Translations under genes and position numbers: made by a program
The notes under the pieces: model-generated
Database searches by the model: none
Seen by the model: only the letters and a program-made list of their open reading frames with translations
Told to the model about the DNA's origin: nothing
Part shown: positions 1-64,000 of the stretch, piece by piece
Layout of the letters: every line of letters starts with the position of its first letter
How positions within the stretch are numbered: the stretch's first letter is position 1
Virus record (IMG/VR): IMGVR_UViG_3300029969_000011
Origin: a virus
Taxonomy: Duplodnaviria > Heunggongvirae > Uroviricota > Caudoviricetes
DNA length: 64,000 nucleotides
Direction: 5' to 3' (one strand)

Positions 1-986
1 ACCTCTTTATTGATGATAACGTATCAAGCCTTTCTAATTGTTGCCGCCTTAAGAGCGATATTCGTGACCTTGGTTACTTCAACTCTATCGGTGGTACTGC
101 ATTGAAGGTTGGTTCTGTTAAGGTTAATACAATTAACTTAGCAAGACTTGCACTTGATACAAATACTAAGGAAGAATATCTTGAAGAGCTTAAAGCAAGA
201 ATACTTTGTATTGTTCGTTCTCTTCATGTTGTTCGTCATATTATCAAGAGAGATGTCGAAAAGAAGCTTCTTCCGAATTTCTCTTATGGACTTATTGATT
301 TCGAGCACCTTTACAATACAATCGGCTTCATTGGTATCTATGAAACTATGAAGAAGTTTGGTTGTACATATCAGGATAAACTTGGTAATACATATTACAC
401 TCAGGAAGCCGCAGACTTCGGCGAGAAGATTTTCAATACTATTCGTGAAGTTGCAGACAATTTCCTTGAAGAGAATGGATATGACTATAAGATAAACACA
501 GAGCAAATCCCTGGTGAGAACGCCGCAGCCAAGCTGATGAGAAAGGATATGTTCTTCTATCCCGATGCTGACATTTATGACTTACCTCTTTATGGTAATC
601 AGTTTATGCCTCTTGGTATTAAGTCAACATTACAGGAAAGAGTTCGTGTTCAGGCTATGTTCGACGGCTTCTGTAACGGCGGCTCAATTCTTCACGCAAA
701 TATCGACGCTCCATTTAAGAACTATGAGACTGCAAGAAAGATGACAGAATATATTGCAGACCAGGGCGTTACATATTTCGCATTTAATACAAAGATACAG
801 GCTTGTGAAGACAACCACGCTTTCTATGGTACAACTTGTCCTATCTGTGGTAAGCCTATTGCAACTGAGTACACAAGAGTTGTTGGTTTCTTAACTCCAA
901 TTAATACTTGGACAAGAGAAAGAAAGGCTGAATACAAGTTAAGAAAGTGGGAGCCTGTTAACGTAAACTTTGGAGATTTAATGTAA
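1..986 (+). CDS. nrdD: Anaerobic (class III) ribonucleoside-triphosphate reductase, 5'-truncated by the window
   Basis: Frame is open from base 3: SNCCRL active-site motif, VNTINLARLA, Zn site CEDNH...CPICG, glycyl-radical motif YTRVVGFLTP; stop TAA; no TAG. Confidence 0.93.
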   Translation, partial: LFIDDNVSSLSNCCRLKSDIRDLGYFNSIGGTALKVGSVKVNTINLARLALDTNTKEEYLEELKARILCIVRSLHVVRHIIKRDVEKKLLPNFSYGLIDFEHLYNTIGFIGIYETMKKFGCTYQDKLGNTYYTQEAADFGEKIFNTIREVADNFLEENGYDYKINTEQIPGENAAAKLMRKDMFFYPDADIYDLPLYGNQFMPLGIKSTLQERVRVQAMFDGFCNGGSILHANIDAPFKNYETARKMTEYIADQGVTYFAFNTKIQACEDNHAFYGTTCPICGKPIATEYTRVVGFLTPINTWTRERKAEYKLRKWEPVNVNFGDLM

Positions 987-1348
987 TGGAAAATAAAAAA
1001 TTTTCTGAGGAAGAATTAAATCACCTTGTTGATATAGCAAGACCAGGATATATATTAACAGAAAAAGAAGCTAAAGTGGGATTAAAGAATCTTAATGATG
1101 GCGGAGTTATAACCCAAGAAAAGCTAAATGAACTTATTGAGAGGGCATTACTTCCAGTATGCCCTCCCGCTTTACCTCCTTCGGATATACTTAAAGTTGT
1201 AGATAATTATGCTTATGTTTTCCCTGTTGACCCAGAGAAACCTGTTAAAATTGTCTTTGAAGGTGAACATATGGAGGAAGAAGAAATCATTAATGCTCTT
1301 TATGAGAAGTTAAAGGAGATATGTAATGAAAATAGTAAATCTGATTGA
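986..1348 (+). CDS. Hypothetical protein (120 aa)
   Basis: ORF coupled to nrdD by a TAATG overlap; no recognisable motif. Confidence 0.65.
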   Translation: MENKKFSEEELNHLVDIARPGYILTEKEAKVGLKNLNDGGVITQEKLNELIERALLPVCPPALPPSDILKVVDNYAYVFPVDPEKPVKIVFEGEHMEEEEIINALYEKLKEICNENSKSD

Positions 1349-1847
1349 TGAAGACTTTTGTCAATATAAGAAGCCTTCTATGTTTATAGGTATGCCCAAA
1401 TGCTCATTCAAATGCGATAAGGAATGTGGAGTACAAGTTTGTCAGAACTCTGCATTGGCTAATGCGCCGCAGATTGATATGAACCCAGTAGAAATAGCAA
1501 CAAGATTTTACAATAATCCTATTTCTGAAGCAATTGTCTTTGGCGGCTTAGAGCCATTTGATAGCTTATTGGATATGTGTGAGCTGCTTTCTATTCTTTA
1601 TGCTCTTTATAATTGCTCTTTTGATATAAAACAAGCTCCAGATATAGTTATCTATACTGGCTATTATCCGAATGAAATAAAAGATAAGCTGGAAACATTG
1701 AGAGTATATGAGGATATGAATATCATAATTAAATTCGGAAGATTTATTCCGAACAAACCAAGCCGCTTTGATGAGTTGCTTGGAGTTGAGTTGGCAAGTG
1801 ATAATCAGTATGCTATGAGGCTGGAGGATATTACCGATGACGAGTGA
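1326..1847 (+). CDS. nrdG: Anaerobic RNR activating enzyme (radical SAM)
   Basis: CSFKCDKEC...CQN Cys cluster, FGGLEPF, IVIYTGY; sits downstream of nrdD. Confidence 0.85.
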   Translation: MKIVNLIDEDFCQYKKPSMFIGMPKCSFKCDKECGVQVCQNSALANAPQIDMNPVEIATRFYNNPISEAIVFGGLEPFDSLLDMCELLSILYALYNCSFDIKQAPDIVIYTGYYPNEIKDKLETLRVYEDMNIIIKFGRFIPNKPSRFDELLGVELASDNQYAMRLEDITDDE

Positions 1848-2040
1848 TGGAAGATAGCCTGGTGCTCTTTGTCGTATGGAGAGAATAATAGAGAATAAAG
1901 ACATAAGAGTACCTTTTAATAATGAAAAAAATGCGTAGATATGTTTCATTGACCCGCATACTATGACGCCATATGAGAATGGAACTATCATAAGCGCTGG
2001 AACAGCATTTTTTAGATATACGGAGGGAGAACCAGGATGA
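1837..2040 (+). CDS. 67-aa protein (2 in-frame TAG) resembling a subdomain of the tail-tube paralogs
   Basis: GGAGGA RBS at 1823-1828. Translation MTSDGRQPGALCRMERIIENKDIRVPFNNEKNAQICFIDPHTMTPYENGTIISAGTAFFRYTEGEPG; TGA stop overlaps the next ATG. Not in the ORF track. Confidence 0.7.
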
Positions 2041-2261
2041 AAATGAAAGTTAATGATGATATAGTTCTTGTTGGCGAAATTCGTGCCGCCCTCAAGAAAA
2101 ATAAAGAGTTGTATGGTAAGTTCTATTGTCCTTGTGTACCTACCTTTAAATATAATACACAGAATGATTAGGACTATGTATGTCCTTGCAAAGATTTCCG
2201 TGAGAATGTAAAGTGCGGTGATACTTGTCACTGTGGACTTTACGTAAAGGAGGAAGAATAA
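2037..2261 (+). CDS. Ferredoxin-thioredoxin reductase catalytic (beta) chain-like protein, 74 aa, TAG read-through at 2169
   Basis: Motifs YCPC...VCPC...CHCGLY match the CPC/CPC/CHC signature of FTR; GGAGGG RBS. Missed by the ORF track. Confidence 0.85.
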
Positions 2262-2371
2262 TGTTTTGGGTAGGATGTGCTATTTTTATAATTGGTTTTG
2301 GATTTGGACTTAGTTGTCGTGATGATTTCTCTGGAGAGAATAAAAAGCCCTGGCAAGATAAAGATGAGTGA
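2261..2371 (+). CDS. Small putative membrane protein (36 aa)
   Basis: MFWVGCAIFIIGFGFGLSC... hydrophobic N-terminus; TAATG overlap with the preceding gene. Confidence 0.45.
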   Translation: MFWVGCAIFIIGFGFGLSCRDDFSGENKKPWQDKDE

Positions 2372-2382
2372 GGAGAATAAAG

Positions 2383-2715
2383 ATGAGCGATTTTAAATGT
2401 GACCACTGTATATGTAAAACTTGTTTAATTGCAGAAGTGAATGGCGGTGCGCCCGGCTGTGGAGATTGCTATAGATGTATGAGCGATAAAGAGAATGACC
2501 ATCCAGGTCAATGCACTAACTGCCCTGATTATTATAATACAGATACTGCAAAAGGTTTATCATTACATTATTTATTTAGTAAAATGGCTGGAGACAACGA
2601 TAAACTTGAAGAAGAATATTGGGCTGAACTTGGTAAAGCCATAGCTGAAGATATAGACAAAAATTTTGTAGATGTAAAGGAGGCTGCAAATGGTAACAAT
2701 AGTTCAAGGGAATAA
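2383..2715 (+). CDS. Cys-rich hypothetical protein
   Basis: GGAGAA RBS, then ATG at 2383; CDHCICKTC...CGDCYRC...CTNC. Confidence 0.6.
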   Translation: MSDFKCDHCICKTCLIAEVNGGAPGCGDCYRCMSDKENDHPGQCTNCPDYYNTDTAKGLSLHYLFSKMAGDNDKLEEEYWAELGKAIAEDIDKNFVDVKEAANGNNSSRE

Positions 2716-2956
2716 AAATATATTAAAAGATTACAGATATTTCAAATGTAGGACTTGCGGTTGGGCAGGAAAAGCTGAAAAAGGTGAATATCATTATGGC
2801 GACCAGAGAGAACCTGAATGTTGGATGAAATGTCCTTGTTGTAAAAGTGCTGCTTGTGAGGTTACTGCACAAAGCGAAATCCAATTTTTAATGGAGAAAG
2901 AAAAAGAAGATAATTATGCACATCAAATTCTCCATTATCCTCCAGGAGCAAGGTAA
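2690..2956 (+). CDS. Small Zn-ribbon protein
   Basis: CRTC and CPCC pairs; AAGGAGG RBS. Confidence 0.6.
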   Translation: MVTIVQGNKNILKDYRYFKCRTCGWAGKAEKGEYHYGDQREPECWMKCPCCKSAACEVTAQSEIQFLMEKEKEDNYAHQILHYPPGAR

Positions 2957-2972
2957 TTAAATAAACAAAGCG

Positions 2973-3000
2973 GTCAAGATTTAATATCTTGACTTTTTTG
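2973..3000 (+). terminator. Intrinsic terminator overlapping the -35 box of the next promoter
   Basis: GTCAAGAT-ttaat-ATCTTGAC followed by TTTTTT. Confidence 0.65.
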
Positions 3001-3017
3001 TTGATATATGATATAAT
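2989..3017 (+). promoter_or_regulatory. sigmaA-type promoter for gyrB
   Basis: TTGACT-N17-TATAAT with extended TG. Confidence 0.85.
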
Positions 3018-3048
3018 TATATAGAAATTAAAATAAAGGAGGAATTTA

Positions 3049-4911
3049 ATGAGCTACGGCGTAGAAGATATTAAATCATTAAGTGCCGGCCGCGCTTTCA
3101 GAGAAAAGCTTGGTATGTACCTCTGTGGTGATAAGCAGAAGGCTATCAATCTTGGTTTGAGAGAGCTGGTAGTTAATGTACAAGATGAATATGAAGTATA
3201 TCAGCCTGCAAATCCTTATTGTAAGTTAACTCTTGACTCTAAGACAGGAATTATCAGATGTGAGGATAATGCGAGAGGTATTCCAGTTGGTGTTCGTAGT
3301 GACGGCATAAACTCTTTAACTGCGGCATTTCTTATTCCCCATAGTGGTGGTAAGCACACCGAAGGAGCATACTCTTCAGCAGTTGGTATCAATGGTGAAG
3401 GTAATAAAATTGTTTGTCATACTGCGGAATGGCTTGAGGTTGAAGTCCACAGAGACGGAAACATTTACAAGCAGAGATTTGAGTCAGACGATGAGGGCGC
3501 ACACCCTACTTCAGACGTTCAGATTATTGGTAAAGCAAATGATACTGGTACAATAATTACCTATAAACCAGACCCAAAGATTTACGGAGATATTTTCATT
3601 GATACAGAGTCTTTTGAGGCGATGTTGAAGAATATGAGTCTATTCTCTAAGGGATTATCATTCATTTTCATCGTTGACGGCAAGGAAAAGACATTCTATT
3701 CTAAGAACGGTCTTATTGACGGTCTTAGTAAAGACAACGTTATGTTCCGTCCATTTTCATATTTTTATGAGACTCCCGATTGTAAGGTTGAATTTGCTTT
3801 ACAGTGGGTTACAAAGAAGGGTAATTTAAGAGGCTATGCTAACTCACTTTACGTTCCTAATGGCGGTAAGTTTATGAGTCAGTTTAAGTCCTCTCTTACA
3901 AGAACTTTTAATTCATTAGCTAAGTCTAAGTTTGAAGGTGAACAGATAAGAAATCTTCTTGACGGATTCGTTTCAGTTAAGGTTAAGGTAGGTCAGTGGT
4001 CTAACCAGCAGAAGGACTCACTTGAAAACCCTGAAGCTGGTACTGCGACATCAGCAGCTATATCTGCTTGCCTTAAGGAGTTCCAGATGGCTCGTCCAGA
4101 AGACTTCAATAAGGTTGTAGAGCTTTTAACTAAGCTTGATAAAGCAGACCGTGCCGCTGAAAGAGAACGTCAGAAGGTTCTTAACGCTGGTAAGGAAATT
4201 GAGAAAGAAACTAAGAAGAAATCAGTAATGGTTGATAAGCTTCTTGATTGTAGAAATCACGATGAAAATTCAATCATCTACATCTGTGAGGGAGATTCTG
4301 CGCTTGGTTCTTTCACAAACTCTCGTGACAGTGAATATGTTGCCGCGATACCAGTTCGTGGTAAGATTATCAACGCATTGAAAAATGCACTTGATGAGGT
4401 ACTTGAAAATCAAGAGGTTCAAGATATAGCTAAGGCTCTTGGCTGTGGAATCTTGGATAAGGTAAATTTAAAGAAACTCCGTTATGGTAAAGTTGCTATT
4501 GCGGCGGATGCTGACCCTGACGGTTTCGATATTGTATGCTTGCTCCTTGTATTATTCTATGTACTTATGCCAGAAGTTATACAGGCAGGTAAGTTATATT
4601 GGGCACAGTTCCCACTTTACGAAGTAACTATTGGTAAAGAGTTAGTATTTGCATACGATGATGAAGAGCTCGAACAAATAGTAGCAAAACATCCTGGTGC
4701 AGTCTATACTCGTAACAAAGGACTTGGTGAAATGGACCCCGATGTATTCGCACTTGCAGCTTATGGCGAAAACGCAAGACTCATTCAATTTACTATTGAA
4801 GATGCTGAGGAGGCTGCTCGCATTCTCAATGTTCTTCTTGGTACAGAGAATGAAGAGCGTACAGATTACATTTTCAGCCACGTTGATTTCTCTGTGGTTG
4901 ATGGAGAATAA
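3049..4911 (+). CDS. gyrB: Type IIA topoisomerase/gyrase subunit B
   Basis: GHKL ATPase motifs (ELVVNVQDE, DNARGIP, GINGEG), TOPRIM ICEGDSA, PVRGK, DADPDG, NKGLGEM; no TAG. Confidence 0.92.
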   Translation: MSYGVEDIKSLSAGRAFREKLGMYLCGDKQKAINLGLRELVVNVQDEYEVYQPANPYCKLTLDSKTGIIRCEDNARGIPVGVRSDGINSLTAAFLIPHSGGKHTEGAYSSAVGINGEGNKIVCHTAEWLEVEVHRDGNIYKQRFESDDEGAHPTSDVQIIGKANDTGTIITYKPDPKIYGDIFIDTESFEAMLKNMSLFSKGLSFIFIVDGKEKTFYSKNGLIDGLSKDNVMFRPFSYFYETPDCKVEFALQWVTKKGNLRGYANSLYVPNGGKFMSQFKSSLTRTFNSLAKSKFEGEQIRNLLDGFVSVKVKVGQWSNQQKDSLENPEAGTATSAAISACLKEFQMARPEDFNKVVELLTKLDKADRAAERERQKVLNAGKEIEKETKKKSVMVDKLLDCRNHDENSIIYICEGDSALGSFTNSRDSEYVAAIPVRGKIINALKNALDEVLENQEVQDIAKALGCGILDKVNLKKLRYGKVAIAADADPDGFDIVCLLLVLFYVLMPEVIQAGKLYWAQFPLYEVTIGKELVFAYDDEELEQIVAKHPGAVYTRNKGLGEMDPDVFALAAYGENARLIQFTIEDAEEAARILNVLLGTENEERTDYIFSHVDFSVVDGE

Positions 4912-4936
4912 GGGAGAAGATAACTTCTCCTTTATT
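4912..4936 (+). terminator. Intrinsic terminator after gyrB
   Basis: GGAGAAG-ataa-CTTCTCC followed by TTTATTT. Confidence 0.6.
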
Positions 4937-4964
4937 TGATTTTTCAAATAAAATGTGATATAAT
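4936..4964 (+). promoter_or_regulatory. sigmaA-type promoter for gyrA
   Basis: TTGATT-N17-TATAAT with extended TG. Confidence 0.75.
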
Positions 4965-4983
4965 ATAGAAAAGGAGTGAGAAA

Positions 4984-7374
4984 ATGAAGATAATTTCTAA
5001 AGAAATTCGAGAAGCTGTACCTGAAGCTTATCTTCCTTTCAGTGCTTATGTTATTCAGACAAGAGCATTACCTGATGCTCGTGACTGTTTAAAGACTGGC
5101 GGTAGATATATTCTTTGGTCACAGTATCTCCAAAAGAACACTTATGATAAAAATAGAAAGAAAGGTCCTGACGTTGTTGGTCCTGTATCACACTGGAATC
5201 CACACGGTGATGCAGGTATTTGGGATAATATCGTAAGATTTGCAAAGCCATTCTCTATGAGATATTGTCTTGAAGATACAAAGGGAAATGTCGGCTCTAT
5301 GAGACTCGGTAAGGACCACGCAGCTCCCCGTTATCTTGAACTTCGTAGCTCAGAAATTGCAAATGAGTTTACAAAGCTCATTAAAAAAGATGCGGTAGAA
5401 CATTGGAAGTTAAACTATTCTGGTGAAGATAAATACCCTTCCGTATTCCCAACTTTATTCCCTAACTTTGTAAATGGTAATACTGGTATTGGTGTTGGAT
5501 GTGCAAGTAGTATCCCTTGCTTCAATCTATCTGAAGCCATTAATTCTTTGAAGATATTGGTTAATAATAGAGACGCAAGCTATGATGAGATTTATATTGC
5601 ACCTGACTTCCCTACTGGAGCTACAATTATAAATGGTGAAGCTGTAAAGGAATCATTACGTACTGGCCGCGGCAGAGCAGTAAAGCTCAGAGCAGTCATT
5701 GAATATGATGAAACAAAGAATGAACTTGAAATTCAGCAAGTACCATATCAGGTTTATACTGGAAGAGTTACTAAGCAGATTGAAGAAGCAATAGCTGAAG
5801 GTAAGTTGCTTGGTATCAAGAGCTTCTATGACGGTACTGATAGGTCTTGTGGTAAGTATGGTACTAAAATTATAATTACTTTAAATAAAGGAACTAATGT
5901 TAAGCAGTTAGTTCGTCAGCTTTATAAGGAAACTTCACTTCAATCTACTTTTACTGTTTGTCAGCTTATGCTTGAAAATGGTACAAAGCCAAAACAGTAT
6001 GGTTTGAAAGAAATGATGTTGGCATACCTTGACCATGCTATGGACTGCTTAAAGCGTTCTTATATCTTTGATTATAATAAGGTTAAGAAAACTCTCAATA
6101 TCAAAGAGGGTTATCTTATAGCGATTGCTCACATTGATGAAGTTGTCCAGTTAATCAAATCTGCTGAATCAGAAGCTTCACTTATCAAGACTTTTGAGGA
6201 TAAATATGGTCTTAATGAAGAACAATCTAAGGCTATTATTGACCTTAAGTTAAGAAGCTTAATGAAATTAGAGCATATTAAGATTGAAAAGGAACTTGAA
6301 AAATTAAGAATTGAAGCTGAAGGACTCGATACTCTTATTAATGATGAGGCCGCTTTTAAGGCAGCATTTATCGCAGAGCTCGACAGAATTGATAAGAAGT
6401 GGGGAGACTCTCGTAGAACTACTGTACTTAATCTCAATTGTGATGATGAAAAGGAAGATGCAGAGCCTATCGAGAAGAAGGAACTTCTTATATACTACAC
6501 TAATCTTGGCAACATTTATACCGTAGAAAGCTCTACTCTTATGAAAACGCGCCGCGGTGGCAAGGGTTCTAAGATTAAGATGGCAGATAATGAAGCAATC
6601 GTCAAGACAATTAATGATGACAACTTTAGCTCATTAATGATATTCTCTAACCTTGGACAGGCATATGCGTTGTCTATTGACGACCTTCCTGTAAATTCAA
6701 AGGTTAATGTAGCACAGCTATTCGATTTCAAACCTGACGAAAAGCCTACAACTATTACCTCAGTAAATCGTAGAAACGGTATCGAATACTATGTCTTTGT
6801 AACTAAGAACGGTATGATTAAGAAGACTGCGGGCGAGGAGTACAACTTTAAGAGAGGTAAGGCTCTTAAGGCAATCAATCTTAAAGACGGCGATGAAGTT
6901 GTAAATGTTCTCTTTATGAAGAACGAACAAGTCGGAATCTTGACAAATAACGGAAATTTTGTTAAAATAAATACAGAAGATATAAATGCAATAGGAAGAG
7001 CAACAGCAGGTGTCAAGGCTATTAAGCTTAATGACGATGACTATGTAATTGACGCAAAAATAATCGACGAAAAGGATAAGTATATGATTACACTTTCTGA
7101 ACGTGGCTTGATTAAGAAAGCTTCTATGAGCGAGTTCCCAGTTTGTGGCCGCCCCATCAAGGGTAAGAAGATTTCTGACACAAGAGACGGAGACAAAATA
7201 GTCAAATTCTTGACTTTAAATGAAGAAAGTGATATAATAATTATAGTAAAACGAAAGAACATAAAAATATCAACTTCTGAGTTAAGAGAGCTCACTCGCA
7301 ATGCTACTGGCGTAAAAGCTATAAACATTGATGAAGGCGACATAGCTTCAGATTTAGTGAGGGGATAGGAATGA
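4984..7374 (+). CDS. gyrA: Type IIA topoisomerase/gyrase subunit A with beta-pinwheel CTD; under code 15 it ends at TGA 7372-7374
   Basis: RALPDARDCLK, HPHG-like NPHGD, catalytic AAPRY, VNGNTGIGVG, GyrA-box-like RRGGKG, repeated (R/K)xxxG blades. The TAG at 7366 is followed by GAA TGA overlapping the next ATG. Confidence 0.92.
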
Positions 7375-7808
7375 GTATCGAAACTAAAATCGAAAAGATA
7401 AAGGCGGAGAAGGAGAGTGCCATTGAGGCACTCAACCTCTACCTTGATTCTATATACAATATGACTGACAGATTCTTCGATAACCAGATATAGGAAGTAG
7501 ATGGTGAGAAAAAGGTGGTCCGTGTTCTTAAAGAAGGACTGGAACCTGATGAGAAGATTGAAGGATTTGTAAAGGAATTAAACTCTGATGCAAGTGCGTA
7601 TGAAAATGTTAGAGGAAAGTTATTGTCTGACGACTTTAATTTGTCCCTCACTGAAATCGCAAGAATAGGACTTGCTTTTACTTTCGCAGGAATAGTAATC
7701 CAAAAGAGAGTGGAAGAAAGTCAGAGAGCGCTTGCCCAAATCAAGACGACAATTGACGTTTTGATGGAAGGAGAAACTCAAAATGTTGACTTTTCCAAAG
7801 AAGTTTGA
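7371..7808 (+). CDS. Hypothetical helical protein (145 aa, TAG at codon 41)
   Basis: ATG at 7371 is in frame with track ORF 7515-7808 through TAG 7491. Confidence 0.7.
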
Positions 7809-7814
7809 TATAAT
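7786..7814 (+). promoter_or_regulatory. sigmaA-type promoter
   Basis: TTGACT-N17-TATAAT with extended TG. Confidence 0.8.
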
Positions 7815-7873
7815 ATATATAGAAAATCAAACAAAGGCATAAGACCTTTGAGGAAAAGGAATAAGTTGAAAAT

Positions 7874-7902
7874 TTGACTTTTAATTCCGATTGTGTTATA
7901 AT
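7874..7902 (+). promoter_or_regulatory. sigmaA-type promoter (tandem with the 7786 promoter)
   Basis: TTGACT-N17-TATAAT with extended TG. Confidence 0.8.
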
Positions 7903-7995
7903 TATTAAGGTAAATAAATAGCAATATGTGGAAAACCCACCTGCTATTTTATTTAATACATTTTAAATTTTAAATTTTTAAAGGAGTGATTTACA

Positions 7996-8265
7996 ATGGC
8001 AACAAAGATGACTGAAGGTTCAAGAAAGGTATTTGAGTATCTCAAGGCAGCAGGCGCAGGTGTCGCTTTCACAACTAAGTAGGTATAGGAAGCTCTCGGA
8101 TTCGAGAAGGCTGGTTCTGTAACTGGTTCTGTTACTGGTCTTTGCAAGAAGGGCTACGCAGAGAGATTTACAGAGACTGTTGAGGATGAGAACGGCAAGA
8201 AGACTGAGGTTAAGAAGTTCGCTCTTACTGAGGCTGGCGCTAACTTCGACCCAGATGCTGAATAA
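7996..8265 (+). CDS. Small winged-helix DNA-binding protein (89 aa, TAG at codons 29 and 31)
   Basis: AAGGAGTGA RBS; MATKMTEGSRKVFEYLKAAGAGVAFTTKQVQEALGFEKAGSVTGSVTGLCKKGYAER...KKFALTEAG fits a wHTH pattern; codon usage typical of a highly expressed gene. Missed by the track. Confidence 0.75.
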
Positions 8266-8286
8266 TTGAAGTCAGACGAATTTAAA

Positions 8287-8315
8287 AGGGCGATATAACT
8301 ATCGCCCTAAATTTT
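8287..8315 (+). terminator. Intrinsic terminator
   Basis: AGGGCGATA-taac-TATCGCCCT followed by aaatttt. Confidence 0.6.
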
Positions 8316-8350
8316 ACTAAGAAAAAATATCCCAGACGGAGGAAATGTAA

Positions 8351-9256
8351 ATGTTAAATATCGAAAAAACTCAGAGTGATAATTCAGTATATATGAGCGG
8401 CGTTCTTAATGAACTTGACATAACCACAGGCCAGTCTAAGGACGGCAAAGAGTGGATTCGTGGTACAGCAGTAATTAAGTGCGATTAGGAGATTAACGGA
8501 GTTCCCGTTGAGTGCCTTGGCACAGTAAAGATGTTCTCTATGAGATTGAAGAAGGACGGAGACCTTAATAAGGTTTACGACAGAATCCTTGGCTATAAGG
8601 AGAAGTTCACCTCAGAGGCAGCTGCTGATGAAGACCATCCAGCTTCTAAGGTTACTGTAACTGGTCAGCTTGAAGAGAATATTTGGATTGACAGCACTAC
8701 AGGTAAGGAGCGCTCTACTTTCCAGATTAGTTCTAACTTCTTAAATGACAAGAGAGAAGGCGACGAAGATGGTATTAAGTTCCAGCTTTCAGGTGTCGTA
8801 CTTAATGACCCTACAAATGCTGATGAAATCGACAAGAATGATGAGCCTACAGGCAGAATCCGTATCAAGTTCGGCGTAATCGGTTACGGCGGCAAGATTA
8901 ACGTTCTTGACCTTTATGCTTCTGAAGGTGCAAAGAGCCACATTCAGGACAGCTGGAATAAGGAAGACACAGTTAAGGTAACTGGTCGTGTTAATGTAAC
9001 AAAGAAAATTGAGCAGATAGAGGAAAAGCAGGGCTTTGGTGAGTCTATCATCAAGACTCGTACTATTTCTACTAAGGAGCTTATCATAACTGGTGGTTCT
9101 GCTTCTGGTCTTGAGGAAGAGCTTTCATATGACAGCGATTCCATTAAGAAGGCATTAGGAGACCGTAGAGCTAAGATAGACGAATTAATTGAAAATAGTA
9201 AGAACTCTACATCAAAGGCAGCTCCAAAGAATAAGAGTACTGATTTCGGATTTTAA
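8351..9256 (+). CDS. Putative single-stranded DNA-binding protein (tandem OB folds), 301 aa, TAG at codon 46
   Basis: GGAGG RBS and ATG at 8351 in frame with the track ORF; beta-rich OB-like halves (VTVTGQL, VKVTGRV); acidic/aromatic tail STDFGF; lies before the AAA ATPase and helicase. Confidence 0.65.
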
Positions 9257-9269
9257 TTAATCCGAAATC
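9242..9269 (+). other. Hairpin spanning the SSB stop codon
   Basis: GATTTCGGAT-N8-ATCCGAAATC. Confidence 0.45.
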
Positions 9270-9296
9270 TAACTTTATATCAAAGGAGTGATTTAA

Positions 9297-10271
9297 ATGC
9301 CTATAGATTTACTTAATCTACAACCTCAAGTAATTTCAAAAAATTTAAGAGGTAAATACATAATGCTTTATGGCTTGCCAGGCGTTGGTAAAACAAGCCT
9401 CGCGGCACAGTTCGAGAAAGTTCTTATCGCAGGTTTTGAAATGGGTACTAATGCACTTAATAATGTATATGTTGCCCCTATAAAGACTTGGGATGACTGG
9501 AAGAAAATGGTAAAGGACTTATGTAGAAAAGATGAACTTAAGGATAAATTCCACGCTATTGCTGTTGATACAGTTGATGAAGCTTGGAACCTTTGTACAA
9601 AATACGTATGTGGACAGGCAGGTGTTGATAACCTTAGCGATGTCGGCTTCGGTAAACTTTATGCAGAAGCTTCTAAGGAGTTCGCACAGCCATTCAGAGA
9701 TTTAGCTTATAACGGCTATGGTTTAATCTTTACAAGCCACTCCGCAGAGAAGGAGTTTAAGAATGAGAAGGGTGAGAAATACACTCAGATTGTTCCAGCT
9801 CTTCAGAACCGTGCATTTGACATTATCAACAAGATGGTTGATATTATTGCATACATAAGAGAAATTTCTCTCGAAGATGGCGACAAAGTTATTCGTAAGC
9901 GTTTTATGTTTCTTCGTGATGAGGTCGGCGATAGATTCTTAGTTAAATCAAGATATCGTTATATTGCCCCTCGTATTCCACTCGACTACAACGCATTAGT
10001 TGAGGCTATATATAAGGCAATAGACGATGAGTGCGCTAATTCTGGCGGCGCAGCTACGGATGAACATAATCCATATACAACCTTAAATTTCGATGAACTA
10101 ATGGAAGAAGCAAAGATGTTATGGGGCCAGGTTGTCCAAAACAACAAGGTCGGTGAGGCTTCAGCTATATTGGAGTCTGTCTTTGGAAAACCTAAAAAGT
10201 TTTCAGAAATCTTACCTGAAGAGGTTGATGGGCTCAATCAAGTTTTGATTGAGGTACGTGCTATACTTTGA
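9297..10271 (+). CDS. AAA-family ATPase (AAA_24/Sak4-like recombination protein)
   Basis: Walker A GLPGVGKT, Walker B IAVDTVD, LIFTSH motif. Confidence 0.8.
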   Translation: MPIDLLNLQPQVISKNLRGKYIMLYGLPGVGKTSLAAQFEKVLIAGFEMGTNALNNVYVAPIKTWDDWKKMVKDLCRKDELKDKFHAIAVDTVDEAWNLCTKYVCGQAGVDNLSDVGFGKLYAEASKEFAQPFRDLAYNGYGLIFTSHSAEKEFKNEKGEKYTQIVPALQNRAFDIINKMVDIIAYIREISLEDGDKVIRKRFMFLRDEVGDRFLVKSRYRYIAPRIPLDYNALVEAIYKAIDDECANSGGAATDEHNPYTTLNFDELMEEAKMLWGQVVQNNKVGEASAILESVFGKPKKFSEILPEEVDGLNQVLIEVRAIL

Positions 10272-10277
10272 TTATTC

Positions 10278-10308
10278 GGGGAAAGATTAATTTCTTTCCC
10301 CTATTTTT
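10278..10308 (+). terminator. Intrinsic terminator
   Basis: GGGGAAAGA-ttaatt-TCTTTCCCC followed by TATTTTT. Confidence 0.7.
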
Positions 10309-10323
10309 GTAAGGAGGGGCCTA

Positions 10324-11586
10324 ATGCTTGTAATTGATACTAATATTTTATTAGACTTCCCTCAGATTATTGAGGAAGAAACGGATGAACTTGTTATTGC
10401 TACAGATGTTCTTAAGGAGCTGGACGGATTAAAGTTACATCAGAATTTTGATGTTTCCTACAAAGCTCGCCGCGCCGCCGTTATAATTTCTCATAACTTA
10501 GATAAGTTAATATGGGATTGCACTCTTGAAAAAGAAAGATATGACAGTGTTGATGATAAGTTAATTGAAATTACGAAACGTAGAGATGCTATATTGGTTA
10601 CTAATGATGTTTACCTAAAAGTAAAAGCAATAACAAAAGGCGTAAAGACTCAGGCTTATGGTAAGACAGAAGCCTATACGGGTGTCAAAGAAGTTCTTAT
10701 AACACCAGAACATGACACGATGGTTGGTCAAATACTCGAAACTGGAGAGATACCAGATGAACTTGGAAAAGTTTATGAAAATCAGTTCGTCCTTTTTAAG
10801 GATGTAACCTCTCCATTTGTAAATAAACACGGCGAAACTGATTATGCTATCTATGATAGCTTCATCTGTAGCGGTGGATATTTACATCACTTATGTGAAG
10901 ACTACGAGTTAAGAATTAAGAATGAATGGTGCGAGAAGCCCGATAAGGGAATTGGTCCTCGTAACCCAGAGCAGAAATGCTTGTTCAATATTCTTAATGA
11001 CAGAAACATTACCATTGTTTACGCTGGTGGTAAATTCGGAACGGGTAAAAGCTTTATTATGAATAACTTTGCTTTGCAAGAAGTAGAGAGAGGAAGAATA
11101 AAGAAAATTGTCTATGTTCCTAACAACTCATATACAGAGAATACTATTGACATCGGTGCTTTGCCTGGCGAGCTACTTGATAAGGTAGCTGGACAAATCG
11201 GTCCGCTTGTAGACTTGGTAGGTATCGACAAAGTACAAGATATGATTACTCATAATCAGCTTGAGGTTGTCAATATGGGTTCTATCCGTGGTCGTAGTTT
11301 CAGCGACTCAATCATTATAGTGAATGAGGCTCAAAACTTAACAGAAGACCATATTAAATTACTTATAGGAAGAGTAGGTGAAGGTTCTCGTATCTTTTTC
11401 GATGGCGACTTAAAGCAAGCAGATAGCGCCGTTTTTAGAAACAGAAATGGTTTAAAGTTACTTTTAAATTTAAGAAAGTCTCCCATTTACTCTCGTATAT
11501 TTGCGACAGTCCAGTTAAAATTAACAGAGCGTAGTTTGACAGCGCAGGCTGCTTCTTACCTCGACGAATTTACGGGCGGCATTTAA
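10324..11586 (+). CDS. phoH: PIN-domain + PhoH ATPase fusion (PhoH2-like)
   Basis: N-terminal PIN VIDTNILL...VLKELDGLK...DDKLI...VTND; PhoH GKFGTGKS, RGRSF, IIVNEAQN, FDGDLKQAD. Confidence 0.88.
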   Translation: MLVIDTNILLDFPQIIEEETDELVIATDVLKELDGLKLHQNFDVSYKARRAAVIISHNLDKLIWDCTLEKERYDSVDDKLIEITKRRDAILVTNDVYLKVKAITKGVKTQAYGKTEAYTGVKEVLITPEHDTMVGQILETGEIPDELGKVYENQFVLFKDVTSPFVNKHGETDYAIYDSFICSGGYLHHLCEDYELRIKNEWCEKPDKGIGPRNPEQKCLFNILNDRNITIVYAGGKFGTGKSFIMNNFALQEVERGRIKKIVYVPNNSYTENTIDIGALPGELLDKVAGQIGPLVDLVGIDKVQDMITHNQLEVVNMGSIRGRSFSDSIIIVNEAQNLTEDHIKLLIGRVGEGSRIFFDGDLKQADSAVFRNRNGLKLLLNLRKSPIYSRIFATVQLKLTERSLTAQAASYLDEFTGGI

Positions 11587-11589
11587 GGA

Positions 11590-11617
11590 AAAGGGCGACG
11601 AAAGTCGTCCTTTTTTA
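11590..11617 (+). terminator. Intrinsic terminator
   Basis: AAAGGGCGAC-GAAA-GTCGTCCTTT followed by TTT. Confidence 0.75.
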
Positions 11618-11646
11618 TTGACTTTTTAACCAAATAATGTTATAAT
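11618..11646 (+). promoter_or_regulatory. sigmaA-type promoter for the helicase operon
   Basis: TTGACT-N17-TATAAT with extended TG. Confidence 0.85.
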
Positions 11647-11677
11647 ATTTATAGAATTAAAAGAAAAGGGTGAAGAA

Positions 11678-12388
11678 ATGGCTAAGCGTATACCTGAAGA
11701 AATTATATAGAAAATTCCTATTCTTTATAAAGAGTACGGAGTAAAGAACAAAGTAGCTGAAGAGCTTGGTATCTCCGTGTCCAGTGTCTCTAAATATTTA
11801 ACAATATTTGAAGCCGCGCCACAAGAGAAAGAACCTAAGAAGAAAACAAAGATAACTCCAGAGGTAATTGAACAAATCAATAAAAGATATTCCGAATGTA
11901 AGAATATGTCACAGGTGGCAAGAGAATTAGGAATATCAGCAACGACAGTTAAGAATTATCTTTCAGAAGAAAATCTTCAGCTAAAACAAATTGAATGTGA
12001 TGATAGAGATGCTCTCTGGTTTTACATTTTCAGATTGTTTGGTAAGCACTCTGATGAAAAGCCAGTAAGTGATTGGAATATCACACAAATGCAGAAGTTT
12101 CGTAAGCAGGGGATGCCCTATAGAGGGCAGCTTCTAACTTTGAAATGGTTCTATGAAGTAAAGAAAAACTCAAAGGAAAAGTCCAATGGAAGTATTGGAA
12201 TAATTCCGTTTGTTTATGATGATGCTCGACGTTATTATGAAAAGCAAGCAAAGAAAGCTGATGAAATTGGACAGGCAATTCAGAAGCAACTTGAACAAGA
12301 CAGAATTGAAATCAAGTACAATCCGAGTGACTATATCGGCAAAAAGACCCGTCGTAAGTTAATTGACTTGAACGAGATAGGAGAGTGA
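11678..12388 (+). CDS. Tandem-HTH replication protein (putative helicase loader/initiator), 236 aa, TAG at codon 11
   Basis: Two HTH repeats (PEEIIQKI...VAEELGISVSSVSKYL / PEVIEQIN...VARELGISATTVKNYL), with the TAG aligning to Q of repeat 2; C-terminal GIIPFVYDDARRYY; directly precedes the helicase. Confidence 0.65.
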
Positions 12389-12392
12389 TATA

Positions 12393-14087
12393 GTGATTTA
12401 GGTTGACAGAAGAACAATTATTCAAATTCTCGGCAGTTTGATGTGCCGCCCTGAGCTTTTAAGTGATGTCGATAAATATCAGCTTGAGCCGACAGATTTT
12501 AGTCAGCAACTTGATAAGATGATATTTTCAGCAATCTATAATTTGTTTGCGGGCGGCGCAGAAAGAATACATACGATAGACGTTGATACTTATTTACAGA
12601 CTAATGAGGTTGCGAAGAATCTTCTCGAAAAGAATAATGGCTTAGCTTTTATTCAAGACTGTGAAGATTTAGCAGACCCCGCAAACTTTCAGCTTTATTA
12701 CAATAAACTCAAAAAGATAAATCTTCTTAGAGATTTATAGAAGAACGGCAGAGATATTTCTCCATTCTATTGTGAAGACCCATTGAATGAGAAATATGCG
12801 GAAATCAATGAGCGTTTTGAGAAGATGACCGCTACTGACATATTTAATAGTCTTCGAGGGGAACTCGCAGATTTGGAAAATAAATATGTCATTAATAGCG
12901 TTGTTGAAGAAAGTAATGCCGCCACAGGTATTAGAGAATTGATTAAGAACTTGAAGGAGACTCCTGAAATTGGCGTCCATCTTCAGGGAGAGATATTCAA
13001 TACTGTGTGTCGCGGTGGCAGAAAAGGAAAGTTATATCTTCGTTCAGCAGGTTCTGGTGTTGGTAAAACTCGTTCTATGGTTGGTGATGCTTGTCAAATA
13101 GCTTATCCAGTCAGATATGATACTAAGTATCAGAAATGGGTTTATACTGGCGAGCCAGAGAAGGTTTTGTATGTAATGACAGAGCAAGACCCTGCAGAAA
13201 TTCAGACAATGATTCTTGCGTATCTTACGGGATATAATGAAGATATGTTCTTGTATGGTACTTATAAAGAAGAGCATATGGATAGAATTATGAAGGCAAT
13301 AGATATTATGGAACGTTATAAGGATTATATGCTATTTGCTCGTATTCCAGACCCTTGTGCTTCAGTTATCAAGAATCTGTTTAGAAGATATAGTTTACAG
13401 TATAACGTAGAGAACTTCTTTTACGATTATATCTTCTCTTCTCCTGCTATGCTCAATGAGTATAGAGATTTAAAGTTAAGAGAAGACGTATGTTTAAGAC
13501 TCTTAACAACAGCAATTAAGAATTTAGCTGTTGAGCTGGACGCTTTCATAATGTCAGCTACGCAGTTAAGTGGAGACGATGACCCAAAGGGAGGATTTAA
13601 AGACTTTAGAAATATTCGAGGTTCTAAAGCGATTGCCGACCTTGCTGACTTTGCCGCGATACGTAGACGACCAAGTCCAGAAGAACTCCAGCTTGTTGCT
13701 GATTTTGAAAAGCGTTATAACTTTAAACCTAATGCTATTACAGACGTATTTAAGAATCGTCGTGGACGTTGGACGATGATAAGTATTTGGTCAGCTGTAG
13801 ATTTGGGAACGTTAAGAACAGTTGATTTGTTTGTAACAACTCCAGACTATAAACCTATCCAAGATTTCCAAATCGTTAATTTTGTATCTGTTGATATGAA
13901 TAAGAGAAGGGAAATGGAAGAGTTTTATAATGATGGCGTATTAACAGATGAAATGGCAGATGAGCTATTAGCTAATCTTGAAGCACAAATGCCAAAGACA
14001 GTAACAGACTCAATCACCGAAGCATTTGGTGACGTAAAGGAAACTAAAGAAAGGTTGAAGAATTTGGACTTCGATGATTTATTATGA
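12393..14087 (+). CDS. dnaB: Replicative DnaB-like helicase, 564 aa, TAG at codons 3 and 116
   Basis: GTG at 12393 joins track ORFs 12438-12740 and 12783-14087 in one frame; Walker A SAGSGVGKT, FFYDYI, ATQLS, RGSKAIAD. Confidence 0.88.
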
Positions 14088-15154
14088 GAATTGATTTAAA
14101 GAAAGTTGAACAGGAGCTAACTCCAGAAAGAATCATTGAGCTGGTAACTGGCCTCGGTGCTGACAGATATGAAGAGAAAAATGATTACATAATCTTTCCG
14201 ACTATCTGTCATAACGAGGAAGCCTCCGAAGCAAAAATGAAATTATATTACTATAAGCGTAATCATAAGTTTCATTGTTATACAGATTGCGGAGAGAATT
14301 TTAACATCTATCAGCTTTTTGAAAAACGTTATGAGCTTCTTGGAATTGAATACGATTTCTATAAAGATATTGTATTAAAAATAGTTGACGGTATCAGCTT
14401 TCATCAATTCCAAGATGGATTTGGTTCTAAATATAAAAGTCTTGAAGATAGATATACAAGACAAGAAACTATCGTTGAAATAAAACCCATTAAGAAAAGT
14501 TTATTAAATATATATAGTTTCTACGCAACTGTAGAATGGTTGAATGATGGTATTAGCGAAGAAGCTATGAAAGTATTTAACATTCTATATGATGTTATTC
14601 ATAATAAAATAATTATACCACATTATGATGAAAATGATGAGTTAATCGGTATAAGAGGCCGCGCCCTCAATGATGAAGATTTGGTATATGGTAAATATAT
14701 GCCAGTATCAATAGAGGGAAAAATATATGCCCATCCTCTCGGTTATAATCTTTATGGCTTGAATATGAATAAAGAGAATATCCGAAAGAAGAAAATGGCA
14801 ATTATATTTGAAGCTGAGAAATCAGTTCTTCAATATGAAACTATGTACGGACGTGAAAATAATATTGCAGTTGCAGTATGTGGTAGTTCAATTTCATATT
14901 ATCAAATGCAATTATTATATGACCTTGGTGTTGAAAGAGTAATCGTAGCTTTTGACAGCCCTTCAGTTATTAACTGGGAGGAGCTGGATAAACATTACAA
15001 TAAACTGAAGAAGTTATGTGAAAGATTTGTATATAAGTGTAGAATGGGATTTGTTATTGACTATAAGAATATCCTCGGTGCGAAAGATAGTCCTACTGAT
15101 TTAGGCAAGACCGCGTTTGAGGAAATTATGAAACGCCCGATTTGGCTAAATTAA
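14084..15154 (+). CDS. dnaG: DNA primase (Zn-finger + TOPRIM)
   Basis: TICHN...FHCYTDCG Zn site, IIIPHYD...GIRGR, IFEAEKS, VAFD; ATGA overlap with the helicase. Confidence 0.8.
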   Translation: MRIDLKKVEQELTPERIIELVTGLGADRYEEKNDYIIFPTICHNEEASEAKMKLYYYKRNHKFHCYTDCGENFNIYQLFEKRYELLGIEYDFYKDIVLKIVDGISFHQFQDGFGSKYKSLEDRYTRQETIVEIKPIKKSLLNIYSFYATVEWLNDGISEEAMKVFNILYDVIHNKIIIPHYDENDELIGIRGRALNDEDLVYGKYMPVSIEGKIYAHPLGYNLYGLNMNKENIRKKKMAIIFEAEKSVLQYETMYGRENNIAVAVCGSSISYYQMQLLYDLGVERVIVAFDSPSVINWEELDKHYNKLKKLCERFVYKCRMGFVIDYKNILGAKDSPTDLGKTAFEEIMKRPIWLN

Positions 15155-15165
15155 GGAGGATTTGA

Positions 15166-16965
15166 ATGAAGTATATAAGAAAGACAAGTAAAGATATAAC
15201 TCATGACTTCTTATCTGAATTACTTGCAGATAGAAATATGAATTTTGGTGAGAACCCCACCTTATTCTTCCATCCAAGCTGGGAAAATGAACTTCCCTCA
15301 ACAGATTTGGATAATATATAGGAAGGTTATGAGTTACTTAAGAAGCACATACATAATGGTAGCAAGATGTTCATATGCGTTGACTCAGACGTTGATGGAT
15401 TTACAAGTGCCGCCTTAGTATATTGTTTCTTGATGAATACTTACGGAGTTAAGTATTAGATTTCAATTGACTATCACGTTCCTGAAGGAAAGGAGCACGG
15501 ACTTCGTACTCTTATGGATATGTTCACAAAGGAGAAGATTTGTGACTTAATCATACTCCCCGATAGCTCAAGTAATGACTATGAGGAACATAAGATATTG
15601 AAGGATATGGGATATGACATTCTTGTACTTGACCACCACGAAGCTGACCATTATAGTGAAAATGCAATCGTTATTAACAATCAGCTTTCAAAGAATTATG
15701 AGAATAAGTCTTTAAGTGGTGTAGGAGTTGCATATAAATTCCTTGAATATTTTGAACACGCTTTTGAAAGTGATTTAATTTCTACTATGGGTGAAGAAGG
15801 AATATATGAAGCAGAAGGCTGGGAACCTCATATTCAGGATTATATTGACCTTGTAGCACTTGGAGAAATAAGTGATATGATGAATATGAATACTCTTGAA
15901 AATCGTTGGTTCTGTGAAGAAGGACTTTCTCATATAAACAATGGTTTCTTTAAGGAACTTGTTACAAAGCAGTCATACTCATTGGGTGACGGTCCACTTA
16001 CACAAATTGGAATTGCTTTCTATATAACACCACTTATAAACGCTTTAATCAGAGTTGGCTCTGACTTAGAGAAGGAAAGATTATTTGAAGCATTTCTTAT
16101 GCCAGAGAAGATAGTTCCTTCTACAAAGCGTGGAGAAAAGGGACAGACTGAAACTCTTGCAACACAGAGTGCAAGAAATTGTGTAAATGCTAAGTCCCGT
16201 CAGAAGCGTGAAATGGATAAGGCAACTCAGTTACTTGATGTGCAGATTATTAACAATGACCTTGATAATAATAAAATCCTTATTCTCAATGCAGATGACT
16301 TAAATGTTTCAACAACATTAACTGGTCTTTGTGCTATGAACGTTGCAGCTGCACATAAGAAGCCCGTTATGTTGGGAAGAATAAGTCCTGATGGATATTT
16401 AAAAGGTTCAATTAGAGGCCGCGGCGAGTCAGAGTTAAAGGACTTCAGAGCTTTCCTTCTTGAAAGTGGTCTTATGGATTACGTAGAAGGACACGGTAAT
16501 GCCGCAGGCTTCAGCATTAAGCAGTCAAATGTTGATAAACTTACTGCATATGCAAATGAGAAGTTGAAGGACATTAACTTTAATGAAGGATACTATGAAG
16601 CTGATTTCGTAGTTCAAGGCAACTGTTCATATCTTGCTGATATGATTATAGACCTTGAAAGAGGACGTTCTCTTTGGGGTCAGCAGAATGATGAGCCTAT
16701 TATCATTGTAAAGGATATTACACTTGATGTAAAGGACATTCAGGCAATCGGCTCTTATAAGGATACATTAAAGTTTTCTTTCAATGGAATAACATATGTT
16801 AAGTTTAAGGCTAAGGCTTTACTTGATGAATTATTCTTGAAGAGCGGCAAGATAAATATCACAATTGCAGGCCGCGGCAACATAAATAATTGGGGCGGTA
16901 AGTCAACCCCACAGATTTTACTTGATGAAATGGAAATCAAGGAGTGTAGTGAGGAGGACTTTTAA
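15166..16965 (+). CDS. recJ: RecJ-like DHH single-stranded DNA exonuclease, 599 aa, TAG at codons 52 and 98
   Basis: Motif I VDSDVDG appears only on read-through; LDHH, LVALGEISD, GSIRG, EGHGNAAG. Confidence 0.88.
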
Positions 16966-17354
16966 TGGTACTTCTTGTAGCAGGAAGTCGTGATTATTAT
17001 GATTACGATGAGTTTAAACAGGTTATGGATTATACCCATAATAAGTATCATATAGATAAAATTGTGAGTGGCGGCGCAAGAGGCGCCGACTCACTTGCAG
17101 AAAGATATGCTAATGAAAATAATATTCCAATTAAAGTATTTCCAGCCAGATGGAGTGTTTATGGTAAATCAGCAGGTTTTATTCGTAATGAAGATATGCA
17201 CAATTATTTAAGTCTATATGGAAATAGAATGTGCTTGTGTTTTTGGGACGGAAAGAGCCGCGGCACAGCACATAATTTTAAACTTTGTAAGAAAAATAAC
17301 ACCAGATTGGTTTGTTATAATTTTAAATTACATAAAGTAATGGAGGGTTTATAA
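16965..17354 (+). CDS. SLOG-family protein (DUF2493/YspA-like)
   Basis: VAGSRDY, IVSGGARGADSLAERYA, YGKSAGFIRN motifs. Confidence 0.8.
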   Translation: MVLLVAGSRDYYDYDEFKQVMDYTHNKYHIDKIVSGGARGADSLAERYANENNIPIKVFPARWSVYGKSAGFIRNEDMHNYLSLYGNRMCLCFWDGKSRGTAHNFKLCKKNNTRLVCYNFKLHKVMEGL

Positions 17355-17569
17355 TGGGAGAATTTGTAGTAGGCGAGCTTTGCAAAAAGACAGAAGAGTG
17401 GAGAGTTAACGACGAGATTGAGGCTAAGGCATTAATTGAAGATGCTAAGAAAAATGAAGCCGTTGAAGGCTATGAGCTCAAGTCTTATAAAATGGTAAAG
17501 AAGGATAAGAAATCTAAGGGCGAGATTATTGATGAATGGGTAATCGTTACACTTGTAAAACAGTGGTGA
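17354..17569 (+). CDS. Hypothetical protein (71 aa)
   Basis: Translationally coupled ORF with GGAGG RBS. Confidence 0.6.
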   Translation: MGEFVVGELCKKTEEWRVNDEIEAKALIEDAKKNEAVEGYELKSYKMVKKDKKSKGEIIDEWVIVTLVKQW

Positions 17570-17576
17570 TAATCTA

Positions 17577-18083
17577 ATGAAACACGTCATGGAGCCTGAA
17601 TTTGAAGACCTCAAAAATCCAATGATTGCATATATAGCTATTCAAGCAACAATGCATGAAACTTGGGGCGGTGAAGATTATTTCGACCAAGTAGGTCATT
17701 ATTTTTCAAATGAAATTCTAAATGAATTTGCCGACTATCTTATTGAACAGAATGTCCTCAGTCAAGAAGATAAGAAAGCAATGATGAATGAGAGATACAA
17801 AGAGCTTTTAGATATTCCAAATTTTTTGGAGGATAAATATACTGAAGTCGATACCGATGAAACTTGGGAAGCGAATAGAGATTTTCGTACAAACATTTGG
17901 GATAAAGTATATTATTACTTTGCTAACTATATTTCACAAAAGGATAGAGATACTCTTTTAACTTTCCAACAGACTATTCATGAAGATGCTCCATGTCAAT
18001 GGGATACAAAAGATTGGCTGTTTTGGACAGAAGAATATTATAGATTGAAAAATACTTCATATATAGGAGAGAAAATCGAATGA
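17577..18083 (+). CDS. Hypothetical protein (168 aa)
   Basis: ORF in the operon; no motif recognised. Confidence 0.6.
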   Translation: MKHVMEPEFEDLKNPMIAYIAIQATMHETWGGEDYFDQVGHYFSNEILNEFADYLIEQNVLSQEDKKAMMNERYKELLDIPNFLEDKYTEVDTDETWEANRDFRTNIWDKVYYYFANYISQKDRDTLLTFQQTIHEDAPCQWDTKDWLFWTEEYYRLKNTSYIGEKIE

Positions 18084-18397
18084 AAGTGATTATAAGACCA
18101 AGGGGATATGGAAAGACTACCCTGCTTGTGTAGACAGCAGCGAAGAATAATTTTCCGATACTTTGTGCACGTGAGTGTAATAAAAGAATCTACGAAATAA
18201 GAGCAAAATAGCTGGGGCTCCCAGTACCTCAAATCTTTACTGTAAGTGATATGTTAAAAGGAAAAACAAGAGGTACGTGCTATAAAGATATGTTAGTCGA
18301 TGAAGCTGATGATGTATTAGCTTAGTTTATGAGGGAAACAAGTTATTGTACACCTTTAATAGCAACAATGACAATCGAGGAGGAGAAGTTAAAATGA
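18080..18397 (+). CDS. Small P-loop NTPase (105 aa, 3 TAG)
   Basis: Walker A RPRGYGKTT and Walker B LVDEAD; ATGA overlaps at both ends. Missed by the track. Confidence 0.75.
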
Positions 18398-18516
18398 AAA
18401 TTCACAGAGACGAAAAGGACAATTACAAGAAGAAGATTGACCGTTTCAAGGACGAGATGTCTCGCCGCAACAAGGAAATACAGAAAGAACGAGAACGTAA
18501 GAAAAACAGTAAGTAA
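18394..18516 (+). CDS. Small basic protein (40 aa)
   Basis: GGAGGAG RBS; MKIHRDEKDNYKKKIDRFKDEMSRRNKEIQKERERKKNSK. Confidence 0.5.
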   Translation: MKIHRDEKDNYKKKIDRFKDEMSRRNKEIQKERERKKNSK

Positions 18517-18523
18517 GCAAAAG

Positions 18524-18566
18524 GTCAAGACTATGTCTTGACTTTTTCTGTATTTTATGTTATAAT
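18524..18566 (+). promoter_or_regulatory. Terminator hairpin overlapping a sigmaA promoter
   Basis: GTCAAGAC-tat-GTCTTGAC-TTTTT; TTGACT(18538)-N17-TATAAT(18561) with extended TG. Confidence 0.85.
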
Positions 18567-18601
18567 ATATATGTAAGAAAAATAAGATAGGAGAATTATA
18601 T

Positions 18602-18793
18602 ATGGTGAAAATTCTTGAAGAAGGATTGTATGGAAAAGTCCTCTTTAAATGCTCAGAATGTGATTGTGTATTTGAAGTCGATGAAGAAGAATGTGACCAA
18701 GACTGGTCTAACCATAGTATTCCTTGGACACACAAATGTCCTAAATGTAAAAATCTCTGCAAATCTAATAAGGGTTGTAGAAAAAATAAATAA
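18602..18793 (+). CDS. Small Zn-ribbon protein
   Basis: CSEC and CPKC pairs; AGGAG RBS. Confidence 0.65.
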   Translation: MVKILEEGLYGKVLFKCSECDCVFEVDEEECDQDWSNHSIPWTHKCPKCKNLCKSNKGCRKNK

Positions 18794-18810
18794 AGGAGGG
18801 TTTCTACTGA

Positions 18811-21800
18811 ATGAGCTTAAATGATATACCTCGTTTTGATACCCACTCTCATAGTGAGTATAGTAATATTCGTTTAATTGACTCAATCAATAAGATACCA
18901 GATATGATTAAGACAGCACATCGTCTTGGAATGAAGGGTATTGCATTGACTGACCACGAATGTGTCAGCGGTCATTTAAAGTGGTTACAGACAGAAAAGA
19001 AGTTAAAAGAAAAGGGAGAGATACCCGAAGATTTCAAGTGTGCGTGCGGTAATGAGATTTATCTCGTTGATGACAGAGCAAACATTGAAAGATACTGGCA
19101 CTATATCTTAATTGCGAAAAATGCAGATGGACATAAGGCAATCAGAGAATTAAGTTCTACCGCTTGGTATCACAGTTTTACCTCTCGCGGCATGACAAGA
19201 GTTCCGACAGAAAAGAAAGAACTTGAAGCAATAGTTAAGAAGTATCCTCATTCTCTTATTGCAACAACTGCTTGTATTGGTGGACAGCTTGGAGGAAGAG
19301 TTCTTCAATTAGTAAAAGCTGAAGACCACGGCGATATGGAAGAAATTATCCGTTGTAAGCAGGATATAGATGCCTTCATTAGATGGAATCTTGAACTATT
19401 CGGTGATGATTTCTACATTGAGGTTGCTGCCGGTCAATCAAAAGACCAGATTAGATTTAATAAGAGAATTGCCTCAATAGCTAATAATTATTTGGTAAGA
19501 ATGGTAATCGGTTCAGACGCACACTATCTTACTGCGGCAGAACGTCCTCTTCACAAGGCTTATCTTAATTCAAAGGAAGGCGACCGTGAGGTTGATGAGT
19601 TCTACTTTGATGCTCATATGATGGATAATGAAGAAGCCTTTGGAAATCTTCAAGTTGCTTTCTCAGAGGAAGACTTTGGTCAAATGTGCGTAAACTCAAT
19701 GGAGATTTACGATAAGATTGAGCCATTCAGTCTTGAACATACATCAATTATTCCAGAGGTTGAGGTAAGAGATTATCCACAAATCTTCTCTCCTTATGGA
19801 GATAAATATCCAGTAATAAATGGATTATTTATGAGTAATGACATTCAAGAAAGATATTGGATAAATGAGTGTATACAGGCGCTTATTAATAAGCGTTTAA
19901 TCACAGAGCCGGAATATCTTGAAAGACTTGAAATAGAAGCTGATGTTATTAAGACAATCGGTGAAAAGCTTAATGATTGTTTGTTTAAATACTTTAATAC
20001 CTTCCAGCATTTCATTAACTTGTTCTGGGATTGCGGTTCAATCGTAGGTCCTGGACGTGGTTCAGCAGTATGTTTCCTTTCAAACTACTTACTCGGTATC
20101 ACTCAGCTTGACCCATTAAAGTGGGGACTTAAGTATTGGCGTTTCCTTAATAAAGAACGTGTTGAGTTACCTGATATTGATATTGACCTTTCTCCTTCAA
20201 AGCGTAAGAAAATCTTTGAAGCAATCCGTAAAGAACGTGGTGAGTTAAACGTTATTCAAGTTTGTACTTTCGGTACAGAAGGAACCCGTTCAGCGATTGC
20301 CGCGGCAGGACGTGGTTATCGTTCAGAAGCATATCCTAATGGACTTGAAGTTGAAACTACTCAATATCTTAGTGGTCTTATTCCACAAGAACGTGGCTTC
20401 TTATGGTCAATTCACGATGTCGTTTATGGTAATCCTGAGAAGGGTAGAGCTCCTATTGGAGCATTTATCGCTGAAGTAGAGAAGTACCCTGGTCTTCTTG
20501 AGATTATTGAGTCAATTGAAGGACTTGTAAATAAAAGAGGTCAGCACGCTTCTGGTGTTATTCTTTATAACACAAATCCTTGCGATACTGGTGCGATAAT
20601 GAGAAGTCCTAACGGAGACCTTACAACTCAGTTCTCACTTCACGAAGCTGAGGCAATGGGCGACGTTAAATATGACTTCCTTGTAACTGAAATTTGTGAT
20701 AAGATAACAACTTGTATCGAACTTATGCAGAAGGACGGTATTGTTGAAAAAGACTTATCATTAAGAAATATTTATGACAAGTATCTCCACCCATCTGTAT
20801 TAAATCTTGAAGATAAGAGAATGTGGGACGCTCTTGGACAGGGAACTGTTCTTGATGTATTCCAGTTCAGTACAGGTGTTGGTCTTGCAACTGCAAAGCA
20901 GGTTAAGCCTCAGAATCCAACCGAAATGACTTCAGCAAATGCGATAATGAGACTTATGGGAGAAAGAGGAAAAGAAAGACCACTTGATAGATATTGCCGT
21001 CTTAAGGAGGATATTGGTCAGTGGTATAAAGAAGCAAGAGATAGAGGACTTAGCGAAGACGAAATAAAAATCCTTGAACCATACTACTTGCCTCGTTTTG
21101 GCGTTCCTGCACTTCAAGAAGACCTAATGGAGATTTGTATGGACGACAAGATTGCACACTTCTCATTAAAAGAAGCTAACGCGGCACGTAAAACTGTTGC
21201 GAAAAAGCATATGGAAGAAATTCCTGCACTCCACGATAAGTTCGTTGATGCTTGTCCGAATAAGAATTTCGGTGATTACGTTTGGGAAACTACAATGGGT
21301 CCTCAGATGGGTTACTCATTCTCACTTCCTCACTCACTTGCATATTCATTCGTTGGTATTCAAACATTATACTTAGCAACAAATTATCCCGCTATCTATT
21401 GGAACTGTGCTTGCTTAATTGTTAATGCCGGCGGTGCAGATTTGTTAGATACAGACGACGTTGATACAGATGCTGAAGAGACAGACACAACAGTCAAGAA
21501 GAATAAGAGCGTAAACTATGGTAAAATAAGTGCCGCCATAGGAGATTCTAAGACACGAGGAATTACTGTATTGCCGCCAGATATAAATGAGTCAGACTTA
21601 ATCTTCAAGCCTGAGTTAAAGCGTAATGCTATCATCTATGGTATGAAGGGAATTAATCGTATAGGCACAAAACTCGTTTATGAGATTTTCAATAATCGTC
21701 CTTACACAAGCATTGAAGATTTCTTATCAAAGGTTAAGGTAAATAAGCTGCAAATGTTCTCACTTATAAAGGCGGGAGCTTTCGATGAACTTTGCGGAGA

Positions 21801-22731
21801 CAGAGTCGAAGCAATGACTAACTACATTAATGGTATAGCAGACCAGAAGAAGAGAATAACTCTACAGAATATGCAGATGCTTATAGCTCAGAATATGATA
21901 CCAGCAGAATTAGACTTTGAAAAGAGATTATTCAATTTCAACAAGTATATCAAGGTTTCTAAGGACGGAACTTACTACTATCTTGATGAAATTGCGATGC
22001 CATTCTTCGAAGCAAATTATGATACAAATAAGATAGAAGAAATCGTTGTAACAAATGACGGTCCGAAGGGCAAGATTAAAATGACTACTTGGGAGTCAAT
22101 CTATAAGAAAGGTATGGACCCAGTAAGAGATTGGATGAAGAAGAATCAGCAGGACATTCTTAATGAACTTAATCGCCGCCTTGTTCAAGAGGTATGGGAT
22201 AAGTATGGTAAGGGTTCAGTAGCTGATTGGGAAATGGATAGCTTAGGCTTCTACTACCACGACCATCCACTTGCTAATTTAAAGGACGATATATATAGTA
22301 TCGCTGATTTTAACGACCTTTCTCCTGAGCCAGAAGTAGACCGTTGCTTTACTACAAAAGACGGTTCAGAGATTAAGATGTTCAAGATATATCGTATCGC
22401 AGGAACAGTAATTGATAAGGATAAGAATAAGAGTTCAGTAATGTTATTAACTCCGTCCGGTGTTGTAACTGTTAAGGTTTGGAAGAACCAGTTCGCTGCT
22501 TGGGATAAGCAAATTTCTGAGCGCGGCGCAGATGGTGTAAAACACGTAGTTGAAAAGTCTTGGTTCAGTCGTGGTAATAAACTTATTATAACAGGCATAA
22601 GACGTGATGACACATTCATTCCAAAGAAGTATAAGAATACTGAATTTGATATATTCGAGAAGATAATCAAAATGGACGAGAAAGGATTTATCTTAGAGTC
22701 ATTAACTGAAAGACCAGAGGTAGATGAATAA
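18811..22731 (+). CDS. dnaE: DNA polymerase III alpha subunit (DnaE-type, PHP domain)
   Basis: PHP HSHSEYS, LTDHE, SDAHY; palm GPGRGSA, PDIDID, GQHASGV, KYDFL; YSFSLPHSLAY; C-terminal OB fold; 1306 aa with no TAG. Confidence 0.95.
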   Translation: MSLNDIPRFDTHSHSEYSNIRLIDSINKIPDMIKTAHRLGMKGIALTDHECVSGHLKWLQTEKKLKEKGEIPEDFKCACGNEIYLVDDRANIERYWHYILIAKNADGHKAIRELSSTAWYHSFTSRGMTRVPTEKKELEAIVKKYPHSLIATTACIGGQLGGRVLQLVKAEDHGDMEEIIRCKQDIDAFIRWNLELFGDDFYIEVAAGQSKDQIRFNKRIASIANNYLVRMVIGSDAHYLTAAERPLHKAYLNSKEGDREVDEFYFDAHMMDNEEAFGNLQVAFSEEDFGQMCVNSMEIYDKIEPFSLEHTSIIPEVEVRDYPQIFSPYGDKYPVINGLFMSNDIQERYWINECIQALINKRLITEPEYLERLEIEADVIKTIGEKLNDCLFKYFNTFQHFINLFWDCGSIVGPGRGSAVCFLSNYLLGITQLDPLKWGLKYWRFLNKERVELPDIDIDLSPSKRKKIFEAIRKERGELNVIQVCTFGTEGTRSAIAAAGRGYRSEAYPNGLEVETTQYLSGLIPQERGFLWSIHDVVYGNPEKGRAPIGAFIAEVEKYPGLLEIIESIEGLVNKRGQHASGVILYNTNPCDTGAIMRSPNGDLTTQFSLHEAEAMGDVKYDFLVTEICDKITTCIELMQKDGIVEKDLSLRNIYDKYLHPSVLNLEDKRMWDALGQGTVLDVFQFSTGVGLATAKQVKPQNPTEMTSANAIMRLMGERGKERPLDRYCRLKEDIGQWYKEARDRGLSEDEIKILEPYYLPRFGVPALQEDLMEICMDDKIAHFSLKEANAARKTVAKKHMEEIPALHDKFVDACPNKNFGDYVWETTMGPQMGYSFSLPHSLAYSFVGIQTLYLATNYPAIYWNCACLIVNAGGADLLDTDDVDTDAEETDTTVKKNKSVNYGKISAAIGDSKTRGITVLPPDINESDLIFKPELKRNAIIYGMKGINRIGTKLVYEIFNNRPYTSIEDFLSKVKVNKLQMFSLIKAGAFDELCGDRVEAMTNYINGIADQKKRITLQNMQMLIAQNMIPAELDFEKRLFNFNKYIKVSKDGTYYYLDEIAMPFFEANYDTNKIEEIVVTNDGPKGKIKMTTWESIYKKGMDPVRDWMKKNQQDILNELNRRLVQEVWDKYGKGSVADWEMDSLGFYYHDHPLANLKDDIYSIADFNDLSPEPEVDRCFTTKDGSEIKMFKIYRIAGTVIDKDKNKSSVMLLTPSGVVTVKVWKNQFAAWDKQISERGADGVKHVVEKSWFSRGNKLIITGIRRDDTFIPKKYKNTEFDIFEKIIKMDEKGFILESLTERPEVDE

Positions 22732-23678
22732 TGATTATCGGTTTATATGATATAGATTTGTGGCACCGTGGACGTGCGGTGCCCAATCTTGAATTAATGC
22801 AATACTACGCCTATTATCATAAAAGAAATGATAGAGTAGTTTTGATGAAGCCAACTGATGAAGAAAGTCAGTTTGCAAAGATAATTTATTTCAAAGAAAA
22901 CCCTAATGTACTACTTCCAAAGACTTTATAGGTTTTCGGAGATAATAAAGAATTTACTGGATATGGCTTTTATAAGAAAAATGAAAAGCTTCCACCAGAG
23001 ATTGAAGTGCCGCCTTCCTATGTTCCATATGACCCTTGGGTTAATAAACTTGGAATTTCTGCGGCAGAGTTTGAAAAAATGAAACATAATAGCTATGTAA
23101 GAATTGAAACAGAAAACTTCGTAGACTTTAAGAAAGATGCAATGCACATTTATATAGCAGATAAAGACCCTCTCAATGTGAAAGGAGCTCTCGATTTTAT
23201 TGATGAACATAAGAATAAACGTTTCAACTTTTTACACACGCCAATCTTAAATGATGAAGCAACTGCTTTGAGCTTTATGCGTTATCGAGCACTTTTTAAT
23301 AAGAACTGTGTGATTAATTTCCACTGTTCTGAAGATTTCTTCTGTGATTATTATGAGTCAGTTATTTTCAAACTGGATAAATTTGATAAAGAAACTGAAG
23401 AACAATATCAAAAGAGAATTGCTAAAATGGCGATTTGGTATAAAGGTCATAATGCCGCATTGAGATTTCCTTATAACGTAAAATACTCGCCGTTTACCGA
23501 GAAGATTATTATTTGGGCAAAAGATAATAGTGCTAAGGATTCATTCGCAACATTTTACCAATCTTCTAAGATAACTCAAAAAGAACTCGCCACCCTACCA
23601 TCTGGATTGAGATTACTTCTCAAACAAAATCCTAAAACGGCAACACGTCAAAGTCTTGACTTAAAATCATCTTTATGA
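22731..23678 (+). CDS. Hypothetical protein (315 aa, TAG at codon 67) with an N-terminus like phage radical-SAM-associated proteins
   Basis: IIGLYDID...PNLELMQYYAYYHKRNDRV; joins two track ORFs through TAG 22929. Confidence 0.6.
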
Positions 23679-23684
23679 TATAAT
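23656..23684 (+). promoter_or_regulatory. sigmaA-type promoter
   Basis: TTGACT-N17-TATAAT with extended TG, preceded by GTCAA forming a palindrome. Confidence 0.8.
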
Positions 23685-23712
23685 TAATTATAAAAGTAAG
23701 GAGGAGATACTA

Positions 23713-23895
23713 ATGGAAAAGAGAGAAGAATATGCAAAAGTTTGCTTTGAACTCAGAGAACGCCAAGACGAACTTTTAAAGTTCGATGTAAGCACTTTCG
23801 TTCTTAACCCAGAGATTAACACTCTTATAGATGAAATAGCTGAGTTGGAAGTGATAAAGGCAAATCTTGAAAAAGAATTAGGAGGAGCAAAGTGA
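23713..23895 (+). CDS. Small coiled-coil protein (60 aa)
   Basis: AGGAGGAG RBS. Confidence 0.6.
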   Translation: MEKREEYAKVCFELRERQDELLKFDVSTFVLNPEINTLIDEIAELEVIKANLEKELGGAK

Positions 23896-24626
23896 TGGAA
23901 AAAATTAATGTAGATATTTTCAATGAAGATGGTTCTTTAAAGAGCAAAGAAGATTTCCTCAAGACCTTTGATAAGGCTTATGATGAAATCGCTGAGGAAA
24001 TCAAGGGTGCTGATGTTGGTCTTCCCGATACATACTTCGGAATATTAACTGACCCTGAATGTTAGATTGATGTTGAGTCTACTCTTGAAACATTTGATTT
24101 TACAGAGAGAACAATATATTTGACAGAGGAAATTAAGCCCGAACTTGCAGTTAGTATTTTTGAGATAATCCGCTTCTGGAATAAGGTTGATAAAGAAGAC
24201 GAAATTCCAATCGAGGAAAGAGAGCCAATTAAGATATACATTAATACTCCTGGCGGCGACCTTGATGGCGTACTAAGTATTATTAGTGCAATTCAAGCGT
24301 CTGTAACTCCTGTATATACTTACAATATAGGTACAGCCTATAGTGGTGGTTTCTTTATCTGTATCGCAGGTCATAAGAGATTCGCTTTAACACACACTTC
24401 ATTTATGTTCCATGAAGGTGCGGCAATGGACGGTGGAGATGCTCACAAGTTCTTCCAGCACGTTGATTTCTACAGATATCAGCTTACAAGACTTAAAGCT
24501 CACGTCCTCAATAAAACAAACATTACCAGTGATGTTTATGAGGAACATAAGAAAGACGACTGGTTTATGGACCAGGACGACGCTAAGAAATTTGGCGTTA
24601 TTGATGAAATTATAGAAAAGCTTTAA
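23895..24626 (+). CDS. clpP: ClpP-like serine protease, 243 aa, TAG at codon 57
   Basis: IKIYINTPGG, GTAYSGG (catalytic Ser), SFMFHEG (His), DWFMDQDDAKKFGVID; ATG 23895 in frame through TAG 24063. Confidence 0.85.
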
Positions 24627-24640
24627 GGAGGAAAACATAA

Positions 24641-25432
24641 ATGAAGAAAGAAGTAAATGAAAAGCTCGAAGCGTTATTCGCATATGATACCAATAATACA
24701 CTTGACCAGTTACTTTCATTGCTCGAACTTCCCGATGAGCAGTTTGATGCACTTTATCCAAGTATTCAGTAGAAGCTCGACCTTGTTTTCGCAAGTGAAG
24801 AGTTCCAGCAGGATACATTAAAGGCTCTTAAACTTACAGGTCACGGTTCTATTGAGGAAGAGAGGGCTGCGGCACTTGAAGTAATTGATGAGATTTCAGC
24901 AGATGACACACTTTCTCGTTCAAAGAGGGATTTCCTTACATCTCTTATCGAAGGTTCAGTTGTATCAATCATAAATCTTATCGAGGTCCCAAGAGAGCGC
25001 GTTAAGGTTCAGATTAAAAAGCTTAGCGAGGATGCTGTTATTCCTCAGTATGCACATAAGACTGATGCTGGCGCAGATGTTTATGCAATAGAAGATGTTA
25101 CACTTAAACCACATGAGACACAGCTTATTAAGACTGGTATCTCAGTTGCAATTCCTGTTGGATATGAGATTCAGGTTCGTCCTCGTTCAGGACTTAGTCT
25201 TAAGACAGGTTTAAGAGTTGCTAATGCCCCTGGCACTATCGACTCTGATTATCGTGGTGAAGTATGTGTAATTATGACAAATACTGCTAATCTTTCTCAG
25301 ACAATTAATAAAGGCGATAAGATTGCACAGCTTGTAATCTCAGCCGTTCCGATGATTGATTGGGTTGAAGTTGACGAGCTTGACTCAACAGAGAGAGGAG
25401 AAGGCGGCTTCGGCTCAACTGACAAGAAGTGA
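24641..25432 (+). CDS. dut: Trimeric dUTPase with an ~120-aa N-terminal extension, 263 aa, TAG at codon 44
   Basis: All five motifs: DAGADVY, RPRSGL, GTIDSDYRGE, GDKIAQL, RGEGGFGST; AAGGAGG RBS. Absent from the track. Confidence 0.92.
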
Positions 25433-25438
25433 TGCCAT

Positions 25439-26176
25439 GTGGCAGGAAAGCTTAAGTATGAAGATATAAAATAGGATATAGAAAGTAGCGGTTGGCAATT
25501 ATTGTCAACCGACTACGTTAATCTGAAAACAGATTTAGAGTTGAAATGTCCTGAAGGACACTTGAACTATGTATCCTATGAGAAATGGCGCCGCGGCACG
25601 CATGAATGTCCAATTTGTAAGGAGAATAAATATTACCATACAGATAATATAGCCGTTAAAAAAACAGGTTTCAGAATACTTGCTTTTGACCAAGCTTCAA
25701 TTACATCTGGTTGGTCTGTATATGACGGAGATAAAATGATTAAATATGGGCATTGGACATCTGATGGCGCACATAGTACAGAGCGTATAGCTTAGACAAA
25801 ATAGTGGGTAGTTTCTATGATTGCTAAATGGAAACCCGATAAGGTAATTTTTGAGGATATTTAGTTATAGACATATAAGAAGAACCCACAGGAAGTCATT
25901 GAAATGGTTACAACATTTAAAAAGCTCGCTCATTTACAAGGAGTTCTTAAAAACTATTGTTATGAAAACGGCATTTTGTATAAAATCGCCGCACCTGCAA
26001 CTTGGAGACATCACTCTTAGGTAAAGGGTAACAACAGAACCGACCAAAAGAAAAGTGCTTAGCTAAGAGTTAAATCAATCTATGATATTAGTGTATCATA
26101 GGATGAGGCAGATGCTATATTAATTGGTCGCTGGGCTGCATATGATTAGAAAGCAAATGAGATAATTGAGTTCTAA
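25439..26176 (+). CDS. ruvC: RuvC-like Holliday junction resolvase with N-terminal Zn-finger, 245 aa, 9 TAG
   Basis: CPEGH...CPIC; ILAFDQASITSGWSV, IFEDIQLQ, TWR, QDEADAILIG under code 15. Confidence 0.82.
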
Positions 26177-26185
26177 GGTGATATA

Positions 26186-26563
26186 ATGATAATATAGAGA
26201 AATACTTTGCCGATATTATCAAATATCTTTTCAAGAATTTCTGATACTAAATTTGATATAAATACTTAGTATAAGCTCTTAAAAATAAAGAAAGCGATTG
26301 AAGAAGAAGAAGAACTTTATTTAACTTAGTTAGATAGACTTCAAGAATATTGCTTAAGAGATGAGAATGGAAATCTCATTAAAAATGAAGATGGCGGATA
26401 TGCAATTGATACAGAAAAAGCTCAAGAATGTGCTGATATTGTAAAAGAAATAAATTCAATTCAAATACAAATACCAGATATTCAATTCAGTCTTGATGAA
26501 CTTGCACCGCTTCAATTAACTTTTAAGGAGTTAGAAGTTCTTGACCCATTTATAAAAATATAA
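26186..26563 (+). CDS. Hypothetical phage protein (125 aa, 3 TAG)
   Basis: Open from ATG 26186 to TAA with TAG read-through; ends at the convergent terminator. Confidence 0.65.
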
Positions 26564-26599
26564 AAAGAAAGAGGTAAGATTTATCTTACCTCTTTTTTA
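26564..26599. terminator. Bidirectional intrinsic terminator between the two convergent arms
   Basis: AAAGAGGTAAGAT-tt-ATCTTACCTCTTT with A and T runs on either side, between two converging stop codons. Confidence 0.85.
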
Positions 26600-28474
26600 T
26601 TAGTATTGGGATGTAATTCCAAAATATTCTTCTATTGTAGTATTCTTTAATTTATTCGCCCATTCAGTTCCTACATAACGAACGTGCCAAGGCTCATAAA
26701 TATATCCAGTAATACTATCTTTTCCATATGGATAACGTATGATAAATCCATATTCATGACAATGCTAAGCAAGCCACGCAGATTGATTTGGATATCGAGC
26801 AACATATCCAGTTTGTGAATCTGAACTTGCTGATGTTATATCAATCGCATATCCAGTATGATGTTCTGAATAGCCTGGTCTTGCTGAATATGTATCTCTT
26901 GTACTTGAAGGATAGCTATTGTAAATAGACTACTAATCAGAATAAGAACGATAGCCGCCGGTTCCATATAGACTTCCTCCGGATACAGACATCGGCTCAT
27001 TACGAATATTATGCTAACTTGCATAAGCTTCCCATCCAGCTTTAAGACTATTATATGCTGCAATTGTTTCACTTCTTAATCCACCGACAGCAGAAATCGC
27101 CGCCTAAGTCATTGGATAGGATTTATTGACAACAATCAATCCATCGAAATAATGACAGCCGCCCCTCTCTTCATGAGTATGAGTCTCTTCATTTGGAATA
27201 ACAGCAGGATTTGGCTCTCTTCTTGTCTAATCCATATCCCAGTTGGTAGTAAATATCGTATAATACAATCCAGGTAAGAACTCTACAACTGTAGCCAAAT
27301 TAATAATCGTAGCTTCACCTGGCACTGGAGTAGGTCCACTATGATTATTCTAAAATGGACAAGCCTAAAAACCTTCTATAGTATGTGCCTAAGTTAAACC
27401 ATAAGCAGGTCCATATCTAATGTTTTTATAAATTGTCTGTGCTTTTTCTAAATCCCAGTCAGATTTCTACTAAGACTCAGTAATAACATTATATGAGCCC
27501 CATCCTCTTTCTTGCCACCAACGGCAAAATGTTTCCAAAGTTGAACCCTCAGCTCTATAATTATAGGCAGTCTGGTAATCAGTTGGAGAACGATATAATA
27601 TAGTTGCTCTCAATAATTTAGCATATGAGATACCTTCTTCTCCCTCTCCAAATTCGTGAGTACATATTAAATAAGCCATCTTTAGTCCTGGGTTAGTACT
27701 TAAAGTAGTTAAAGAATCTGGATAAGCTCCCATAAAGGCCTCAGACATTGATAATGAACCATATGAATCGCCATACTCAGGTACCATTGTTCCTCCCATT
27801 GCATTATTGCAAGAAGTTGGGTCATACTCAATACCACCAGGAGGCGGCGTATCAGAGTCACCCTGAATTTTAATATATACTGGTTCCTAACTAAAAATAG
27901 CATATCCAAGTCTATCTCCAACAGCTTGACCTGCACAAGTTTTACTGCTGTATTCTGCATATGCCGCGGTACCAGTTCTTATTAATGGTTTAATATCAAG
28001 ATGTAAATGAACATACTATCCAACAGGACCATCGAACCATTCACTTCCTTCTGTATGTCCGCTACAACCCATACCACCAATAAGCTATCCTTTTTTAACT
28101 TTATCACCTATGTGCAAAGTAGGGAACTAAGGGTATTCAGATGGATTTACAAGATGACAATGATATATAATTAAATCTCCATCCAGAATCCCACTTGACT
28201 AAGATAATGTATTTTCAGCTAAAATAGTAATATCATTACCACCAGCATAACTTGTATCATATTGAGTAGAGCCATGATTATAATGGACATTTGTGACTTC
28301 TCCATCACACATGGCGTATATTGGAGTACCAAGTCTATCTCTATAATTATCTGAAGTAGCTATATCCAATGGAGTATAACCATGTCCACTATATGTTGTT
28401 ATAAATCCAGTTGCCTTTGGGGCATTTAACCCCAAAGGATGGACAAAATATTGATTTAAATCTATTTCAGACAT
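26600..28474 (-). CDS. Peptidoglycan hydrolase: N-terminal M23 peptidase + C-terminal VanY-like (M15B) peptidase, 624 aa, about 16 TAG
   Basis: M23: GHGYTPLDIA (HxxxD), GTPIYAMCDG, HLHL. VanY: YRSYSDQQSIY, SARPGYSEHHTGYAID, YGFIIRYP, YEPWHVRYVG, IEEYFG. One frame from 28474 to TAA 26600. Confidence 0.85.
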
Positions 28475-28479
28475 TCATA

Positions 28480-31400
28480 TCAACTCCCATAATATCCTGG
28501 GTCTAATAATCCATAAGTTTCGATAGAAGTACTACCTCCACCACCTTCACTACCAGTACCAGTATATTCAGTATAAGTATTTTGACAGTCTATTGTGTAT
28601 GGAACTCCAGCAATAGGAAGCTTGTTAGAAAAATAAATTTTCTATTTAGAGCCATAACTTCCTGTTACTTCATACCATCCTCTATAAAACATTTCAAATA
28701 TTTCGTGTAAATTTACATATTCTTTATCTGCATTTTGTTTAAGTAGATGCTGAATTACAGTTAATCCCTAAGATGCTCCTGGTATATTTATTGTGGTAAC
28801 GAATAAATCTTCCTCTGTTGGTAAATATGCAAATTGTCCTTCTGTACTAAATGAACCAGTAATTTTTTTAATTTCGTGATTATGGCGAACTAATTTAATG
28901 CTGGCAACTGCGGTAGAAATAGCTTCATCTAATGGAATACCATTCTTATCTCGGATGTTATGGAAATCCAAGTACATTACTCCTCGTTCTATCCAAATAT
29001 CCGCATTTTTGATTTGTATTTCATCAGTAATTTTTGAACTTTGAGTAAGCAAACTGCTTCCAGTCTTATCATAAATATCTCCTCCCATATACAAAGAACC
29101 ATCTTTTTTAATTGAGAAAATATTTTTAGCTTTTCCGTCAGTGTCTTTAGCACAGCAGAATAATCTTTCATCACCAGAAACCTAATCTTCCAAAGCAATT
29201 TTATTGTTAATATATAATCCCGCCGCGCCAGTAACCGGCTGAATAGGAGTCTGCTATTCGCTTTGAGTGATAAAGCCATAATTTATATCATTTTTATAAT
29301 AAAAAGTTGGAAGTGTAGATAAAGATATAGCATTTTGACCCTAATCCTAAATATAACCAGTCTTTTCCATCAAATTATATAGTGTAGATGAATTTGCGAT
29401 TGCAGAAGAATTAATATTCTCTTGCGGGCAGAATGAAATTTGCTAAGTGTTATATTTATAAATATCTCCTTTCTTAATGTAAATATCAGAATTTATAGAA
29501 GTAGGTTCTCCTCCATATGGATTATCCATTTGAGCAATTATAGATAATGAACTTGCACTATCATTTAAGTAATAAATATTATCCTTTAAAAATTCACTCA
29601 AAGTGCCTTCCTAAATTAGAGAAACTTTTATAGTTCGGACAATAGTTGAATCAGGGACTATTGTAGTTACAGTTAATGGGTTAGTATCCCAGTCATTATT
29701 CATAGGAATATCTCCATTTAGTAAATGATAGTTTAAATAATTAGCACATTCTTTGAAATCAAAATCATTAACTGTTATATTTAAGTAATCTGCCTCTGAA
29801 GGAAGAGTTATTGGAGTATCAAGTTTAATAGCAGTAATATTTTTAAAAGTATATGAATAAGTATATACCCAGGCAGAAGTTTCTCCGCCGGGACTATATA
29901 TGTCATCATCAGATACATAGATTTCTCCTTTAAGACTTAATCTTGCAGTAAGATTTCCTTCTGATGCGTCTAAGGATTCAGTATTTGTTCTAAAGATAGG
30001 AATACCTTTATTATCATATAAGAAGAAACCGATTTCCTCTCCCTATGTCTTTTCAGTATTTATTTTACCAGTAGAATCTCCATTAAAGTTATATCCTGCT
30101 CTTAAACGAATAAGACCTTTTTCAACCAGAGATAATCCATATCTATTGAATAAAGCATAATAATTAAAAATAAGGTCACTATCTGATGAGCTTAAACTCT
30201 ATGGGTCTCTAAAAGCACTAATACCGTTTTTATCCCATAAGAAGTAAAGATAATTATTATCAACAATTCTTATCTTACCTGCATCAAGAGTACCAACATT
30301 AATATAATCAGCATTGATACCGCCAGGTCCAACTCCGACATTCCAGGTCTCTCCACCATTGTTAGAGAACTCCATGCCCTAACCATTTAAACGGTATTTA
30401 TTGCTATGATTATTAATATCGCTACCTGATTGACCTTGCTTATCTATTTCAATATTTGTTTCTGCCGTCTTAATAAGCTGCATCTCGTTAGTGTCAAGAG
30501 TTCCTTGCAAGCTCTCCTAATCAATATTCTGATTAGAAGTGAAGTTAGATGCACGCTTATAGATGTTCTCATTAAAAGTTAATGACTAAACGCTCGCAGT
30601 AACCTACTGGAATAAGTCTGCAAACTGAGTGGTAAAGTTCTAAACATTGATAGTGTTCTTAGCAGGCTCATCAAGATTATATGTAATACCAGATATTATT
30701 ACCTTAAGTTTATTTGGAAGTCCAGTAATTTTATTTATACCGAACATACCTATATCTTCAACATATGTAGTATCTGCAATATTAAATTTATAATCTTCGT
30801 ATTCAGGAAGAGCATATAGGTCTACAACACTAATGTTATATGATACCTTCGGTATCGCTCCTTCTGCCGCGACCTCACAAGCTCCGAAGTAATATGCGTT
30901 ATCAGAAACGTAATTACTATCTGTCCAAGTACCTTCCTTAAGATATGGCTCATATTTACGGAAAAACTTTATTGCTAACTTATTGATTTCTTTCAAGTAA
31001 TAAGCCTATTTCTTTTTCCATTCAGCTATCTAAAGATACTCTCTATTGTACTGTCCTAACATACCAAGATTGTATGTATGCTATTTAAACCAAGGACTCT
31101 CTTGCATCCATTTAATGTCGTGTCCTTCATCATCGAAGAAAGTTACTACCGCGGCGCGGTCACCTGGTTGTGGAGTAAGATTATTTTCTAAGGCAATATT
31201 TAAGTATTCATCTGTAACCTAATCAAAGAATGTCTCATATATTAAGTTATTTAATATATTAAGCTGTTCATTATATTTGGTTATTTGATTCTGATAGCTC
31301 TGATTTTCCTTGTTAGCCTCGTCTGCGCCGGCGCCCTTAGATTCGTACATAGCAATACCTTTCTTCAGTTTAAACAACTATTTCTATGCTGTTTCAATTC

Positions 31401-34400
31401 CTTTAACATTAGTTTCAACATTAGCTTGAAGTTCAGTTAAAGATGAAGTAGAAAGATTTATAATTGCATTAGAAAGTTTATCGTATTCAGTATTCAAATA
31501 GCCGAGCTGTTTAAGATAACCATAGTCACCTTCACCCTTACCATAAAGGTCTGCATCAACAGAATCTTTATCCAAGATACCTTTAGTTGTGTAGTATCTG
31601 AAATCAATGATAAAGCTGTCTTTAGAAGGGTTATCTTCTGCTGTTTTAATTGAACATAAACCAGTTTTAGAAAGGTCACTATCAACATCGGCAACATATA
31701 GCTTTGTAACTATTTGGTCACTCTTAATATCACGAGAAATTGAGGACAAGTTCTTTTCATATCTGAAGCCGAGTTTATTCTCCATACCTTTTTCCTTGAT
31801 ATAGAACACTTTCTTTCTCATTCTTTCGTAAGTATCTGTACCATAAAGTGACTTAGTTTCTTCATCACATTCTACAGTATCAGTTTTTATCTTACCATTC
31901 TCATAGTGCTCTGTCCAATAGATTGGATATATTTCAAAAACTTTACTAAGCTCCTGTGTTAAGTTAAAACGGTTAGACTTCTCTCCATTAAGAGTTCTTA
32001 TTTTACGACAATGCTTTTCTGTCTCAAATAAATATGGGCAATATCCATATTTCTAATAAAGACATAAATGGTCGCCGCCGTAAGAACAGTCTGGAGAATT
32101 TTTATTAGAAGTCTTATTATAGTATTTACATTTATTCAAGTCAATATACTTTGTAGCAATATCTATATCATCGTTATTAAATTGTGCCGCACTATATGGT
32201 AAATCATTATGAGATATGTTTGTATTCTTAAATGCTATTAAGTCAGCATAATCACTAAGTATTTCTTTCTAAGCGAAAGTATCAGCGATACTTTTTCTTC
32301 CAGTACGAATACCAGTTTCTTCATCTGTTTGATAAGCAATTACCTATTGAATAAAGTATTTTTGATATGCGTATGTATCACCAGGCATTACGTCTTCTTC
32401 AAAGATAATCTTTGCGTGGACAGCCGCCTTATCAAACATATCTGTAATGCTACAATTATAAACTCCACTAACAATGAAAGAAGAAGTATTTTCTTTAAAA
32501 GTCAAGTCATATAATTCTCTACCGCTATATCTATATTCAGGCTCTTCATCTTCATTTTCACTTATAAATTGGTCAACACCTTTAGTATAAGCTTCAAATA
32601 GATAGCTGTTAAATAAGTAATAATCGGGAATTGTATGTGTAGTTACTTTAGTATATTCCTCTTCCTCATAAGTTCCAGACTAATCGACAGTAAAAGTAGA
32701 TTTTCCTGCTGTAATAGCATAATATGGATTGTCTATATTGTTATCGAACTTAATAAAAATATAGCCTTCATATATGTCAATCTGCTTCACTTCTGTATCT
32801 CGTCCATCAGTAGACTTGACTCTGATAGTCTCCTGGTCACCAGTAAAAGTTACAATGTCTTGTAATGAAAGACATACTCCAGTAGACTCTTCCTCTGAAC
32901 TTGGATTAGCAGGACAAATTATATCATATTCACCATTAGTGACAACTTTACCTTCACCTATTCTTATTTCAAAAGCACTAAGTGGATTGCCACTGTCTGA
33001 ACGATATTTTTCTTCCAAACCAATCTTAATACCTAAACAGTAAATCATGTCCTTTATGATTTTCTTCTCTTGACCTACTATACCAAAATTAATTATAGTA
33101 TTGTAATAGTCAAACTTATCAGAAAGACCTGCCGGACTTAAGTAATTATCTGTTCTAACTTCATTATGAACAGATGTGCTTGGAAAATCTTTTAAGCTTG
33201 GTATAACCTATAAGAAGGTATTTTCAGGTTCAGTAACATATTCGTATGTCTCAATTGAAGAAGAAGCTTTTTCAGTTGTTCCAACTCTCATTTGAAGATT
33301 AGAGCAGAAGTAACTTTTAGTTCCTTCGTCTCCAGCGAATATTTTACAAGGTTCCCAACCATCTGTGCTTTTTATCTTAGTACCATTCTATAAATAGTTT
33401 CTTGCAAGCTAAGGAATAATCTGACGAGTTTCAGTCTTAGAGCAAACTCTATATTCAATCCCATCAACATCTTGCCATAAGCCGTCTGGATTAGTATAAA
33501 GGTCTTTTAATTCGCTACTATTGAACTTCTAATTATAAACCTTTACATATTGGTCAATATCCTCGGTAATATTAACTTCTGTGCGGTCAGAAATTGAAAT
33601 CTTTTTACCATACAAAACCTCAATATCATTTATCTTATCGAGGTATCCTTCATAATATGCAGCCATATTACCGACAGCTTCCATTTCGTATCCTGACATC
33701 TGAGCTGCATAGAATTTCTTTCCATCATTTCTCTTTATAGGAAGGAACTGGTAGTAGTATTTAGAATTGATATGCTCGTTCCATTCTTTAACTGTCATAA
33801 CATAAGTGTAGTCCTTATTAACAATGAGGCCCGCTTCATCAATCTCAATTTCTGCTCCTTTAGGGATAGCTATAAATTGAATCAATGCTGTTGGGTCTAC
33901 AGTATTTGGTGCAATAGCATAAGATTTATTGTCATAATAGCAAACTTCTTCTGTTGCGGCATAGTTCTCATCTGATGTATTCTAATAGCAAAATTCAAGC
34001 TGTGAATATGGAACATAGATATATCCATCATTTGGGATATTAGAGATAGTATTGCTCATTAATGGCATAGAACCGTCATAAGCATCCCAGAAGTATCCTC
34101 CCTTACCATCAACTGCCGCGGCGAGGTCGTCGCCCATTTCAAGACCACGTTTCTCTTTTGTAAAAACATTTATAATCTGTTCTTCATTTCGAGGTTCATC
34201 AATATTATAGTAAAGTTTATGACCGACAAGAGTTGGGAATAAATCTCCACCGACAGGAATCTTAAATAACTTTTCTTCTAAGTATTCGGTGAAATCACCC
34301 CAGTTGTGTTCTGGCGCATAACTCCAAATACTATCTTCGAGAATAACTCTTGAAAATGTACCGATTTCCTCAACATTGTTATATAGCTCAGTATCAAAAG

Positions 34401-34812
34401 TGATACCGTAGCCGTTACGAGAAAGCTCGTCAATGAAAGCATCGCTACAACTATACTTTTTCATATAAGATTTAAACTACTTTGAATCTGAAACTGACTT
34501 AATATAAAACTCATACCACTCGCCCATGAATTTCAACTTAATCTTTCTCTCATTAAAAAGATTATCAACGAATTCATTTCTGACATACTCACCTTTTTCA
34601 CTGTCAAAGTATCTATCAGGGAGCTGGAAAGTTAAAGTATGAGTACCATTAAGTTTAGTCTCAAATTTAATATCAGTGGCGCGCCCAAGATAGGACATAT
34701 CATGGGCGCCGATTATATATTCTTTCTTTTCTATTTTTTGACCGTTATCCCCAAGTGTCTCAGACCAGACACTCAATTCGTATTCGTGTTTTTGAATACT
34801 CACCTTTATCAC
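28480..34812 (-). CDS. Large tail-tip (Tal-like) protein, about 2110 aa, many TAG
   Basis: Six track fragments share one frame; the gaps I checked contain only TAG stops. Motifs KSNRFNLTQEL, YEKNLSSISRDIKSDQIVTKL, NVQNFTTQFADLFQQVTASVQSL, FSNNGGETW; follows Dit. Confidence 0.8.
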
Positions 34813-34815
34813 CTC

Positions 34816-37353
34816 TTAATAGAATAGCGGAACGTATTTAATCTATATATCATTGAGCAAATCAATGTATCCCCAGTAAATAGGAGGGAAGTTTGCCCAG
34901 ATATAGTTATTAGCATACCACCACCATTCACTTAATTCTCCGTGGAAATATTCATTTGGATTTGCACCAAAATTATTTCTCCAATACTCATCAAGAGTAC
35001 GCAAGAATTTAACTTCAGTTACTTCAGTGCGCTTCTTATAAATGTCGTCTCCAAATGCGGCCGCGGCACTACTGAAATCTGCAAGAACTAACATTTCTCT
35101 ACGATAATCTTCATACCAGCGACGTAATTGGAAGATATGCTCTATCTATTCCATTTCATCTGTAGTAAACTGTCCATTATCATAGACGAGTTCTCCTTCA
35201 TGTCCCTCATCATCTCTAACAAATGCTTCGTCAGTATTTGTTGTTATGTATTCAGGACAATATTTCTCAATATGGCGTTTTACCAATTTAGTATAAATTG
35301 TATTGTATATCTAACGCTTCTTTTGAACTTCTTCATAGTTAGCATCTTCACTCCAACCCCAATCGAATGGTCTGGCATCGAGCCATCTCTTGCCGCCCCA
35401 GACATCTTCGTCGACTACTGGAGTTATATTAATCAAAGACCATCCAGGAGGAAGTTTAAACCAGTGACCTTTTTCAATATTCTCATTAAGAATATTCTTA
35501 CGAGGTTTATAATCATAGAAGTTATCATAAAGCTCTTCGTTGTCTTTCTCCCATTTTGGTTCAATTATATTATACAACATTCTACGGTCAGTGTCAAGGA
35601 ATAGAGGTTCAATAGTCTAATGCTTGACATCTTTGTCTTGTATAAACTAATCAAAGTCTTTTGTGTTTATATCAAAATAATCTCCTGTAATATATTGAGG
35701 ATAATTATTGATATTAAGGTCAAACTAACCATATTTAGCATTATCATTAGTTTTCACACGTATATACTCTGCTGGACTATAAATATAATCATAGACGAAA
35801 TCTTCATATGTATAGTCATCATTGAATATTCTTGGAAGTGGAGCCCTTGCTTCTTGAAGAGCCTCATCTAATGCTAAATAACGACTTAAAATAGCATCCT
35901 TAAGAGTCTTCCAATAAAGCTCATATCTTTCTTCGTCAGTAATACATTCTTTATAGAGCTCTTCATATCGTGCCGCCATAGCCTTACCCTATTCAAAATC
36001 AATAACCTGTTTTACATATGGGTCGTCTTTATTTAATTGTAAGCTCTACCAATAAAAAAGTCTAATAAAATGTCCAAGCTTTTCTCTTGGAATAGGTTCA
36101 ATTAAATAAGTATGATTAGGATGAGCCATTTTAAGATTACGATATGCCGGCTCATAGAAATTAATAGTCTATCCGTCAACTTCTGTTGAGGTAACTAATT
36201 TTGTATCATCAATACCTTCTGCAATAGTAAAGTATCTATTACCATATTTATAAGGCACATTGTCTTCGTCTCTAAATGTTGTTAATCCAGTCCAATCAAC
36301 AGCATCCTCAATCAATAATCTCTATACATTATGACGAGAAATTCTGAATGTATATGGGTCACGACCTCTAAACTGCTTTATAAGATTACCAATACGAAGT
36401 TCAAATTCAACTGGTACATCGCCTGGATTATAAACCAATATTCTACTTCCCATAAGATTTGTATTATGAGCTGAACCAATGTCCATATTGTAATAATCCT
36501 TCTTACTGTACTAAGGTAAATAAATTAACTCTTGGTCATAGTCTAATGTTGGTGTAGTTAAGAGTTTAGCAGTTCCTTGCCATTCAGGTATATTCTTCCA
36601 GTATCCACGAACATCAATAAGAAGTTTATTATCATTATTTGGTGCGTCAGAACAGTCCTGTGGAATAACTGGTCTATCTGTTGATGGAGGAGGAGTAAAG
36701 TAAAGTTCTCCCCATTGAGTCTGCTCTATGGTTGGATATCCACCCTTCCAAGGAGTATTCATATTGGGATGAACATTATAATGGTCTTTGATAAGACCAG
36801 GTAACATCTTCTTAGGGCCGCGGCGTCTGTATGGATTTTCTTCGATACTATTAGTGATAATATCTTCTGGCATCATACATTTATAATAGTCTGCCGCCCT
36901 AACAACATATTTATTAAAACCAAAGGCATAAGGGAAATAGCAAATGAACTAAAGAGTACCCTCTCCTTTGTAAACTCTTTCTCCAGTCTCTCTATTTGTA
37001 AAACAAATGTGCTTAAAGTCTGGATTTTGTTTTATTTTGGCTCTATAAGTTTTATATGGTAATTCATCGAATACTAAATCCTATAATTTATCTGTTGCAA
37101 ATAATTGAGCTATCTTTCGGAAGGTAGGTTCGCTTACATTATCAAAAGCAACATGAACTGTAAAACTTCTTGCATCAAAAGTCTAACCAAAATAATATTT
37201 TCCATCCCCTCCCGGCACATCAATAGTATAATCTTTAGGAGGAGGTAAAAGATTCTTGTCATAGCGATTACTTGAACTGACTACGACTAAATCTAAGTCT
37301 GAGGAATGAATATCTCCAAAACGGAATCCCTCAAAGTCTTTCATCTTTGCCAT
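34816..37353 (-). CDS. Distal tail protein (Dit) with large insertions, 845 aa
   Basis: GDGKYYFGQTF, FDELPYKTYRAK, VYKGEGTLQFICYFPYA, NPGDVP; directly after the tape measure gene. Confidence 0.75.
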
Positions 37354-37378
37354 TTTCTCACCTCATTAAAATAGGCAT

Positions 37379-37404
37379 TATGGGGATAATTGCTTATCCC
37401 CATA
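37379..37404. other. Perfect hairpin between TMP and Dit
   Basis: TATGGGGATAA-ttgc-TTATCCCCATA with no U-tract on the - strand; possibly an RNA processing or stability element. Confidence 0.45.
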
Positions 37405-37408
37405 ACCT

Positions 37409-40400
37409 TTAGACTCTTTTGTTTAAAATGACTGCTGTTCCCGTCGGCTGTGCAGCCTCAGCTATATCTTCTTCAACACGCTTTATTAAGCGGTCAACAT
37501 CATAATCATCTGAAATACTTTCCACATTAATGTTGATTTCTATAGAAGTATCTCCAATAGATGAAGAAACAGCATTTTGAGCAGATGCAGAATTAAGAAG
37601 TGGTGACATTGCGAATAATTGTGCCGCAGTCAAGAAACGTTCTGTATCTTCTGCGGATAAGAAAGCTTCTGGTCGAGATGGGGTACCATCTACTTGAGCT
37701 ATACCTGTATATGGAACAAGTCCACCAGTTGCATATTTCTACCAATTATATCCATATCCGCTGCCAGTTCCGGAAGCCATTGGATTTGGGTCATATTGTA
37801 CTGTTGCTCCATTTGCTTTCCACATTTTTGCAACGCTTTCGTCTTTTGTATATCTGTATTGAGCGTTCCAAGCAATCTGATAAACAGGTACTCCCATATC
37901 TTGAGAAGGGTCTGAATATGTATCAAGCTAATCCCATAATTCCTAAAGTTCTTCTGTCTTTGTCTTTGGTGCAACATATCTTCTTGAAGCTTCAATCTAA
38001 GAGGCTCTTGTTGGATTATATATGAATCCATTCTTATCTTCGCTCCATACATATCCTTTTTCTTCGGCTGCATAAGTAATAGCACTCTTTTCCATACCAG
38101 TTGGAGCTTTATTATAAGATTCTGTATAATGTTTTCCTAAGTCTTCTGTCTCTGAATAAAGAGTATCTGCTTTTTCTTTAGCAATTCTTGCCAATTCTTT
38201 TTCATACCAGTCTGCTAAATCTGTTGCATATTTCTATGCTCCTTCTTTATGAGTTTTATAGTAATTATCCCATGCAGTATTAGCATCTAATAAAGATTCT
38301 TTATAATCAGCAATATTTCTGGTTAATTCAGCATAAGCATCTTTTGCATCAGCAAGCGCATTATCAGCAGAAAGCTGAGCTTCTTCTATATCTTCTATAA
38401 CTTTTTGGGTTGTATTATTGCTTGCATTAATTAAATCATTTTGAATATTCTAAGAAGCTGCCTATATCTCCTAATCTGTTGCCTATATATATCCAGTATA
38501 ATTTTCATTAAACTATGCTAAATAAGATAAACCATCCGCATATTTTTCTTTCCATTCATTAGTTATTTGCTCAATCTCTTCATCAGTAATATCATCTATC
38601 TTTTTATTAGCGTAAAGCCAAGCTACAGCATCATCTTCACTGGTCCAAGAACTCATTTGTTCTTTCATTAATTTAGTCCATTCTGTTGATTCAATTATAG
38701 CCTCTGTATTTTCAGTTAATGCTTCTCTTTCTTTAGCTCTATCTTCTGCTGCTTTTTTCATTTCATCAAGTAACATATCGACTTGCTTATCTAAATTGTC
38801 CTGTCTATCTTTTTCTATTTCTTCTTGCAACTATAAAGTTTCTTTTGCATTTGCTCCAGAAGTGTCTCGTTGTAATAAAGATAATTTTTTCTCTTTTTTA
38901 GCAAGGTCTTCTTCTGAATTAGCCATATCACGAAGTTTTCTTTCTTTATCAATTGCTTCAGACAATGCATCGTAATATTCATCATCAGCTTCTTTCATAC
39001 TTTCATATTTTTCTTTTAATGTATCTACTTCTTCTTGTGCGTTTTCTTTAAGAATATTTGCTCCTTCTTTAAGTAAAGTATTATATTTATTTAGATATTC
39101 TTTCTATTCTGCAAGCATATCCTAATCAAACTATTTTTTTTCTTTTAAAATTGCTTCATTCTATTCTGCATAGCTGTTCTATTCGCTTAAACGTCTTGCA
39201 ATTTCATCTCTCATCTTATTCGGCATATCAGAGCTATTGGCATAAGAATAATTGAATGAATAACGACCATTACTTTTGTACCAAAAGTCTGAGTACTGAT
39301 TAAGCCAATTTTCATTATCATTCATGGCTTCAGTAATAGCCTTAGATTTAGCTCCGAGTAATACTTGTTTATCATGAGCTGTTGCATTTTTATTGTTTAA
39401 TACATTTACTCTACTTAATAAATCAGTAGTATCTTTCAATTCTAAATTATAAAGTTCCTAAGCATTAGTAATTTGACTTAAAGCAGTTTCATAATTATAC
39501 ATAGGTCCTAAAGATGTATTCCAAGTTTTTGAACCATGATATGCTTCCTGAACTTCTTTTTCTGCTTTAGCAATATCTCTTAATTGTTTCTATTCATCTC
39601 TTAATGCTTTATTATACTTCTCTTCTGCTTCTGCTCTTGTTTTAGATAGTTCTTTTTCCATATCTATTAAGTCTTGAGCTGCGTGTTTTTCCATAGACTA
39701 CGCCGCAGCAATGGCTGCATTATAAGCCTATTCTGTTTCAATTCTTTGTTCAGCAGTTAATGTATCATCTTTTAATGATTCTCTTATTGCTTTTGCTTCG
39801 TTAAGCTATGAACTAATTTTACCTCTATATGTTTCTAATGCTTTCTCTAAATCAATAGTTCCATCTTCATTAATAGTTGAGCCATAGCCACCAGCCACTA
39901 ATTTATCTATATCATCAACAGTCATACCATTTTTGCCAATACTATTCTTATAAGAAGAAAGCATATCTCCAAAAGCACTTTGGGCATCTTTCATAGTTTC
40001 AATAACTTTTTTGAGAGCTTCATTATAAGACTCTATATCTTTTATTGGAGAAAGTAAATCATAGCTATTCCATTCATTATATAATGAACTTACTGTATTT
40101 TTTGCATATTCTGCATCGCCAGTTAATAAAGTTAAGTGTTCAATGTACTCATTCCAACGTGTCACATCAAAGCTATCTGGAGTTAATTGCTCGGCAATAT
40201 AATTTTTAACTGCTGCGGCAGTTTTCTTGTCGAGATTTCCAGGAATATCACTCATTAATTTATTCAAGGCATAAACTATAACTCCAGCATTTTCTGAGTC
40301 CATAATAGTTTCTCCAACAGCATTTAATGCCATTAGAGCTTCTGCGTTCATACCTTCAGTTATAGCATCAGAGAATCCAATATCTTTTAATAGCTATTTT

Positions 40401-43400
40401 GCAGCGTCATATGTATCAAATATTTCAGATGCTCCATCTGTAATATTATTTCCTTCAGAATCCTTACCGTAAATACCCTGTCTAAGCTATTCTACAAAAT
40501 CTTTGGCCGCCTCTGCACTATTAAATCCATACTTAGAATAATTATCTACAATTCCGCTAAGCTATTCAGAGACTTCGTCATATTTTTTACGAATTTCTTC
40601 TGGTGTATATTCAGAAGCCAACTTATTTATATCAGTTAACTCCTAAATTGCAGGCCAATAATCAGAGTCTACTATTTTATCCAAATTTTCTTTTAATTCT
40701 TTAGATGTATTAATCAGTCTGTCTCCAACAATTTTATTATAGAAATTTTCATTAATTGAGCCGTAGGCATCCTTAATTTTTTGACCCTCGAGTTTAGCAT
40801 ACTAATCCTATGTATATCCCCATTGAGCAAGAGCGCCTTTCACTTCATCTGATAATAAATCCCATTTAATAAATTGATTATCTTCTCCGAGAGCATTTTC
40901 TAATGCAGTATGCATAGCTTCATATTCTTCTCTTTTTTCTTTGCCCATTGGGTCATATCCGCCATCATCTTTTTTAATTACTTTAGTCAATTTTTTAGAA
41001 TTTCTATCTTTTATATCTGATGTTGAATATGCTTTTTCAAAATCGGTTTCTTTTAATTCATATTTAGTCGTACTCTAATCATGGAAACCTCTTAAGAATG
41101 TCTCACTAATTGACTCTTCATTTTTTCCATATTTTTCATTTGCTAAATACACAATTGTTGCATTATGACGTTCTTCTTTGACAGCTTCTTGACGCATTTC
41201 TTCTAATACATCTTGAACTATTCCTGTAAATTGTTCCTATTTTGAGGCACTTTTTTCAAGCCAATCTTCAAGTTTTTCCTATGAATCTATTTGTTTTCCT
41301 GTCTATCTGCTTAATTCTTCATAAATATTTCTCTAAGCTTCACTACTAAGTTTACTAAACATATTAAGAGTTTCAGTCATATCTGTATGGCTTTCAGCAT
41401 ATGAGCGTGCCCATGCGCTTACTCCAACTCCAATTAAAGCTCCTGCTGCTGCACCAATTCCTGCACCTATTGCAGTTCCAAGTCCTGGGACAACAGAACC
41501 AATAGCTCCACCAATAACTGAGCCAAGTTTTATTCCGCCTACTACGCCGCCTGTGACTGCTAATCCTGCAATTAAACCGTTCTAAGCATTTTTATTGTTA
41601 CCAAAATCATTGAAGCCTCTTTGTATAGAACTATCTCCTACAACTTTTTGGCCGCCCCACTATTCACCTACAGCACCTATAGTATTAGCTTTGGCTGACC
41701 CTATTCGTCCTGCAGAAATAGCTTTTTGTGCTGCAACAGCATCTTGTTGGATTTTTATAGCCTCATCGGTTTTCTTTGTAAGAAGAACCATCTTCCCTGT
41801 ATTTTCATCAAAACTATCTATCAAATCAGGGTACTAATTATTCATTAGCTCAGTTGCTGTAGCTAATCTTTCTTGTTCTTTTGCACTTAAATAAGTTCTA
41901 CCACTTAATGTATTAATAGCATCAACTGCATCTTCTAATGAAGTCAAATCGTTCTGAGCTTTATTATATGGAGACATATTATAAGACTATTTTTCCTTCA
42001 TATTTGCTGTAGCTGATTCATAAATTTCTCTACGCTCTTTCTCACGCTCTTCTTTTTTCGCCGCTCTTGTAGAATTGAATCCCATAGCTAAAGTCGCTAT
42101 TGTTGCAACAGCCATAATTGCAGGAAGGACTTTACCTACAAAACCACCAGCTTTACTTGCAAGTGATGAGCCGGTTCTTGTTAATGACTCTCCCTATGCT
42201 GTTGCTAATCTCATGTTACATTCTACTTCAGCTTCTTGAAGTCTTAATGCGTTTTCTGTTTGAGTTGCAGCAAGATTTGTAGCATTTACTGCTGCGGCGC
42301 CTGCCTCTTCAGTGGCAACCTCTGCTGTAGCACCTGCTTCTTCAGTAGCTACTTCTGTCCATGCGCCAGCCTCTTCTGTCGCAGCGGCGTCTGCTACACT
42401 TATAGTAAATGTAGATGCGGCCTCATTTACTGAGCCTAAAAAATAACTTGCAGCCTAATCTGTTTCAGCCGCAAATGTTGCTGCAGCCTATTCAACAGAA
42501 GAAGCCAAAGTAATATCAGTTGTTGCGGCTCCACCAAAACCGGTTAAGGCTCCACGGATTTCCGCAGCGGCCTGCAGACCGCCTTCTATAATACCTCTTC
42601 TCATAGAATTTGCAGCTTGAGCTCCGCCAGCAGTTATTTGCTGACCCATATTCTATGCAGGAGATTTACCTGTAGCCTACATATAGCCCTTCGCAAATTC
42701 ACTTGTTCCTGCTTTTAATGTAGAGACAAGTAATTTCAAGGCTTTTACAGTAGTCATTACTGTAATTAAAGTCAGAGTGAATTTTGGTAATGTGTTAGTT
42801 AAATCTGTAAATACAACCAATAAATTATTGGCTAAATCAAGTAACTTTTTAAATGTTTCACTTTTACCTAAACTTACTCTAAAAGCTTCCCAAGTGTTCT
42901 TTAATTTATTAACACGATATTTAACTGTATCTGCATATTTAGAGAACTAAATATTTGAACGTCCAGCAGAATCCTGCGCTATATTAACTAATTGCATAGT
43001 TCTCTCATAGTTTTCCATCATGGCGATGAAACGTGACTGTTGACGAGAACCTGCGGCGATAGTTGCAATATAACGTTGACTATTTCTATCAAGAGTATCC
43101 CATTTAGAGCTTAACTCAAGAAATACATCATCAAGATTTCTAAACTGTCCAGTAGCATCTTTAATATTAATACCAACTGTTTTTAACGCAGTATCAACCT
43201 TATTATAATCAAGGTCTTCAAATTCTGACTCTGTGGCACTAACATTCTTCTTTAACTCAGTGAATCTTGCGATAATTGTTTTCATCGCAGTACCGATATT
43301 CTCAGGAGCTTCCTGAGTAGTTTCAATCATCTGTGCTAAAAGTGCAGATGTTGTCTCGAAACTCATACCAGCATTTGCCGCGATAGAAGCAGTTTTACTC

Positions 43401-45016
43401 ATCGCATATGCAATACCATTAACGTCAGCAGCAGCGTGAGCAGCAAGTTCTGAGTAGACATCGGTAATATGAGCGCCCTAATCCATTTCCATATGGAAAC
43501 CACGAAGGGCAGCAGTCATTTGCTGAGTAGCAGTTTCAAAATCTGCTCCACCAAGTGTTGCCAATTTCATAGTATCTTCTGTCAATTTCAATGCATCTGC
43601 AGTTTCAAGACCTTGCTGGTAGAATAAAGCTGAAGCCTTAATTGCAGACTCAGTAGACTGTCCAAGTTTATTTGCAATAGCAACATACTGGTCATAACTT
43701 GACCACAAATCGCTTACGCTCTTATTAGTTACCATCGCAATTGAAGCGAAAGCTTTATCAAGTTTTTCAACATCAGCAAAGGTTTCACTAATTAATCTAC
43801 GAATTGTTCTAAATACAAAAGTAAAAGAAGCATAACGAGCGATAGTATTACTAATACGGTCAAATTTCTAATCTAACTTATCAAGAGCCTATCTCTATTC
43901 ATCAGTTACCTTTACATTTTTCTTTTCCTGATTCATCTAATCGTTCAAAGATGCTGTTACTTTTGCATTTTCTGCCGCCTGTCTCTTAGAAGCCTCAATT
44001 GCTCTTTCTTTAGTTTTTTCTCCTTCGGCTTCTGCTTTATTTGCATCATTCGCCGCGATAGTAACATTATTATATTCGCTTCTTGTTCTATCAAGCGCTT
44101 CAACCATAAGACGACTTTCTGTCTCAACTTCTGCTGTATTTGCTCTCTGTCTTTCAAGTTTATTATTTAAAGTATCTATATTCTTATTACTTTTGTTTAC
44201 AGCACTACGGTAATTTGAGAAAGCTTCTGCAACTCGATTCATAATGCCTTCAACATTCTTTGCCTTGATACCTAATCTGTCTAATTCTTCACCAAAAGCT
44301 TTCTAAGCCTTTTTTGCAGATGGTGCGCCCTTAATAGCATTTTCATATGCTGTATTAACAGCTTTTAACTGAGTATCATCGAGTTTTTGACTACCATCTG
44401 ATGTAGTAAAGCGCTGTCTCTGAAAACCACTTTTTTCTACCTTAACTTCTTGACTTTTTGCTAAGTTAAGTTGTTTCTCCATCTCAGCAGTTTTCTTTTC
44501 TTCTTCTTTTACCTATTTTTCATAAACAGATAATATTCTCTTTTGTACTTCTTCATAAGATTTTCCTTCCTGCGCCACCTTAGTTATTTCAGCAACAAGA
44601 TTCTTGGCAGTAGTTCCCATATTTGAAGTTTCAACATTTAAAGCTAATTTAAGACTCTTAGACAAATCAGTTGCTTTTTGACGAAGTGTAGCAACCTAAC
44701 TATCTACATCTTTAATAATTCTCTTTAAATTATCTGCATTTATACTATCAAAACTCTGCCCAACTTTTCTTACATCAAGCTCAAGCTTATTCATATTACT
44801 TTCAAAAGCTGAAAGCTCTTTTGAAGAGGAGAATCCTCTTTCCATCTGGGCTTTAATTGTTGCGCCCAAATTCTATATTTTAGCTATCTCCTTATCTAAG
44901 TTACCTATTAAAGGAGAATCGCCTTGTTTGGCAAGCTCTGAACGAACTTGTTTTATGGAATTAAGTATCCCAGATACATCAAGTTCACTTCTCAATCTAA
45001 TTGTAGTTGAACCCAT
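37409..45016 (-). CDS. Tail tape measure protein, 2535 aa, many TAG
   Basis: Nine track fragments share one frame from ATG 45016. TP901-type core (KLGQSTESAIKASALFYQQG...TASIAANAGMSFETTSALLAQM...IGTAMKTIIARF), Gly-rich hydrophobic segment, C-terminal YATGGLVPYTG...VDGTPSRPEAFL. Confidence 0.9.
42288..42384 (-). repeat. Three 11-aa repeats in the TMP
   Basis: ATEEAGAWTEV ATEEAGATAEV ATEEAGAAAVN. Confidence 0.7.
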
Positions 45017-45036
45017 TTAATTCACCTCTTCTTTTA

Positions 45037-46944
45037 TCATTCAAATTTATCTAAATTAAAGTTTATTCCTTTAAATTCAATTCTTCCATTTAAACCACTA
45101 ACCAATGACTAAACAGAAGTTGCTTTAAAGGGAACGTTTTCTTCAAGCGTATTAAATTTATTATTCTAAGTATTTCTTTGAAAATCAAATCTCTAAGGAG
45201 ATTTAGCATTTCTTACTGTTTTTATGAGCAAGTAATATAAGTAAGAACTCGGAATAATTAAATTCTTTAAAAAGAAAGCGTCACTACGAGTAAAATCATC
45301 AGTATCTCCAGCCGATATTCTTAAAAAATTATCTGAATAGTCATATAATGACATCTCAATAGAGTGTTTAAATTTAATTGGAGTGGTCCATCCAAGACCT
45401 CCATCTGCTCCACCCTATTCTAACATACTTTCATTTGCAAATAACCAATAATATGTATCAGCGGCATTTCCCACATATTTCTACATAATATTCTTATTAG
45501 AAACATCAAAATCAGTTCTGTAGAAACCACTTTGTTTTTTAAGACTTTTAAAATTCTTTACCTGAAATCCGAACTTCTTACCAGCAATCTAAACAACAAC
45601 GTCCATTGCAACTTCACCGGCTTCTGTCTCATCACTACCAGTAACTGAAGCAGAACTTCCTTTAATCTTTGAAACAACAGCAATCGCGGCGGCAAGCTCT
45701 CCAAGAATACCTCTTGTTTGTGCATATCCCCAACGAGCAATTATCTTTCTGACATCTTCTGATGTTCGCGCCTGTTCATTCTCATTTTTATTTATATCTG
45801 TTAATATAATATCTCTTATGATAGATTTATTATTTATTAAATCTTTTTCAATAAGTTTATAATCATAATCATTATGACTTTTTGCAAAACTTATCGCAGT
45901 AGTATATAAAACATCATATAGTATATCTACCATCTATTCTGGAGAAATCATAGTTCCATCATCAGTCCATAATTTAGCATTGACCTATGCGGCGTAAATA
46001 CCATTATTAACAGTTACATCGCTTGATAAAGAAAGGGGTCCTATTGGAGTATCAAATTTAATATCAACCCCACTTGTTTTTGCAGCAATACTCATAACTC
46101 TTTTTAAAATATTTTTTAACTCTCTCTCTGTCTACTCAGATACACCTTTTTTAGTTCCATTGGTACGAGCGTTAAAATATATGTCTCTTCTCGTTCCATT
46201 AAAAAGAGCATTAGCCTCCTATTCAAAAATTGAACCTATATTATTATAAACGCCTTCAACAAACTCTGGAGACTGTAATGCCGCGGTTCCTATCCCCTCT
46301 CCTATATAATCATTCATATACTTTTCAAACTACACAAGCCATTTATTATATTCATCTCTATTAGTCAACTTTCTTGTCTCTAAAAAGGCACTTCTTTGAG
46401 GTCCTTTTTCAATCATAGATTTTCCTTTTTCAGTCAAAAATAAATTTGCTAATTCATAAGTAGCAGTATTTACTTTTCGTCCTTTTACTTGTGCAGATGC
46501 GTGTAAACTAAAAGTATTGCTTGAATGAGATAAATAAGTAGCATATTCATAATCTTGAAATAATGCCCTTAAATCATTTTTATCACTATATAATTTCTTT
46601 TTCACTACTTTATTAAACTCTTTTGCATAAGCATCATTCTCTGGAGAGCTAACGTGAGCTGGAGCAGATTTAATTTTCTCAGCTTTAATTGCTGTAAGAA
46701 ACTGTTGTTCTCTTCCAATTGCAGTAGTATATAAACTCTAAAGTTTATCTTCTAACGCAGCAATTAACTTATCTTTTTTTGTATAATAAGGCTAATTCAA
46801 AAGATTATAAGCCTATGTAGCAAATTGTCTATACTCTTCAGACCAAAAGAAAGATTCCTCTGCATTTAATTCAATATTATCTTTTCTGCCCATTTTTGTA
46901 TATTGAATAATAGAAGGCTTAGAGCCATTAACAATATTATCCAT
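45037..46944 (-). CDS. 635-aa protein between the tail tubes and TMP with a possible PD-(D/E)xK-like motif
   Basis: Single frame with TAG read-through; RGILGE...MDVVVQIAGKKFGFQVKNF. Confidence 0.65.
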
Positions 46945-46959
46945 TCTCTCACCTCACAA

Positions 46960-46991
46960 ACAAAAAGAGGACAACTCGCGCCGCCCTCTTA
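46960..46991 (-). terminator. Intrinsic terminator
   Basis: On the - strand: AAGAGGGCGGC-gcga-GTTGTCCTCTT followed by TTGTTT. Confidence 0.55.
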
Positions 46992-47891
46992 AATATAATC
47001 TCCAGTTAATTCTTTATCTAAGAAAGTAACATAGGCAATAGTCTGGTCTTCTCTTCTTCTACTTTCATCTGGATAACCAGTAAAGAAGAAATCACTAACT
47101 GTAGACTAATCATAGTTCTTTCCTAATCTTATTGATAAACTCGAAGATAATTTAATCTTTGGCATCTCCAATATCGCAGTGGTCACTTCACCACTCTTTT
47201 CATCCTTTACACTCATTTTCCCCTGCAAACGGAGAAAACCATTTAGAAGTCTATTGCCTACTTCTAATGTCCTAATCTTATCTTCATAATCAAAGGTATA
47301 ATCTACCTCAACCTTTCTCACAGACTATTTAAAGAATATACGATTTTGATATATCTCAAAATCTCTAATTCTCTAACCTGTTTCTGTATCATATATAAAT
47401 ATCCACTTAGTCTTAGAAGGAGGTAATGGTTTAAGCATTAACTCTGGTCTTCTACCCATAGGCAATGGTTCAAAGCAAGGATTTGGCTATGCACCAAGTT
47501 TACAATCACAACTGTTTGGACAATATTTTAAATCCACATAGCAATAGTCTCCTTCTTCAATTGCCTATAATTCCTAATTATACTAAATAGATTTATATAC
47601 TGGCTCTTTCAATTTTGAATTACTAAGTAATGCCCAACTCTTTGGTGAAAGAACACCATGACTTATTGCAAAGTTCATTTCTTTATCAACTTCCCAATTT
47701 ACAAGGGCTGGATTATGATAGCCGCCACGAGCAGATACTTCTCGTTTTATCTCATTTATCTGAGCAATCTCAGCGGTCTTAAAACTTAATATAGTTTCAT
47801 TTATATCATACTTCTTTCCACCTATCTCTAAAGGAGAGTTGAGTCTTAAAGAGACATCATAAAGCTCTTTCATTCCAACAAAATTATCCAT
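46989..47891 (-). CDS. Divergent tail-tube-like paralog 5, 300 aa
   Basis: FVGMKELYDV, SARGGYHNPALVNWE, SGEVTTAILEMPKIKL; joins track fragments through TAGs. Confidence 0.6.
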
Positions 47892-47949
47892 TGGACATAC
47901 CTCCTTTTCATTTTCTTATAACAAGTAGATTTTCATAGAGATGTATATA

Positions 47950-47977
47950 AAGAAAAGAGACGACCGAAGTCGTCTCA
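47950..47977 (-). terminator. Intrinsic terminator after tail paralog 4
   Basis: On the - strand: GAGACGAC-TTCG-GTCGTCTC followed by TTTTCTTT. Confidence 0.85.
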
Positions 47978-47982
47978 TAATA

Positions 47983-49446
47983 TCAATATAGTTCATCATT
48001 TGAGAAGCCAACGGTCTTCTTCTTAGGAACATCTGTTGGAGTATATGTGTAGCGAGATTTCTAAGGAACGATACGAGTACCGCCGTGAATGAAGTCTTCA
48101 TCTACATCAATCTATTTAAGCTCCATTTGAATGTCATTTGGAGGAGTAAGAACATCAATCTTCATTTCAAATGTAGTAGGGTCGCCCTCTGCTTCAAGTG
48201 TAATGCTGGTATCTGAAGAAACTTGAGCTCTATGGATAGTAAATTGATAACGCTGGTCTTTACCAGTTTTCTGCTCACGAATGTAAGTTTCTCCAACGAT
48301 TTTATATGTATCTGGGAAAGTCTCTGCATCAATTACAAATGTCTTTCCGAGAATACCGTCATCGTCACCAACCTTTCTTTTAACAGTGCGGCTCCATTTA
48401 TAATAAACAGTTCCCTGTTTAATTTTGAATAAATCATTGTCTGTAACTCTATTGAAATCTTTATCATATATACCAGGGTTGTCTGCACTATCCCATCCAC
48501 TGATAAATCCTTCATCAGTAACAGCAAGTAATGGAAGCATTGTCTTAGCATCGTAATAAATTACATAGCTGGTTGTCTGGTCATTACGGTAATACTTAAG
48601 CAAGTTCTTTTTCTATTCTGCTGTACTAATTGTAAGACCATCTCTATTTTTAACAATACATTTCTCCATTCTATCAACAACTTCTGTATCATAGATTTCA
48701 GTTTCAATAGTACCGAGCTTCTTCAACTCATTAATATAAGAGAATATCTTCGCTAAAACAATTTCTGGCATGGCGGCCTGTGAACGGAACCACTCATCCT
48801 ATGTTGTAGCTGTTGTGAAGCTCTTTACTGAATTGTAATCTTCAGTTGTAAATGGCTTTGAAGTAGTCATCTATTCCTATGTATACTCAATTACCCAAGT
48901 TCTATTGAAATAGCGTCTTCTTAACTCTGTTCTATTTTCTTCTACCCAAGACTCATCGCCAGTTGGATTTTCAACGAAGTAAATAGTGTCATGGTCATTA
49001 TCAGCACCAGAAGGAACTTCTGTTTCTTGTGCCGCCTTAAAGATAAGCTCCCATTCATCATCTGTAAGAGCAGGTGATGGATAAGCTTTTGTAGAATAAT
49101 TAAGGCTACCATATTTATTAGCCATATTACTTTTGACAATAGCAGAAGTATAATCTGTCATTTTGGCATTTAACTTGCCGCCCCAGACTAAACTCATTGA
49201 AGCTGGGCTGAATAAAGCGTCTGTAAGATTTAATGTCAACTCTTTACCGAAGTTCCAAGTAATTAACTTCTTATTGCCTTTACCACCTTTAGCCTCAACT
49301 TTCTCTGCTGATTTCTCAATTGTGGAAACCTTTAAAGTATCGAGAACGAGGACGGGAGTGTAGAACTCTTCATCGCCTACTTTAGTAATACTATAGAATA
49401 CTACGTCAGCGACCTCTTTTATTCCGTACTGCTTAAAAAGATTCAT
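47983..49446 (-). CDS. Tail-tube-like paralog 4, 487 aa
   Basis: NLFKQYGIKEVADV, LDTLKVST, GGKGNKKLITW, FPDTYKIVGET, GKDQRYQF, LEAEGDPTTF. Confidence 0.72.
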
Positions 49447-52022
49447 TCACCCACCTCCTCATCAAGATTTTCTACTGTAACAGTATATTCGTCATGGTTA
49501 AGCTGTTCAGTATTTTCTGTTCTAACAACCTGTCTATCTACAACCTCAAGAGTCTGAGTATTATATGTTTCAGCCATAGTTGTAGCAGATGTATCAAGAA
49601 CAGCACTAATATCCTCTGTAATTGCAATCTCTCCACCGAGTTCTTCCTCAGTAAATTCTCTTGTAATTGTTGGAGGTTTAATAAGACGAATTGCGGCTTC
49701 CTTAGTAGAAGTGTAAATAGTATCATATGTGTTATCTTCAATAACATCAGTAGGAACTACCTTTGTACTACCACTTGTATAACCATCATAACTGTTGCAA
49801 TCTACGCTATACTGAGTCAACTTCATCATAACTCCATCATCGCGGCGCAATACCTTAAACTTCATTGGGAATGTAGTTGGGTCGCCGTCAGCCTAAAGAG
49901 TAAGATTTGTCTCAGGTGAAAGCTTTGCAAGAGGAATCTCAAACTAATATCTCTAATCCTTACCATCATCACGACTACGGCAATATGTCTCACCAACGAT
50001 ACGATATGTGCCTGGGAAGTGCTCAGCATCGACGATAATACGATGTCCAAGAGTTGTGTAAGGAGGAGCTATTGTACGAGTCCATTTATAATAAATTTCG
50101 TACTGCTTTATAATACGAAGATTACCTGTAATAACATCGCCATTCTGACGAGTGAAGCTACCAGAGTTTGGTTCATAAGGCTTCATTGTCTTAGGGTCAA
50201 TGAATACTGTAAGTGGTGCTTCAGCATATTCCTGCATATAACGGTAATTAGCCATTGCAAGATTCTTGTTAGCATCAATAGCGAATGTCTGAGTTGCTTT
50301 GCACTTCTCCATTCTATCAAGAACTGGTACGTTTTCCATTCCACTCTCAATAGGATGAATAAGGTCATATGGAGTATCTCCACCGAAGTTCCAGTCAGCT
50401 ACAATATAGAAACGTCCAAGAGGAACTCTTACAAAACGCTTAATTGACTTATTATTCTGAACTGGAAGATTAAGCTCAACATTCATAAAGAAATCAATTG
50501 TTGCATCATATGGATTTACAAAGTAACCATAACTCTGTCTCTGTATATTCTGACGAGTAAGTTCCATAATGTTAACAATTTCCTCATCATTTGCTTTTAT
50601 CCATTGTGGTTCAGCATCTGCATCATATACTGTCTCATAGAAGCCCTGGCGGCCTATCATAATTTCCTTCTGTGTGCTGTTACGAGGAACACGATAACGA
50701 AGATTTGCATTTTCAAGATAATAGATGTCCTAATCTCCTTCAAATGAAACCATCTTCATATCTACCTTATTCCACTCATAACCATAAGCTGCAACTGAAC
50801 TGCCACAAGCTGTTGCACTATCTCCGATAATGCCGTCACATTTAGGAATTGGAGTGTAAATACAGAACTATTCATCATACTAATTATCAAGTGTGATTGT
50901 ATCTCCTTCAAGTAAACCAGTTAAAACCTACATATCGAAAGTGCTGAAATTGAAATCTCCATAATTGTCAATTGCCATTTCTGCTCTTTCAGGTCTTCCT
51001 TTATAAGTTGAAGGATGGTCCTGCTTAGCTTTTGTCAAGCCCTCTACGATTGAGTTTTCTCCAATATTCCAGTAGTAAGTTTTAACAAGAGTAGCTTCAG
51101 TATCTTCTGCTGTTTCTCTTTCACCAGTTTCATAGCCCTTTGGACATTTATAACCAGCAGCGTAATCATCAAGTGATTCATACTTATATTCAGCATCTAT
51201 TGGAGTAAATTCAACTGTTTTTATTGAGCCATCACAAGGACAAATAAAAGTAACAGTCTAACCATCAATAAACTGAATTTCTTTGATTTCTGGAGCATCA
51301 GGATTTAATGGGCCTAATGACGGCATACCATAGGTCATTTCAACAGTATACCATCCACCACTTGTATCAGCAACAGCATTTAAAAAGTCCAACATAGCCT
51401 AAATACTTGTATTATCGTTAGGGATTTCTTCTCCAGTAAAAGCATTATGGAAAGTTTCATTCTGTAAATACAAATTAAAATGACGTATCATTTCTGTATA
51501 TACATTTCCATTTGTTACATATACTAAATATACCCAATTATCTCCCGCTCTTCTAATACCATATTTAAACTGCTAAGTAGGAACTGGTAATTCAGCAATA
51601 GGGGTCCCATCCTCAAAAGTAAAATATCCACTTGCCCAGTTTGGAAGTACAATCTTTTCAAGATATATAGTTCTTCCATATTCGTCCTTCGGATAAACTA
51701 AAGGATTCCATAAGCCCTATACTTTAGGCTTCTTTATTCCGAACTTTCCGCCCCACATTAGGCTCTGACTTGCAGGAGTGTAGAGGGCATCCTCGAGACT
51801 AAGGGAAATTTCTTTCCCGTAGTCCCAAGTAATCAATTCAGGATTGCCCTTACCGCCTCTGGCGGAGGTTTCTTCTGCTGTCTGTTCTAATGTAGAGACT
51901 TTTAAGGTGTCGAGGTACATAACCGGAATATAAACCTCGTTATCATATTTGTCAAGTTCAATAGCATAGATAGTTACATCAGCAACTTCTTTAATACCAT
52001 ATTGTTCAAATATATTAGCCAC
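49443..52022 (-). CDS. Tail-tube-like paralog 3, 859 aa
   Basis: NIFEQYGIKEVADV, LDTLKVST, GGKGNPELITWDYGK, FPGTYRIVGET, GKDQRYQF (both Q are TAG), LQADGDPTTF; frame checked by hand. Confidence 0.72.
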
Positions 52023-52040
52023 CTGTCTCGCCTCCTTTTA

Positions 52041-53936
52041 TTACTCACTCAACACTTCGGTTGAGCCATCTACTGCATAGAAGCAACCATTCTCTCCTTC
52101 AAGCATTTTTTCAGCTATTTCATAAGCTGTAAGCTCCATCATAATTCCGCTCTTTGGCTTAGCTACTTCTAAGTTCAAATTAAAAGTAGTTGGGTCGCCA
52201 TCTGCCTACAATGTAAGCGTATGGTCTGAACGAACTTTACATAATGGGAACTTAATCTGCATACGCTCGTCTTCACCTGTGTCGCGAGAGCGGATATAAG
52301 TTTCTCCTACCATCATATACATACCAGGCCACTGGTCGGCACGTATAGTAATCTTATTGCCTTTAATTCTCTTACCCTTTGGAGCCATTGTAAGAGACTT
52401 TACATAGAATGGCTCGCCCTGGTGGAACCAGTAGTCATCAGCATAAGGCTGCATTGTTCTTGGGTTAATATAAGCCCAAAGTTTTCCTTCAGCCTTTCTT
52501 GACTCGCCATCTGTGTTTTCTGTAACTTCTGTAATGTTCTGATTTACTGCCCAGTCATCCTCTTCTGGCTCTGGCTCCGGCTCAGGTTCTGGGTCGTCGC
52601 CTGGGTCATCAGTTGGGTCATCGGATGGCTCAACTGGCTCAATTGGGTCATCACCATCACGAGTGATTTCTGTCTGTGGAGTAACAGGCTCATCAGGACC
52701 ATATACCATAGTAGTTGGGTCAATAGTAACAGGAGTTATCTTCTTTATATCATCCTCATACTTTGTTATTAAGAAATAAGCAAGAGCATTGATACTATCA
52801 AATCTCAACCACATATCTATATTCTTAAACTGGTAAACGTTAACAGGAGTCTTAGGCTGTGTCCAAGTTACAGCATCGTCAAGGTCTCCGTCGTCTACAG
52901 TAGTAGCTACACCAAGTAATGCATAGTAATCATCATTACTATCTACAATAATAGCAAGATAATCAGCTTCGCAGATTTCGATTGGCTCATCGCCAATGTT
53001 ATAAATGCTTCCAAGCTGGTCTTCAATGAATGGCTTTTCTTCAGCGTCCTTACCAAACAATGAAGCAAATGTTCTGTTCTACTTATATGGATAAGACTTT
53101 ACAAGAACATTAGGTTCAGTAGTCTTTGTAGTAGCACTCTTCTTGTCTGGCTCAACGTGAGCTGTTACGCCGCCCTCCATAGCATCATCGAAAATGATTT
53201 CTGCTCTTGGAGCTTTCAAATCTGACTTGCTATTAATCTTATATATAATAGCGTCCTTATAATTGATGTAGTCTGGAAGACTTGAAACTGAAATCTTCTT
53301 AAACTGGTCAATAGGATAAGAACGACCTTTAATATCAAAGAACTTATCTGGAACAACTGCAATTGACTTAACTCTTGTTTCAATAGCCATTCTCCAGCCA
53401 TATACGTGTCCTTGAACAATGCCGTGACCTCTAATTTCTGCACCATCAATTACTGATGAACGCATAAGAAGGTCAAGACTTGGGTCAACCTCATCTTCTG
53501 AAAGTTTAGGAAGTAAATGAGAAATTGTACTTCTTTCACTGTTCATACCTGGGAAAATGCACTTTTCCATTCTTGAAATCTTTGTTAATGGATTCTTGCA
53601 ATAACAAATATCTGTATCATAATCAAGCTGAGCATCTTTCCAGTCTGCGCTTAATGTACCATTCCAACATAATCCTAATGATGCAGGTGTACAGAGAGCA
53701 TCCTCAAGGGTAACGTTAATCTGCTTGCCAAAGTCCCAGTTAATCAAGCGAGCATTTCCTTTACCACCCTGTGCCCATACATTTTCCGCAGTCTTCTCAG
53801 CTGTGGAAATTTTCAAAGTATCAAGATAAAGTGCGGGTACATAATATACATCGCCGCTACCATCTTTCTTCTTATGAATACTGTACAAGGTAACGTCAGC
53901 GACTTCCTTTATACCATACTGGTCAAATATATTCAC
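52041..53936 (-). CDS. Tail-tube-like paralog 2, 631 aa
   Basis: NIFDQYGIKEVADV, LDTLKIST, GGKGNARLINWDFGK, WPGMYMMVGET, LQADGDPTTF; TAGs at 53079 and 52206. Confidence 0.72.
52555..52660 (-). repeat. Acidic Pro-rich low-complexity linker
   Basis: DGDDPIEPVEPSDDPTDDPGDDPEPEPEPEPEEDDW. Confidence 0.75.
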
Positions 53937-53963
53937 ACATATTCACCTCGCTTATTTTATCCT

Positions 53964-54010
53964 AAGAAAAATTGGCTATTGAACTATTTAATTCAATAGC
54001 CAATTTCTTA
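53964..54010 (-). terminator. Long hairpin, probable terminator after the major tail gene
   Basis: TTGGCTATTGAA-N8-TTCAATAGCCAA, followed by TTTTTC on the - strand. Confidence 0.7.
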
Positions 54011-54023
54011 GCTTAATATGTTA

Positions 54024-56978
54024 TTAATATTCTGTTGCACCGATTGCATCTTCATCGTCAACGCCGTCAGCGCTTACTTTGAAGAGTTCAGCATCATCAA
54101 GAAGGTTGAGGTTCTCAGTATCCTTAACCATAGTAGAACCATCGTTCTCCTCTTCGTTCTCTACAACATTGTACTGGATAAACTTAACCATTACGCCGTC
54201 TTCAGGACGAAGAACCTTAAGGCTCATTTCGAATACTGTTGGGTCACCCTCTGCTTCAAGAGTGATTGTGTGCTCAGAGTTCATCTTAGCCTGTGGGATT
54301 ACGAACTGGAATCTCTCATCCTCACCAGTTTCCTTACTTCTTACAAATGTGTCACCGACAACCTTGTAAGTGCCAGGGAACTTATCAGCAGAGATTTCAA
54401 TTGTGTTACCAAGGCTGTTGCCCTCGTAAGCAACTGAACGAGTCCACTTGTAGAAGATTTCACCTTCTGCAATTGGAGTACCATCTGCATAAGGCTCCAT
54501 TGTGTTAGGGTCATAGTAAACAGCCTGAGCTGTGTTATCTGCCTCAGAAGGAGTTCCATTCAAGTTACCAGCAGGTACGATGAAGCTTCTCTTAGCAGTG
54601 CACTTCTCCATTCTGTCAATCTTCTTTGTCTCCTTGACGCCCTTACGGAAGTCGTTGCCCTCGTAGCTACCATAGATAGCTGCCATAGAAGCTGGAGTGA
54701 AGAGAGCATCAGTAATGTTAAGTGTGATTTCCTTACCATAGTCCCAACCGATAAGGTTTGCATTACCCTTACCACCAGTTGCATAAACTTCCTGAGCTGT
54801 CTGCTCGATAGTAGATACCTTAAGAGTATCAAGGAAGAGAACTGGAACATAACGGTTAGCCTTCTTCTGTGTCTTGTGTATCTTAAGTCCACCAACAGTG
54901 CAAGTAGCTTCAAATGTTTCATTGTTAGCTGTAATTACAGTTGTGTGGATTAAACCATTCTTAACAAGAAGTTCTGCCTTTCTGTTGTCGACGTAACCGC
55001 CGTCATTTACCATCCAAGCAGTTCTTGTAACGTTCTTGTTGCCGTGACGGTTAACTACGAAGATAAGTCCCTTGTTACCGATAATTACAAGTGCAAGCCA
55101 CTCTACACCCTTGAAAATCTTATCCTGGTAGTAAAGTGTGTTACCCTTCTTATCGTTGAACTTGAAGATTCCGTCCTTATCAAGAGCAAGTCTATTGTAG
55201 TTCTTGTTGTGGAGTAAGTACATATAAGCACTTGCGGCAGTATCCATAGCACCGTTTACCTTAACGTAAATAGCTCTATTAGAAGTCTTACCCTTTACAG
55301 CGTCATAGTCAACTCTTACTTCCTTACCAAGAGTACCATCAAGCATACCGATTTCATTAAGAGCAGTAACAACCTGTTCAAGTGGATACTGAGTCTCAAT
55401 GTCCTCATCGTTGTAAGCGTGCTTTACAGCTTCGCCATCAACTGTGTAGCTATAAAGGTTAGTGTCTCTGTCTGTGTCCTCTCCACCAGGAGTTGGGTCA
55501 CCAGTTGAATTTACCTTATAACCACCGAATACACCTGCAAGGCCGCCGGCACCAAGCTCTGAAGCAGTATCAAGAACAAGTCTCTTCTGACGAAGAGCGT
55601 CGATAGCATCGTTAATGCTGTAGTGCTTGTCATTGCCCCACATTACTGCGCCTGCAATAGCTGCATCATACTTATCTGCACCAACTGCTGCAATATAAGC
55701 TGCTGCATCTGCGAAGAACTGGATTCTACCATTGCCGTTTACTCTTGTGTAGTTATTGCCCAAGAAAGCAGGATTGTAGTAACCCATCTCATCTTCAACT
55801 ACAAGCTCAGCGTAGTCTGTATATGTTACATCGTAAGCCTTAGCTTCGATTGCGTCTGTAAGCTTTGCAAAAGCTTCTTTAATCTCATCCAAATCGTATG
55901 AGCCTTCATCGAACTTTCCAGCAAGACCAACAACTACGATTCTTTCAGCTGACTTAGGAGCACCAGCGAACTGGTCATTAAAGTCGAAATCACCGAACAT
56001 TGTGTCTGCGTTCTCGAATACGTATCTTACACCAGTCTTAGCAATAAGGTTCTGGTTCTTAGCGAACAACATAGCAACCTGCTGTGGGTAAGTAAACTCG
56101 TGAGTTCCTACGCCAGGATATCTGCTTGCGTCAGCAGTTGTAGCATTTGTGTTGTAAACACCAGTTGCAAGGTCTGCTGTAAACTGAAGTGTGATTTCTC
56201 CAGTCATTGTGCCCTTAGCCTTAGTAACGTGGTCTGAGTATTCAGTAAGAGTTACATTAGCTGTGAAATCAACTGGGCTTGTAGCTGCTAAGTTAGCAAG
56301 AATTACATCGCTACCAACTGGGATACCAGTATCCTTATCTCTCTTAAATACGAAAGTAGGAACACCAATACCGATTGGTCCATAAAGCTTAACGCCTGTT
56401 GTACCGATAATAGCTTCAAGGTCAGCAGTTGTTGTTGAGGCTGTAACAGTTACAGTTTCCTCAGTTACAGTAGCAGGTGTTGTTGAACTGTCAGTTGTAA
56501 CTTTAAGAAGTTCTGTACCAACGAAATCCTCTGGGTCAGTAACTACTATAGCTCCATTGCCAAGTTCTGCCATAGGAATTTTACCTTCAAGAGCAGCCTT
56601 AACAATAGCTTCCTGATTATCTTCAAATACATCTTCAACAGCAGCCTGTGTGTGGTCTGCATCAAGAGTATTCTTTGATTCGTCGTAGTAAGCTACAAGC
56701 TTTGCTATAACTGTTTCATTATCGTCACAGTCATAGTTAGTACCTTCAATGAGGTCAGCATCAGTAAATACATATGCCTCAAAGCCGTCCTCATCGCCTA
56801 CGCCTTCTTCGTTTACTGGGTAAACTGTGCGAAGCTCAAGAGCGCCTTTTAAAACAGAAGCGGCTGTAATAGTTCTCTGAGACTCGAATGTCTCTTCTTT
56901 CTTTTCAATACGGTAGAAAGTTACGTCAGCGACTTCCTTAATACCATACTTCTCAAAAAGGTTCTGAGTATTAGCCAT
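54024..56978 (-). CDS. Probable major tail (tube) protein with an ~690-aa inserted region, 984 aa, no TAG
   Basis: NLFEKYGIKEVADV at the N-terminus; LFLDTLKVST...GGKGNANLIGWDYGK from about aa 715; FPGTYKVVGDT, TITLEAEGDPTVF; highly expressed codon style; strong RBS and downstream terminator. Confidence 0.75.
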   Translation of the reverse strand: MANTQNLFEKYGIKEVADVTFYRIEKKEETFESQRTITAASVLKGALELRTVYPVNEEGVGDEDGFEAYVFTDADLIEGTNYDCDDNETVIAKLVAYYDESKNTLDADHTQAAVEDVFEDNQEAIVKAALEGKIPMAELGNGAIVVTDPEDFVGTELLKVTTDSSTTPATVTEETVTVTASTTTADLEAIIGTTGVKLYGPIGIGVPTFVFKRDKDTGIPVGSDVILANLAATSPVDFTANVTLTEYSDHVTKAKGTMTGEITLQFTADLATGVYNTNATTADASRYPGVGTHEFTYPQQVAMLFAKNQNLIAKTGVRYVFENADTMFGDFDFNDQFAGAPKSAERIVVVGLAGKFDEGSYDLDEIKEAFAKLTDAIEAKAYDVTYTDYAELVVEDEMGYYNPAFLGNNYTRVNGNGRIQFFADAAAYIAAVGADKYDAAIAGAVMWGNDKHYSINDAIDALRQKRLVLDTASELGAGGLAGVFGGYKVNSTGDPTPGGEDTDRDTNLYSYTVDGEAVKHAYNDEDIETQYPLEQVVTALNEIGMLDGTLGKEVRVDYDAVKGKTSNRAIYVKVNGAMDTAASAYMYLLHNKNYNRLALDKDGIFKFNDKKGNTLYYQDKIFKGVEWLALVIIGNKGLIFVVNRHGNKNVTRTAWMVNDGGYVDNRKAELLVKNGLIHTTVITANNETFEATCTVGGLKIHKTQKKANRYVPVLFLDTLKVSTIEQTAQEVYATGGKGNANLIGWDYGKEITLNITDALFTPASMAAIYGSYEGNDFRKGVKETKKIDRMEKCTAKRSFIVPAGNLNGTPSEADNTAQAVYYDPNTMEPYADGTPIAEGEIFYKWTRSVAYEGNSLGNTIEISADKFPGTYKVVGDTFVRSKETGEDERFQFVIPQAKMNSEHTITLEAEGDPTVFEMSLKVLRPEDGVMVKFIQYNVVENEEENDGSTMVKDTENLNLLDDAELFKVSADGVDDEDAIGATEY

Positions 56979-56990
56979 TCTTTAACCTCC

Positions 56991-57749
56991 TTAATCGTCG
57001 GGATTTTCACCCCAATATTTTGTTTTCAGCTTTTTGCTATCCGCACCAGCACAAATCATTTGAAGGTCTTGCTGCCATTTCTCACGCATTTGATGTCTGC
57101 GGACCAAGCTATAAAAAGCATATAGAGATTCATTTCTATCAATTCCAAAAGTGCTCGCTATTTCCATAAGCTCGACTAAAGTTTGCCCTTCACCTTTTTT
57201 CTAAGCCTATTTCTTTTTAACGGCAGCAACTTTTTCTCTCAATAAGCGCATTTTGCGCTATCCGGGTGTCTCATCTGCTGGCGGCGGCTCTGGAACTTCT
57301 CGACGATTCTGTAATCTCAATATATCTTGAAAATCACTAAAATTATCAAGAGTTATGAGGCGCTTCTCCTTACTTGCAGAAGGACCACCAACTAACACTG
57401 AATTGATTTTCGGAAGTAATAATACTTCCTCCTTTATAAATGTAGAAAAGGTATTCTTCAGTTCTAACAAAAACATATCATCATATGCCGCGCTTTGTAA
57501 TAAGTATTCCAAAGGATGAATTGCTTCTGTCGGTTCTGTACCTGTTTTTTCTTTAATTATAGTTGCAATATCGTCAGCGGTCAATAGAAGTAAACCGAGA
57601 CGCTTATTGTAAGTTGTTGTGCCCATTTCAACAATTTCTTTAATTGAGTAAGGATAGACTTTACAAATGTACTATTTATCATAAAAAGAGGAAGGAACTT
57701 TGCAGAAAGCCTGTTCCTTGACCTCTTCAATCTAATTAGCTGAAAGCAT
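56991..57749 (-). CDS. Conserved tail morphogenesis protein (putative assembly chaperone), 252 aa, 5 TAG
   Basis: ATG at 57749 overlaps the previous stop; ends CAGADSKKLKTKYWGENPDD; assigned by position. Confidence 0.55.
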
Positions 57750-58251
57750 TAATAGCGAACCTCATACTATAGCATCCCATCTCTTCAGTTAATGAAGCGA
57801 CAGAAAAACCAAGATATTTGATTTCTCCTAAACCGTTTATACGTCTGTCCTGTATAGTCTATCTTATCTAACTCATTATTGCGAAGGGGCGCAAATTATC
57901 TCCCGTAATTAGCCACTCATCAAAGGGGCAATATACATTTATAACCAAAGACAAGTTTTCGTTGTCTGAATTTAAACCATTAATGGAGCCTTCATCGAAG
58001 AAAATGACGAGCTTTGATTCAGTATTCTAACTGCCATCTTTAATCTCTTTCAAGGTCAAAAGCGGCACAAAACGAATATTCTTATTCATTAGCTTTAAAC
58101 CGTCAATTTCATTAGGATATACAGCTGGATTCAATGGGTCTCTTCCTGTATTAACAAGTAACTTTAAAAGAGTCTGGTCTTTCATAAGTTTCTTGCCAAT
58201 CTTTATTAAATTCTTACCAATTTCTTGTCCGTATTTAACAGCAGATTCCAT
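57736..58251 (-). CDS. Putative tail terminator/completion protein, 171 aa
   Basis: NVYCPFDEWL...LRPFAIMSQI...INGLGEI; lies between the neck genes and the tail tube. Confidence 0.6.
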
Positions 58252-58255
58252 TAAA

Positions 58256-58987
58256 TCACACTCCATTCAAGAAGAAGTTATCATCTTCACCGACAAGAAT
58301 ATTTTCAGATGAAAGCGGCTCATTCTCTTTAACCATTCTTTCGCTGATATAAAGATATGCCACATTTGGAACAGCATAATTATTCTTACCAACAATCTAC
58401 CAGCCTCTATTCATATAATTAAAATATGAACCTTTCTGAAGCTCTGGATTATCCTAAGTAATAATAATGTTAGTTGAGAATGGCTCATTATAACCAAGCT
58501 CATTCGCATTCTTAATAGTAGTATCCTACATCAAAGACTGTGCATTATTAACATACTTAGCTGGTGCTGAATAACGTGTTGTACCATATTCATCAATCAA
58601 ATTAATTTCGGTGTCAAGACATATAATCTTGTAAGACTAATGTCCTTTAGTAAGATTATCTTCTTTATAAATTATTATCCAAATCTTATCCCATTCCTTA
58701 TCTTTAATCTTCTATTTTATATATAAAATGTCCCCAGTTTTTAGTGGCGCGGCAGAAGTGGACATTAAAAGATTACCTATCAAGTTACTTTCATTCCATT
58801 TATTAGGCTACAAAGACGCCTATACGTCAACAGGTTCATCATTAACTTGATAGAGCGTAACCAAATATTCGGTCTATTTCAGGAACAATCTATCAAACTC
58901 TACTTCCTTTCGAGTCTTAATTCTGTCCTGACGTGTGAAGCCGCCGTGATTAATTCTTTTCAAATACACATCTGTAAAGTAACTCAT
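58256..58987 (-). CDS. Putative head-closure (stopper) protein, 243 aa, 8 TAG
   Basis: Single frame ATG 58987 to TGA 58256; entirely missed by the track; assigned by position. Confidence 0.6.
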
Positions 58988-59256
58988 TGAACATCAATCC
59001 TATCAAATAAGTTCATGCACTCAAAGAGTGTCTTTCGATAATACTCGAAAGATAAATAACGGCAGGCGGATAATTTATAATAAAGAGTGTAATAATCAAT
59101 TGTCTTATTACAATCTTCATATCCCATTAACTCAATAAGAATACTATCTAAGAACTTTTTCCATTCCCCATTTTTCTCTCTTTCGCGAAGAAGCCCATAG
59201 AGTTTCTTTTTCATCTTGTCTCTATAGGCTTCTCTTACATCATCTATATTAGCCAC
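58984..59256 (-). CDS. Hypothetical neck-region protein (90 aa)
   Basis: GTG at 59256 after AGGAG; in frame with the track ORF. Confidence 0.6.
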   Translation of the reverse strand: MANIDDVREAYRDKMKKKLYGLLREREKNGEWKKFLDSILIELMGYEDCNKTIDYYTLYYKLSACRYLSFEYYRKTLFECMNLFDRIDVQ

Positions 59257-59725
59257 GTCTACTTCTCCTATTACGTCCTCCACCAGCAAGGCGGCCATAC
59301 TTAAATGGTGCCTTAGAAGGGGCACGATAGTAAATAGCTTCAAGGTCCTTAGCTTCTTCTTCAGCTTGAGCCTTTAACTTAATAAACTAATTGAGCAAAT
59401 GGGCTTGGGAAAATTCATGTTCATCATATTGAGTTTTTATATTCTCCCAAGTGTCGATGCTGCGTTTTACCCACTGCAACTTCATATATACAGCAAGTAT
59501 ATTAACTTCATCATCTGACATCTTGGGGTCTGCAAATGTTTGAGTTATATCGTCTACTCTTAGACTACAACGAGGAAATTTAAAATATGGAATAGCCTAA
59601 TTTAAAATAGCGTGCCAGTCGGCAGTCATCCACTTCAAGTCCTCTTCTGTAATATTGCAGTCAGACCATTCATCGTCTGATATACGACTGAGGAAGTTAT
59701 CGTAGACTTCCTGTAATGTTACCAT
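59249..59725 (-). CDS. Putative head-tail adaptor, 158 aa, 2 TAG
   Basis: TLQEVYDNFLSRISDD...LAVYMKLQWV...FSQAHLL; missed by the track; follows the capsid genes. Confidence 0.65.
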
Positions 59726-59742
59726 TTACATCACCTTTTAAA

Positions 59743-60261
59743 TTAGATTCTTCTTCCCTCAGCTGCGGCTTTCTTCTCTGCAGCATCTTCTGCAGCGATT
59801 TCTTCCTGTGTTCTTATAGCCTTGAGAATATCACGGCCAGTAACTTCCTTTAAGATTGCACACTTATCAACATTAACAATTTTATTTGAAATTGCAAAAT
59901 CAATAAGATTATCTATCTGAGCATCGGGTAACTTGGCAAGCTCTTTTTTGAAAACAGCTATTGGCTTATTGTTCAAAAGCTCTCTCATCTGAGTCTCACT
60001 AAGTGCGATGATATTTGTAGGTTCTGTTGCTTCCATAGGCTCAAGACCGAGGTCCTGCTTATCCTTCATATTGTCGATATAAAGCATACCCTGTCTAAAC
60101 ATATTTGCAACGCCATCATTATAAAGTAATATCTGAAGCTGGTCAAAAGGAATAGGCAATGACTGTCCTCTCTTCTGCCAACGACGTTTGATACCTACAG
60201 AAAGGTCTGTAATACCTACCTGTGAATCTACCATATTAGTTACTTTTACCATTCTTTCCAT
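59743..60261 (-). CDS. Conserved post-capsid protein (172 aa)
   Basis: GGAGG RBS before ATG 60261 (MERMVKV...); no TAG. Confidence 0.65.
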   Translation of the reverse strand: MERMVKVTNMVDSQVGITDLSVGIKRRWQKRGQSLPIPFDQLQILLYNDGVANMFRQGMLYIDNMKDKQDLGLEPMEATEPTNIIALSETQMRELLNNKPIAVFKKELAKLPDAQIDNLIDFAISNKIVNVDKCAILKEVTGRDILKAIRTQEEIAAEDAAEKKAAAEGRRI

Positions 60262-60283
60262 TATTAATTCCTCCTTTAAACTC

Positions 60284-60318
60284 AAAAACGGCGAGTGAGC
60301 CGAACTCACTCACCGTTC
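60284..60318 (-). terminator. Intrinsic terminator after the major capsid gene
   Basis: On the - strand: ACGGTGAGTGAG-TTCGG-CTCACTCGCCGT followed by TTTT. Confidence 0.8.
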
Positions 60319-60357
60319 TCATGGTATTTTACCTAATTTTATTTTTTTTAGACTAAA

Positions 60358-61509
60358 TTAGTCCTCTGGTGGCCAAACTGCTCCGTTGTAAGTACCTGCA
60401 GCGAGGTCAAGCTCGTACTTAGTAGGATACTTCTCAGGGTCAGCAAGATTAAGGTTAACATATACGCACCAGTTGTAGTTTGTAAGAATTGCAACACCGA
60501 CTCTCTGGTAAACTTCAATCTCGAAGCTACGGTCTCTGTGCTGCCAATCATCAAGCTGAGTGTTACCCTCGAATACAACCTTTACAGGCTTTGTATCTCC
60601 AACTGGGAAGATGTAAGCTGTAGATGGGTTAGCGATTGTAACTTCGTTAGTTTCGTCAGTGTAAGACTGAGGAATTTCAACGATTGGGTTACCACGGAAT
60701 GTGCGGATTCTGCCGTAAGCGGCAATTTCCTCAATGTTACGTGGGTTATATACAGGAGTTGCGTATCCACCGTAACCAGTACCAACGTTCTGAAGGGCAT
60801 TACCATATACAGGCATACCGATTGCGTCAGGACCCATTTCAGCAACGAACTCAGGTGTAGCGTAAATTACAACAGAACCGCTTGCGCTGTAAGCTGAAGC
60901 TACTGCACAAAGTGAAGCCATTGCGTCTGCATCGAAACCAGCACCGATGTACTTGTTCTTAGCAGGTCTGTTATCAGCATTAACTGCTGCAAGAAGAGCT
61001 CTCTGGATTTCGCCGTAAACAGCTTCCTGGAGACCTTCAAGGAGAAGATTAGTAGACTCTGCGATGTCCTCGTCGCCACAAAGATATCTCTCGAAGTCAA
61101 TGTAAGCAGCGCCACCGATTGCACGTCCACCAAGCTCGAATGTGTTCTTATCAAGTCTGAAGCTCTCATAAACACCAGAAAGAGCAACTGCTGTAATGAA
61201 CTGCTTAGCACGTCTACGGCCAGTGTTGATTACGAATACAGCCTTCTGGTTGAGTGGAACAGTCTTAACTTCTGCGAAAGAACCGATGAACTGTTCAACC
61301 TGCTTAGGAAGAATCTCAGTATATGCTTCCTGCATAATCTCGAAAAGGTCGAGCTTATTTCTTCTGTATGAATTGTAGTCGTTTGCTAACTTGTGAATTT
61401 CTTCACTAAGAGTAGCCTTAACGTCCTTATTACTAAACTTAGTAGGGTCTGGACTTGTTCCATAGAAAGAGTGAACAACCAAATCCTTTATTGCTTTGAT
61501 ATCAGCCAT
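60358..61509 (-). CDS. Major capsid protein, 383 aa, no TAG
   Basis: Size, position after the scaffold and decoration genes, strong codon bias, downstream terminator; HK97-like features (FAEVKTVPLNQKAVF, FRGNPIVEIPQSY). Confidence 0.85.
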   Translation of the reverse strand: MADIKAIKDLVVHSFYGTSPDPTKFSNKDVKATLSEEIHKLANDYNSYRRNKLDLFEIMQEAYTEILPKQVEQFIGSFAEVKTVPLNQKAVFVINTGRRRAKQFITAVALSGVYESFRLDKNTFELGGRAIGGAAYIDFERYLCGDEDIAESTNLLLEGLQEAVYGEIQRALLAAVNADNRPAKNKYIGAGFDADAMASLCAVASAYSASGSVVIYATPEFVAEMGPDAIGMPVYGNALQNVGTGYGGYATPVYNPRNIEEIAAYGRIRTFRGNPIVEIPQSYTDETNEVTIANPSTAYIFPVGDTKPVKVVFEGNTQLDDWQHRDRSFEIEVYQRVGVAILTNYNWCVYVNLNLADPEKYPTKYELDLAAGTYNGAVWPPED

Positions 61510-61528
61510 TCTTTATCCCTCCTTCTAA

Positions 61529-62302
61529 TTATTCTGTAGCTGGCTTATTTACAAACTTAAGCTTGAAGCTAAGTGTTGTATCAGCGTTGTTATATGCTTC
61601 TGTTACGATTGCGTAAACGTTACCAATTGCCTTTGCGATAAGAGCAGTATCAGTTGTGAAAACAAGCTTACCTCTATTAACAATAGGAGCGTTTGCATCT
61701 GCATTTGCAGTATAATCTGCTGTATCAAGAAGAACTGCATAAATAGGAGCAATATCAGGTCTTACATCGTTGTCATCATCAACAGTATCCTCAGCTTTTC
61801 TGATAGCTGCGATATACTGCTTAACTGCATCATACATAACCTTAGAATCCTTAATACTTCCACCATCGGCAACATAAGGAGCCTTCATAAAGTCAGACTG
61901 GTCATCCCAAACGATTGAGTTTGTGCAAATTCTCATACCAGGCTCGGTGAAACCGATTCTTGGGAGATATTCGCCAGCAACCATGCAGAAGTTTCTACGA
62001 CCAGGAGTAAACTGGTTATAAATCTTCTCAGTTGAGTAGTTAATACCAGCAACATAACCGAAGTCAGCTAACTTCTTTGAAGGAATGCAAGCAAGCTTTC
62101 TTTCTTTATCGCACATTAAAAATGCGCCGTTCTCAGCAACAATCTTTCCCTGAGCAGCCTCAGCAGGAAGAACTGGGAAGTGAGAAGCAAACTGGTTAGG
62201 ATTGAGTTCACACTGTGCTTCAACCATACCTGCGCGGTTGAACCAAACCTGTGATGGCTCAATCTGACCGTAACCTTTACAATCAAATTCATGAAGTGCC
62301 AT
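61529..62302 (-). CDS. Putative capsid decoration/structural protein, 257 aa, no TAG
   Basis: Between scaffold and MCP; GYGQIEPSQV, ENGAFL; highly expressed codon style. Confidence 0.6.
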   Translation of the reverse strand: MALHEFDCKGYGQIEPSQVWFNRAGMVEAQCELNPNQFASHFPVLPAEAAQGKIVAENGAFLMCDKERKLACIPSKKLADFGYVAGINYSTEKIYNQFTPGRRNFCMVAGEYLPRIGFTEPGMRICTNSIVWDDQSDFMKAPYVADGGSIKDSKVMYDAVKQYIAAIRKAEDTVDDDNDVRPDIAPIYAVLLDTADYTANADANAPIVNRGKLVFTTDTALIAKAIGNVYAIVTEAYNNADTTLSFKLKFVNKPATE

Positions 62303-63819
62303 TACTTATTACCTCCATTCAATCTTTTATTTAATAGTGCGAGAGCACCGGTCTCTACGACCTTGCCACTTGCATTATCTCCCTTGTAGAACTTATCTGG
62401 CTCGTTCTTTCTATTTGAGAAGATTGATGGGTCATTCTCAACAGCTGCTGTGCATACGTCCTTCTTGAACTCGTCTACAGAGAGGTCATTCATAGAGTTC
62501 TTAAAGTTTGTGATAGCGTCATCGCTGAGATATTCCTCATACTTAGCAAGAATAGCGTTCTTCTGGTCAGTTTCAACATTCTTCTTGAACTCGACCAATG
62601 CTGTGTTCTCATTTGTAATGTCGTTAATTTTATTGTTTAATTCAACTTTTTCAGCCTCCATTGTTTCAATCTTTGAGTTGAAATCTGCAATAGCAGTATC
62701 CTTCTCAGCAATTGAAGCCTCAAGAGTAGTCTTAGTTGATTCAAACTCACTTGCTGCTGTCTCAAGAGCTGTGATTTTCTCGTTAAGAGAAGCCTTCTCA
62801 GTCTCGAACTCAGTTGCAGCTGTTTCAAGAGTAGCAACCTTTTCAGTAGCCTCAGTGTAAGCAGTATTAGCAGCTTCGAATGAACCGTTACCAACTGCCT
62901 TCATAGCTTCAAGAGCTGTGAACTCAGCTTCAGTAACGTCTGTAATCTTAACTGATACAGTCTCACCAAGAGTTACATTGTCGCCGTCCTTAGTGTAGTA
63001 TGCTCTCATAAAACCGTCCTTGCTGCGGCAAAGAGCATAGTCATCATAAACGTCAACGATAAGAGCACTGATTTCCCAGTTGCCTGCTTCGTTGAAGTTA
63101 GGATTTACAAGGTCAAACAAAACGTCTGCCTTTTCATTATCAGATAATCTGAAAAGTGACTTATCCATTTTCTTACTCTCCTCCTTCTTCTTAGTAAAGT
63201 TTCTGACGTAAGCAGTCATTACTTCAATAAGCTGTTCTTCTGTAAGTTTGGAGTAGAAAGCAGAACCCTCAAAACAAGGTTCAACATCTTCTCCCAAGGT
63301 CTGTAAACCACAGAGTCCACCTGATATAAAGTAATAATATGGTCTTCCGTCTTCTTCGCTCAAACGCCATTCACCCTTTAAGTTCTTTCTAAAAATCTCC
63401 ATTGACTGGGGCTTTCCAGGAATTAAATGAGCTTCAGCATAGATACCAGTGAATAGAAGAACGTCACAAGACGCATATGAACGAGTGACACCATCTTCAT
63501 CTTCGAAGTCTTCCCAAGCGAAGTTTGGATTTTCAGGGACGATTCCATAGATACGTCCATCAGAATTATCTTCACCGTGGTCCTCGAAGTCAAGGGAGTC
63601 TTTATCAAAGATTCCCTTAACTGGAGTATATGGCAAAGATGCTATAAGCTAATTCGCAAAATCCTCTGATATAAAAGTACGATTTCTATTCATACCCTTA
63701 TAAAAAATTCGTACTCTGCTTTTAGATAAGACATCGTTATATTTTTCTGGCACACCGTAGACTGTTACGTCTAAAGTACAAGGTGGATTTGAGAAGTCAG
63801 AATGATTTATGTTACTCAT
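62302..63819 (-). CDS. Putative prohead protease/scaffold fusion, 505 aa, TAG at codon 57
   Basis: ATG at 63819 is in frame through TAG 63649; N-terminal RVRIFYKGMNRNRTFI...LPYTPVKG; C-terminal long acidic coiled coil. Confidence 0.7.
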
Positions 63820-64000
63820 TAATCATCGCCCTCCTCTTTTTTATTGTTATCCTCTTTTTTCTACTCCTACTTGCCGCCGGAGTCAGTTTTAGCTGACGGT
63901 GTGGAAGCTGGCTCTTTTCCGTCACTTATCGGCTGTCCCTGAGCTTTACCGGACTGAGTATAAGCAGACTGAAGAGGTTTAAGAACTTCATCAAGATTAA
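63819..64000 (-). CDS. C-terminus of the probable portal protein (partial)
   Basis: NLDEVLKPLQSAYTQSG... ending KQEQKKEDNNKKEEGDD with two TAG; TAATG overlap with the protease gene; assigned by position. Confidence 0.55.

Follow-up and report, generated by a model that had tools for sequence, protein, structure and literature searches.

The phage DNA analysed here, a stretch of 64,000 nucleotides from a metagenome (the window), very probably belongs to a large SPbeta/Schiekvirus-like siphophage of Bacillota whose ribosome-read code would have TAG as glutamine (NCBI table 15). The window would represent only part of its genome, which is probably of 155-180 kb, the size range of its IMG/VR relatives. 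The first-pass annotation had proposed code 15, and this proposal is supported by coding density, by colinear orthologs and by the likelihood of the residues found at TAG columns. The window phage is a well-supported new case of a type of recoding already known from gut phages (Borges 2021 preprint, bioRxiv 10.1101/2021.08.26.457843; Peters 2022, PMC9523058; Babkin 2023, PMC10607447).

With a simple greedy ORF caller, not Prodigal, the 103 ORFs called under code 11 gave a coding density of 0.764 for the window, and the 47 genes called with TAG as a sense codon gave 0.971, a comparison that had been recommended together with the proposal. This gain surpasses the recoding criterion of Peters et al. 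(2022; PMC9523058), namely an increase in coding density of more than 10% over code 11 in contigs of 5-100 kb. In the tail and lysis (late) block, density rose from 0.652 to 0.989, and 63 fragments on mixed strands gave way to 13 genes, all on the minus strand. When TGA was freed in place of TAG as a control, no comparable gain was obtained (density of only 0.809); the signs of TAG recoding go well past what chance would produce. Recoding of TGA or TAA was rejected, since density and strand coherence favour TAG; gene length also favours TAG as sense. The TAG-sense gene model comprised 42 genes, 26 of which shared 196 in-frame TAGs, and in the late genes Gln-type codons amounted to 3.3-5.5% once TAG was counted. 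The features of the window are as follows.

7366..7374, plus strand: end of GyrA, TAG GAA TGA, overlapped by the ATG of the next gene (7371-7373)
7371..25432, plus strand: replication block with Pfam matches (HTH protein, DnaB, primase, RecJ, DnaE, ClpP, dUTPase and others)
11708..11710, plus strand: codon 11 (TAG) of the gene with two HTH repeats (11678-12388), with Q in repeat 2
25439..26176, plus strand: RuvC-like resolvase, 245 aa, 9 TAG, PHROG 159/827
26186..26563, plus strand: gene of 125 aa, 3 TAG, phrog_1401
26600..28474, minus strand: lysin, 624 aa, 16 TAG, weak M23 match plus VanY/LdcB domain
28480..34812, minus strand: Tal-like tail protein, 2110 aa, 31 TAG, Pfam Prophage_tail and YOMG_N; G005 ortholog with 0 TAG
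34816..37353, minus strand: Dit-like distal tail protein, 845 aa, 14 TAG, Pfam Sipho_tail; C-terminus colinear with G005
37409..45016, minus strand: tape measure protein, 2535 aa, 51 TAG, Pfam PhageMin_Tail 7e-32; G005 ortholog of 2588 aa stop-to-stop with 0 TAG
45037..46944, minus strand: virion-block gene of no matched family, 635 aa, 14 TAG, open solely with TAG as sense
46989..56978, minus strand: five tandem tail-tube-like paralogs, 300/487/859/631/984 aa, 7/6/11/2/0 TAG, all five matching phrog_2729
56991..59725, minus strand: four small virion genes, 5/3/8/2 TAG; G005 orthologs with 0 in-frame TAG
59743..62302, minus strand: head genes including the major capsid protein (60358-61509), 0 TAG, 0 CAA, 30 of 30 Gln codons CAG
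62302..63819, minus strand: gene of 505 aa lying upstream of those for the head, candidate portal by position, 1 TAG at codon 57, common to G001 and G002

The end of every gene in the model was TAA (27 genes) or TGA (15 genes), in agreement with the earlier remark that no traced gene needs TAG as its stop. This remark must be qualified for GyrA: its TAG (7366-7368), which G002 keeps, coincides exactly with the stop of the G005 ortholog, and GyrA probably stops there whenever TAG is unsuppressed. Another TAG previously attributed to GyrA (4966-4968) is upstream of the likely ATG at 4984, hence outside the gene. Family searches (Pfam, PHROG) with the 635-aa protein gave no match. One of the five tube-like paralogs also matched phrog_117 (major tail protein). 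The predicted model of the major capsid protein had an HK97 fold, and its best 50 listed PDB matches were all capsid or encapsulin shells; more than 1700 homologs of this protein were found in the databases, and the 120 listed ones are full-length in code-11 gene calls. In the full 64 kb there were no occurrences of either CTAG or GATC.

The relative G005 (167 kb, 30.5% GC) uses the standard code and is syntenic with the window at 65-75% nucleotide identity. None of its 147 genes contains an in-frame TAG, and 15 of them (10%) stop at TAG. The read-through window proteins are colinear with their G005 orthologs from end to end, C-termini included, and Pfam domains run across in-frame TAGs. Read-through had been claimed to restore the tape measure, Dit and Tal proteins; their frames are indeed open and match G005 orthologs that are without TAG or colinear. 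Three G005 orthologs stop at TAG and their window counterparts at TGA or TAA; among the small virion genes, two G005 orthologs stop at TAG and the window genes at TAA or TGA. That TAG is still a stop and that the late block consists of decayed or fragmented genes, or is an assembly artefact, is extremely improbable: only the code-11 reading itself speaks for it, and it is contradicted by the nature of the interruptions, all 171 of which on the minus strand are TAG, with no frameshift and no internal TAA or TGA, by frames that stay open for up to 2535 codons, and by the recurrence of the TAG-interrupted pattern in G001, G002, G003, L001, L009 and L026, which are independent contigs of other samples. 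These comparisons show TAG to be a sense codon in 26 of the 42 window genes, and the real gene ends to be TAA or TGA.

With regard to the residue at TAG, the G005 residues at 128 window TAG columns included Q in 41, E in 15 and K in 15 cases. The share of glutamine (32%, against a background of 3.4%) gives the enrichment at homolog columns for which the first-pass annotation had advised looking. In a likelihood test with G005, the margin of Q over any other residue was at least 74 nats (log-likelihood units), and Q ranked first against the 19 other amino acids with each of G001, G002 and G003. The column profile of TAG could not be distinguished from that of CAA/CAG (G005, chi-square p = 0.145). 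The Q share was slightly lower at TAG than at CAA/CAG columns (32 vs 42%), which fits TAG being located at less constrained Gln sites and may allow for a minority of other readings. The base 3' of TAG displayed no context bias with respect to CAA/CAG (p = 0.44), and the idea of a read-through context was therefore dropped.

Conserved-Q columns coincided with TAG in three families (LdcB/VanY, RuvC and the tail-tube paralogs), and the motifs pointed out beforehand as evidence of recoding were all found. In the lysin, where the Pfam VanY match (9e-30) runs across three TAGs, the double TAG of the YRSYSDxxSIY motif is at 26930-26935 (codons 514-515); the first x is Q in PDB LdcB chains, and in the standard-code ortholog from L005 7 of the 16 TAG positions are Q, including QQ at the motif. 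The EDIxLx motif of RuvC is at 25853-25870 (codons 139-144), and its two TAG columns are mostly Q (in 48 and 41 of 65 full-length homologs), as is the column of the TAG at codon 208 (41 of 65). For the adjacent 125-aa gene (26186..26563), the L001 and L004 orthologs have Q at two of three TAG positions. In the double-HTH gene, the codon-11 TAG aligns with the Q of repeat 2 (PEEIIxKI vs PEVIEQIN), and the L001, L006 and L009 orthologs also have Q. In the tube paralogs, TAG in one lines up with Q or E in others. Both paralog strings previously described, with TAG in one and Q in the other, were confirmed on the minus strand, except that the lower coordinate of the first is 49941 and not 49944: GATTAGAGATATTAGTTT (D-TAG-R-Y-TAG-F, paralog 3) is at 49941-49958 and its paralog 4 counterpart, GACCAGCGTTATCAATTT (D-Q-R-Y-Q-F), at 48241-48258. 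The stretch GKDxRYxFEI of paralog 3 aligns with GKDQRYQFTI (paralog 4), GEDERFQFVI (paralog 1) and GEDERMQIKF (paralog 2), the second TAG column being Q in all three.

It is very unlikely that TAG is a sense codon of ambiguous reading, or one for a residue other than Gln (Glu, Lys, pyrrolysine, Tyr, Trp, Leu or Ser). At TAG columns, E and K come next after Q in frequency, but they fall behind it by 45-134 nats in all comparisons, and they are also the residues that usually replace Q at ordinary CAA/CAG columns. Tyr, Trp, Leu and Ser, the single-step neighbours of TAG, are rare at these columns; the partner codon of TAG in G005, G003 and G002 is more commonly CAA (two changes away) than CAG, and Q is strongly conserved in three RuvC columns and in the LdcB one. 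In favour of another residue, the CUA tRNAs of G002 and G003 lack close resemblance to tRNA-Gln, and ARAGORN calls CUA tRNAs 'Pyl', although this label comes from its anticodon table and has the anticodon as its sole basis. Decoding as pyrrolysine was rejected, with K 75 nats below Q at the G005 columns. The residue predicted at TAG is shown by the alignments to behave like glutamine.

No tRNA genes were found in the 64-kb window. A tRNA-CUA was present in the three recoded near-complete relatives (G002, G003 and G004), and none was found in the standard-code G005. The three CUA tRNAs have a U1:A72 pair, like the phages' own tRNA-Gln, a tally that is noisy on ARAGORN boundaries and not exclusive to Gln. 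The isotype-labelled database matches that cover most of the G004 CUA tRNA are all annotated as tRNA-Gln, as are the best partial ones of G002 (in both cases with weak E-values); the G004 tRNA had no match in E. coli genomes. By plain pairwise similarity to other phage tRNAs, only that of G004 adjoins tRNA-Gln, those of G002 and G003 being ambiguous. Neither an RF-1 domain or release factor nor a class Ic synthetase (GlnRS/GluRS) was found in G001-G005. TAG would be decoded by a phage-encoded CUA-anticodon tRNA, which would be charged with Gln by host enzymes and would compete with host RF1, presumably with no phage release factor or GlnRS/GluRS taking part.

The system most like this one is that of phAss-1, of the proposed Phassvirus, and its wider group including Enterococcus phage EF1 (Babkin et al., 2023; PMC10607447). 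phAss-1 is likewise a large siphophage with probable Clostridia/Bacillota hosts and, like the window, shows TAG to Gln in virion and some DNA-processing genes; it has tRNA-CUA genes and no dedicated synthetase. The window capsid protein is homologous to those of this group yet distant (34% identity to phAss-1 and 31.5% to EF1/VRE9), and its DnaE is about 40% identical to those of EF1 and SPbeta. Membership in Phassvirus was rejected on the capsid identity and because no nucleotide match was found in the phage collection (megablast with 11 kb of the window). Judging from these values, the window phage shares the wider group with phAss-1 and not the genus, and is of a different genus-level lineage. 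In the recoded clades described by Borges et al. (Jade, Sapphire, Agate, Garnet, Amethyst, Lak and crAss-like), as here, structural and lysis genes use TAG as a sense codon, replication genes vary in their use of it, and close standard-code relatives have low GC and few TAG stops (in G005, 30.5% GC and 10%). These clades also have suppressor tRNAs, found here in the relatives G002, G003 and G004. Some Lak and Agate genomes encode release factor 2, unlike G001-G005. Crass-like phages have the same reassignment, with code 15 proven by proteomics (Peters et al., 2022; PMC9523058), whereas the window phage is known from sequence alone; they are podovirus-like, with Bacteroidota hosts and unrelated gene content. 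SPbeta-like and Schiekvirus-like phages of Bacillus, Staphylococcus and Enterococcus have a homologous capsid and replication module, the latter with a DnaE-type polymerase of 1306 aa, gyrase, DnaB and RecJ. To our knowledge, no cultured member of these two types has been reported as recoded. The window contains no terminase, the gene on which its placement in one of the named clades of Borges et al. would rest.

The TAG load is uneven. The TAG-free late genes (capsid and main tube paralog) encode Gln by 51 CAG, 0 CAA and 0 TAG, while TAG makes up 33-67% of the Gln-type codons in the tail, tape-measure, lysin and resolvase genes; the output of the latter would thus hang on suppressor supply. 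Replication-block genes have 0-2 TAGs each, and orthologous alignments run across them. The TAG share per gene is correlated among the window, G002 and G003 (Spearman 0.67-0.76, n = 31), but individual sites are mostly unshared, with 19 in common with G002 and 5 with G003. Genes made before or without the suppressor, among them DnaE, GyrB, primase, capsid and the main tube paralog, would have no TAG, or one or two near the 5' end; to judge from codon distribution only, the tail, tape-measure, lysin and resolvase genes would be made later, at a lower level, or both. This distribution suggests that TAG may act as a dial of dosage and timing, beyond an on/off gate.

In this regard, a somewhat doubtful alternative is that TAG is indeed Gln and the uneven load results from abundant proteins being selected for efficient translation and from drift elsewhere, with no timing switch. 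The avoidance of CAA as well as TAG in the capsid and main tube paralog would be expected of codon optimisation, and the fast turnover of sites is also in its favour. Efficiency alone, however, does not predict that all 12 TAGs of the replication genes lie within the first 36% of the gene, nor does the 5' skew of all low-TAG genes (KS test against uniform spread, p = 0.003) agree with it, and lysin and resolvase are among the most TAG-loaded genes, as in other recoded clades.

The standard-code lineage of L005 and L006 nests in the recoded clade as sister to the window, L001 and L009 (FastTree and IQ-TREE); no TAG occurs in its RuvC or its full-length lysin, against 9 and 16 in the window. A scan for further contigs of this lineage gave none beyond those two. 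Given this nesting, the simplest history would be that TAG was gained once as a Gln codon and that the standard code was later restored, the latter event being considered possible, with unclear mechanism, by Borges et al. (bioRxiv 10.1101/2021.08.26.457843). We tentatively propose that the code change in this clade may be both reversible and tuned gene by gene, the TAG share being kept per gene while sites turn over. The clade, in which recoded and standard-code genomes have the same gene order and 65-87% protein identity, is a clean natural comparison of the ways in which a phage takes up an alternative code, tunes it and perhaps gives it up, and bears on the action of amber suppressors in Bacillota hosts in the absence of a phage release factor or synthetase. 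When the window phage is annotated with table 11, its genes for tail, lysis and resolvase proteins break into fragments, and protein databases already contain fragments of this kind from relatives, such as pieces of RuvC with 91-132 aa.

When only TAA and TGA were counted as stops, two strand blocks emerged in the 64 kb of the window (GC content of 36.6%), which are listed below with the main components of the second.

1-26.5 kb, plus strand: nucleotide-metabolism and replication block (Pfam, PHROGs)
26.6-63.8 kb, minus strand: virion and lysis block (Pfam/PHROGs matches, capsid fold)
within it, minus strand: lysin with a VanY/LdcB domain
within it, minus strand: Tal (2110 aa), Dit (845 aa) and tape measure (2535 aa)
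within it, minus strand: five tube-like paralogs in tandem (phrog_2729)
within it, minus strand: small virion genes
within it, minus strand: capsid gene, HK97 fold

Pfam matches in the plus-strand block comprised NrdD, GyrB, GyrA, AAA_24, PIN-PhoH, a double-HTH protein, DnaB, RecJ, ClpP, dUTPase and a DnaE-type polymerase of 1306 aa, and PHROGs added a primase and a RuvC-like resolvase. No tRNA genes were found in the 64-kb window. Coding densities were calculated with a simple greedy ORF model.

Coding density of the window under three readings (late block taken as 26.6-59 kb)
Code 11: overall 0.764, 103 ORFs; late block 0.652, 63 ORFs, both strands
TAG as sense: overall 0.971, 47 genes; late block 0.989, 13 genes, minus strand only
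TGA as sense (control): overall 0.809, 109 ORFs; late block 0.695, 64 ORFs, both strands

The increase from 0.764 to 0.971, compared with only 0.809 in the TGA control, exceeded the density gain of more than 10% used as a criterion for contigs of this size (Peters et al., PMC9523058). The ORF model held 197 TAGs, one of which, at 4966-4968, precedes the likely start of GyrA (4984); once it was dropped, 196 in-frame TAGs remained, spread over 26 of 42 genes, and no interruption other than TAG was found in the window genes of the model. The in-frame TAGs reported in the first-pass annotation were confirmed.

Four relatives were taken whole from IMG/VR for comparison. G001 (35 kb) matches 35.9-64 kb of the window at about 95% identity, and the same TAG signal was present in G002 (179.8 kb, density from 0.71 to 0.91) and G003 (163.5 kb, from 0.77 to 0.91). 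The fourth, G005, is a 167.2-kb sequence with terminal repeats that shares synteny with the window (65-75% nucleotide identity) and uses the standard code: code 11 gave a density of 0.870, freeing TAG or TGA gave 0.889 or 0.883, respectively, and its 147 genes contained no in-frame TAG, TAG being the stop in 15 of them. The G005 orthologs aligned end to end with the window proteins read through TAG, whose TAA or TGA ends fell within a few residues of those of G005; three orthologs stop at TAG in G005 and at TGA or TAA in the window. The earlier statement that no traced gene needs TAG as its stop was borne out.

For the identity of the inserted residue, TAG was translated as X, which left the alignments unbiased, and the residues of the relatives were tabulated at the TAG columns of the window. 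G005 had Q at 41 of 128 such columns (32%, against a background of 3.4%), E and K at 15 each, and the remainder was scattered. When candidate residues were scored with substitution profiles from the same alignments, Gln was ahead of all others by at least 74 nats, and it also ranked first with G001, G002 and G003. The TAG-column profile could not be distinguished from that of CAA/CAG columns (p = 0.145). The partner codon in G005 was CAA in 30 cases and CAG in 11, so the Gln signal is more than a single C-to-T step. Individual motifs agreed with the claim that TAG occupies conserved Gln positions. At the first x of the lysin motif YRSYSDxxSIY, solved LdcB/VanY enzymes have Q (SGFRSYxxQxxLY), and the standard-code contig L005 has QQ at the double TAG. 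Among 65 full-length RuvC homologs, Q occupies the first x column of EDIxLx in 48 and the second in 41, and it also occupies a third TAG column in 41. Finally, the three other alignable tube paralogs have Q at the second TAG of the D-TAG-R-Y-TAG-F motif of tube paralog 3.

Regarding the decoding machinery, one tRNA with a CUA anticodon was present within the tRNA array of each of the near-complete recoded relatives G002, G003 and G004, and none was found among the 20-odd tRNAs of the standard-code G005, even with relaxed ARAGORN thresholds. These CUA tRNAs are all different, and each carries U1:A72, as does the tRNA-Gln(UUG) of these phages. That of G004 is nearest to tRNA-Gln, and the labelled database matches of the G004 and G002 molecules were tRNA-Gln, with weak E-values. 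Neither an RF-1 domain nor a GlnRS/GluRS catalytic domain was found in G001-G005. For several Rfam matches in the tRNA array of G005 (76-88 kb, L076), the only ARAGORN calls had odd anticodon loops or introns.

The interpretation that TAG encodes Gln in the window phage is supported. Such recoding in phages was predicted from metagenomes and surveyed (Borges et al., bioRxiv 10.1101/2021.08.26.457843), with proteomic proof in two crAss-like phages (Peters et al., PMC9523058). The phages published so far that come nearest are phAss-1 and its group, to which Enterococcus phage EF1 belongs and in which some members are recoded (Babkin et al., PMC10607447). Given the low identity of the window capsid to phAss-1 (34%) and EF1/VRE9 (31.5%) and of its DnaE to EF1 and SPbeta (about 40%), the window phage is a new lineage with an already known type of recoding. 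The secondary leads are a likely code reversal and a gene-level tuning of the TAG load.

A tree of 11 replication-block proteins (4872 columns), rooted on more distant standard-code contigs, placed standard-code L003 and the G005/L004/L007 group on the earliest branches, followed by a recoded series of G003/G004, G002/L017, L026 and, last, the window with L001 and L009. L006 (IMGVR_UViG_3300037454_000107) was sister to the window group inside this series (support 1.0). The near-identical L005 (IMGVR_UViG_3300028887_002443), outside this tree, was likewise placed next to the window by its DnaE; in both contigs DnaE is 87% identical to that of the window. Nevertheless, L005/L006 had no in-frame TAG in 14 of 14 genes, among them RuvC (9 TAGs in the window) and the complete lysin (16 in the window). 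The simplest history is one gain of recoding and one return to the standard code in L005/L006, a route raised by Borges et al. (bioRxiv 10.1101/2021.08.26.457843) as no more than a possibility. The alternative is four separate gains. As caveats, L005/L006 are fragments, known from contigs without tail genes, and phage genomes are mosaic. Constraining the recoded clade to exclude L006 cost 518 log-likelihood units (AU p = 6e-133). In addition, in-frame TAGs were observed in conserved genes of a second, distant group of IMG/VR contigs (L037, L039 and L021, about 56-100 kb and 22 kb; DnaE 39-40% identical). Their neighbours L033, L024 and L016 lack them in such genes, and this looks like an independent gain.

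The TAG share of Gln-type codons varied with gene class in the window.

TAG share 0: DnaE, GyrB, primase, PhoH, capsid and its two neighbours, 984 aa tube paralog
TAG share 0.07-0.20: majority of the remaining replication genes
TAG share 0.33-0.67: tape measure, Tal, Dit, lysin, RuvC, small virion genes

Four late genes lack TAG, namely the largest tube paralog (54024-56978, minus strand) and the capsid gene with its two neighbours (59743-62302, minus strand); they encode Gln by 51 CAG, with neither CAA nor TAG, a CAG preference also found in G002 and G003; the remaining late genes used 170 TAG, 128 CAA and 114 CAG. Per-gene shares correlated among the window, G002 and G003 (Spearman 0.67-0.76, n = 31), yet only 19 TAG sites of the window were common with G002 and 5 with G003; therefore, selection seems to act on the load per gene rather than on individual sites. 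The replication-block genes at 7371-25432 (plus strand) contain 12 TAGs, every one within the first 36% of its gene (KS against uniform spread for all low-TAG genes, p = 0.003), and the relatives showed the same 5'-ward tendency less strictly. GyrA ends in TAG GAA TGA (7366-7374, plus strand), its TGA overlapped by the ATG of the next gene; this TAG, kept in G002, coincides with the stop of the G005 ortholog, an arrangement with which GyrA could terminate under either code. The distribution is consistent with a published proposal under which late functions would be delayed or limited by recoding (Borges et al., bioRxiv 10.1101/2021.08.26.457843), and also fits plain selection on translation efficiency, two readings that the window cannot separate.

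Two palindromes were absent from all 64 kb, CTAG (113 expected under a second-order model) and GATC (188 expected), and CATG was depleted five-fold (42 against 206), which looks like restriction-site avoidance. CTAG was also absent from G001, and its depletion was only partial in G002, G003 and G005. As a consequence of the missing CTAG in the window, a codon with C in third position never precedes an in-frame TAG there (0 of 197), compared with 15% for CAA/CAG.

The span of the DnaE gene is about 5 kb rather than 3.9 kb in several relatives, where the match is broken into two segments:

L005, 2063-7104: split DnaE match
L006, 10001-15042: split DnaE match
L009, 10001-15146: split DnaE match

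This suggests an insertion, either an intein or a homing-endonuclease intron, which the window gene lacks.

Follow-up and report, generated by a model that had tools for sequence, protein, structure and literature searches.

We analysed a 64,000-nt stretch of tailed-phage DNA (the window; IMG/VR record IMGVR_UViG_3300029969_000011), which carries a replication module, taken as 3049-25432, and a late arm. The genes and features that bear on its in-frame TAG codons are as follows, with each codon number given over the length of the gene.

4984-7374 (+), GyrA gene; TAG at 7366..7368, the penultimate codon, 795/796
7371-7808 (+), gene with no family match; TAG at 7491..7493, codon 41/145
7996-8265 (+), winged helix-turn-helix (wHTH) gene with a weak LexA_DNA_bind match; TAGs within 8080..8088, codons 29 and 31 of 89
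8351-9256 (+), gene in a PHROG of unknown function; TAG at 8486..8488, codon 46/301
11678-12388 (+), HTH protein gene; TAG at 11708..11710, codon 11/236
12393-14087 (+), DnaB-type helicase gene; TAG at 12399..12401, codon 3/564
12738..12740 (+), second TAG of the helicase gene, codon 116/564, in the linker after DnaB_N
15166-16965 (+), RecJ-like DHH gene; TAG at 15319..15321, codon 52/599
15457..15459 (+), second TAG of the RecJ-like gene, codon 98/599, within the DHH domain
18811..22731 (+), DnaE-type polymerase gene, 1306 aa; without TAG in the window
22731-23678 (+), gene with no family match; TAG at 22929..22931, codon 67/315
23892-24626 (+), ClpP gene; TAG at 24063..24065, codon 58/244 from the GTG or 57/243 from the ATG, upstream of the Clp domain (70-243)
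24641-25432 (+), dUTPase gene; TAG at 24770..24772, codon 44/263, in an N-terminal extension before the dUTPase domain
7210, 7786, 7874, 11618, 18538 and 23656 (+), six identical near-consensus host-type promoters (TTGACT-17-TG-TATAAT; span 7210..23684), which split the replication module into operons
62302-63819 (-), gene in a PHROG of unknown function; TAG at 63649..63651, codon 57/505
52041-53936, low-TAG gene of the late arm; TAGs at 286 and 577 of 631, not start-proximal
59249-59725, low-TAG gene of the late arm; TAGs at 43 and 113 of 158, not start-proximal

All TAG positions and gene lengths listed in a first-pass annotation of this DNA were reproduced, and DnaE, GyrB, the primase, an AAA ATPase (AAA_24) and PhoH are free of TAG in the window, as it had stated. 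Its labels ‘SSB’ (8351-9256), ‘protease/scaffold’ (62302-63819) and ‘NrdG’ found no support in Pfam or PHROGs.

In code-15 phages, late and lysis genes are where TAG concentrates (Borges et al., bioRxiv 10.1101/2021.08.26.457843), and its recoding to glutamine has been validated by proteomics (PMC9523058). The window resembles these phages: in-frame TAGs inside its conserved genes pair with Gln of relatives, and its late and structural genes are richer in TAG than its replication genes (~36% of late-arm Gln codons vs 6% in the replication module). All called genes terminate in TAA or TGA, and TAG is not used as a stop. The sole ambiguous case is the 3′ end of GyrA, TAG-GAA-TGA, which overlaps the Shine-Dalgarno (SD) site and ATG of the next gene. 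No tRNA with a CUA anticodon was found in the window; the complete relatives G002, G003 and G004 carry one, a feature that these relatives share with known code-15 phages. In G005, which has no such tRNA, false TAGs gather toward 3′ ends, the outcome that reading through genuine stops should give. Isolate phages gave no nucleotide match to the window, and the nearest isolates are SPbeta-like phages, with a DnaE identity of 39%.

When TAG was reshuffled among all Gln codons within each gene, its observed positions proved non-random, with p = 5e-6 for the gene set of the first-pass annotation. Unbiased gene selections gave a p of about 1e-3 (1.8e-4 with the whole + arm; 7e-4 to 2e-3 with every gene that holds one or two TAGs). 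TAG is shifted 5′ relative to its synonymous codons, as in a nonsense-error-type bias. In the replication module, TAG/Gln was 12/60 in codons 1-120 vs 1/150 further on (Fisher 1.3e-6), where the 120-codon threshold, like the 35% threshold and the lineage clustering used below, was set after the data had been seen; the mean-position tests are threshold-free. The start-proximal TAG bias in the replication genes is real and beyond chance. As a rule for all low-TAG genes, which is how it had been put forward, it holds for the genes then listed and breaks down at the penultimate TAG of GyrA and in 52041-53936 and 59249-59725. TAGs are uniform in the high-TAG late genes (permutation p ~0.9), and 15 late-gene TAGs that are polymorphic between the window and G001 span relative positions 0.10-0.97; the codon-57 TAG of 62302-63819 is common to both.

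Three sister strains (L077, L105 and L019; 98-99% amino acid identity to the window) show five synonymous CAG/TAG differences, all of them start-proximal (joint P 0.04 for the first 35%, 0.003 for the first 120 codons). Among these is a TAG at codon 60 of DnaE in L077, the sole Gln codon within its first 120. Pooled over the window lineage, with the GyrA exception counted in, the permutation test gave p = 8e-6. Single sites are shared unevenly among strains. The penultimate TAG of GyrA is kept in L077, L078 and L082, and codon 41 of gene 7371 is TAG in the window, L077 and L081. The wHTH TAGs alternate by strain (codon 31 only in L077 and L078; codon 29 only in L082), and the dUTPase TAG is at 34 instead in L019 and at both 34 and 44 in L077. 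Column 46 of gene 8351, which is Gln (CAA/CAG or TAG) in all aligned relatives, is TAG in L077, L078, L082, L103 and L081. For the helicase, the codon-3 TAG is also found in L001, L009, L026 and L078, and the codon-116 TAG in L026 and L037. Across relatives, 6/7 ClpP TAG columns fall at 43-62, and all 8 dUTPase TAG columns lie at or before 87. The first-pass annotation had proposed checking whether orthologs retain a 5′ TAG; as a rule they do not. Lineage L107/L006 (87% amino acid identity) has zero TAGs across all 13 genes, each supposedly gated gene is without TAG in many code-15 lineages, and TAG columns differ between lineages.

Among relatives (~30 lineages), we restricted the count to TAG columns absent from the window lineage. 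At a TAG share of <12% of Gln codons (low load), the mean relative position was 0.39 vs a null of 0.50 (p ~1e-3), and this 5′ shift held at all cut-offs from 4% to 16% and also without RecJ, a gene in which many relatives share TAGs at the mid-gene columns 173, 280 and 334. Where TAG exceeded 12% of Gln codons, positions were uniform (0.51 vs 0.51), and load correlated with shift across relatives (Spearman 0.47, p = 0.03). The skew scales with exposure; low-load lineages show it, and neither high-load lineages nor late genes do. Clade-wide, it amounts to a modest odds ratio of ~1.5 (unique columns; p = 0.02). A bias shared by related code-15 phages, which had been proposed as a check, thus appears in weaker form in the low-load lineages but not in the high-load ones. 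Genome-wide tests on G002, G003 and G004, run with a crude SD-based gene caller, gave p = 0.75, 0.25 and 0.016, a skew that was slight at most. The unrelated phage phAss-1 (OQ749652), from a group of code-15 recoded phages (PMC10607447), had no genome-wide skew; a weak one (p 0.03-0.045) was seen in its low-TAG minus-strand block, which had been singled out post hoc.

That the pattern arose because ORFs were overextended 5′ through TAGs, or because C-to-T changes concentrate at promoters or gene starts, is highly improbable. Reading through TAG would add false TAGs solely at 5′ ends, and the TTG-started ORF at 4936 is a case in point, with a codon-11 TAG upstream of an SD-backed ATG at 4984 that is likely the true start; ORF extension was rejected for all but this ORF. 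The listed TAGs are placed within genes by strong GGAGG-type SD sites ahead of the annotated starts (GGAGAG before the GTG of the helicase), by Pfam domains that either include the TAGs or lie after them (DnaB_N 11-104 and DnaB_C 202-464 in the helicase; DHH 67-199 in the RecJ-like protein), and by relatives whose alignments run through the TAG columns, where they often have CAA/CAG. For the dUTPase, no alternative start lies between the TAG and the domain (132-260). Leu TTR/CTR, which reports the same C-to-T change, CAA/CAG and GC3 have no 5′ gradient in the replication module, and on these codon controls a transcription-linked or general C-to-T bias was rejected. The replication-module TAGs lie 62 to 4363 nt 3′ of the host-type promoters (at most 4.4 kb), so they track ORF starts, not promoters; mutation or composition gradients do not account for the skew. 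Chance or lineage-specific drift, whereby a few TAGs near starts in one lineage were noticed afterwards, is an unlikely reading too. It accords with a pure pattern limited to one species-level lineage, with the uniform or nearly uniform positions in relatives at 82-88% identity (L103, L082, L026) and with the choice of the pattern from a scan of very many windows. It is opposed by the pooled-lineage permutation, by independent polymorphic sites that repeat the start-proximal pattern, and by independent low-load lineages that agree in direction, with a dose response.

It could be argued that N-termini are simply the more variable regions, where young Gln codons, TAG included, would arise more often. 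RecJ 52 (Glu in relatives) and 98, column 67 of gene 22731 and dUTPase 44 are indeed at variable columns, and the dUTPase and ClpP TAGs fall within N-terminal extensions, but column 46 of gene 8351 and ClpP 57 are conserved Gln columns, the polymorphic sites are synonymous changes, and high-load relatives are uniform despite the same protein architecture. In relatives, moreover, 5′ TAGs are enriched at low, medium and high conservation alike (10.7 vs 8.0%, 15.9 vs 7.2% and 14.5 vs 6.6%), so N-terminal variability is not sufficient as a full account, and we consider it very unlikely to be the explanation. The first-pass annotation had read the pattern as selected amber gates, 5′ TAGs kept as timers until suppressor tRNA accumulates, whose cheap abortion of translation would delay or throttle the helicase, loader, RecJ, ClpP and dUTPase, among others, relative to TAG-free genes. 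A start-proximal site is where a cheap gate would sit, turnover nevertheless keeps at least one TAG in the wHTH gene and in the dUTPase gene (29 or 31; 34, 44 or both), and dUTPase and ClpP gain TAGs repeatedly, at many columns, solely upstream of their catalytic domains. The base 3′ of TAG is a purine at 13/13 replication TAGs of the window (p ~0.003), which would also suit a gate; the context is missing in relatives (67% vs 64%), and a purine at +4 was rejected as a general feature. Against gating, 5′ TAGs are not conserved across orthologues (the TAG-free L107/L006; the many lineages without TAG in each gene), high-load relatives carry TAGs along whole genes, the mid-gene TAGs of RecJ recur in many relatives, and the sets of gated and ungated genes do not stay constant, given the DnaE TAG of L077 and the TAG-bearing AAA_24, PhoH and primase genes of relatives. 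The proposal that the replisome is held back while polymerase and dNTP supply accumulate finds no support in view of that DnaE TAG and of the TAG-bearing dUTPase, itself a dNTP-supply gene. TAG/Gln near replication gene starts (20%) is below, not above, the late-gene share (~43%), so positive selection for TAG is unnecessary. Gating therefore seems doubtful to us.

We favor, with a probability of roughly 0.55, a position-dependent cost: selection against TAG that is stronger the further the codon lies from the gene start, as long as suppression stays incomplete. The bias most likely reflects a TAG that is still risky in early translation, not a conserved on/off switch. The phage would decode TAG as glutamine via its own suppressor tRNA, and the strong host-type promoter matches suggest that its replication genes are probably translated while suppression is incomplete, with host RF1 competing for TAG. 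Some ribosomes would then terminate prematurely at each TAG. Full-length protein would be lost to an equal extent at any position, and the waste would grow with distance, in ribosome time, in energy and in long truncated subunits that may poison oligomeric complexes. With waste growing in this way, purifying selection would clear TAG from gene bodies and 3′ portions and tolerate it in the first ~100-120 codons; a relaxed constraint in late genes and in TAG-common lineages would allow an even spread. We infer both the incomplete early suppression and the nature of the cost from sequence. What survives of the earlier claim of selection is an apparent translation-linked shaping, as seen in the tracking of ORF starts, the flat controls, the uniform late genes, the polymorphisms and the low-load lineages; a conserved switch found no support.

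A persistence model predicts that widely shared TAG columns should be more 5′. Columns shared by many lineages were not more 5′ than singletons (Spearman -0.04), and the idea that older TAGs are more 5′ was dropped for the relatives’ columns; this counts against the position-dependent cost, as do the modest clade-wide effect, the scant skew in the genome-wide tests and the weak phAss-1 trend. Reinitiation past the TAG was also rejected, with a plausible SD and GTG (codon 49) in gene 7371 alone and none elsewhere.

Recoded stops are currently thought to time late genes, an idea that rests on which genes carry them. The load-dependent intragenic 5′ bias of early genes supplies evidence, at the level of sequence, for a cost of translating TAG early. 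Papers on code-15 phages treat which genes hold recoded stops, unlike the intragenic position considered here; the Borges et al. preprint, when searched, yielded nothing on TAG position, the N-terminus or truncation, and a literature search found no paper on a module-wide start-proximal TAG pattern. The closest parallel is in nonsense-error codon bias: according to PMC13271495 (section 21), a paper that cites Qin et al. 2004, nonsense errors are selected against least strongly close to the start, and error-prone codons are expected 5′. The direction observed here agrees with that prediction, in that the codon prone to termination persists close to the start and, relative to its synonyms, is removed beyond it. 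The effect described in that paper is a faint genome-wide gradient of ordinary sense codons in cells, whereas here it is near-absolute, concerns one reassigned stop, is restricted to phage genes of a single temporal class, and weakens with deeper recoding.

It is conceivable, and we propose it only tentatively, that as a general rule of code change a reassigned stop enters early-expressed phage genes 5′ first and spreads as suppression turns efficient. If so, intragenic TAG position would record the progress of recoding and show that suppression is limiting in early infection. In a bolder form, start-proximal TAGs might possibly be retained as low-cost timers of replication protein translation. 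The TAG-position statistic is simple and can be computed for any recoded phage genome. For gene calling in such phages, a start-proximal in-frame TAG in a ‘standard-code’ block should not count as evidence for a later start.

The window is part of the genome of a large uncultivated phage (GC ~36%), and its two arms both turn into continuous ORFs once TAG is read as glutamine (code 15):

1-26.5 kb, + strand, nucleotide-metabolism and replication arm
26.6-63.8 kb, - strand, very large structural genes

The + arm encodes the NrdD C-terminus, GyrB, GyrA, AAA_24, PIN-PhoH, an HTH protein, a DnaB-type helicase, primase, a RecJ-like DHH protein, a DnaE-type polymerase, ClpP and dUTPase. Late genes carry up to 51 TAGs each and replication genes 0-2. 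No tRNA genes were found in the window; complete relatives (155-180 kb) carry tRNA(CUA), and the closest isolate phages are SPbeta-like (DnaE identity 39%).

The first-pass annotation had listed TAGs near the starts of low-TAG genes and read them as a selected switch. Every listed position was correct; omitted were the penultimate TAG of GyrA and two further low-TAG genes in the late arm (52041 and 59249). When TAG was shuffled among all Gln codons (TAG, CAA, CAG) gene by gene, the proposed departure from randomness held for the listed set (p=5e-6), for every + arm gene through position 25432 taken together (p=1.8e-4) and for all genes with one or two TAGs, including GyrA, 52041 and 59249 (p=7e-4 to 2e-3). 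In replication genes, TAG made up 12 of 60 Gln codons in the first 120 codons vs 1 of 150 beyond (Fisher 1.3e-6), although the 120-codon threshold, like the 35% threshold used below, was picked after the data were seen. In late genes, TAG position was uniform.

Over-extended upstream ORFs were ruled out as the source of these TAGs by Shine-Dalgarno (SD) sites, domains and the alignments of relatives. Annotated starts are preceded by GGAGG-type SD sites, and relatives' proteins align from the first residues on, through the TAG columns. The helicase TAG at codon 116 is flanked by DnaB_N (11-104) and DnaB_C (202-464), RecJ TAG 98 lies inside DHH (67-199), and dUTPase has no start codon between its TAG and its domain (132-260). 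Column 46 of the 8351 gene (8351-9256) is a conserved Gln in every aligned relative, as is column 57 of ClpP in most. Among the listed genes, SD-backed restart codons after the TAG were absent except in the 7371 gene (7371-7808).

Sister strains at 98-99% protein identity, namely L077 (a metagenome contig of 181,757 bp) and the viral contigs L105 and L019, have the window's TAGs in common and differ from it by five synonymous CAG/TAG changes (helicase 69, DnaE 60, dUTPase 34 and 44, wHTH 29). All five are start-proximal, with a joint probability of 0.04 (first 35%) or 0.003 (first 120 codons); DnaE 60 is the sole Gln codon (1/37) in the first 120 codons of that gene. DnaE, described earlier as TAG-free, fits that description in the window; the L077 copy carries a TAG. 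For the pooled lineage, GyrA exception included, p=8e-6. Between late genes of the window and G001, the nearest viral record (93-97% nucleotide identity), 15 TAG differences were spread over 0.10-0.97 of gene length.

We then mapped codons from 84 loci around DnaE and RecJ homologues onto the window proteins; they form 49 lineages, about 30 of which use TAG in the replication module. Lineage clustering was heuristic and removes shared ancestry only in part, and the star alignments may misplace a few columns. Counting only TAG columns absent from the window lineage, against Gln columns of the same genes, mean position was 0.34 vs 0.50 where TAG made up <5% of Gln codons (p=0.010, n=17), 0.43 vs 0.51 at 5-12% (p=0.024, n=44) and 0.51 vs 0.51 at ≥12% (p=0.42, n=129). 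Low and mid loads pooled gave p=7.5e-4, and load and shift were correlated (rho 0.47, p=0.03). The low-load shift persisted whichever cut-off between 4% and 16% was applied and also when RecJ was left out, and the enrichment was present in all column-conservation classes. Low-load TAGs checked one by one lay in well-aligned contexts, often facing Gln; L038, which uses the standard code and has its DnaE split, was dropped as an artefact. The clearest genes were dUTPase (8/8 distinct TAG columns) and ClpP (6/7), with TAGs in the N-terminal extensions that precede the catalytic domains. Three complete relatives showed little or no genome-wide skew with a crude gene caller; in phAss-1 there was only a weak trend, in a subset chosen after the fact.

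Among controls for mutation bias, Leu TTR vs CTR (the same C-to-T first-position change), CAA/CAG choice and GC3 each lacked a 5' gradient. Six identical near-consensus host-type promoters of the extended -10 class (TTGACT-17-TG-TATAAT) divide the replication module into operons:

7210-7238, + strand, promoter
7786-7814, + strand, promoter
7874-7902, + strand, promoter
11618-11646, + strand, promoter
18538-18566, + strand, promoter
23656-23684, + strand, promoter

The distance from these promoters down to the TAGs ranges from 62 to 4363 nt; the TAGs thus track ORF starts, hence translation, not transcription. Terminator hairpins (11587-11616, 18519-18547) directly precede or overlap two of the six.

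The most economical reading of the 5' bias, to which we give a probability of roughly 0.55, is the cost of nonsense errors. As outlined in PMC13271495, the cost of a premature stop rises with the length translated, so that codons prone to termination are tolerated close to the start; within that outline, a suppressor-read TAG competing with RF1 would be an extreme case. The consensus host-type promoter matches ahead of the replication operons point to probable transcription by the host polymerase, with translation probably falling in the period when the suppressor is still accumulating. We propose that the constraint would therefore hit replication genes, spare late genes and fade in further-recoded lineages. 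For oligomeric enzymes (ClpP, dUTPase, DnaB), dominant-negative effects of truncated subunits could raise the cost further.

That start-proximal TAGs are instead maintained to time replication proteins appears unlikely. The wHTH (7996-8265) and dUTPase genes do retain at least one TAG across strains, and all 13 replication-module TAGs are followed by G or A, several in ATA-TAG-GAA-G, unlike true stops, where T mostly follows; this purine context, however, is not reproduced in relatives. Nor do orthologues keep a 5' TAG: L107/L006, at 87% identity, lack TAG, sense or stop, in 13/13 genes. L103, L026 and L081 carry 26-61 evenly spread TAGs, mid-gene RecJ TAGs (columns 173, 280, 334) are widely shared, columns common to many lineages lie no closer to the 5' end than singletons do, and TAG share near replication-gene starts (20%) is below that of late genes (~43%). 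The non-random position stands, and the conserved switch is not supported. Code-15 recoding, late-gene TAG bias and positional selection against nonsense errors are already known; our literature search turned up no account of where within phage genes reassigned stops lie.

In the close relatives L107, L006 and L080 (87% DnaE identity) the replication-module ORFs use TAG neither as a sense codon nor as a stop, with TAA or TGA terminating 17 ORFs. RecJ columns 173 and 334 have TAG in 11 and 12 lineages, so that TAG there must be ancient or have arisen repeatedly; at 173 the window lineage reads CAA or CAG. A 984-aa virion protein and a three-gene run (188, 383, 257 aa) of the otherwise TAG-rich late arm are TAG-free (54024-56978, 59743-62302, - strand) and encode Gln almost exclusively as CAG; these could be the virion proteins of highest abundance, and PHROGs gave no confirmation of function. 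DnaE matches in L005, L006, L009 and L010 span ~5 kb vs 3.9 kb, with alignment breaks near residue 834-840, and that of L038 breaks around 446-452; a split gene or an insertion (intein, intron or homing endonuclease) may account for this. Helicase TAG 116 (12738-12740) falls in the linker just behind the DnaB N-terminal domain, which termination there would free; the column is also TAG in L026 and L037, relatives that include one at just 44% identity. Finally, GyrA ends in TAG-GAA-TGA (7366-7374), which overlaps the SD and ATG of the following gene; its penultimate TAG is kept in relatives down to 58% identity and may be a former stop that the TGA now backs up.

Follow-up and report, generated by a model that had tools for sequence, protein, structure and literature searches.

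The window, the whole 64-kb stretch of tailed-phage DNA that was analysed, has a GC content of 36.6%. TAG is read as glutamine by this phage: ORFs of at least 120 aa then cover 95% of the window, against 55% otherwise, and 202 in-frame TAG codons are present. This recoding had been overlooked in the original prediction. The replication module had been described as SPbeta-like, and this was borne out by a yorF-yorK block and a DnaE-type polymerase. The polymerase was used as the query for gathering relatives and for ordering them. GATC and CTAG are entirely purged from the phage; an excess of GACC/GGTC was also seen, which is presumably forced by GATC avoidance. Membership of the phage in clade Agate of Borges et al. 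is a guess. The main features are as follows.

7996..8265, plus strand: TAG-recoded gene for an 89-aa winged-helix (wHTH) protein, the most conserved gene of the clade and a candidate reader of the word described below.
8351..16965, plus strand: SPbeta-like yorF-yorK block, which gives the phage recombination and priming functions of its own (YorF, Sak4-like annealing ATPase, PhoH, HTH-YorH, DnaB helicase, primase, RecJ-like exonuclease).
11678-12388: HTH-YorH protein, within the yorF-yorK block; a sigma-like protein is encoded beyond the terminase.
14084-15154: primase gene, within the yorF-yorK block.
18811..22731, plus strand: DnaE-type polymerase, 39% to SPbeta YorL.
43..63877, both strands: 131 dispersed GCSGC pentamers with the extended consensus TTGYGCCGCS.
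46965..46990, minus strand: intergenic copy (46980) inside a terminator-like stem-loop with a U run behind it.

GCSGC occurs 131 times in the window (70 GCCGC and 61 GCGGC), which amounts to 2.0 per kb or one per ~490 bp, and 128 of these copies lie in coding DNA. For the first 26 kb, where about 55 copies against 8-9 expected had been estimated, 61 were counted against an iid expectation of 10.7. The signal is present over the extent originally assigned to it (5666-46287) and involves the whole window (43-63873). The codon null model comprised 500 synonymous-codon shuffles, per gene and pooled, with TAG read as glutamine. Coding copies numbered 128 against ~35 in the shuffles (3.65x), with GCCGC at 67 against 17.4 (z 13) and GCGGC at 61 against 19.5 (z 11). 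The predicted DNA-level excess is therefore real and independent of codons, since it stays at z 11-13 under a codon-preserving null. Sites were found in all reading frames that exist, as had been claimed for several; off-frame copies number 58 against 12 expected, and the coding and template strands are both enriched. The sites do force rare codons, with 27 of 62 CGC, 40 of 132 GCC and 31 of 116 GCG codons ending inside a site.

The core is strict, HCCGC and GCCGD reaching 0.98x and 1.15x against the 3.65x of GCSGC. A general taste for GC words was ruled out by masking GCSGC, after which the excess of G/C-only words was gone (171 vs 195). Dipeptide drive was weak and AA, RR and RG (z 2.6-3.0) were not outstanding. 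The first codon of Ala-Ala pairs was drawn almost evenly from the four available (36/40/30/37). Gaps between sites were near Poisson, with just the longest gap being short. Primase sites, for which even spacing is expected, were rejected on this spacing, and primase as the reader was rejected on its zinc-domain motif, which is nearly identical in SPbeta, a phage without the word.

GC-rich palindromes are expected to be purged by phages. The 8-bp palindrome GCCGCGGC was found at exactly the nine coordinates originally listed, with no further copies in the window, and four near-matches reported with it are GCCGCGGT or its reverse complement. Nine copies compare with an iid expectation of 0.08 and with 0.2 in the shuffles, in which nine was never reached. 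The copies are placed as follows.

5666..5673: gyrA-like gene, Gly-Arg-Gly (GGC CGC GGC), frame 1.
16418..16425: recJ-like gene, Gly-Arg-Gly; missing at the equivalent place in relatives L088, L002 and G004.
16871..16878: recJ-like gene, Gly-Arg-Gly; copy retained in L002.
17257..17264: YAcAr/YpsA-like gene, Ser-Arg-Gly; among the best extended-consensus matches.
20299..20306: dnaE, Ala-Ala-Ala; L088 and L002 carry GCGGCCGC here, so that the palindrome is lost and two pentamers are kept.
25590..25597: ruvC-like gene, Arg-Arg-Gly; copy retained in L088 and L002.
34115..34122: 2110-aa tail gene (minus strand, TAG-recoded), Ala-Ala-Ala.
35060..35067: 845-aa tail gene; three pentamers overlap here in a run of Ala.
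36817..36824: 845-aa tail gene, Arg-Arg-Gly; copy retained in relative G001.

GCCGCGGC is two overlapping inverted copies of GCCGC. A pentamer-only model predicts 2.4 palindromes against the nine observed. Once one flanking base is included in the model, 9.4 are predicted and the excess of the 8-mer as an independent unit vanishes; the test is to some extent circular, as 18 of the 40 GCCGCG come from the 8-mers. The palindrome, originally taken as the unit, is thus a by-product of two inverted GCCGCG hexamers; of the HIP1-like description, the density (2 per kb) holds and the palindromic 8-mer as unit does not.

The pentamer is the unit, and it sits in an asymmetric extended consensus, TTGYGCCGCS, whose flanks reach 4 bases. 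The consensus is common to independent copies: in a leave-one-genome-out test, a matrix made from the intergenic copies of the other genomes gave the coding copies of this phage higher scores than shuffled ones (p 2.5e-24), and still did so with the +-1 bases removed (p 5e-13). Non-coding copies in four near-complete relatives gave observed/expected values of 52/1.9, 37/2.5, 42/4.6 and 28/3.7 (8-27x). Intergenic pairs comprised 17 convergent, 0 divergent and 3 direct arrangements and fold as RNA stems of -14 to -29 kcal/mol; their A-tract was not found in coding copies. Many intergenic half-sites have no partner. The intergenic stem-loops adjoin sigma70-like promoters in relatives. Strong sigma70-like promoters have 54 sites no more than 100 bp away, and 49 of these are upstream of the -35 box. 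Intergenic copies are scarce in the window itself; in relatives G043 and G038, a GCCGC occurs in a context resembling that of the copy at 46980.

The word is clade-wide and its class tracks the DnaE tree. Most relatives keep GCCGC, the words of the clade being GCGGC, TGCGG/GCGGA and GCGCG, and sister clades have non-palindromic words (CCGCA, CCCGC). Off-frame GCSGC, pooled over 134 loci of the clade, some redundant, numbers 1688 against 442. GCCGG variants are scattered over the DnaE tree, which could mean host dependence; in G004, GCCGG is added to the word and GCCGGC is high. Turnover was measured in ten close pairs. Change from the motif state was 0.16 against 0.31-0.40 in controls and change to it 0.21 against 0.04-0.10, so that relative to control synonymous G/C the sites are lost ~0.4x and gained ~3x as fast. 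Slower loss and faster gain fit weak selection, for which an independent recoding model needed a weight of 2.0 per site (log-odds about 2). All five positions of the word vary. A polarised within-species test (4 losses, 1 gain) had no power.

The word GCSGC was absent from the chromosomes co-binned with five relatives, which are weak controls for the true hosts: sharing a bin does not prove that these MAGs (Fimenecus, Faecalibacillus, Erysipelotrichaceae, Clostridia) are hosts. Off-frame GCSGC reached at most 2.2x in ~27 sampled Clostridia, and the 8-mer was rare in 150 genomes of the phylum of G043. No excess was present in SPbeta, VRE9_3 or three temperate gut phages. PMBT24 and Ceridwen avoid GCWGC (0/74 and 3/60), and two phages of Clostridia avoiding GCWGC have an off-frame GCSGC excess too. 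Phage phAss-1 (OQ749652; PMC10607447) likewise has an SPbeta-like DnaE block, code 15 and GCCGC as its top pentamer (398 vs 215). The recoded gut phages of Borges et al. (10.1101/2021.08.26.457843) are of the same type, with an SPbeta-like DnaE block and code 15. The available portions of these two papers do not mention the word, and no description of it in phages was found in the literature.

From the sequence, GCCGC is predicted with moderate confidence to be the core of a protein-recognition site used throughout the genome, with a reader that accompanies the phage lineage. The site would be asymmetric, ~10-13 bp long (TTGYGCCGCS) and recognised in duplex DNA in both orientations, with TTGTGCCGCG as a candidate sequence for the putative reader. 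The fullest copies are the intergenic ones, standing alone or 21-47 bp from a convergent inverted partner, with an AT-rich centre between the two, and mostly upstream of host-type promoters. Coding copies are weaker and recur every ~500 bp; they would have been fitted in through synonymous changes, each held by weak selection (log-odds about 2). The word would be bound by a protein of phage origin, whose job may be to mark or organise the phage chromosome in a nucleoid-like or transcription-boundary role. Counting against this reading are the RNA folding of intergenic pairs, the lack of their A-tract in coding copies, the scattered GCCGG variants and the off-frame GCSGC excess in the two Clostridia phages. 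The original suggestion of a site for a nucleoid or packaging protein stands insofar as a binding site fits best; its specific tie to the 89-aa wHTH protein does not. That protein is a doubtful reader: its fold is generic, no site lies upstream of its own gene, and no homologue was found in PMBT24, though PMBT24 has the off-frame excess. VRE9_3 has a weak homologue, yet no excess of the word, and the recognition helix in G004 is identical, though GCCGG is added to the word there.

GCGGC might instead be a Chi-like signal for a host AddAB-type helicase-nuclease, accumulated against end degradation or for recombination. This earlier idea is possible, though unlikely. Chi is selected by phages (PMC12315714), and Chi-rich lambdoid phages and P1 likewise have a short GC-rich word selected beyond codon usage. 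The known Bacillota Chi words (AGCGG in B. subtilis, GAAGCGG in S. aureus, GCGCGTG in L. lactis; 10.1101/2021.07.08.451572) share GCG plus G/C with the clade words GCGGC, TGCGG/GCGGA and GCGCG, and some strand bias is alike. A mild polarity exists: plus-strand GCCGC prevails over the greater part of five genomes, the orientation is the opposite in the 10 kb nearest the portal region, and the stretch upstream of the window has orientation counts of 33 vs 4. Pooled, however, the polarity is weak, at only about 1.5:1 with each orientation enriched 2-6x; the corresponding figures are 20/23 for phage LLS and 90% for S. aureus. AGCGG itself is disfavoured, AGCGGC being the least favoured hexamer (1.2x), and no replication-polar GCGGC was seen in the Clostridia sampled; in G232 it follows the coding strand. 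Ordered inverted intergenic pairs are no feature of Chi, and the phage encodes its own Sak4-like, RecJ-like and RuvC-like proteins, unlike the Chi-rich lambdoids (Zheng 2025), which are without a Rec module. It is improbable that a host GCSGC methyltransferase with a methylation-directed repair ratchet (Elhai's model, GCsGC of Cyanothece PCC 7822) produced the word. The alternative HIP GCsGC has the same pentamer at 1-2 per kb, and this word and HIP1 of cyanobacteria (PMC4390886) are, as here, 100% GC, intragenic and in several frames. GCCGGC, high in G004, is another alternative HIP (PMC4390886); the ratchet predicts both the faster gain and the slower loss, and every one of the five positions varies. 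The differences are that the word is here in a phage, has asymmetric 4-base flanks and a unit other than a palindromic 8-mer, and that sister clades use non-palindromic words. No cognate methyltransferase was found in 17 near-complete relatives, a protection halo is absent beyond 5 bp (ratios 0.76-1.05), and the host chromosome, which should be most enriched, has no sampled counterpart nearing the phage level.

Creation of sites by a phage C5 methyltransferase (SPbeta MtbP-like) with Vsr-type very-short-patch repair, as first hypothesised, is largely refuted and its probability is close to negligible. GCSGC is a subset of GCNGC, the replication block is SPbeta-like, and a relative with 94% identity has a weak, sub-threshold DUF2726-like nuclease match (E 0.004) immediately upstream of the window region. 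When the proposed enzyme search was run in relatives, PF00145 was found in 0/17 that were at least 90% complete and 1/38 overall, the sole carrier (L012) being without excess (14/14), and PF03852 (Vsr) in 0/38 records. The signature of patch repair is also absent: the deamination neighbours GTCGC (0.92x) and GCCAC (0.89x) are undepleted, five positions vary rather than one per strand, and SPbeta, with mtbP, has no excess (12 vs 16). A functionless origin, through context-dependent mutation by the DnaE of the phage or through a G/C-only taste, would explain the tracking of the phage tree and the near-even Ala-Ala first codons, as if AT bias were switched off. It has little probability, since masking GCSGC leaves no other G/C-only word in excess, the effect extends to every position of the word, and selection is required for ordered intergenic pairs; from the ten-pair substitution rates, a gain-only model predicts ~120 discordant sites and a protection-only model ~24, against 65 observed. 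The stem energies, the promoter-near placement and the terminator-like hairpin at 46980 would suit an element that acts in RNA as a terminator or processing hairpin, the coding copies then being noise or spill-over. PeSL cassettes of T4-type phages (PMC2839356) are similarly repeated intergenic GC-rich stem-loops beside sigma70-like promoters in a variable region, and their authors speculated on a DNA-binding reader. PeSLs are intergenic only, however, whereas here the word and its flanks are selected ~every 500 bp in genes on both strands. Lone coding copies make up 128 of the 131 window sites with strands equally enriched and flanks alike, and partnerless intergenic half-sites are numerous, so that an RNA element is quite improbable. 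Avoidance of GCWGC restriction sites would raise GCSGC in the Ala-Ala frame because Ala-Ala must be GCNGC; GCWGC numbers 83 vs 130 in the window, and avoidance is clearly the main cause in PMBT24 and Ceridwen. Here only the Ala-Ala frame shows the deficit, and there it is zero-sum. Off-frame GCWGC stands at 10 vs 10.7 in the window and 649 vs 468 clade-wide, against the off-frame GCSGC excess in both, and intergenic copies are not explicable in this way. The word excess is not mainly GCWGC avoidance. As sole cause avoidance is already refuted, and a by-product of this kind is very improbable, although it may add to the frame-0 half of the excess.

Taken further, protein recognition of the word leads to a tentative reading with a modest chance of being right, in which a lytic gut phage family tags its chromosome every ~500 bp, even within genes and against AT bias, for recognition by its own protein. 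Phage and host DNA would be told apart for compaction, protection, replication or packaging, and tag and reader would drift together between clades. A GC-only word is selected genome-wide, although the phage purges GATC and CTAG. If a host nuclease reads the word, it would offer a first candidate for a Chi word of gut Clostridia; with a phage protein as reader, it would be the phage equivalent of the HIP/Chi-type chromosome words and a sequence-based mark of self.

The window was a 64-kb piece of a lytic-looking siphophage of the SPbeta type with a genome of ~180-190 kb. The source material was gut metagenomes, with close relatives placing some apparently in rumen and pig. TAG was read as glutamine by the phage (genetic code 15; 202 in-frame TAG across 49 window genes, mostly structural), so code 15 was used in every null model; a CUA-anticodon tRNA was present in relatives G004, G038 and G041. 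CGG was absent among the 794 arginine codons of the window, with CGA and CGC in use, and it was likewise missing from core genes in G004, G041 and ten additional strains (L376-L385). The host could possibly be unable to read CGG as arginine. The gene content, including two genes just upstream of the window in the close relative L001, was as follows.

Left arm: NrdD/G, gyrase-type topoisomerase, 89-aa wHTH protein, YorF, Sak4-like ATPase, helicase, primase, RecJ-like nuclease, DnaE, ClpP, dUTPase, RuvC
Right arm, minus strand: lysin, tail, head
46989-56978: tandem series of five virion genes, each with a phrog_2729 domain, apparently paralogues
L001:2596-3777: ATP-dependent DNA ligase
L001:4697-5107: small DUF2726-like (Vsr-fold-like) nuclease, sub-threshold match

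Nine copies of a GC-only 8-bp palindrome had been claimed in the original prediction (5666, 16418, 16871, 17257, 20299, 25590, 34115, 35060 and 36817), and all were recovered at exactly these positions, against 0.2 after synonymous-codon shuffling. GCSGC (GCCGC plus GCGGC) occurred 131 times in the window. The claimed enrichment was independent of codon usage (128 copies in genes, ~35 expected from a synonymous-codon shuffle under code 15) and was seen in all available frames and on both strands. Off-frame copies, forced by no amino-acid pair, numbered 58 against 12 expected. GATC, CTAG, ATCGAT and GACGTC had zero copies and CATG, GAATTC, GATATC and AGTACT were strongly depleted; an excess of GACC/GGTC was probably forced by GATC avoidance.

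The excess belonged to one word rather than to a general GC-word bias, since truncated words were near expectation (CCGC without the leading G, 0.98x; GCCG without the final C, 1.15x) and the other G/C-only pentamers totalled 171 against 195 expected once GCSGC was masked. The palindrome, originally proposed as the unit, was not upheld as such. A synonymous recoding model with a weight of 2.0 per pentamer reproduced the pentamer count and gave only 2.4 palindromes; addition of one neighbouring base gave 9.4. At position 20299, two relatives kept the two pentamers, ordered GCGGCCGC. What looks like a palindromic unit is thus a pair of GCCGCG copies, inverted and overlapping.

The window was 97% coding, and the anatomy of the element was hidden there. 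Non-coding GCSGC was enriched 8-27x in four near-complete relatives, and intergenic copies shared the asymmetric consensus TTGYGCCGCS. These occurred as lone half-sites, terminator stems and convergent pairs at spacings of 21-47 bp, with AT-rich DNA in the middle (17 pairs convergent, 0 divergent, 3 direct). Near strong sigma70-like promoters, 49/54 sites lay upstream of the -35 box (raw count, no null model). When a matrix was derived solely from the intergenic copies in other genomes, the window's coding copies scored far above shuffled ones (p 2.5e-24), so genes and intergenic DNA carry a single element. The intergenic word GCGCCCGGG, common to the distant relatives G004, G035 and G017 (~25, 7 and 5 copies), is probably a sister form.

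GCSGC was in excess in most of 80 IMG/VR relatives and in the described relative phAss-1 (as GCCGC). Off-frame copies pooled over 134 loci, some of them redundant, numbered 1688 against 442 expected, with no off-frame depletion of GCWGC in the pool. The preferred word tracked the DnaE tree: GCCGC in the window's clade, CGCGC in a sister clade and CCGCA/GCGGA/CCCGC in a third, with GCCGG additional in scattered tips. No excess was found in SPbeta, Enterococcus phage VRE9_3, three temperate gut phages or chromosomal contigs binned with five relatives. Off-frame GCSGC in the sampled Clostridia (~27) was <=2.2x and tied to the coding strand. The cultured Lachnospiraceae phages PMBT24 and Ceridwen (L333/L406, L412) combined a GCSGC excess, some of it off-frame, with total or near-total GCWGC avoidance (0/74 and 3/60), a different situation from the window's clade. 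In G140, a bacterial genome from the phylum of G043, GCCGCGGC was counted 24 times and the reversed control once; the leading word there was CCGCG (19/4), not GCSGC.

Site turnover was compared in ten partly non-independent pairs of close relatives. Change at a synonymous position that completes a site abolished the site in 16% of cases (control G/C, 31-40%) and created one in 21% (controls, 4-10%); by our arithmetic, correction for multiple hits gave loss x0.40 and gain x3.1. Discordant sites numbered 65, where we calculated ~120 for gain-only mutation, ~24 for protection-only mutation and ~51 for selection. All five word positions varied between relatives, and no low-divergence halo extended beyond 5 bp. 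Weak selection, or some other bias in fixation, would account for this turnover, the within-species sample being too small to tell the two apart. The word is real and appears to be selected.

Creation of sites by a phage-encoded C5 methyltransferase with Vsr patch repair, as originally suggested, fails on gene content (PF00145 in 0/17 near-complete relatives, PF03852 in 0/38 records), on SPbeta, which lacks the excess, and on the deamination neighbours of the word, which were not depleted. Two relatives carried a C5 methyltransferase (L169, G010:55464-56393; L196, G044:C15). L012/G010, the sole bearer among the IMG/VR set, had no GCSGC excess and depleted GCWGC; the G044 contig kept its excess. 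Elhai's ratchet of host GCSGC methylation and repair matches in part: the pentamer, already known as an alternative HIP (PMC4390886), and its density agree, whereas the asymmetric flanks, absent halo and unenriched bacteria are at odds with it. A Chi-like signal for the host AddAB-type helicase-nuclease has its appeal, given the GCG(G/C) core common to Chi words of Bacillota. However, strand polarity was only ~1.5:1 with local reversal near the portal gene, AGCGGC ranked lowest among the contexts, and recombination genes are encoded by the phage itself, which sets it apart from Chi-rich lambdoids (PMC12315714).

A protein-recognition site accounts for the occurrence on both strands, the common flanks, the inverted pairs and the parallel with the phage tree, and we infer that the word would be bound by a factor travelling with the lineage. 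Among the hypotheses of the original prediction, the binding protein fits best, but its wHTH candidate was not specifically tied to the word: this clade core protein has a generic MarR-like fold, and neither its occurrence among the phages nor the sequence of its helix cleanly tracks the word. The primase zinc domain also failed to track it. A further conserved protein is another candidate reader.

L083:12948-14132 (locus of a relative), ~5 kb past the window end, after terminase: sigma-factor-like protein, 395 aa (phrog_5767)

Chi and HIP are established examples of over-represented DNA words under selection. The literature searched held no description of a clade-wide phage version that lacks a methyltransferase and is associated with inverted pairs between genes.
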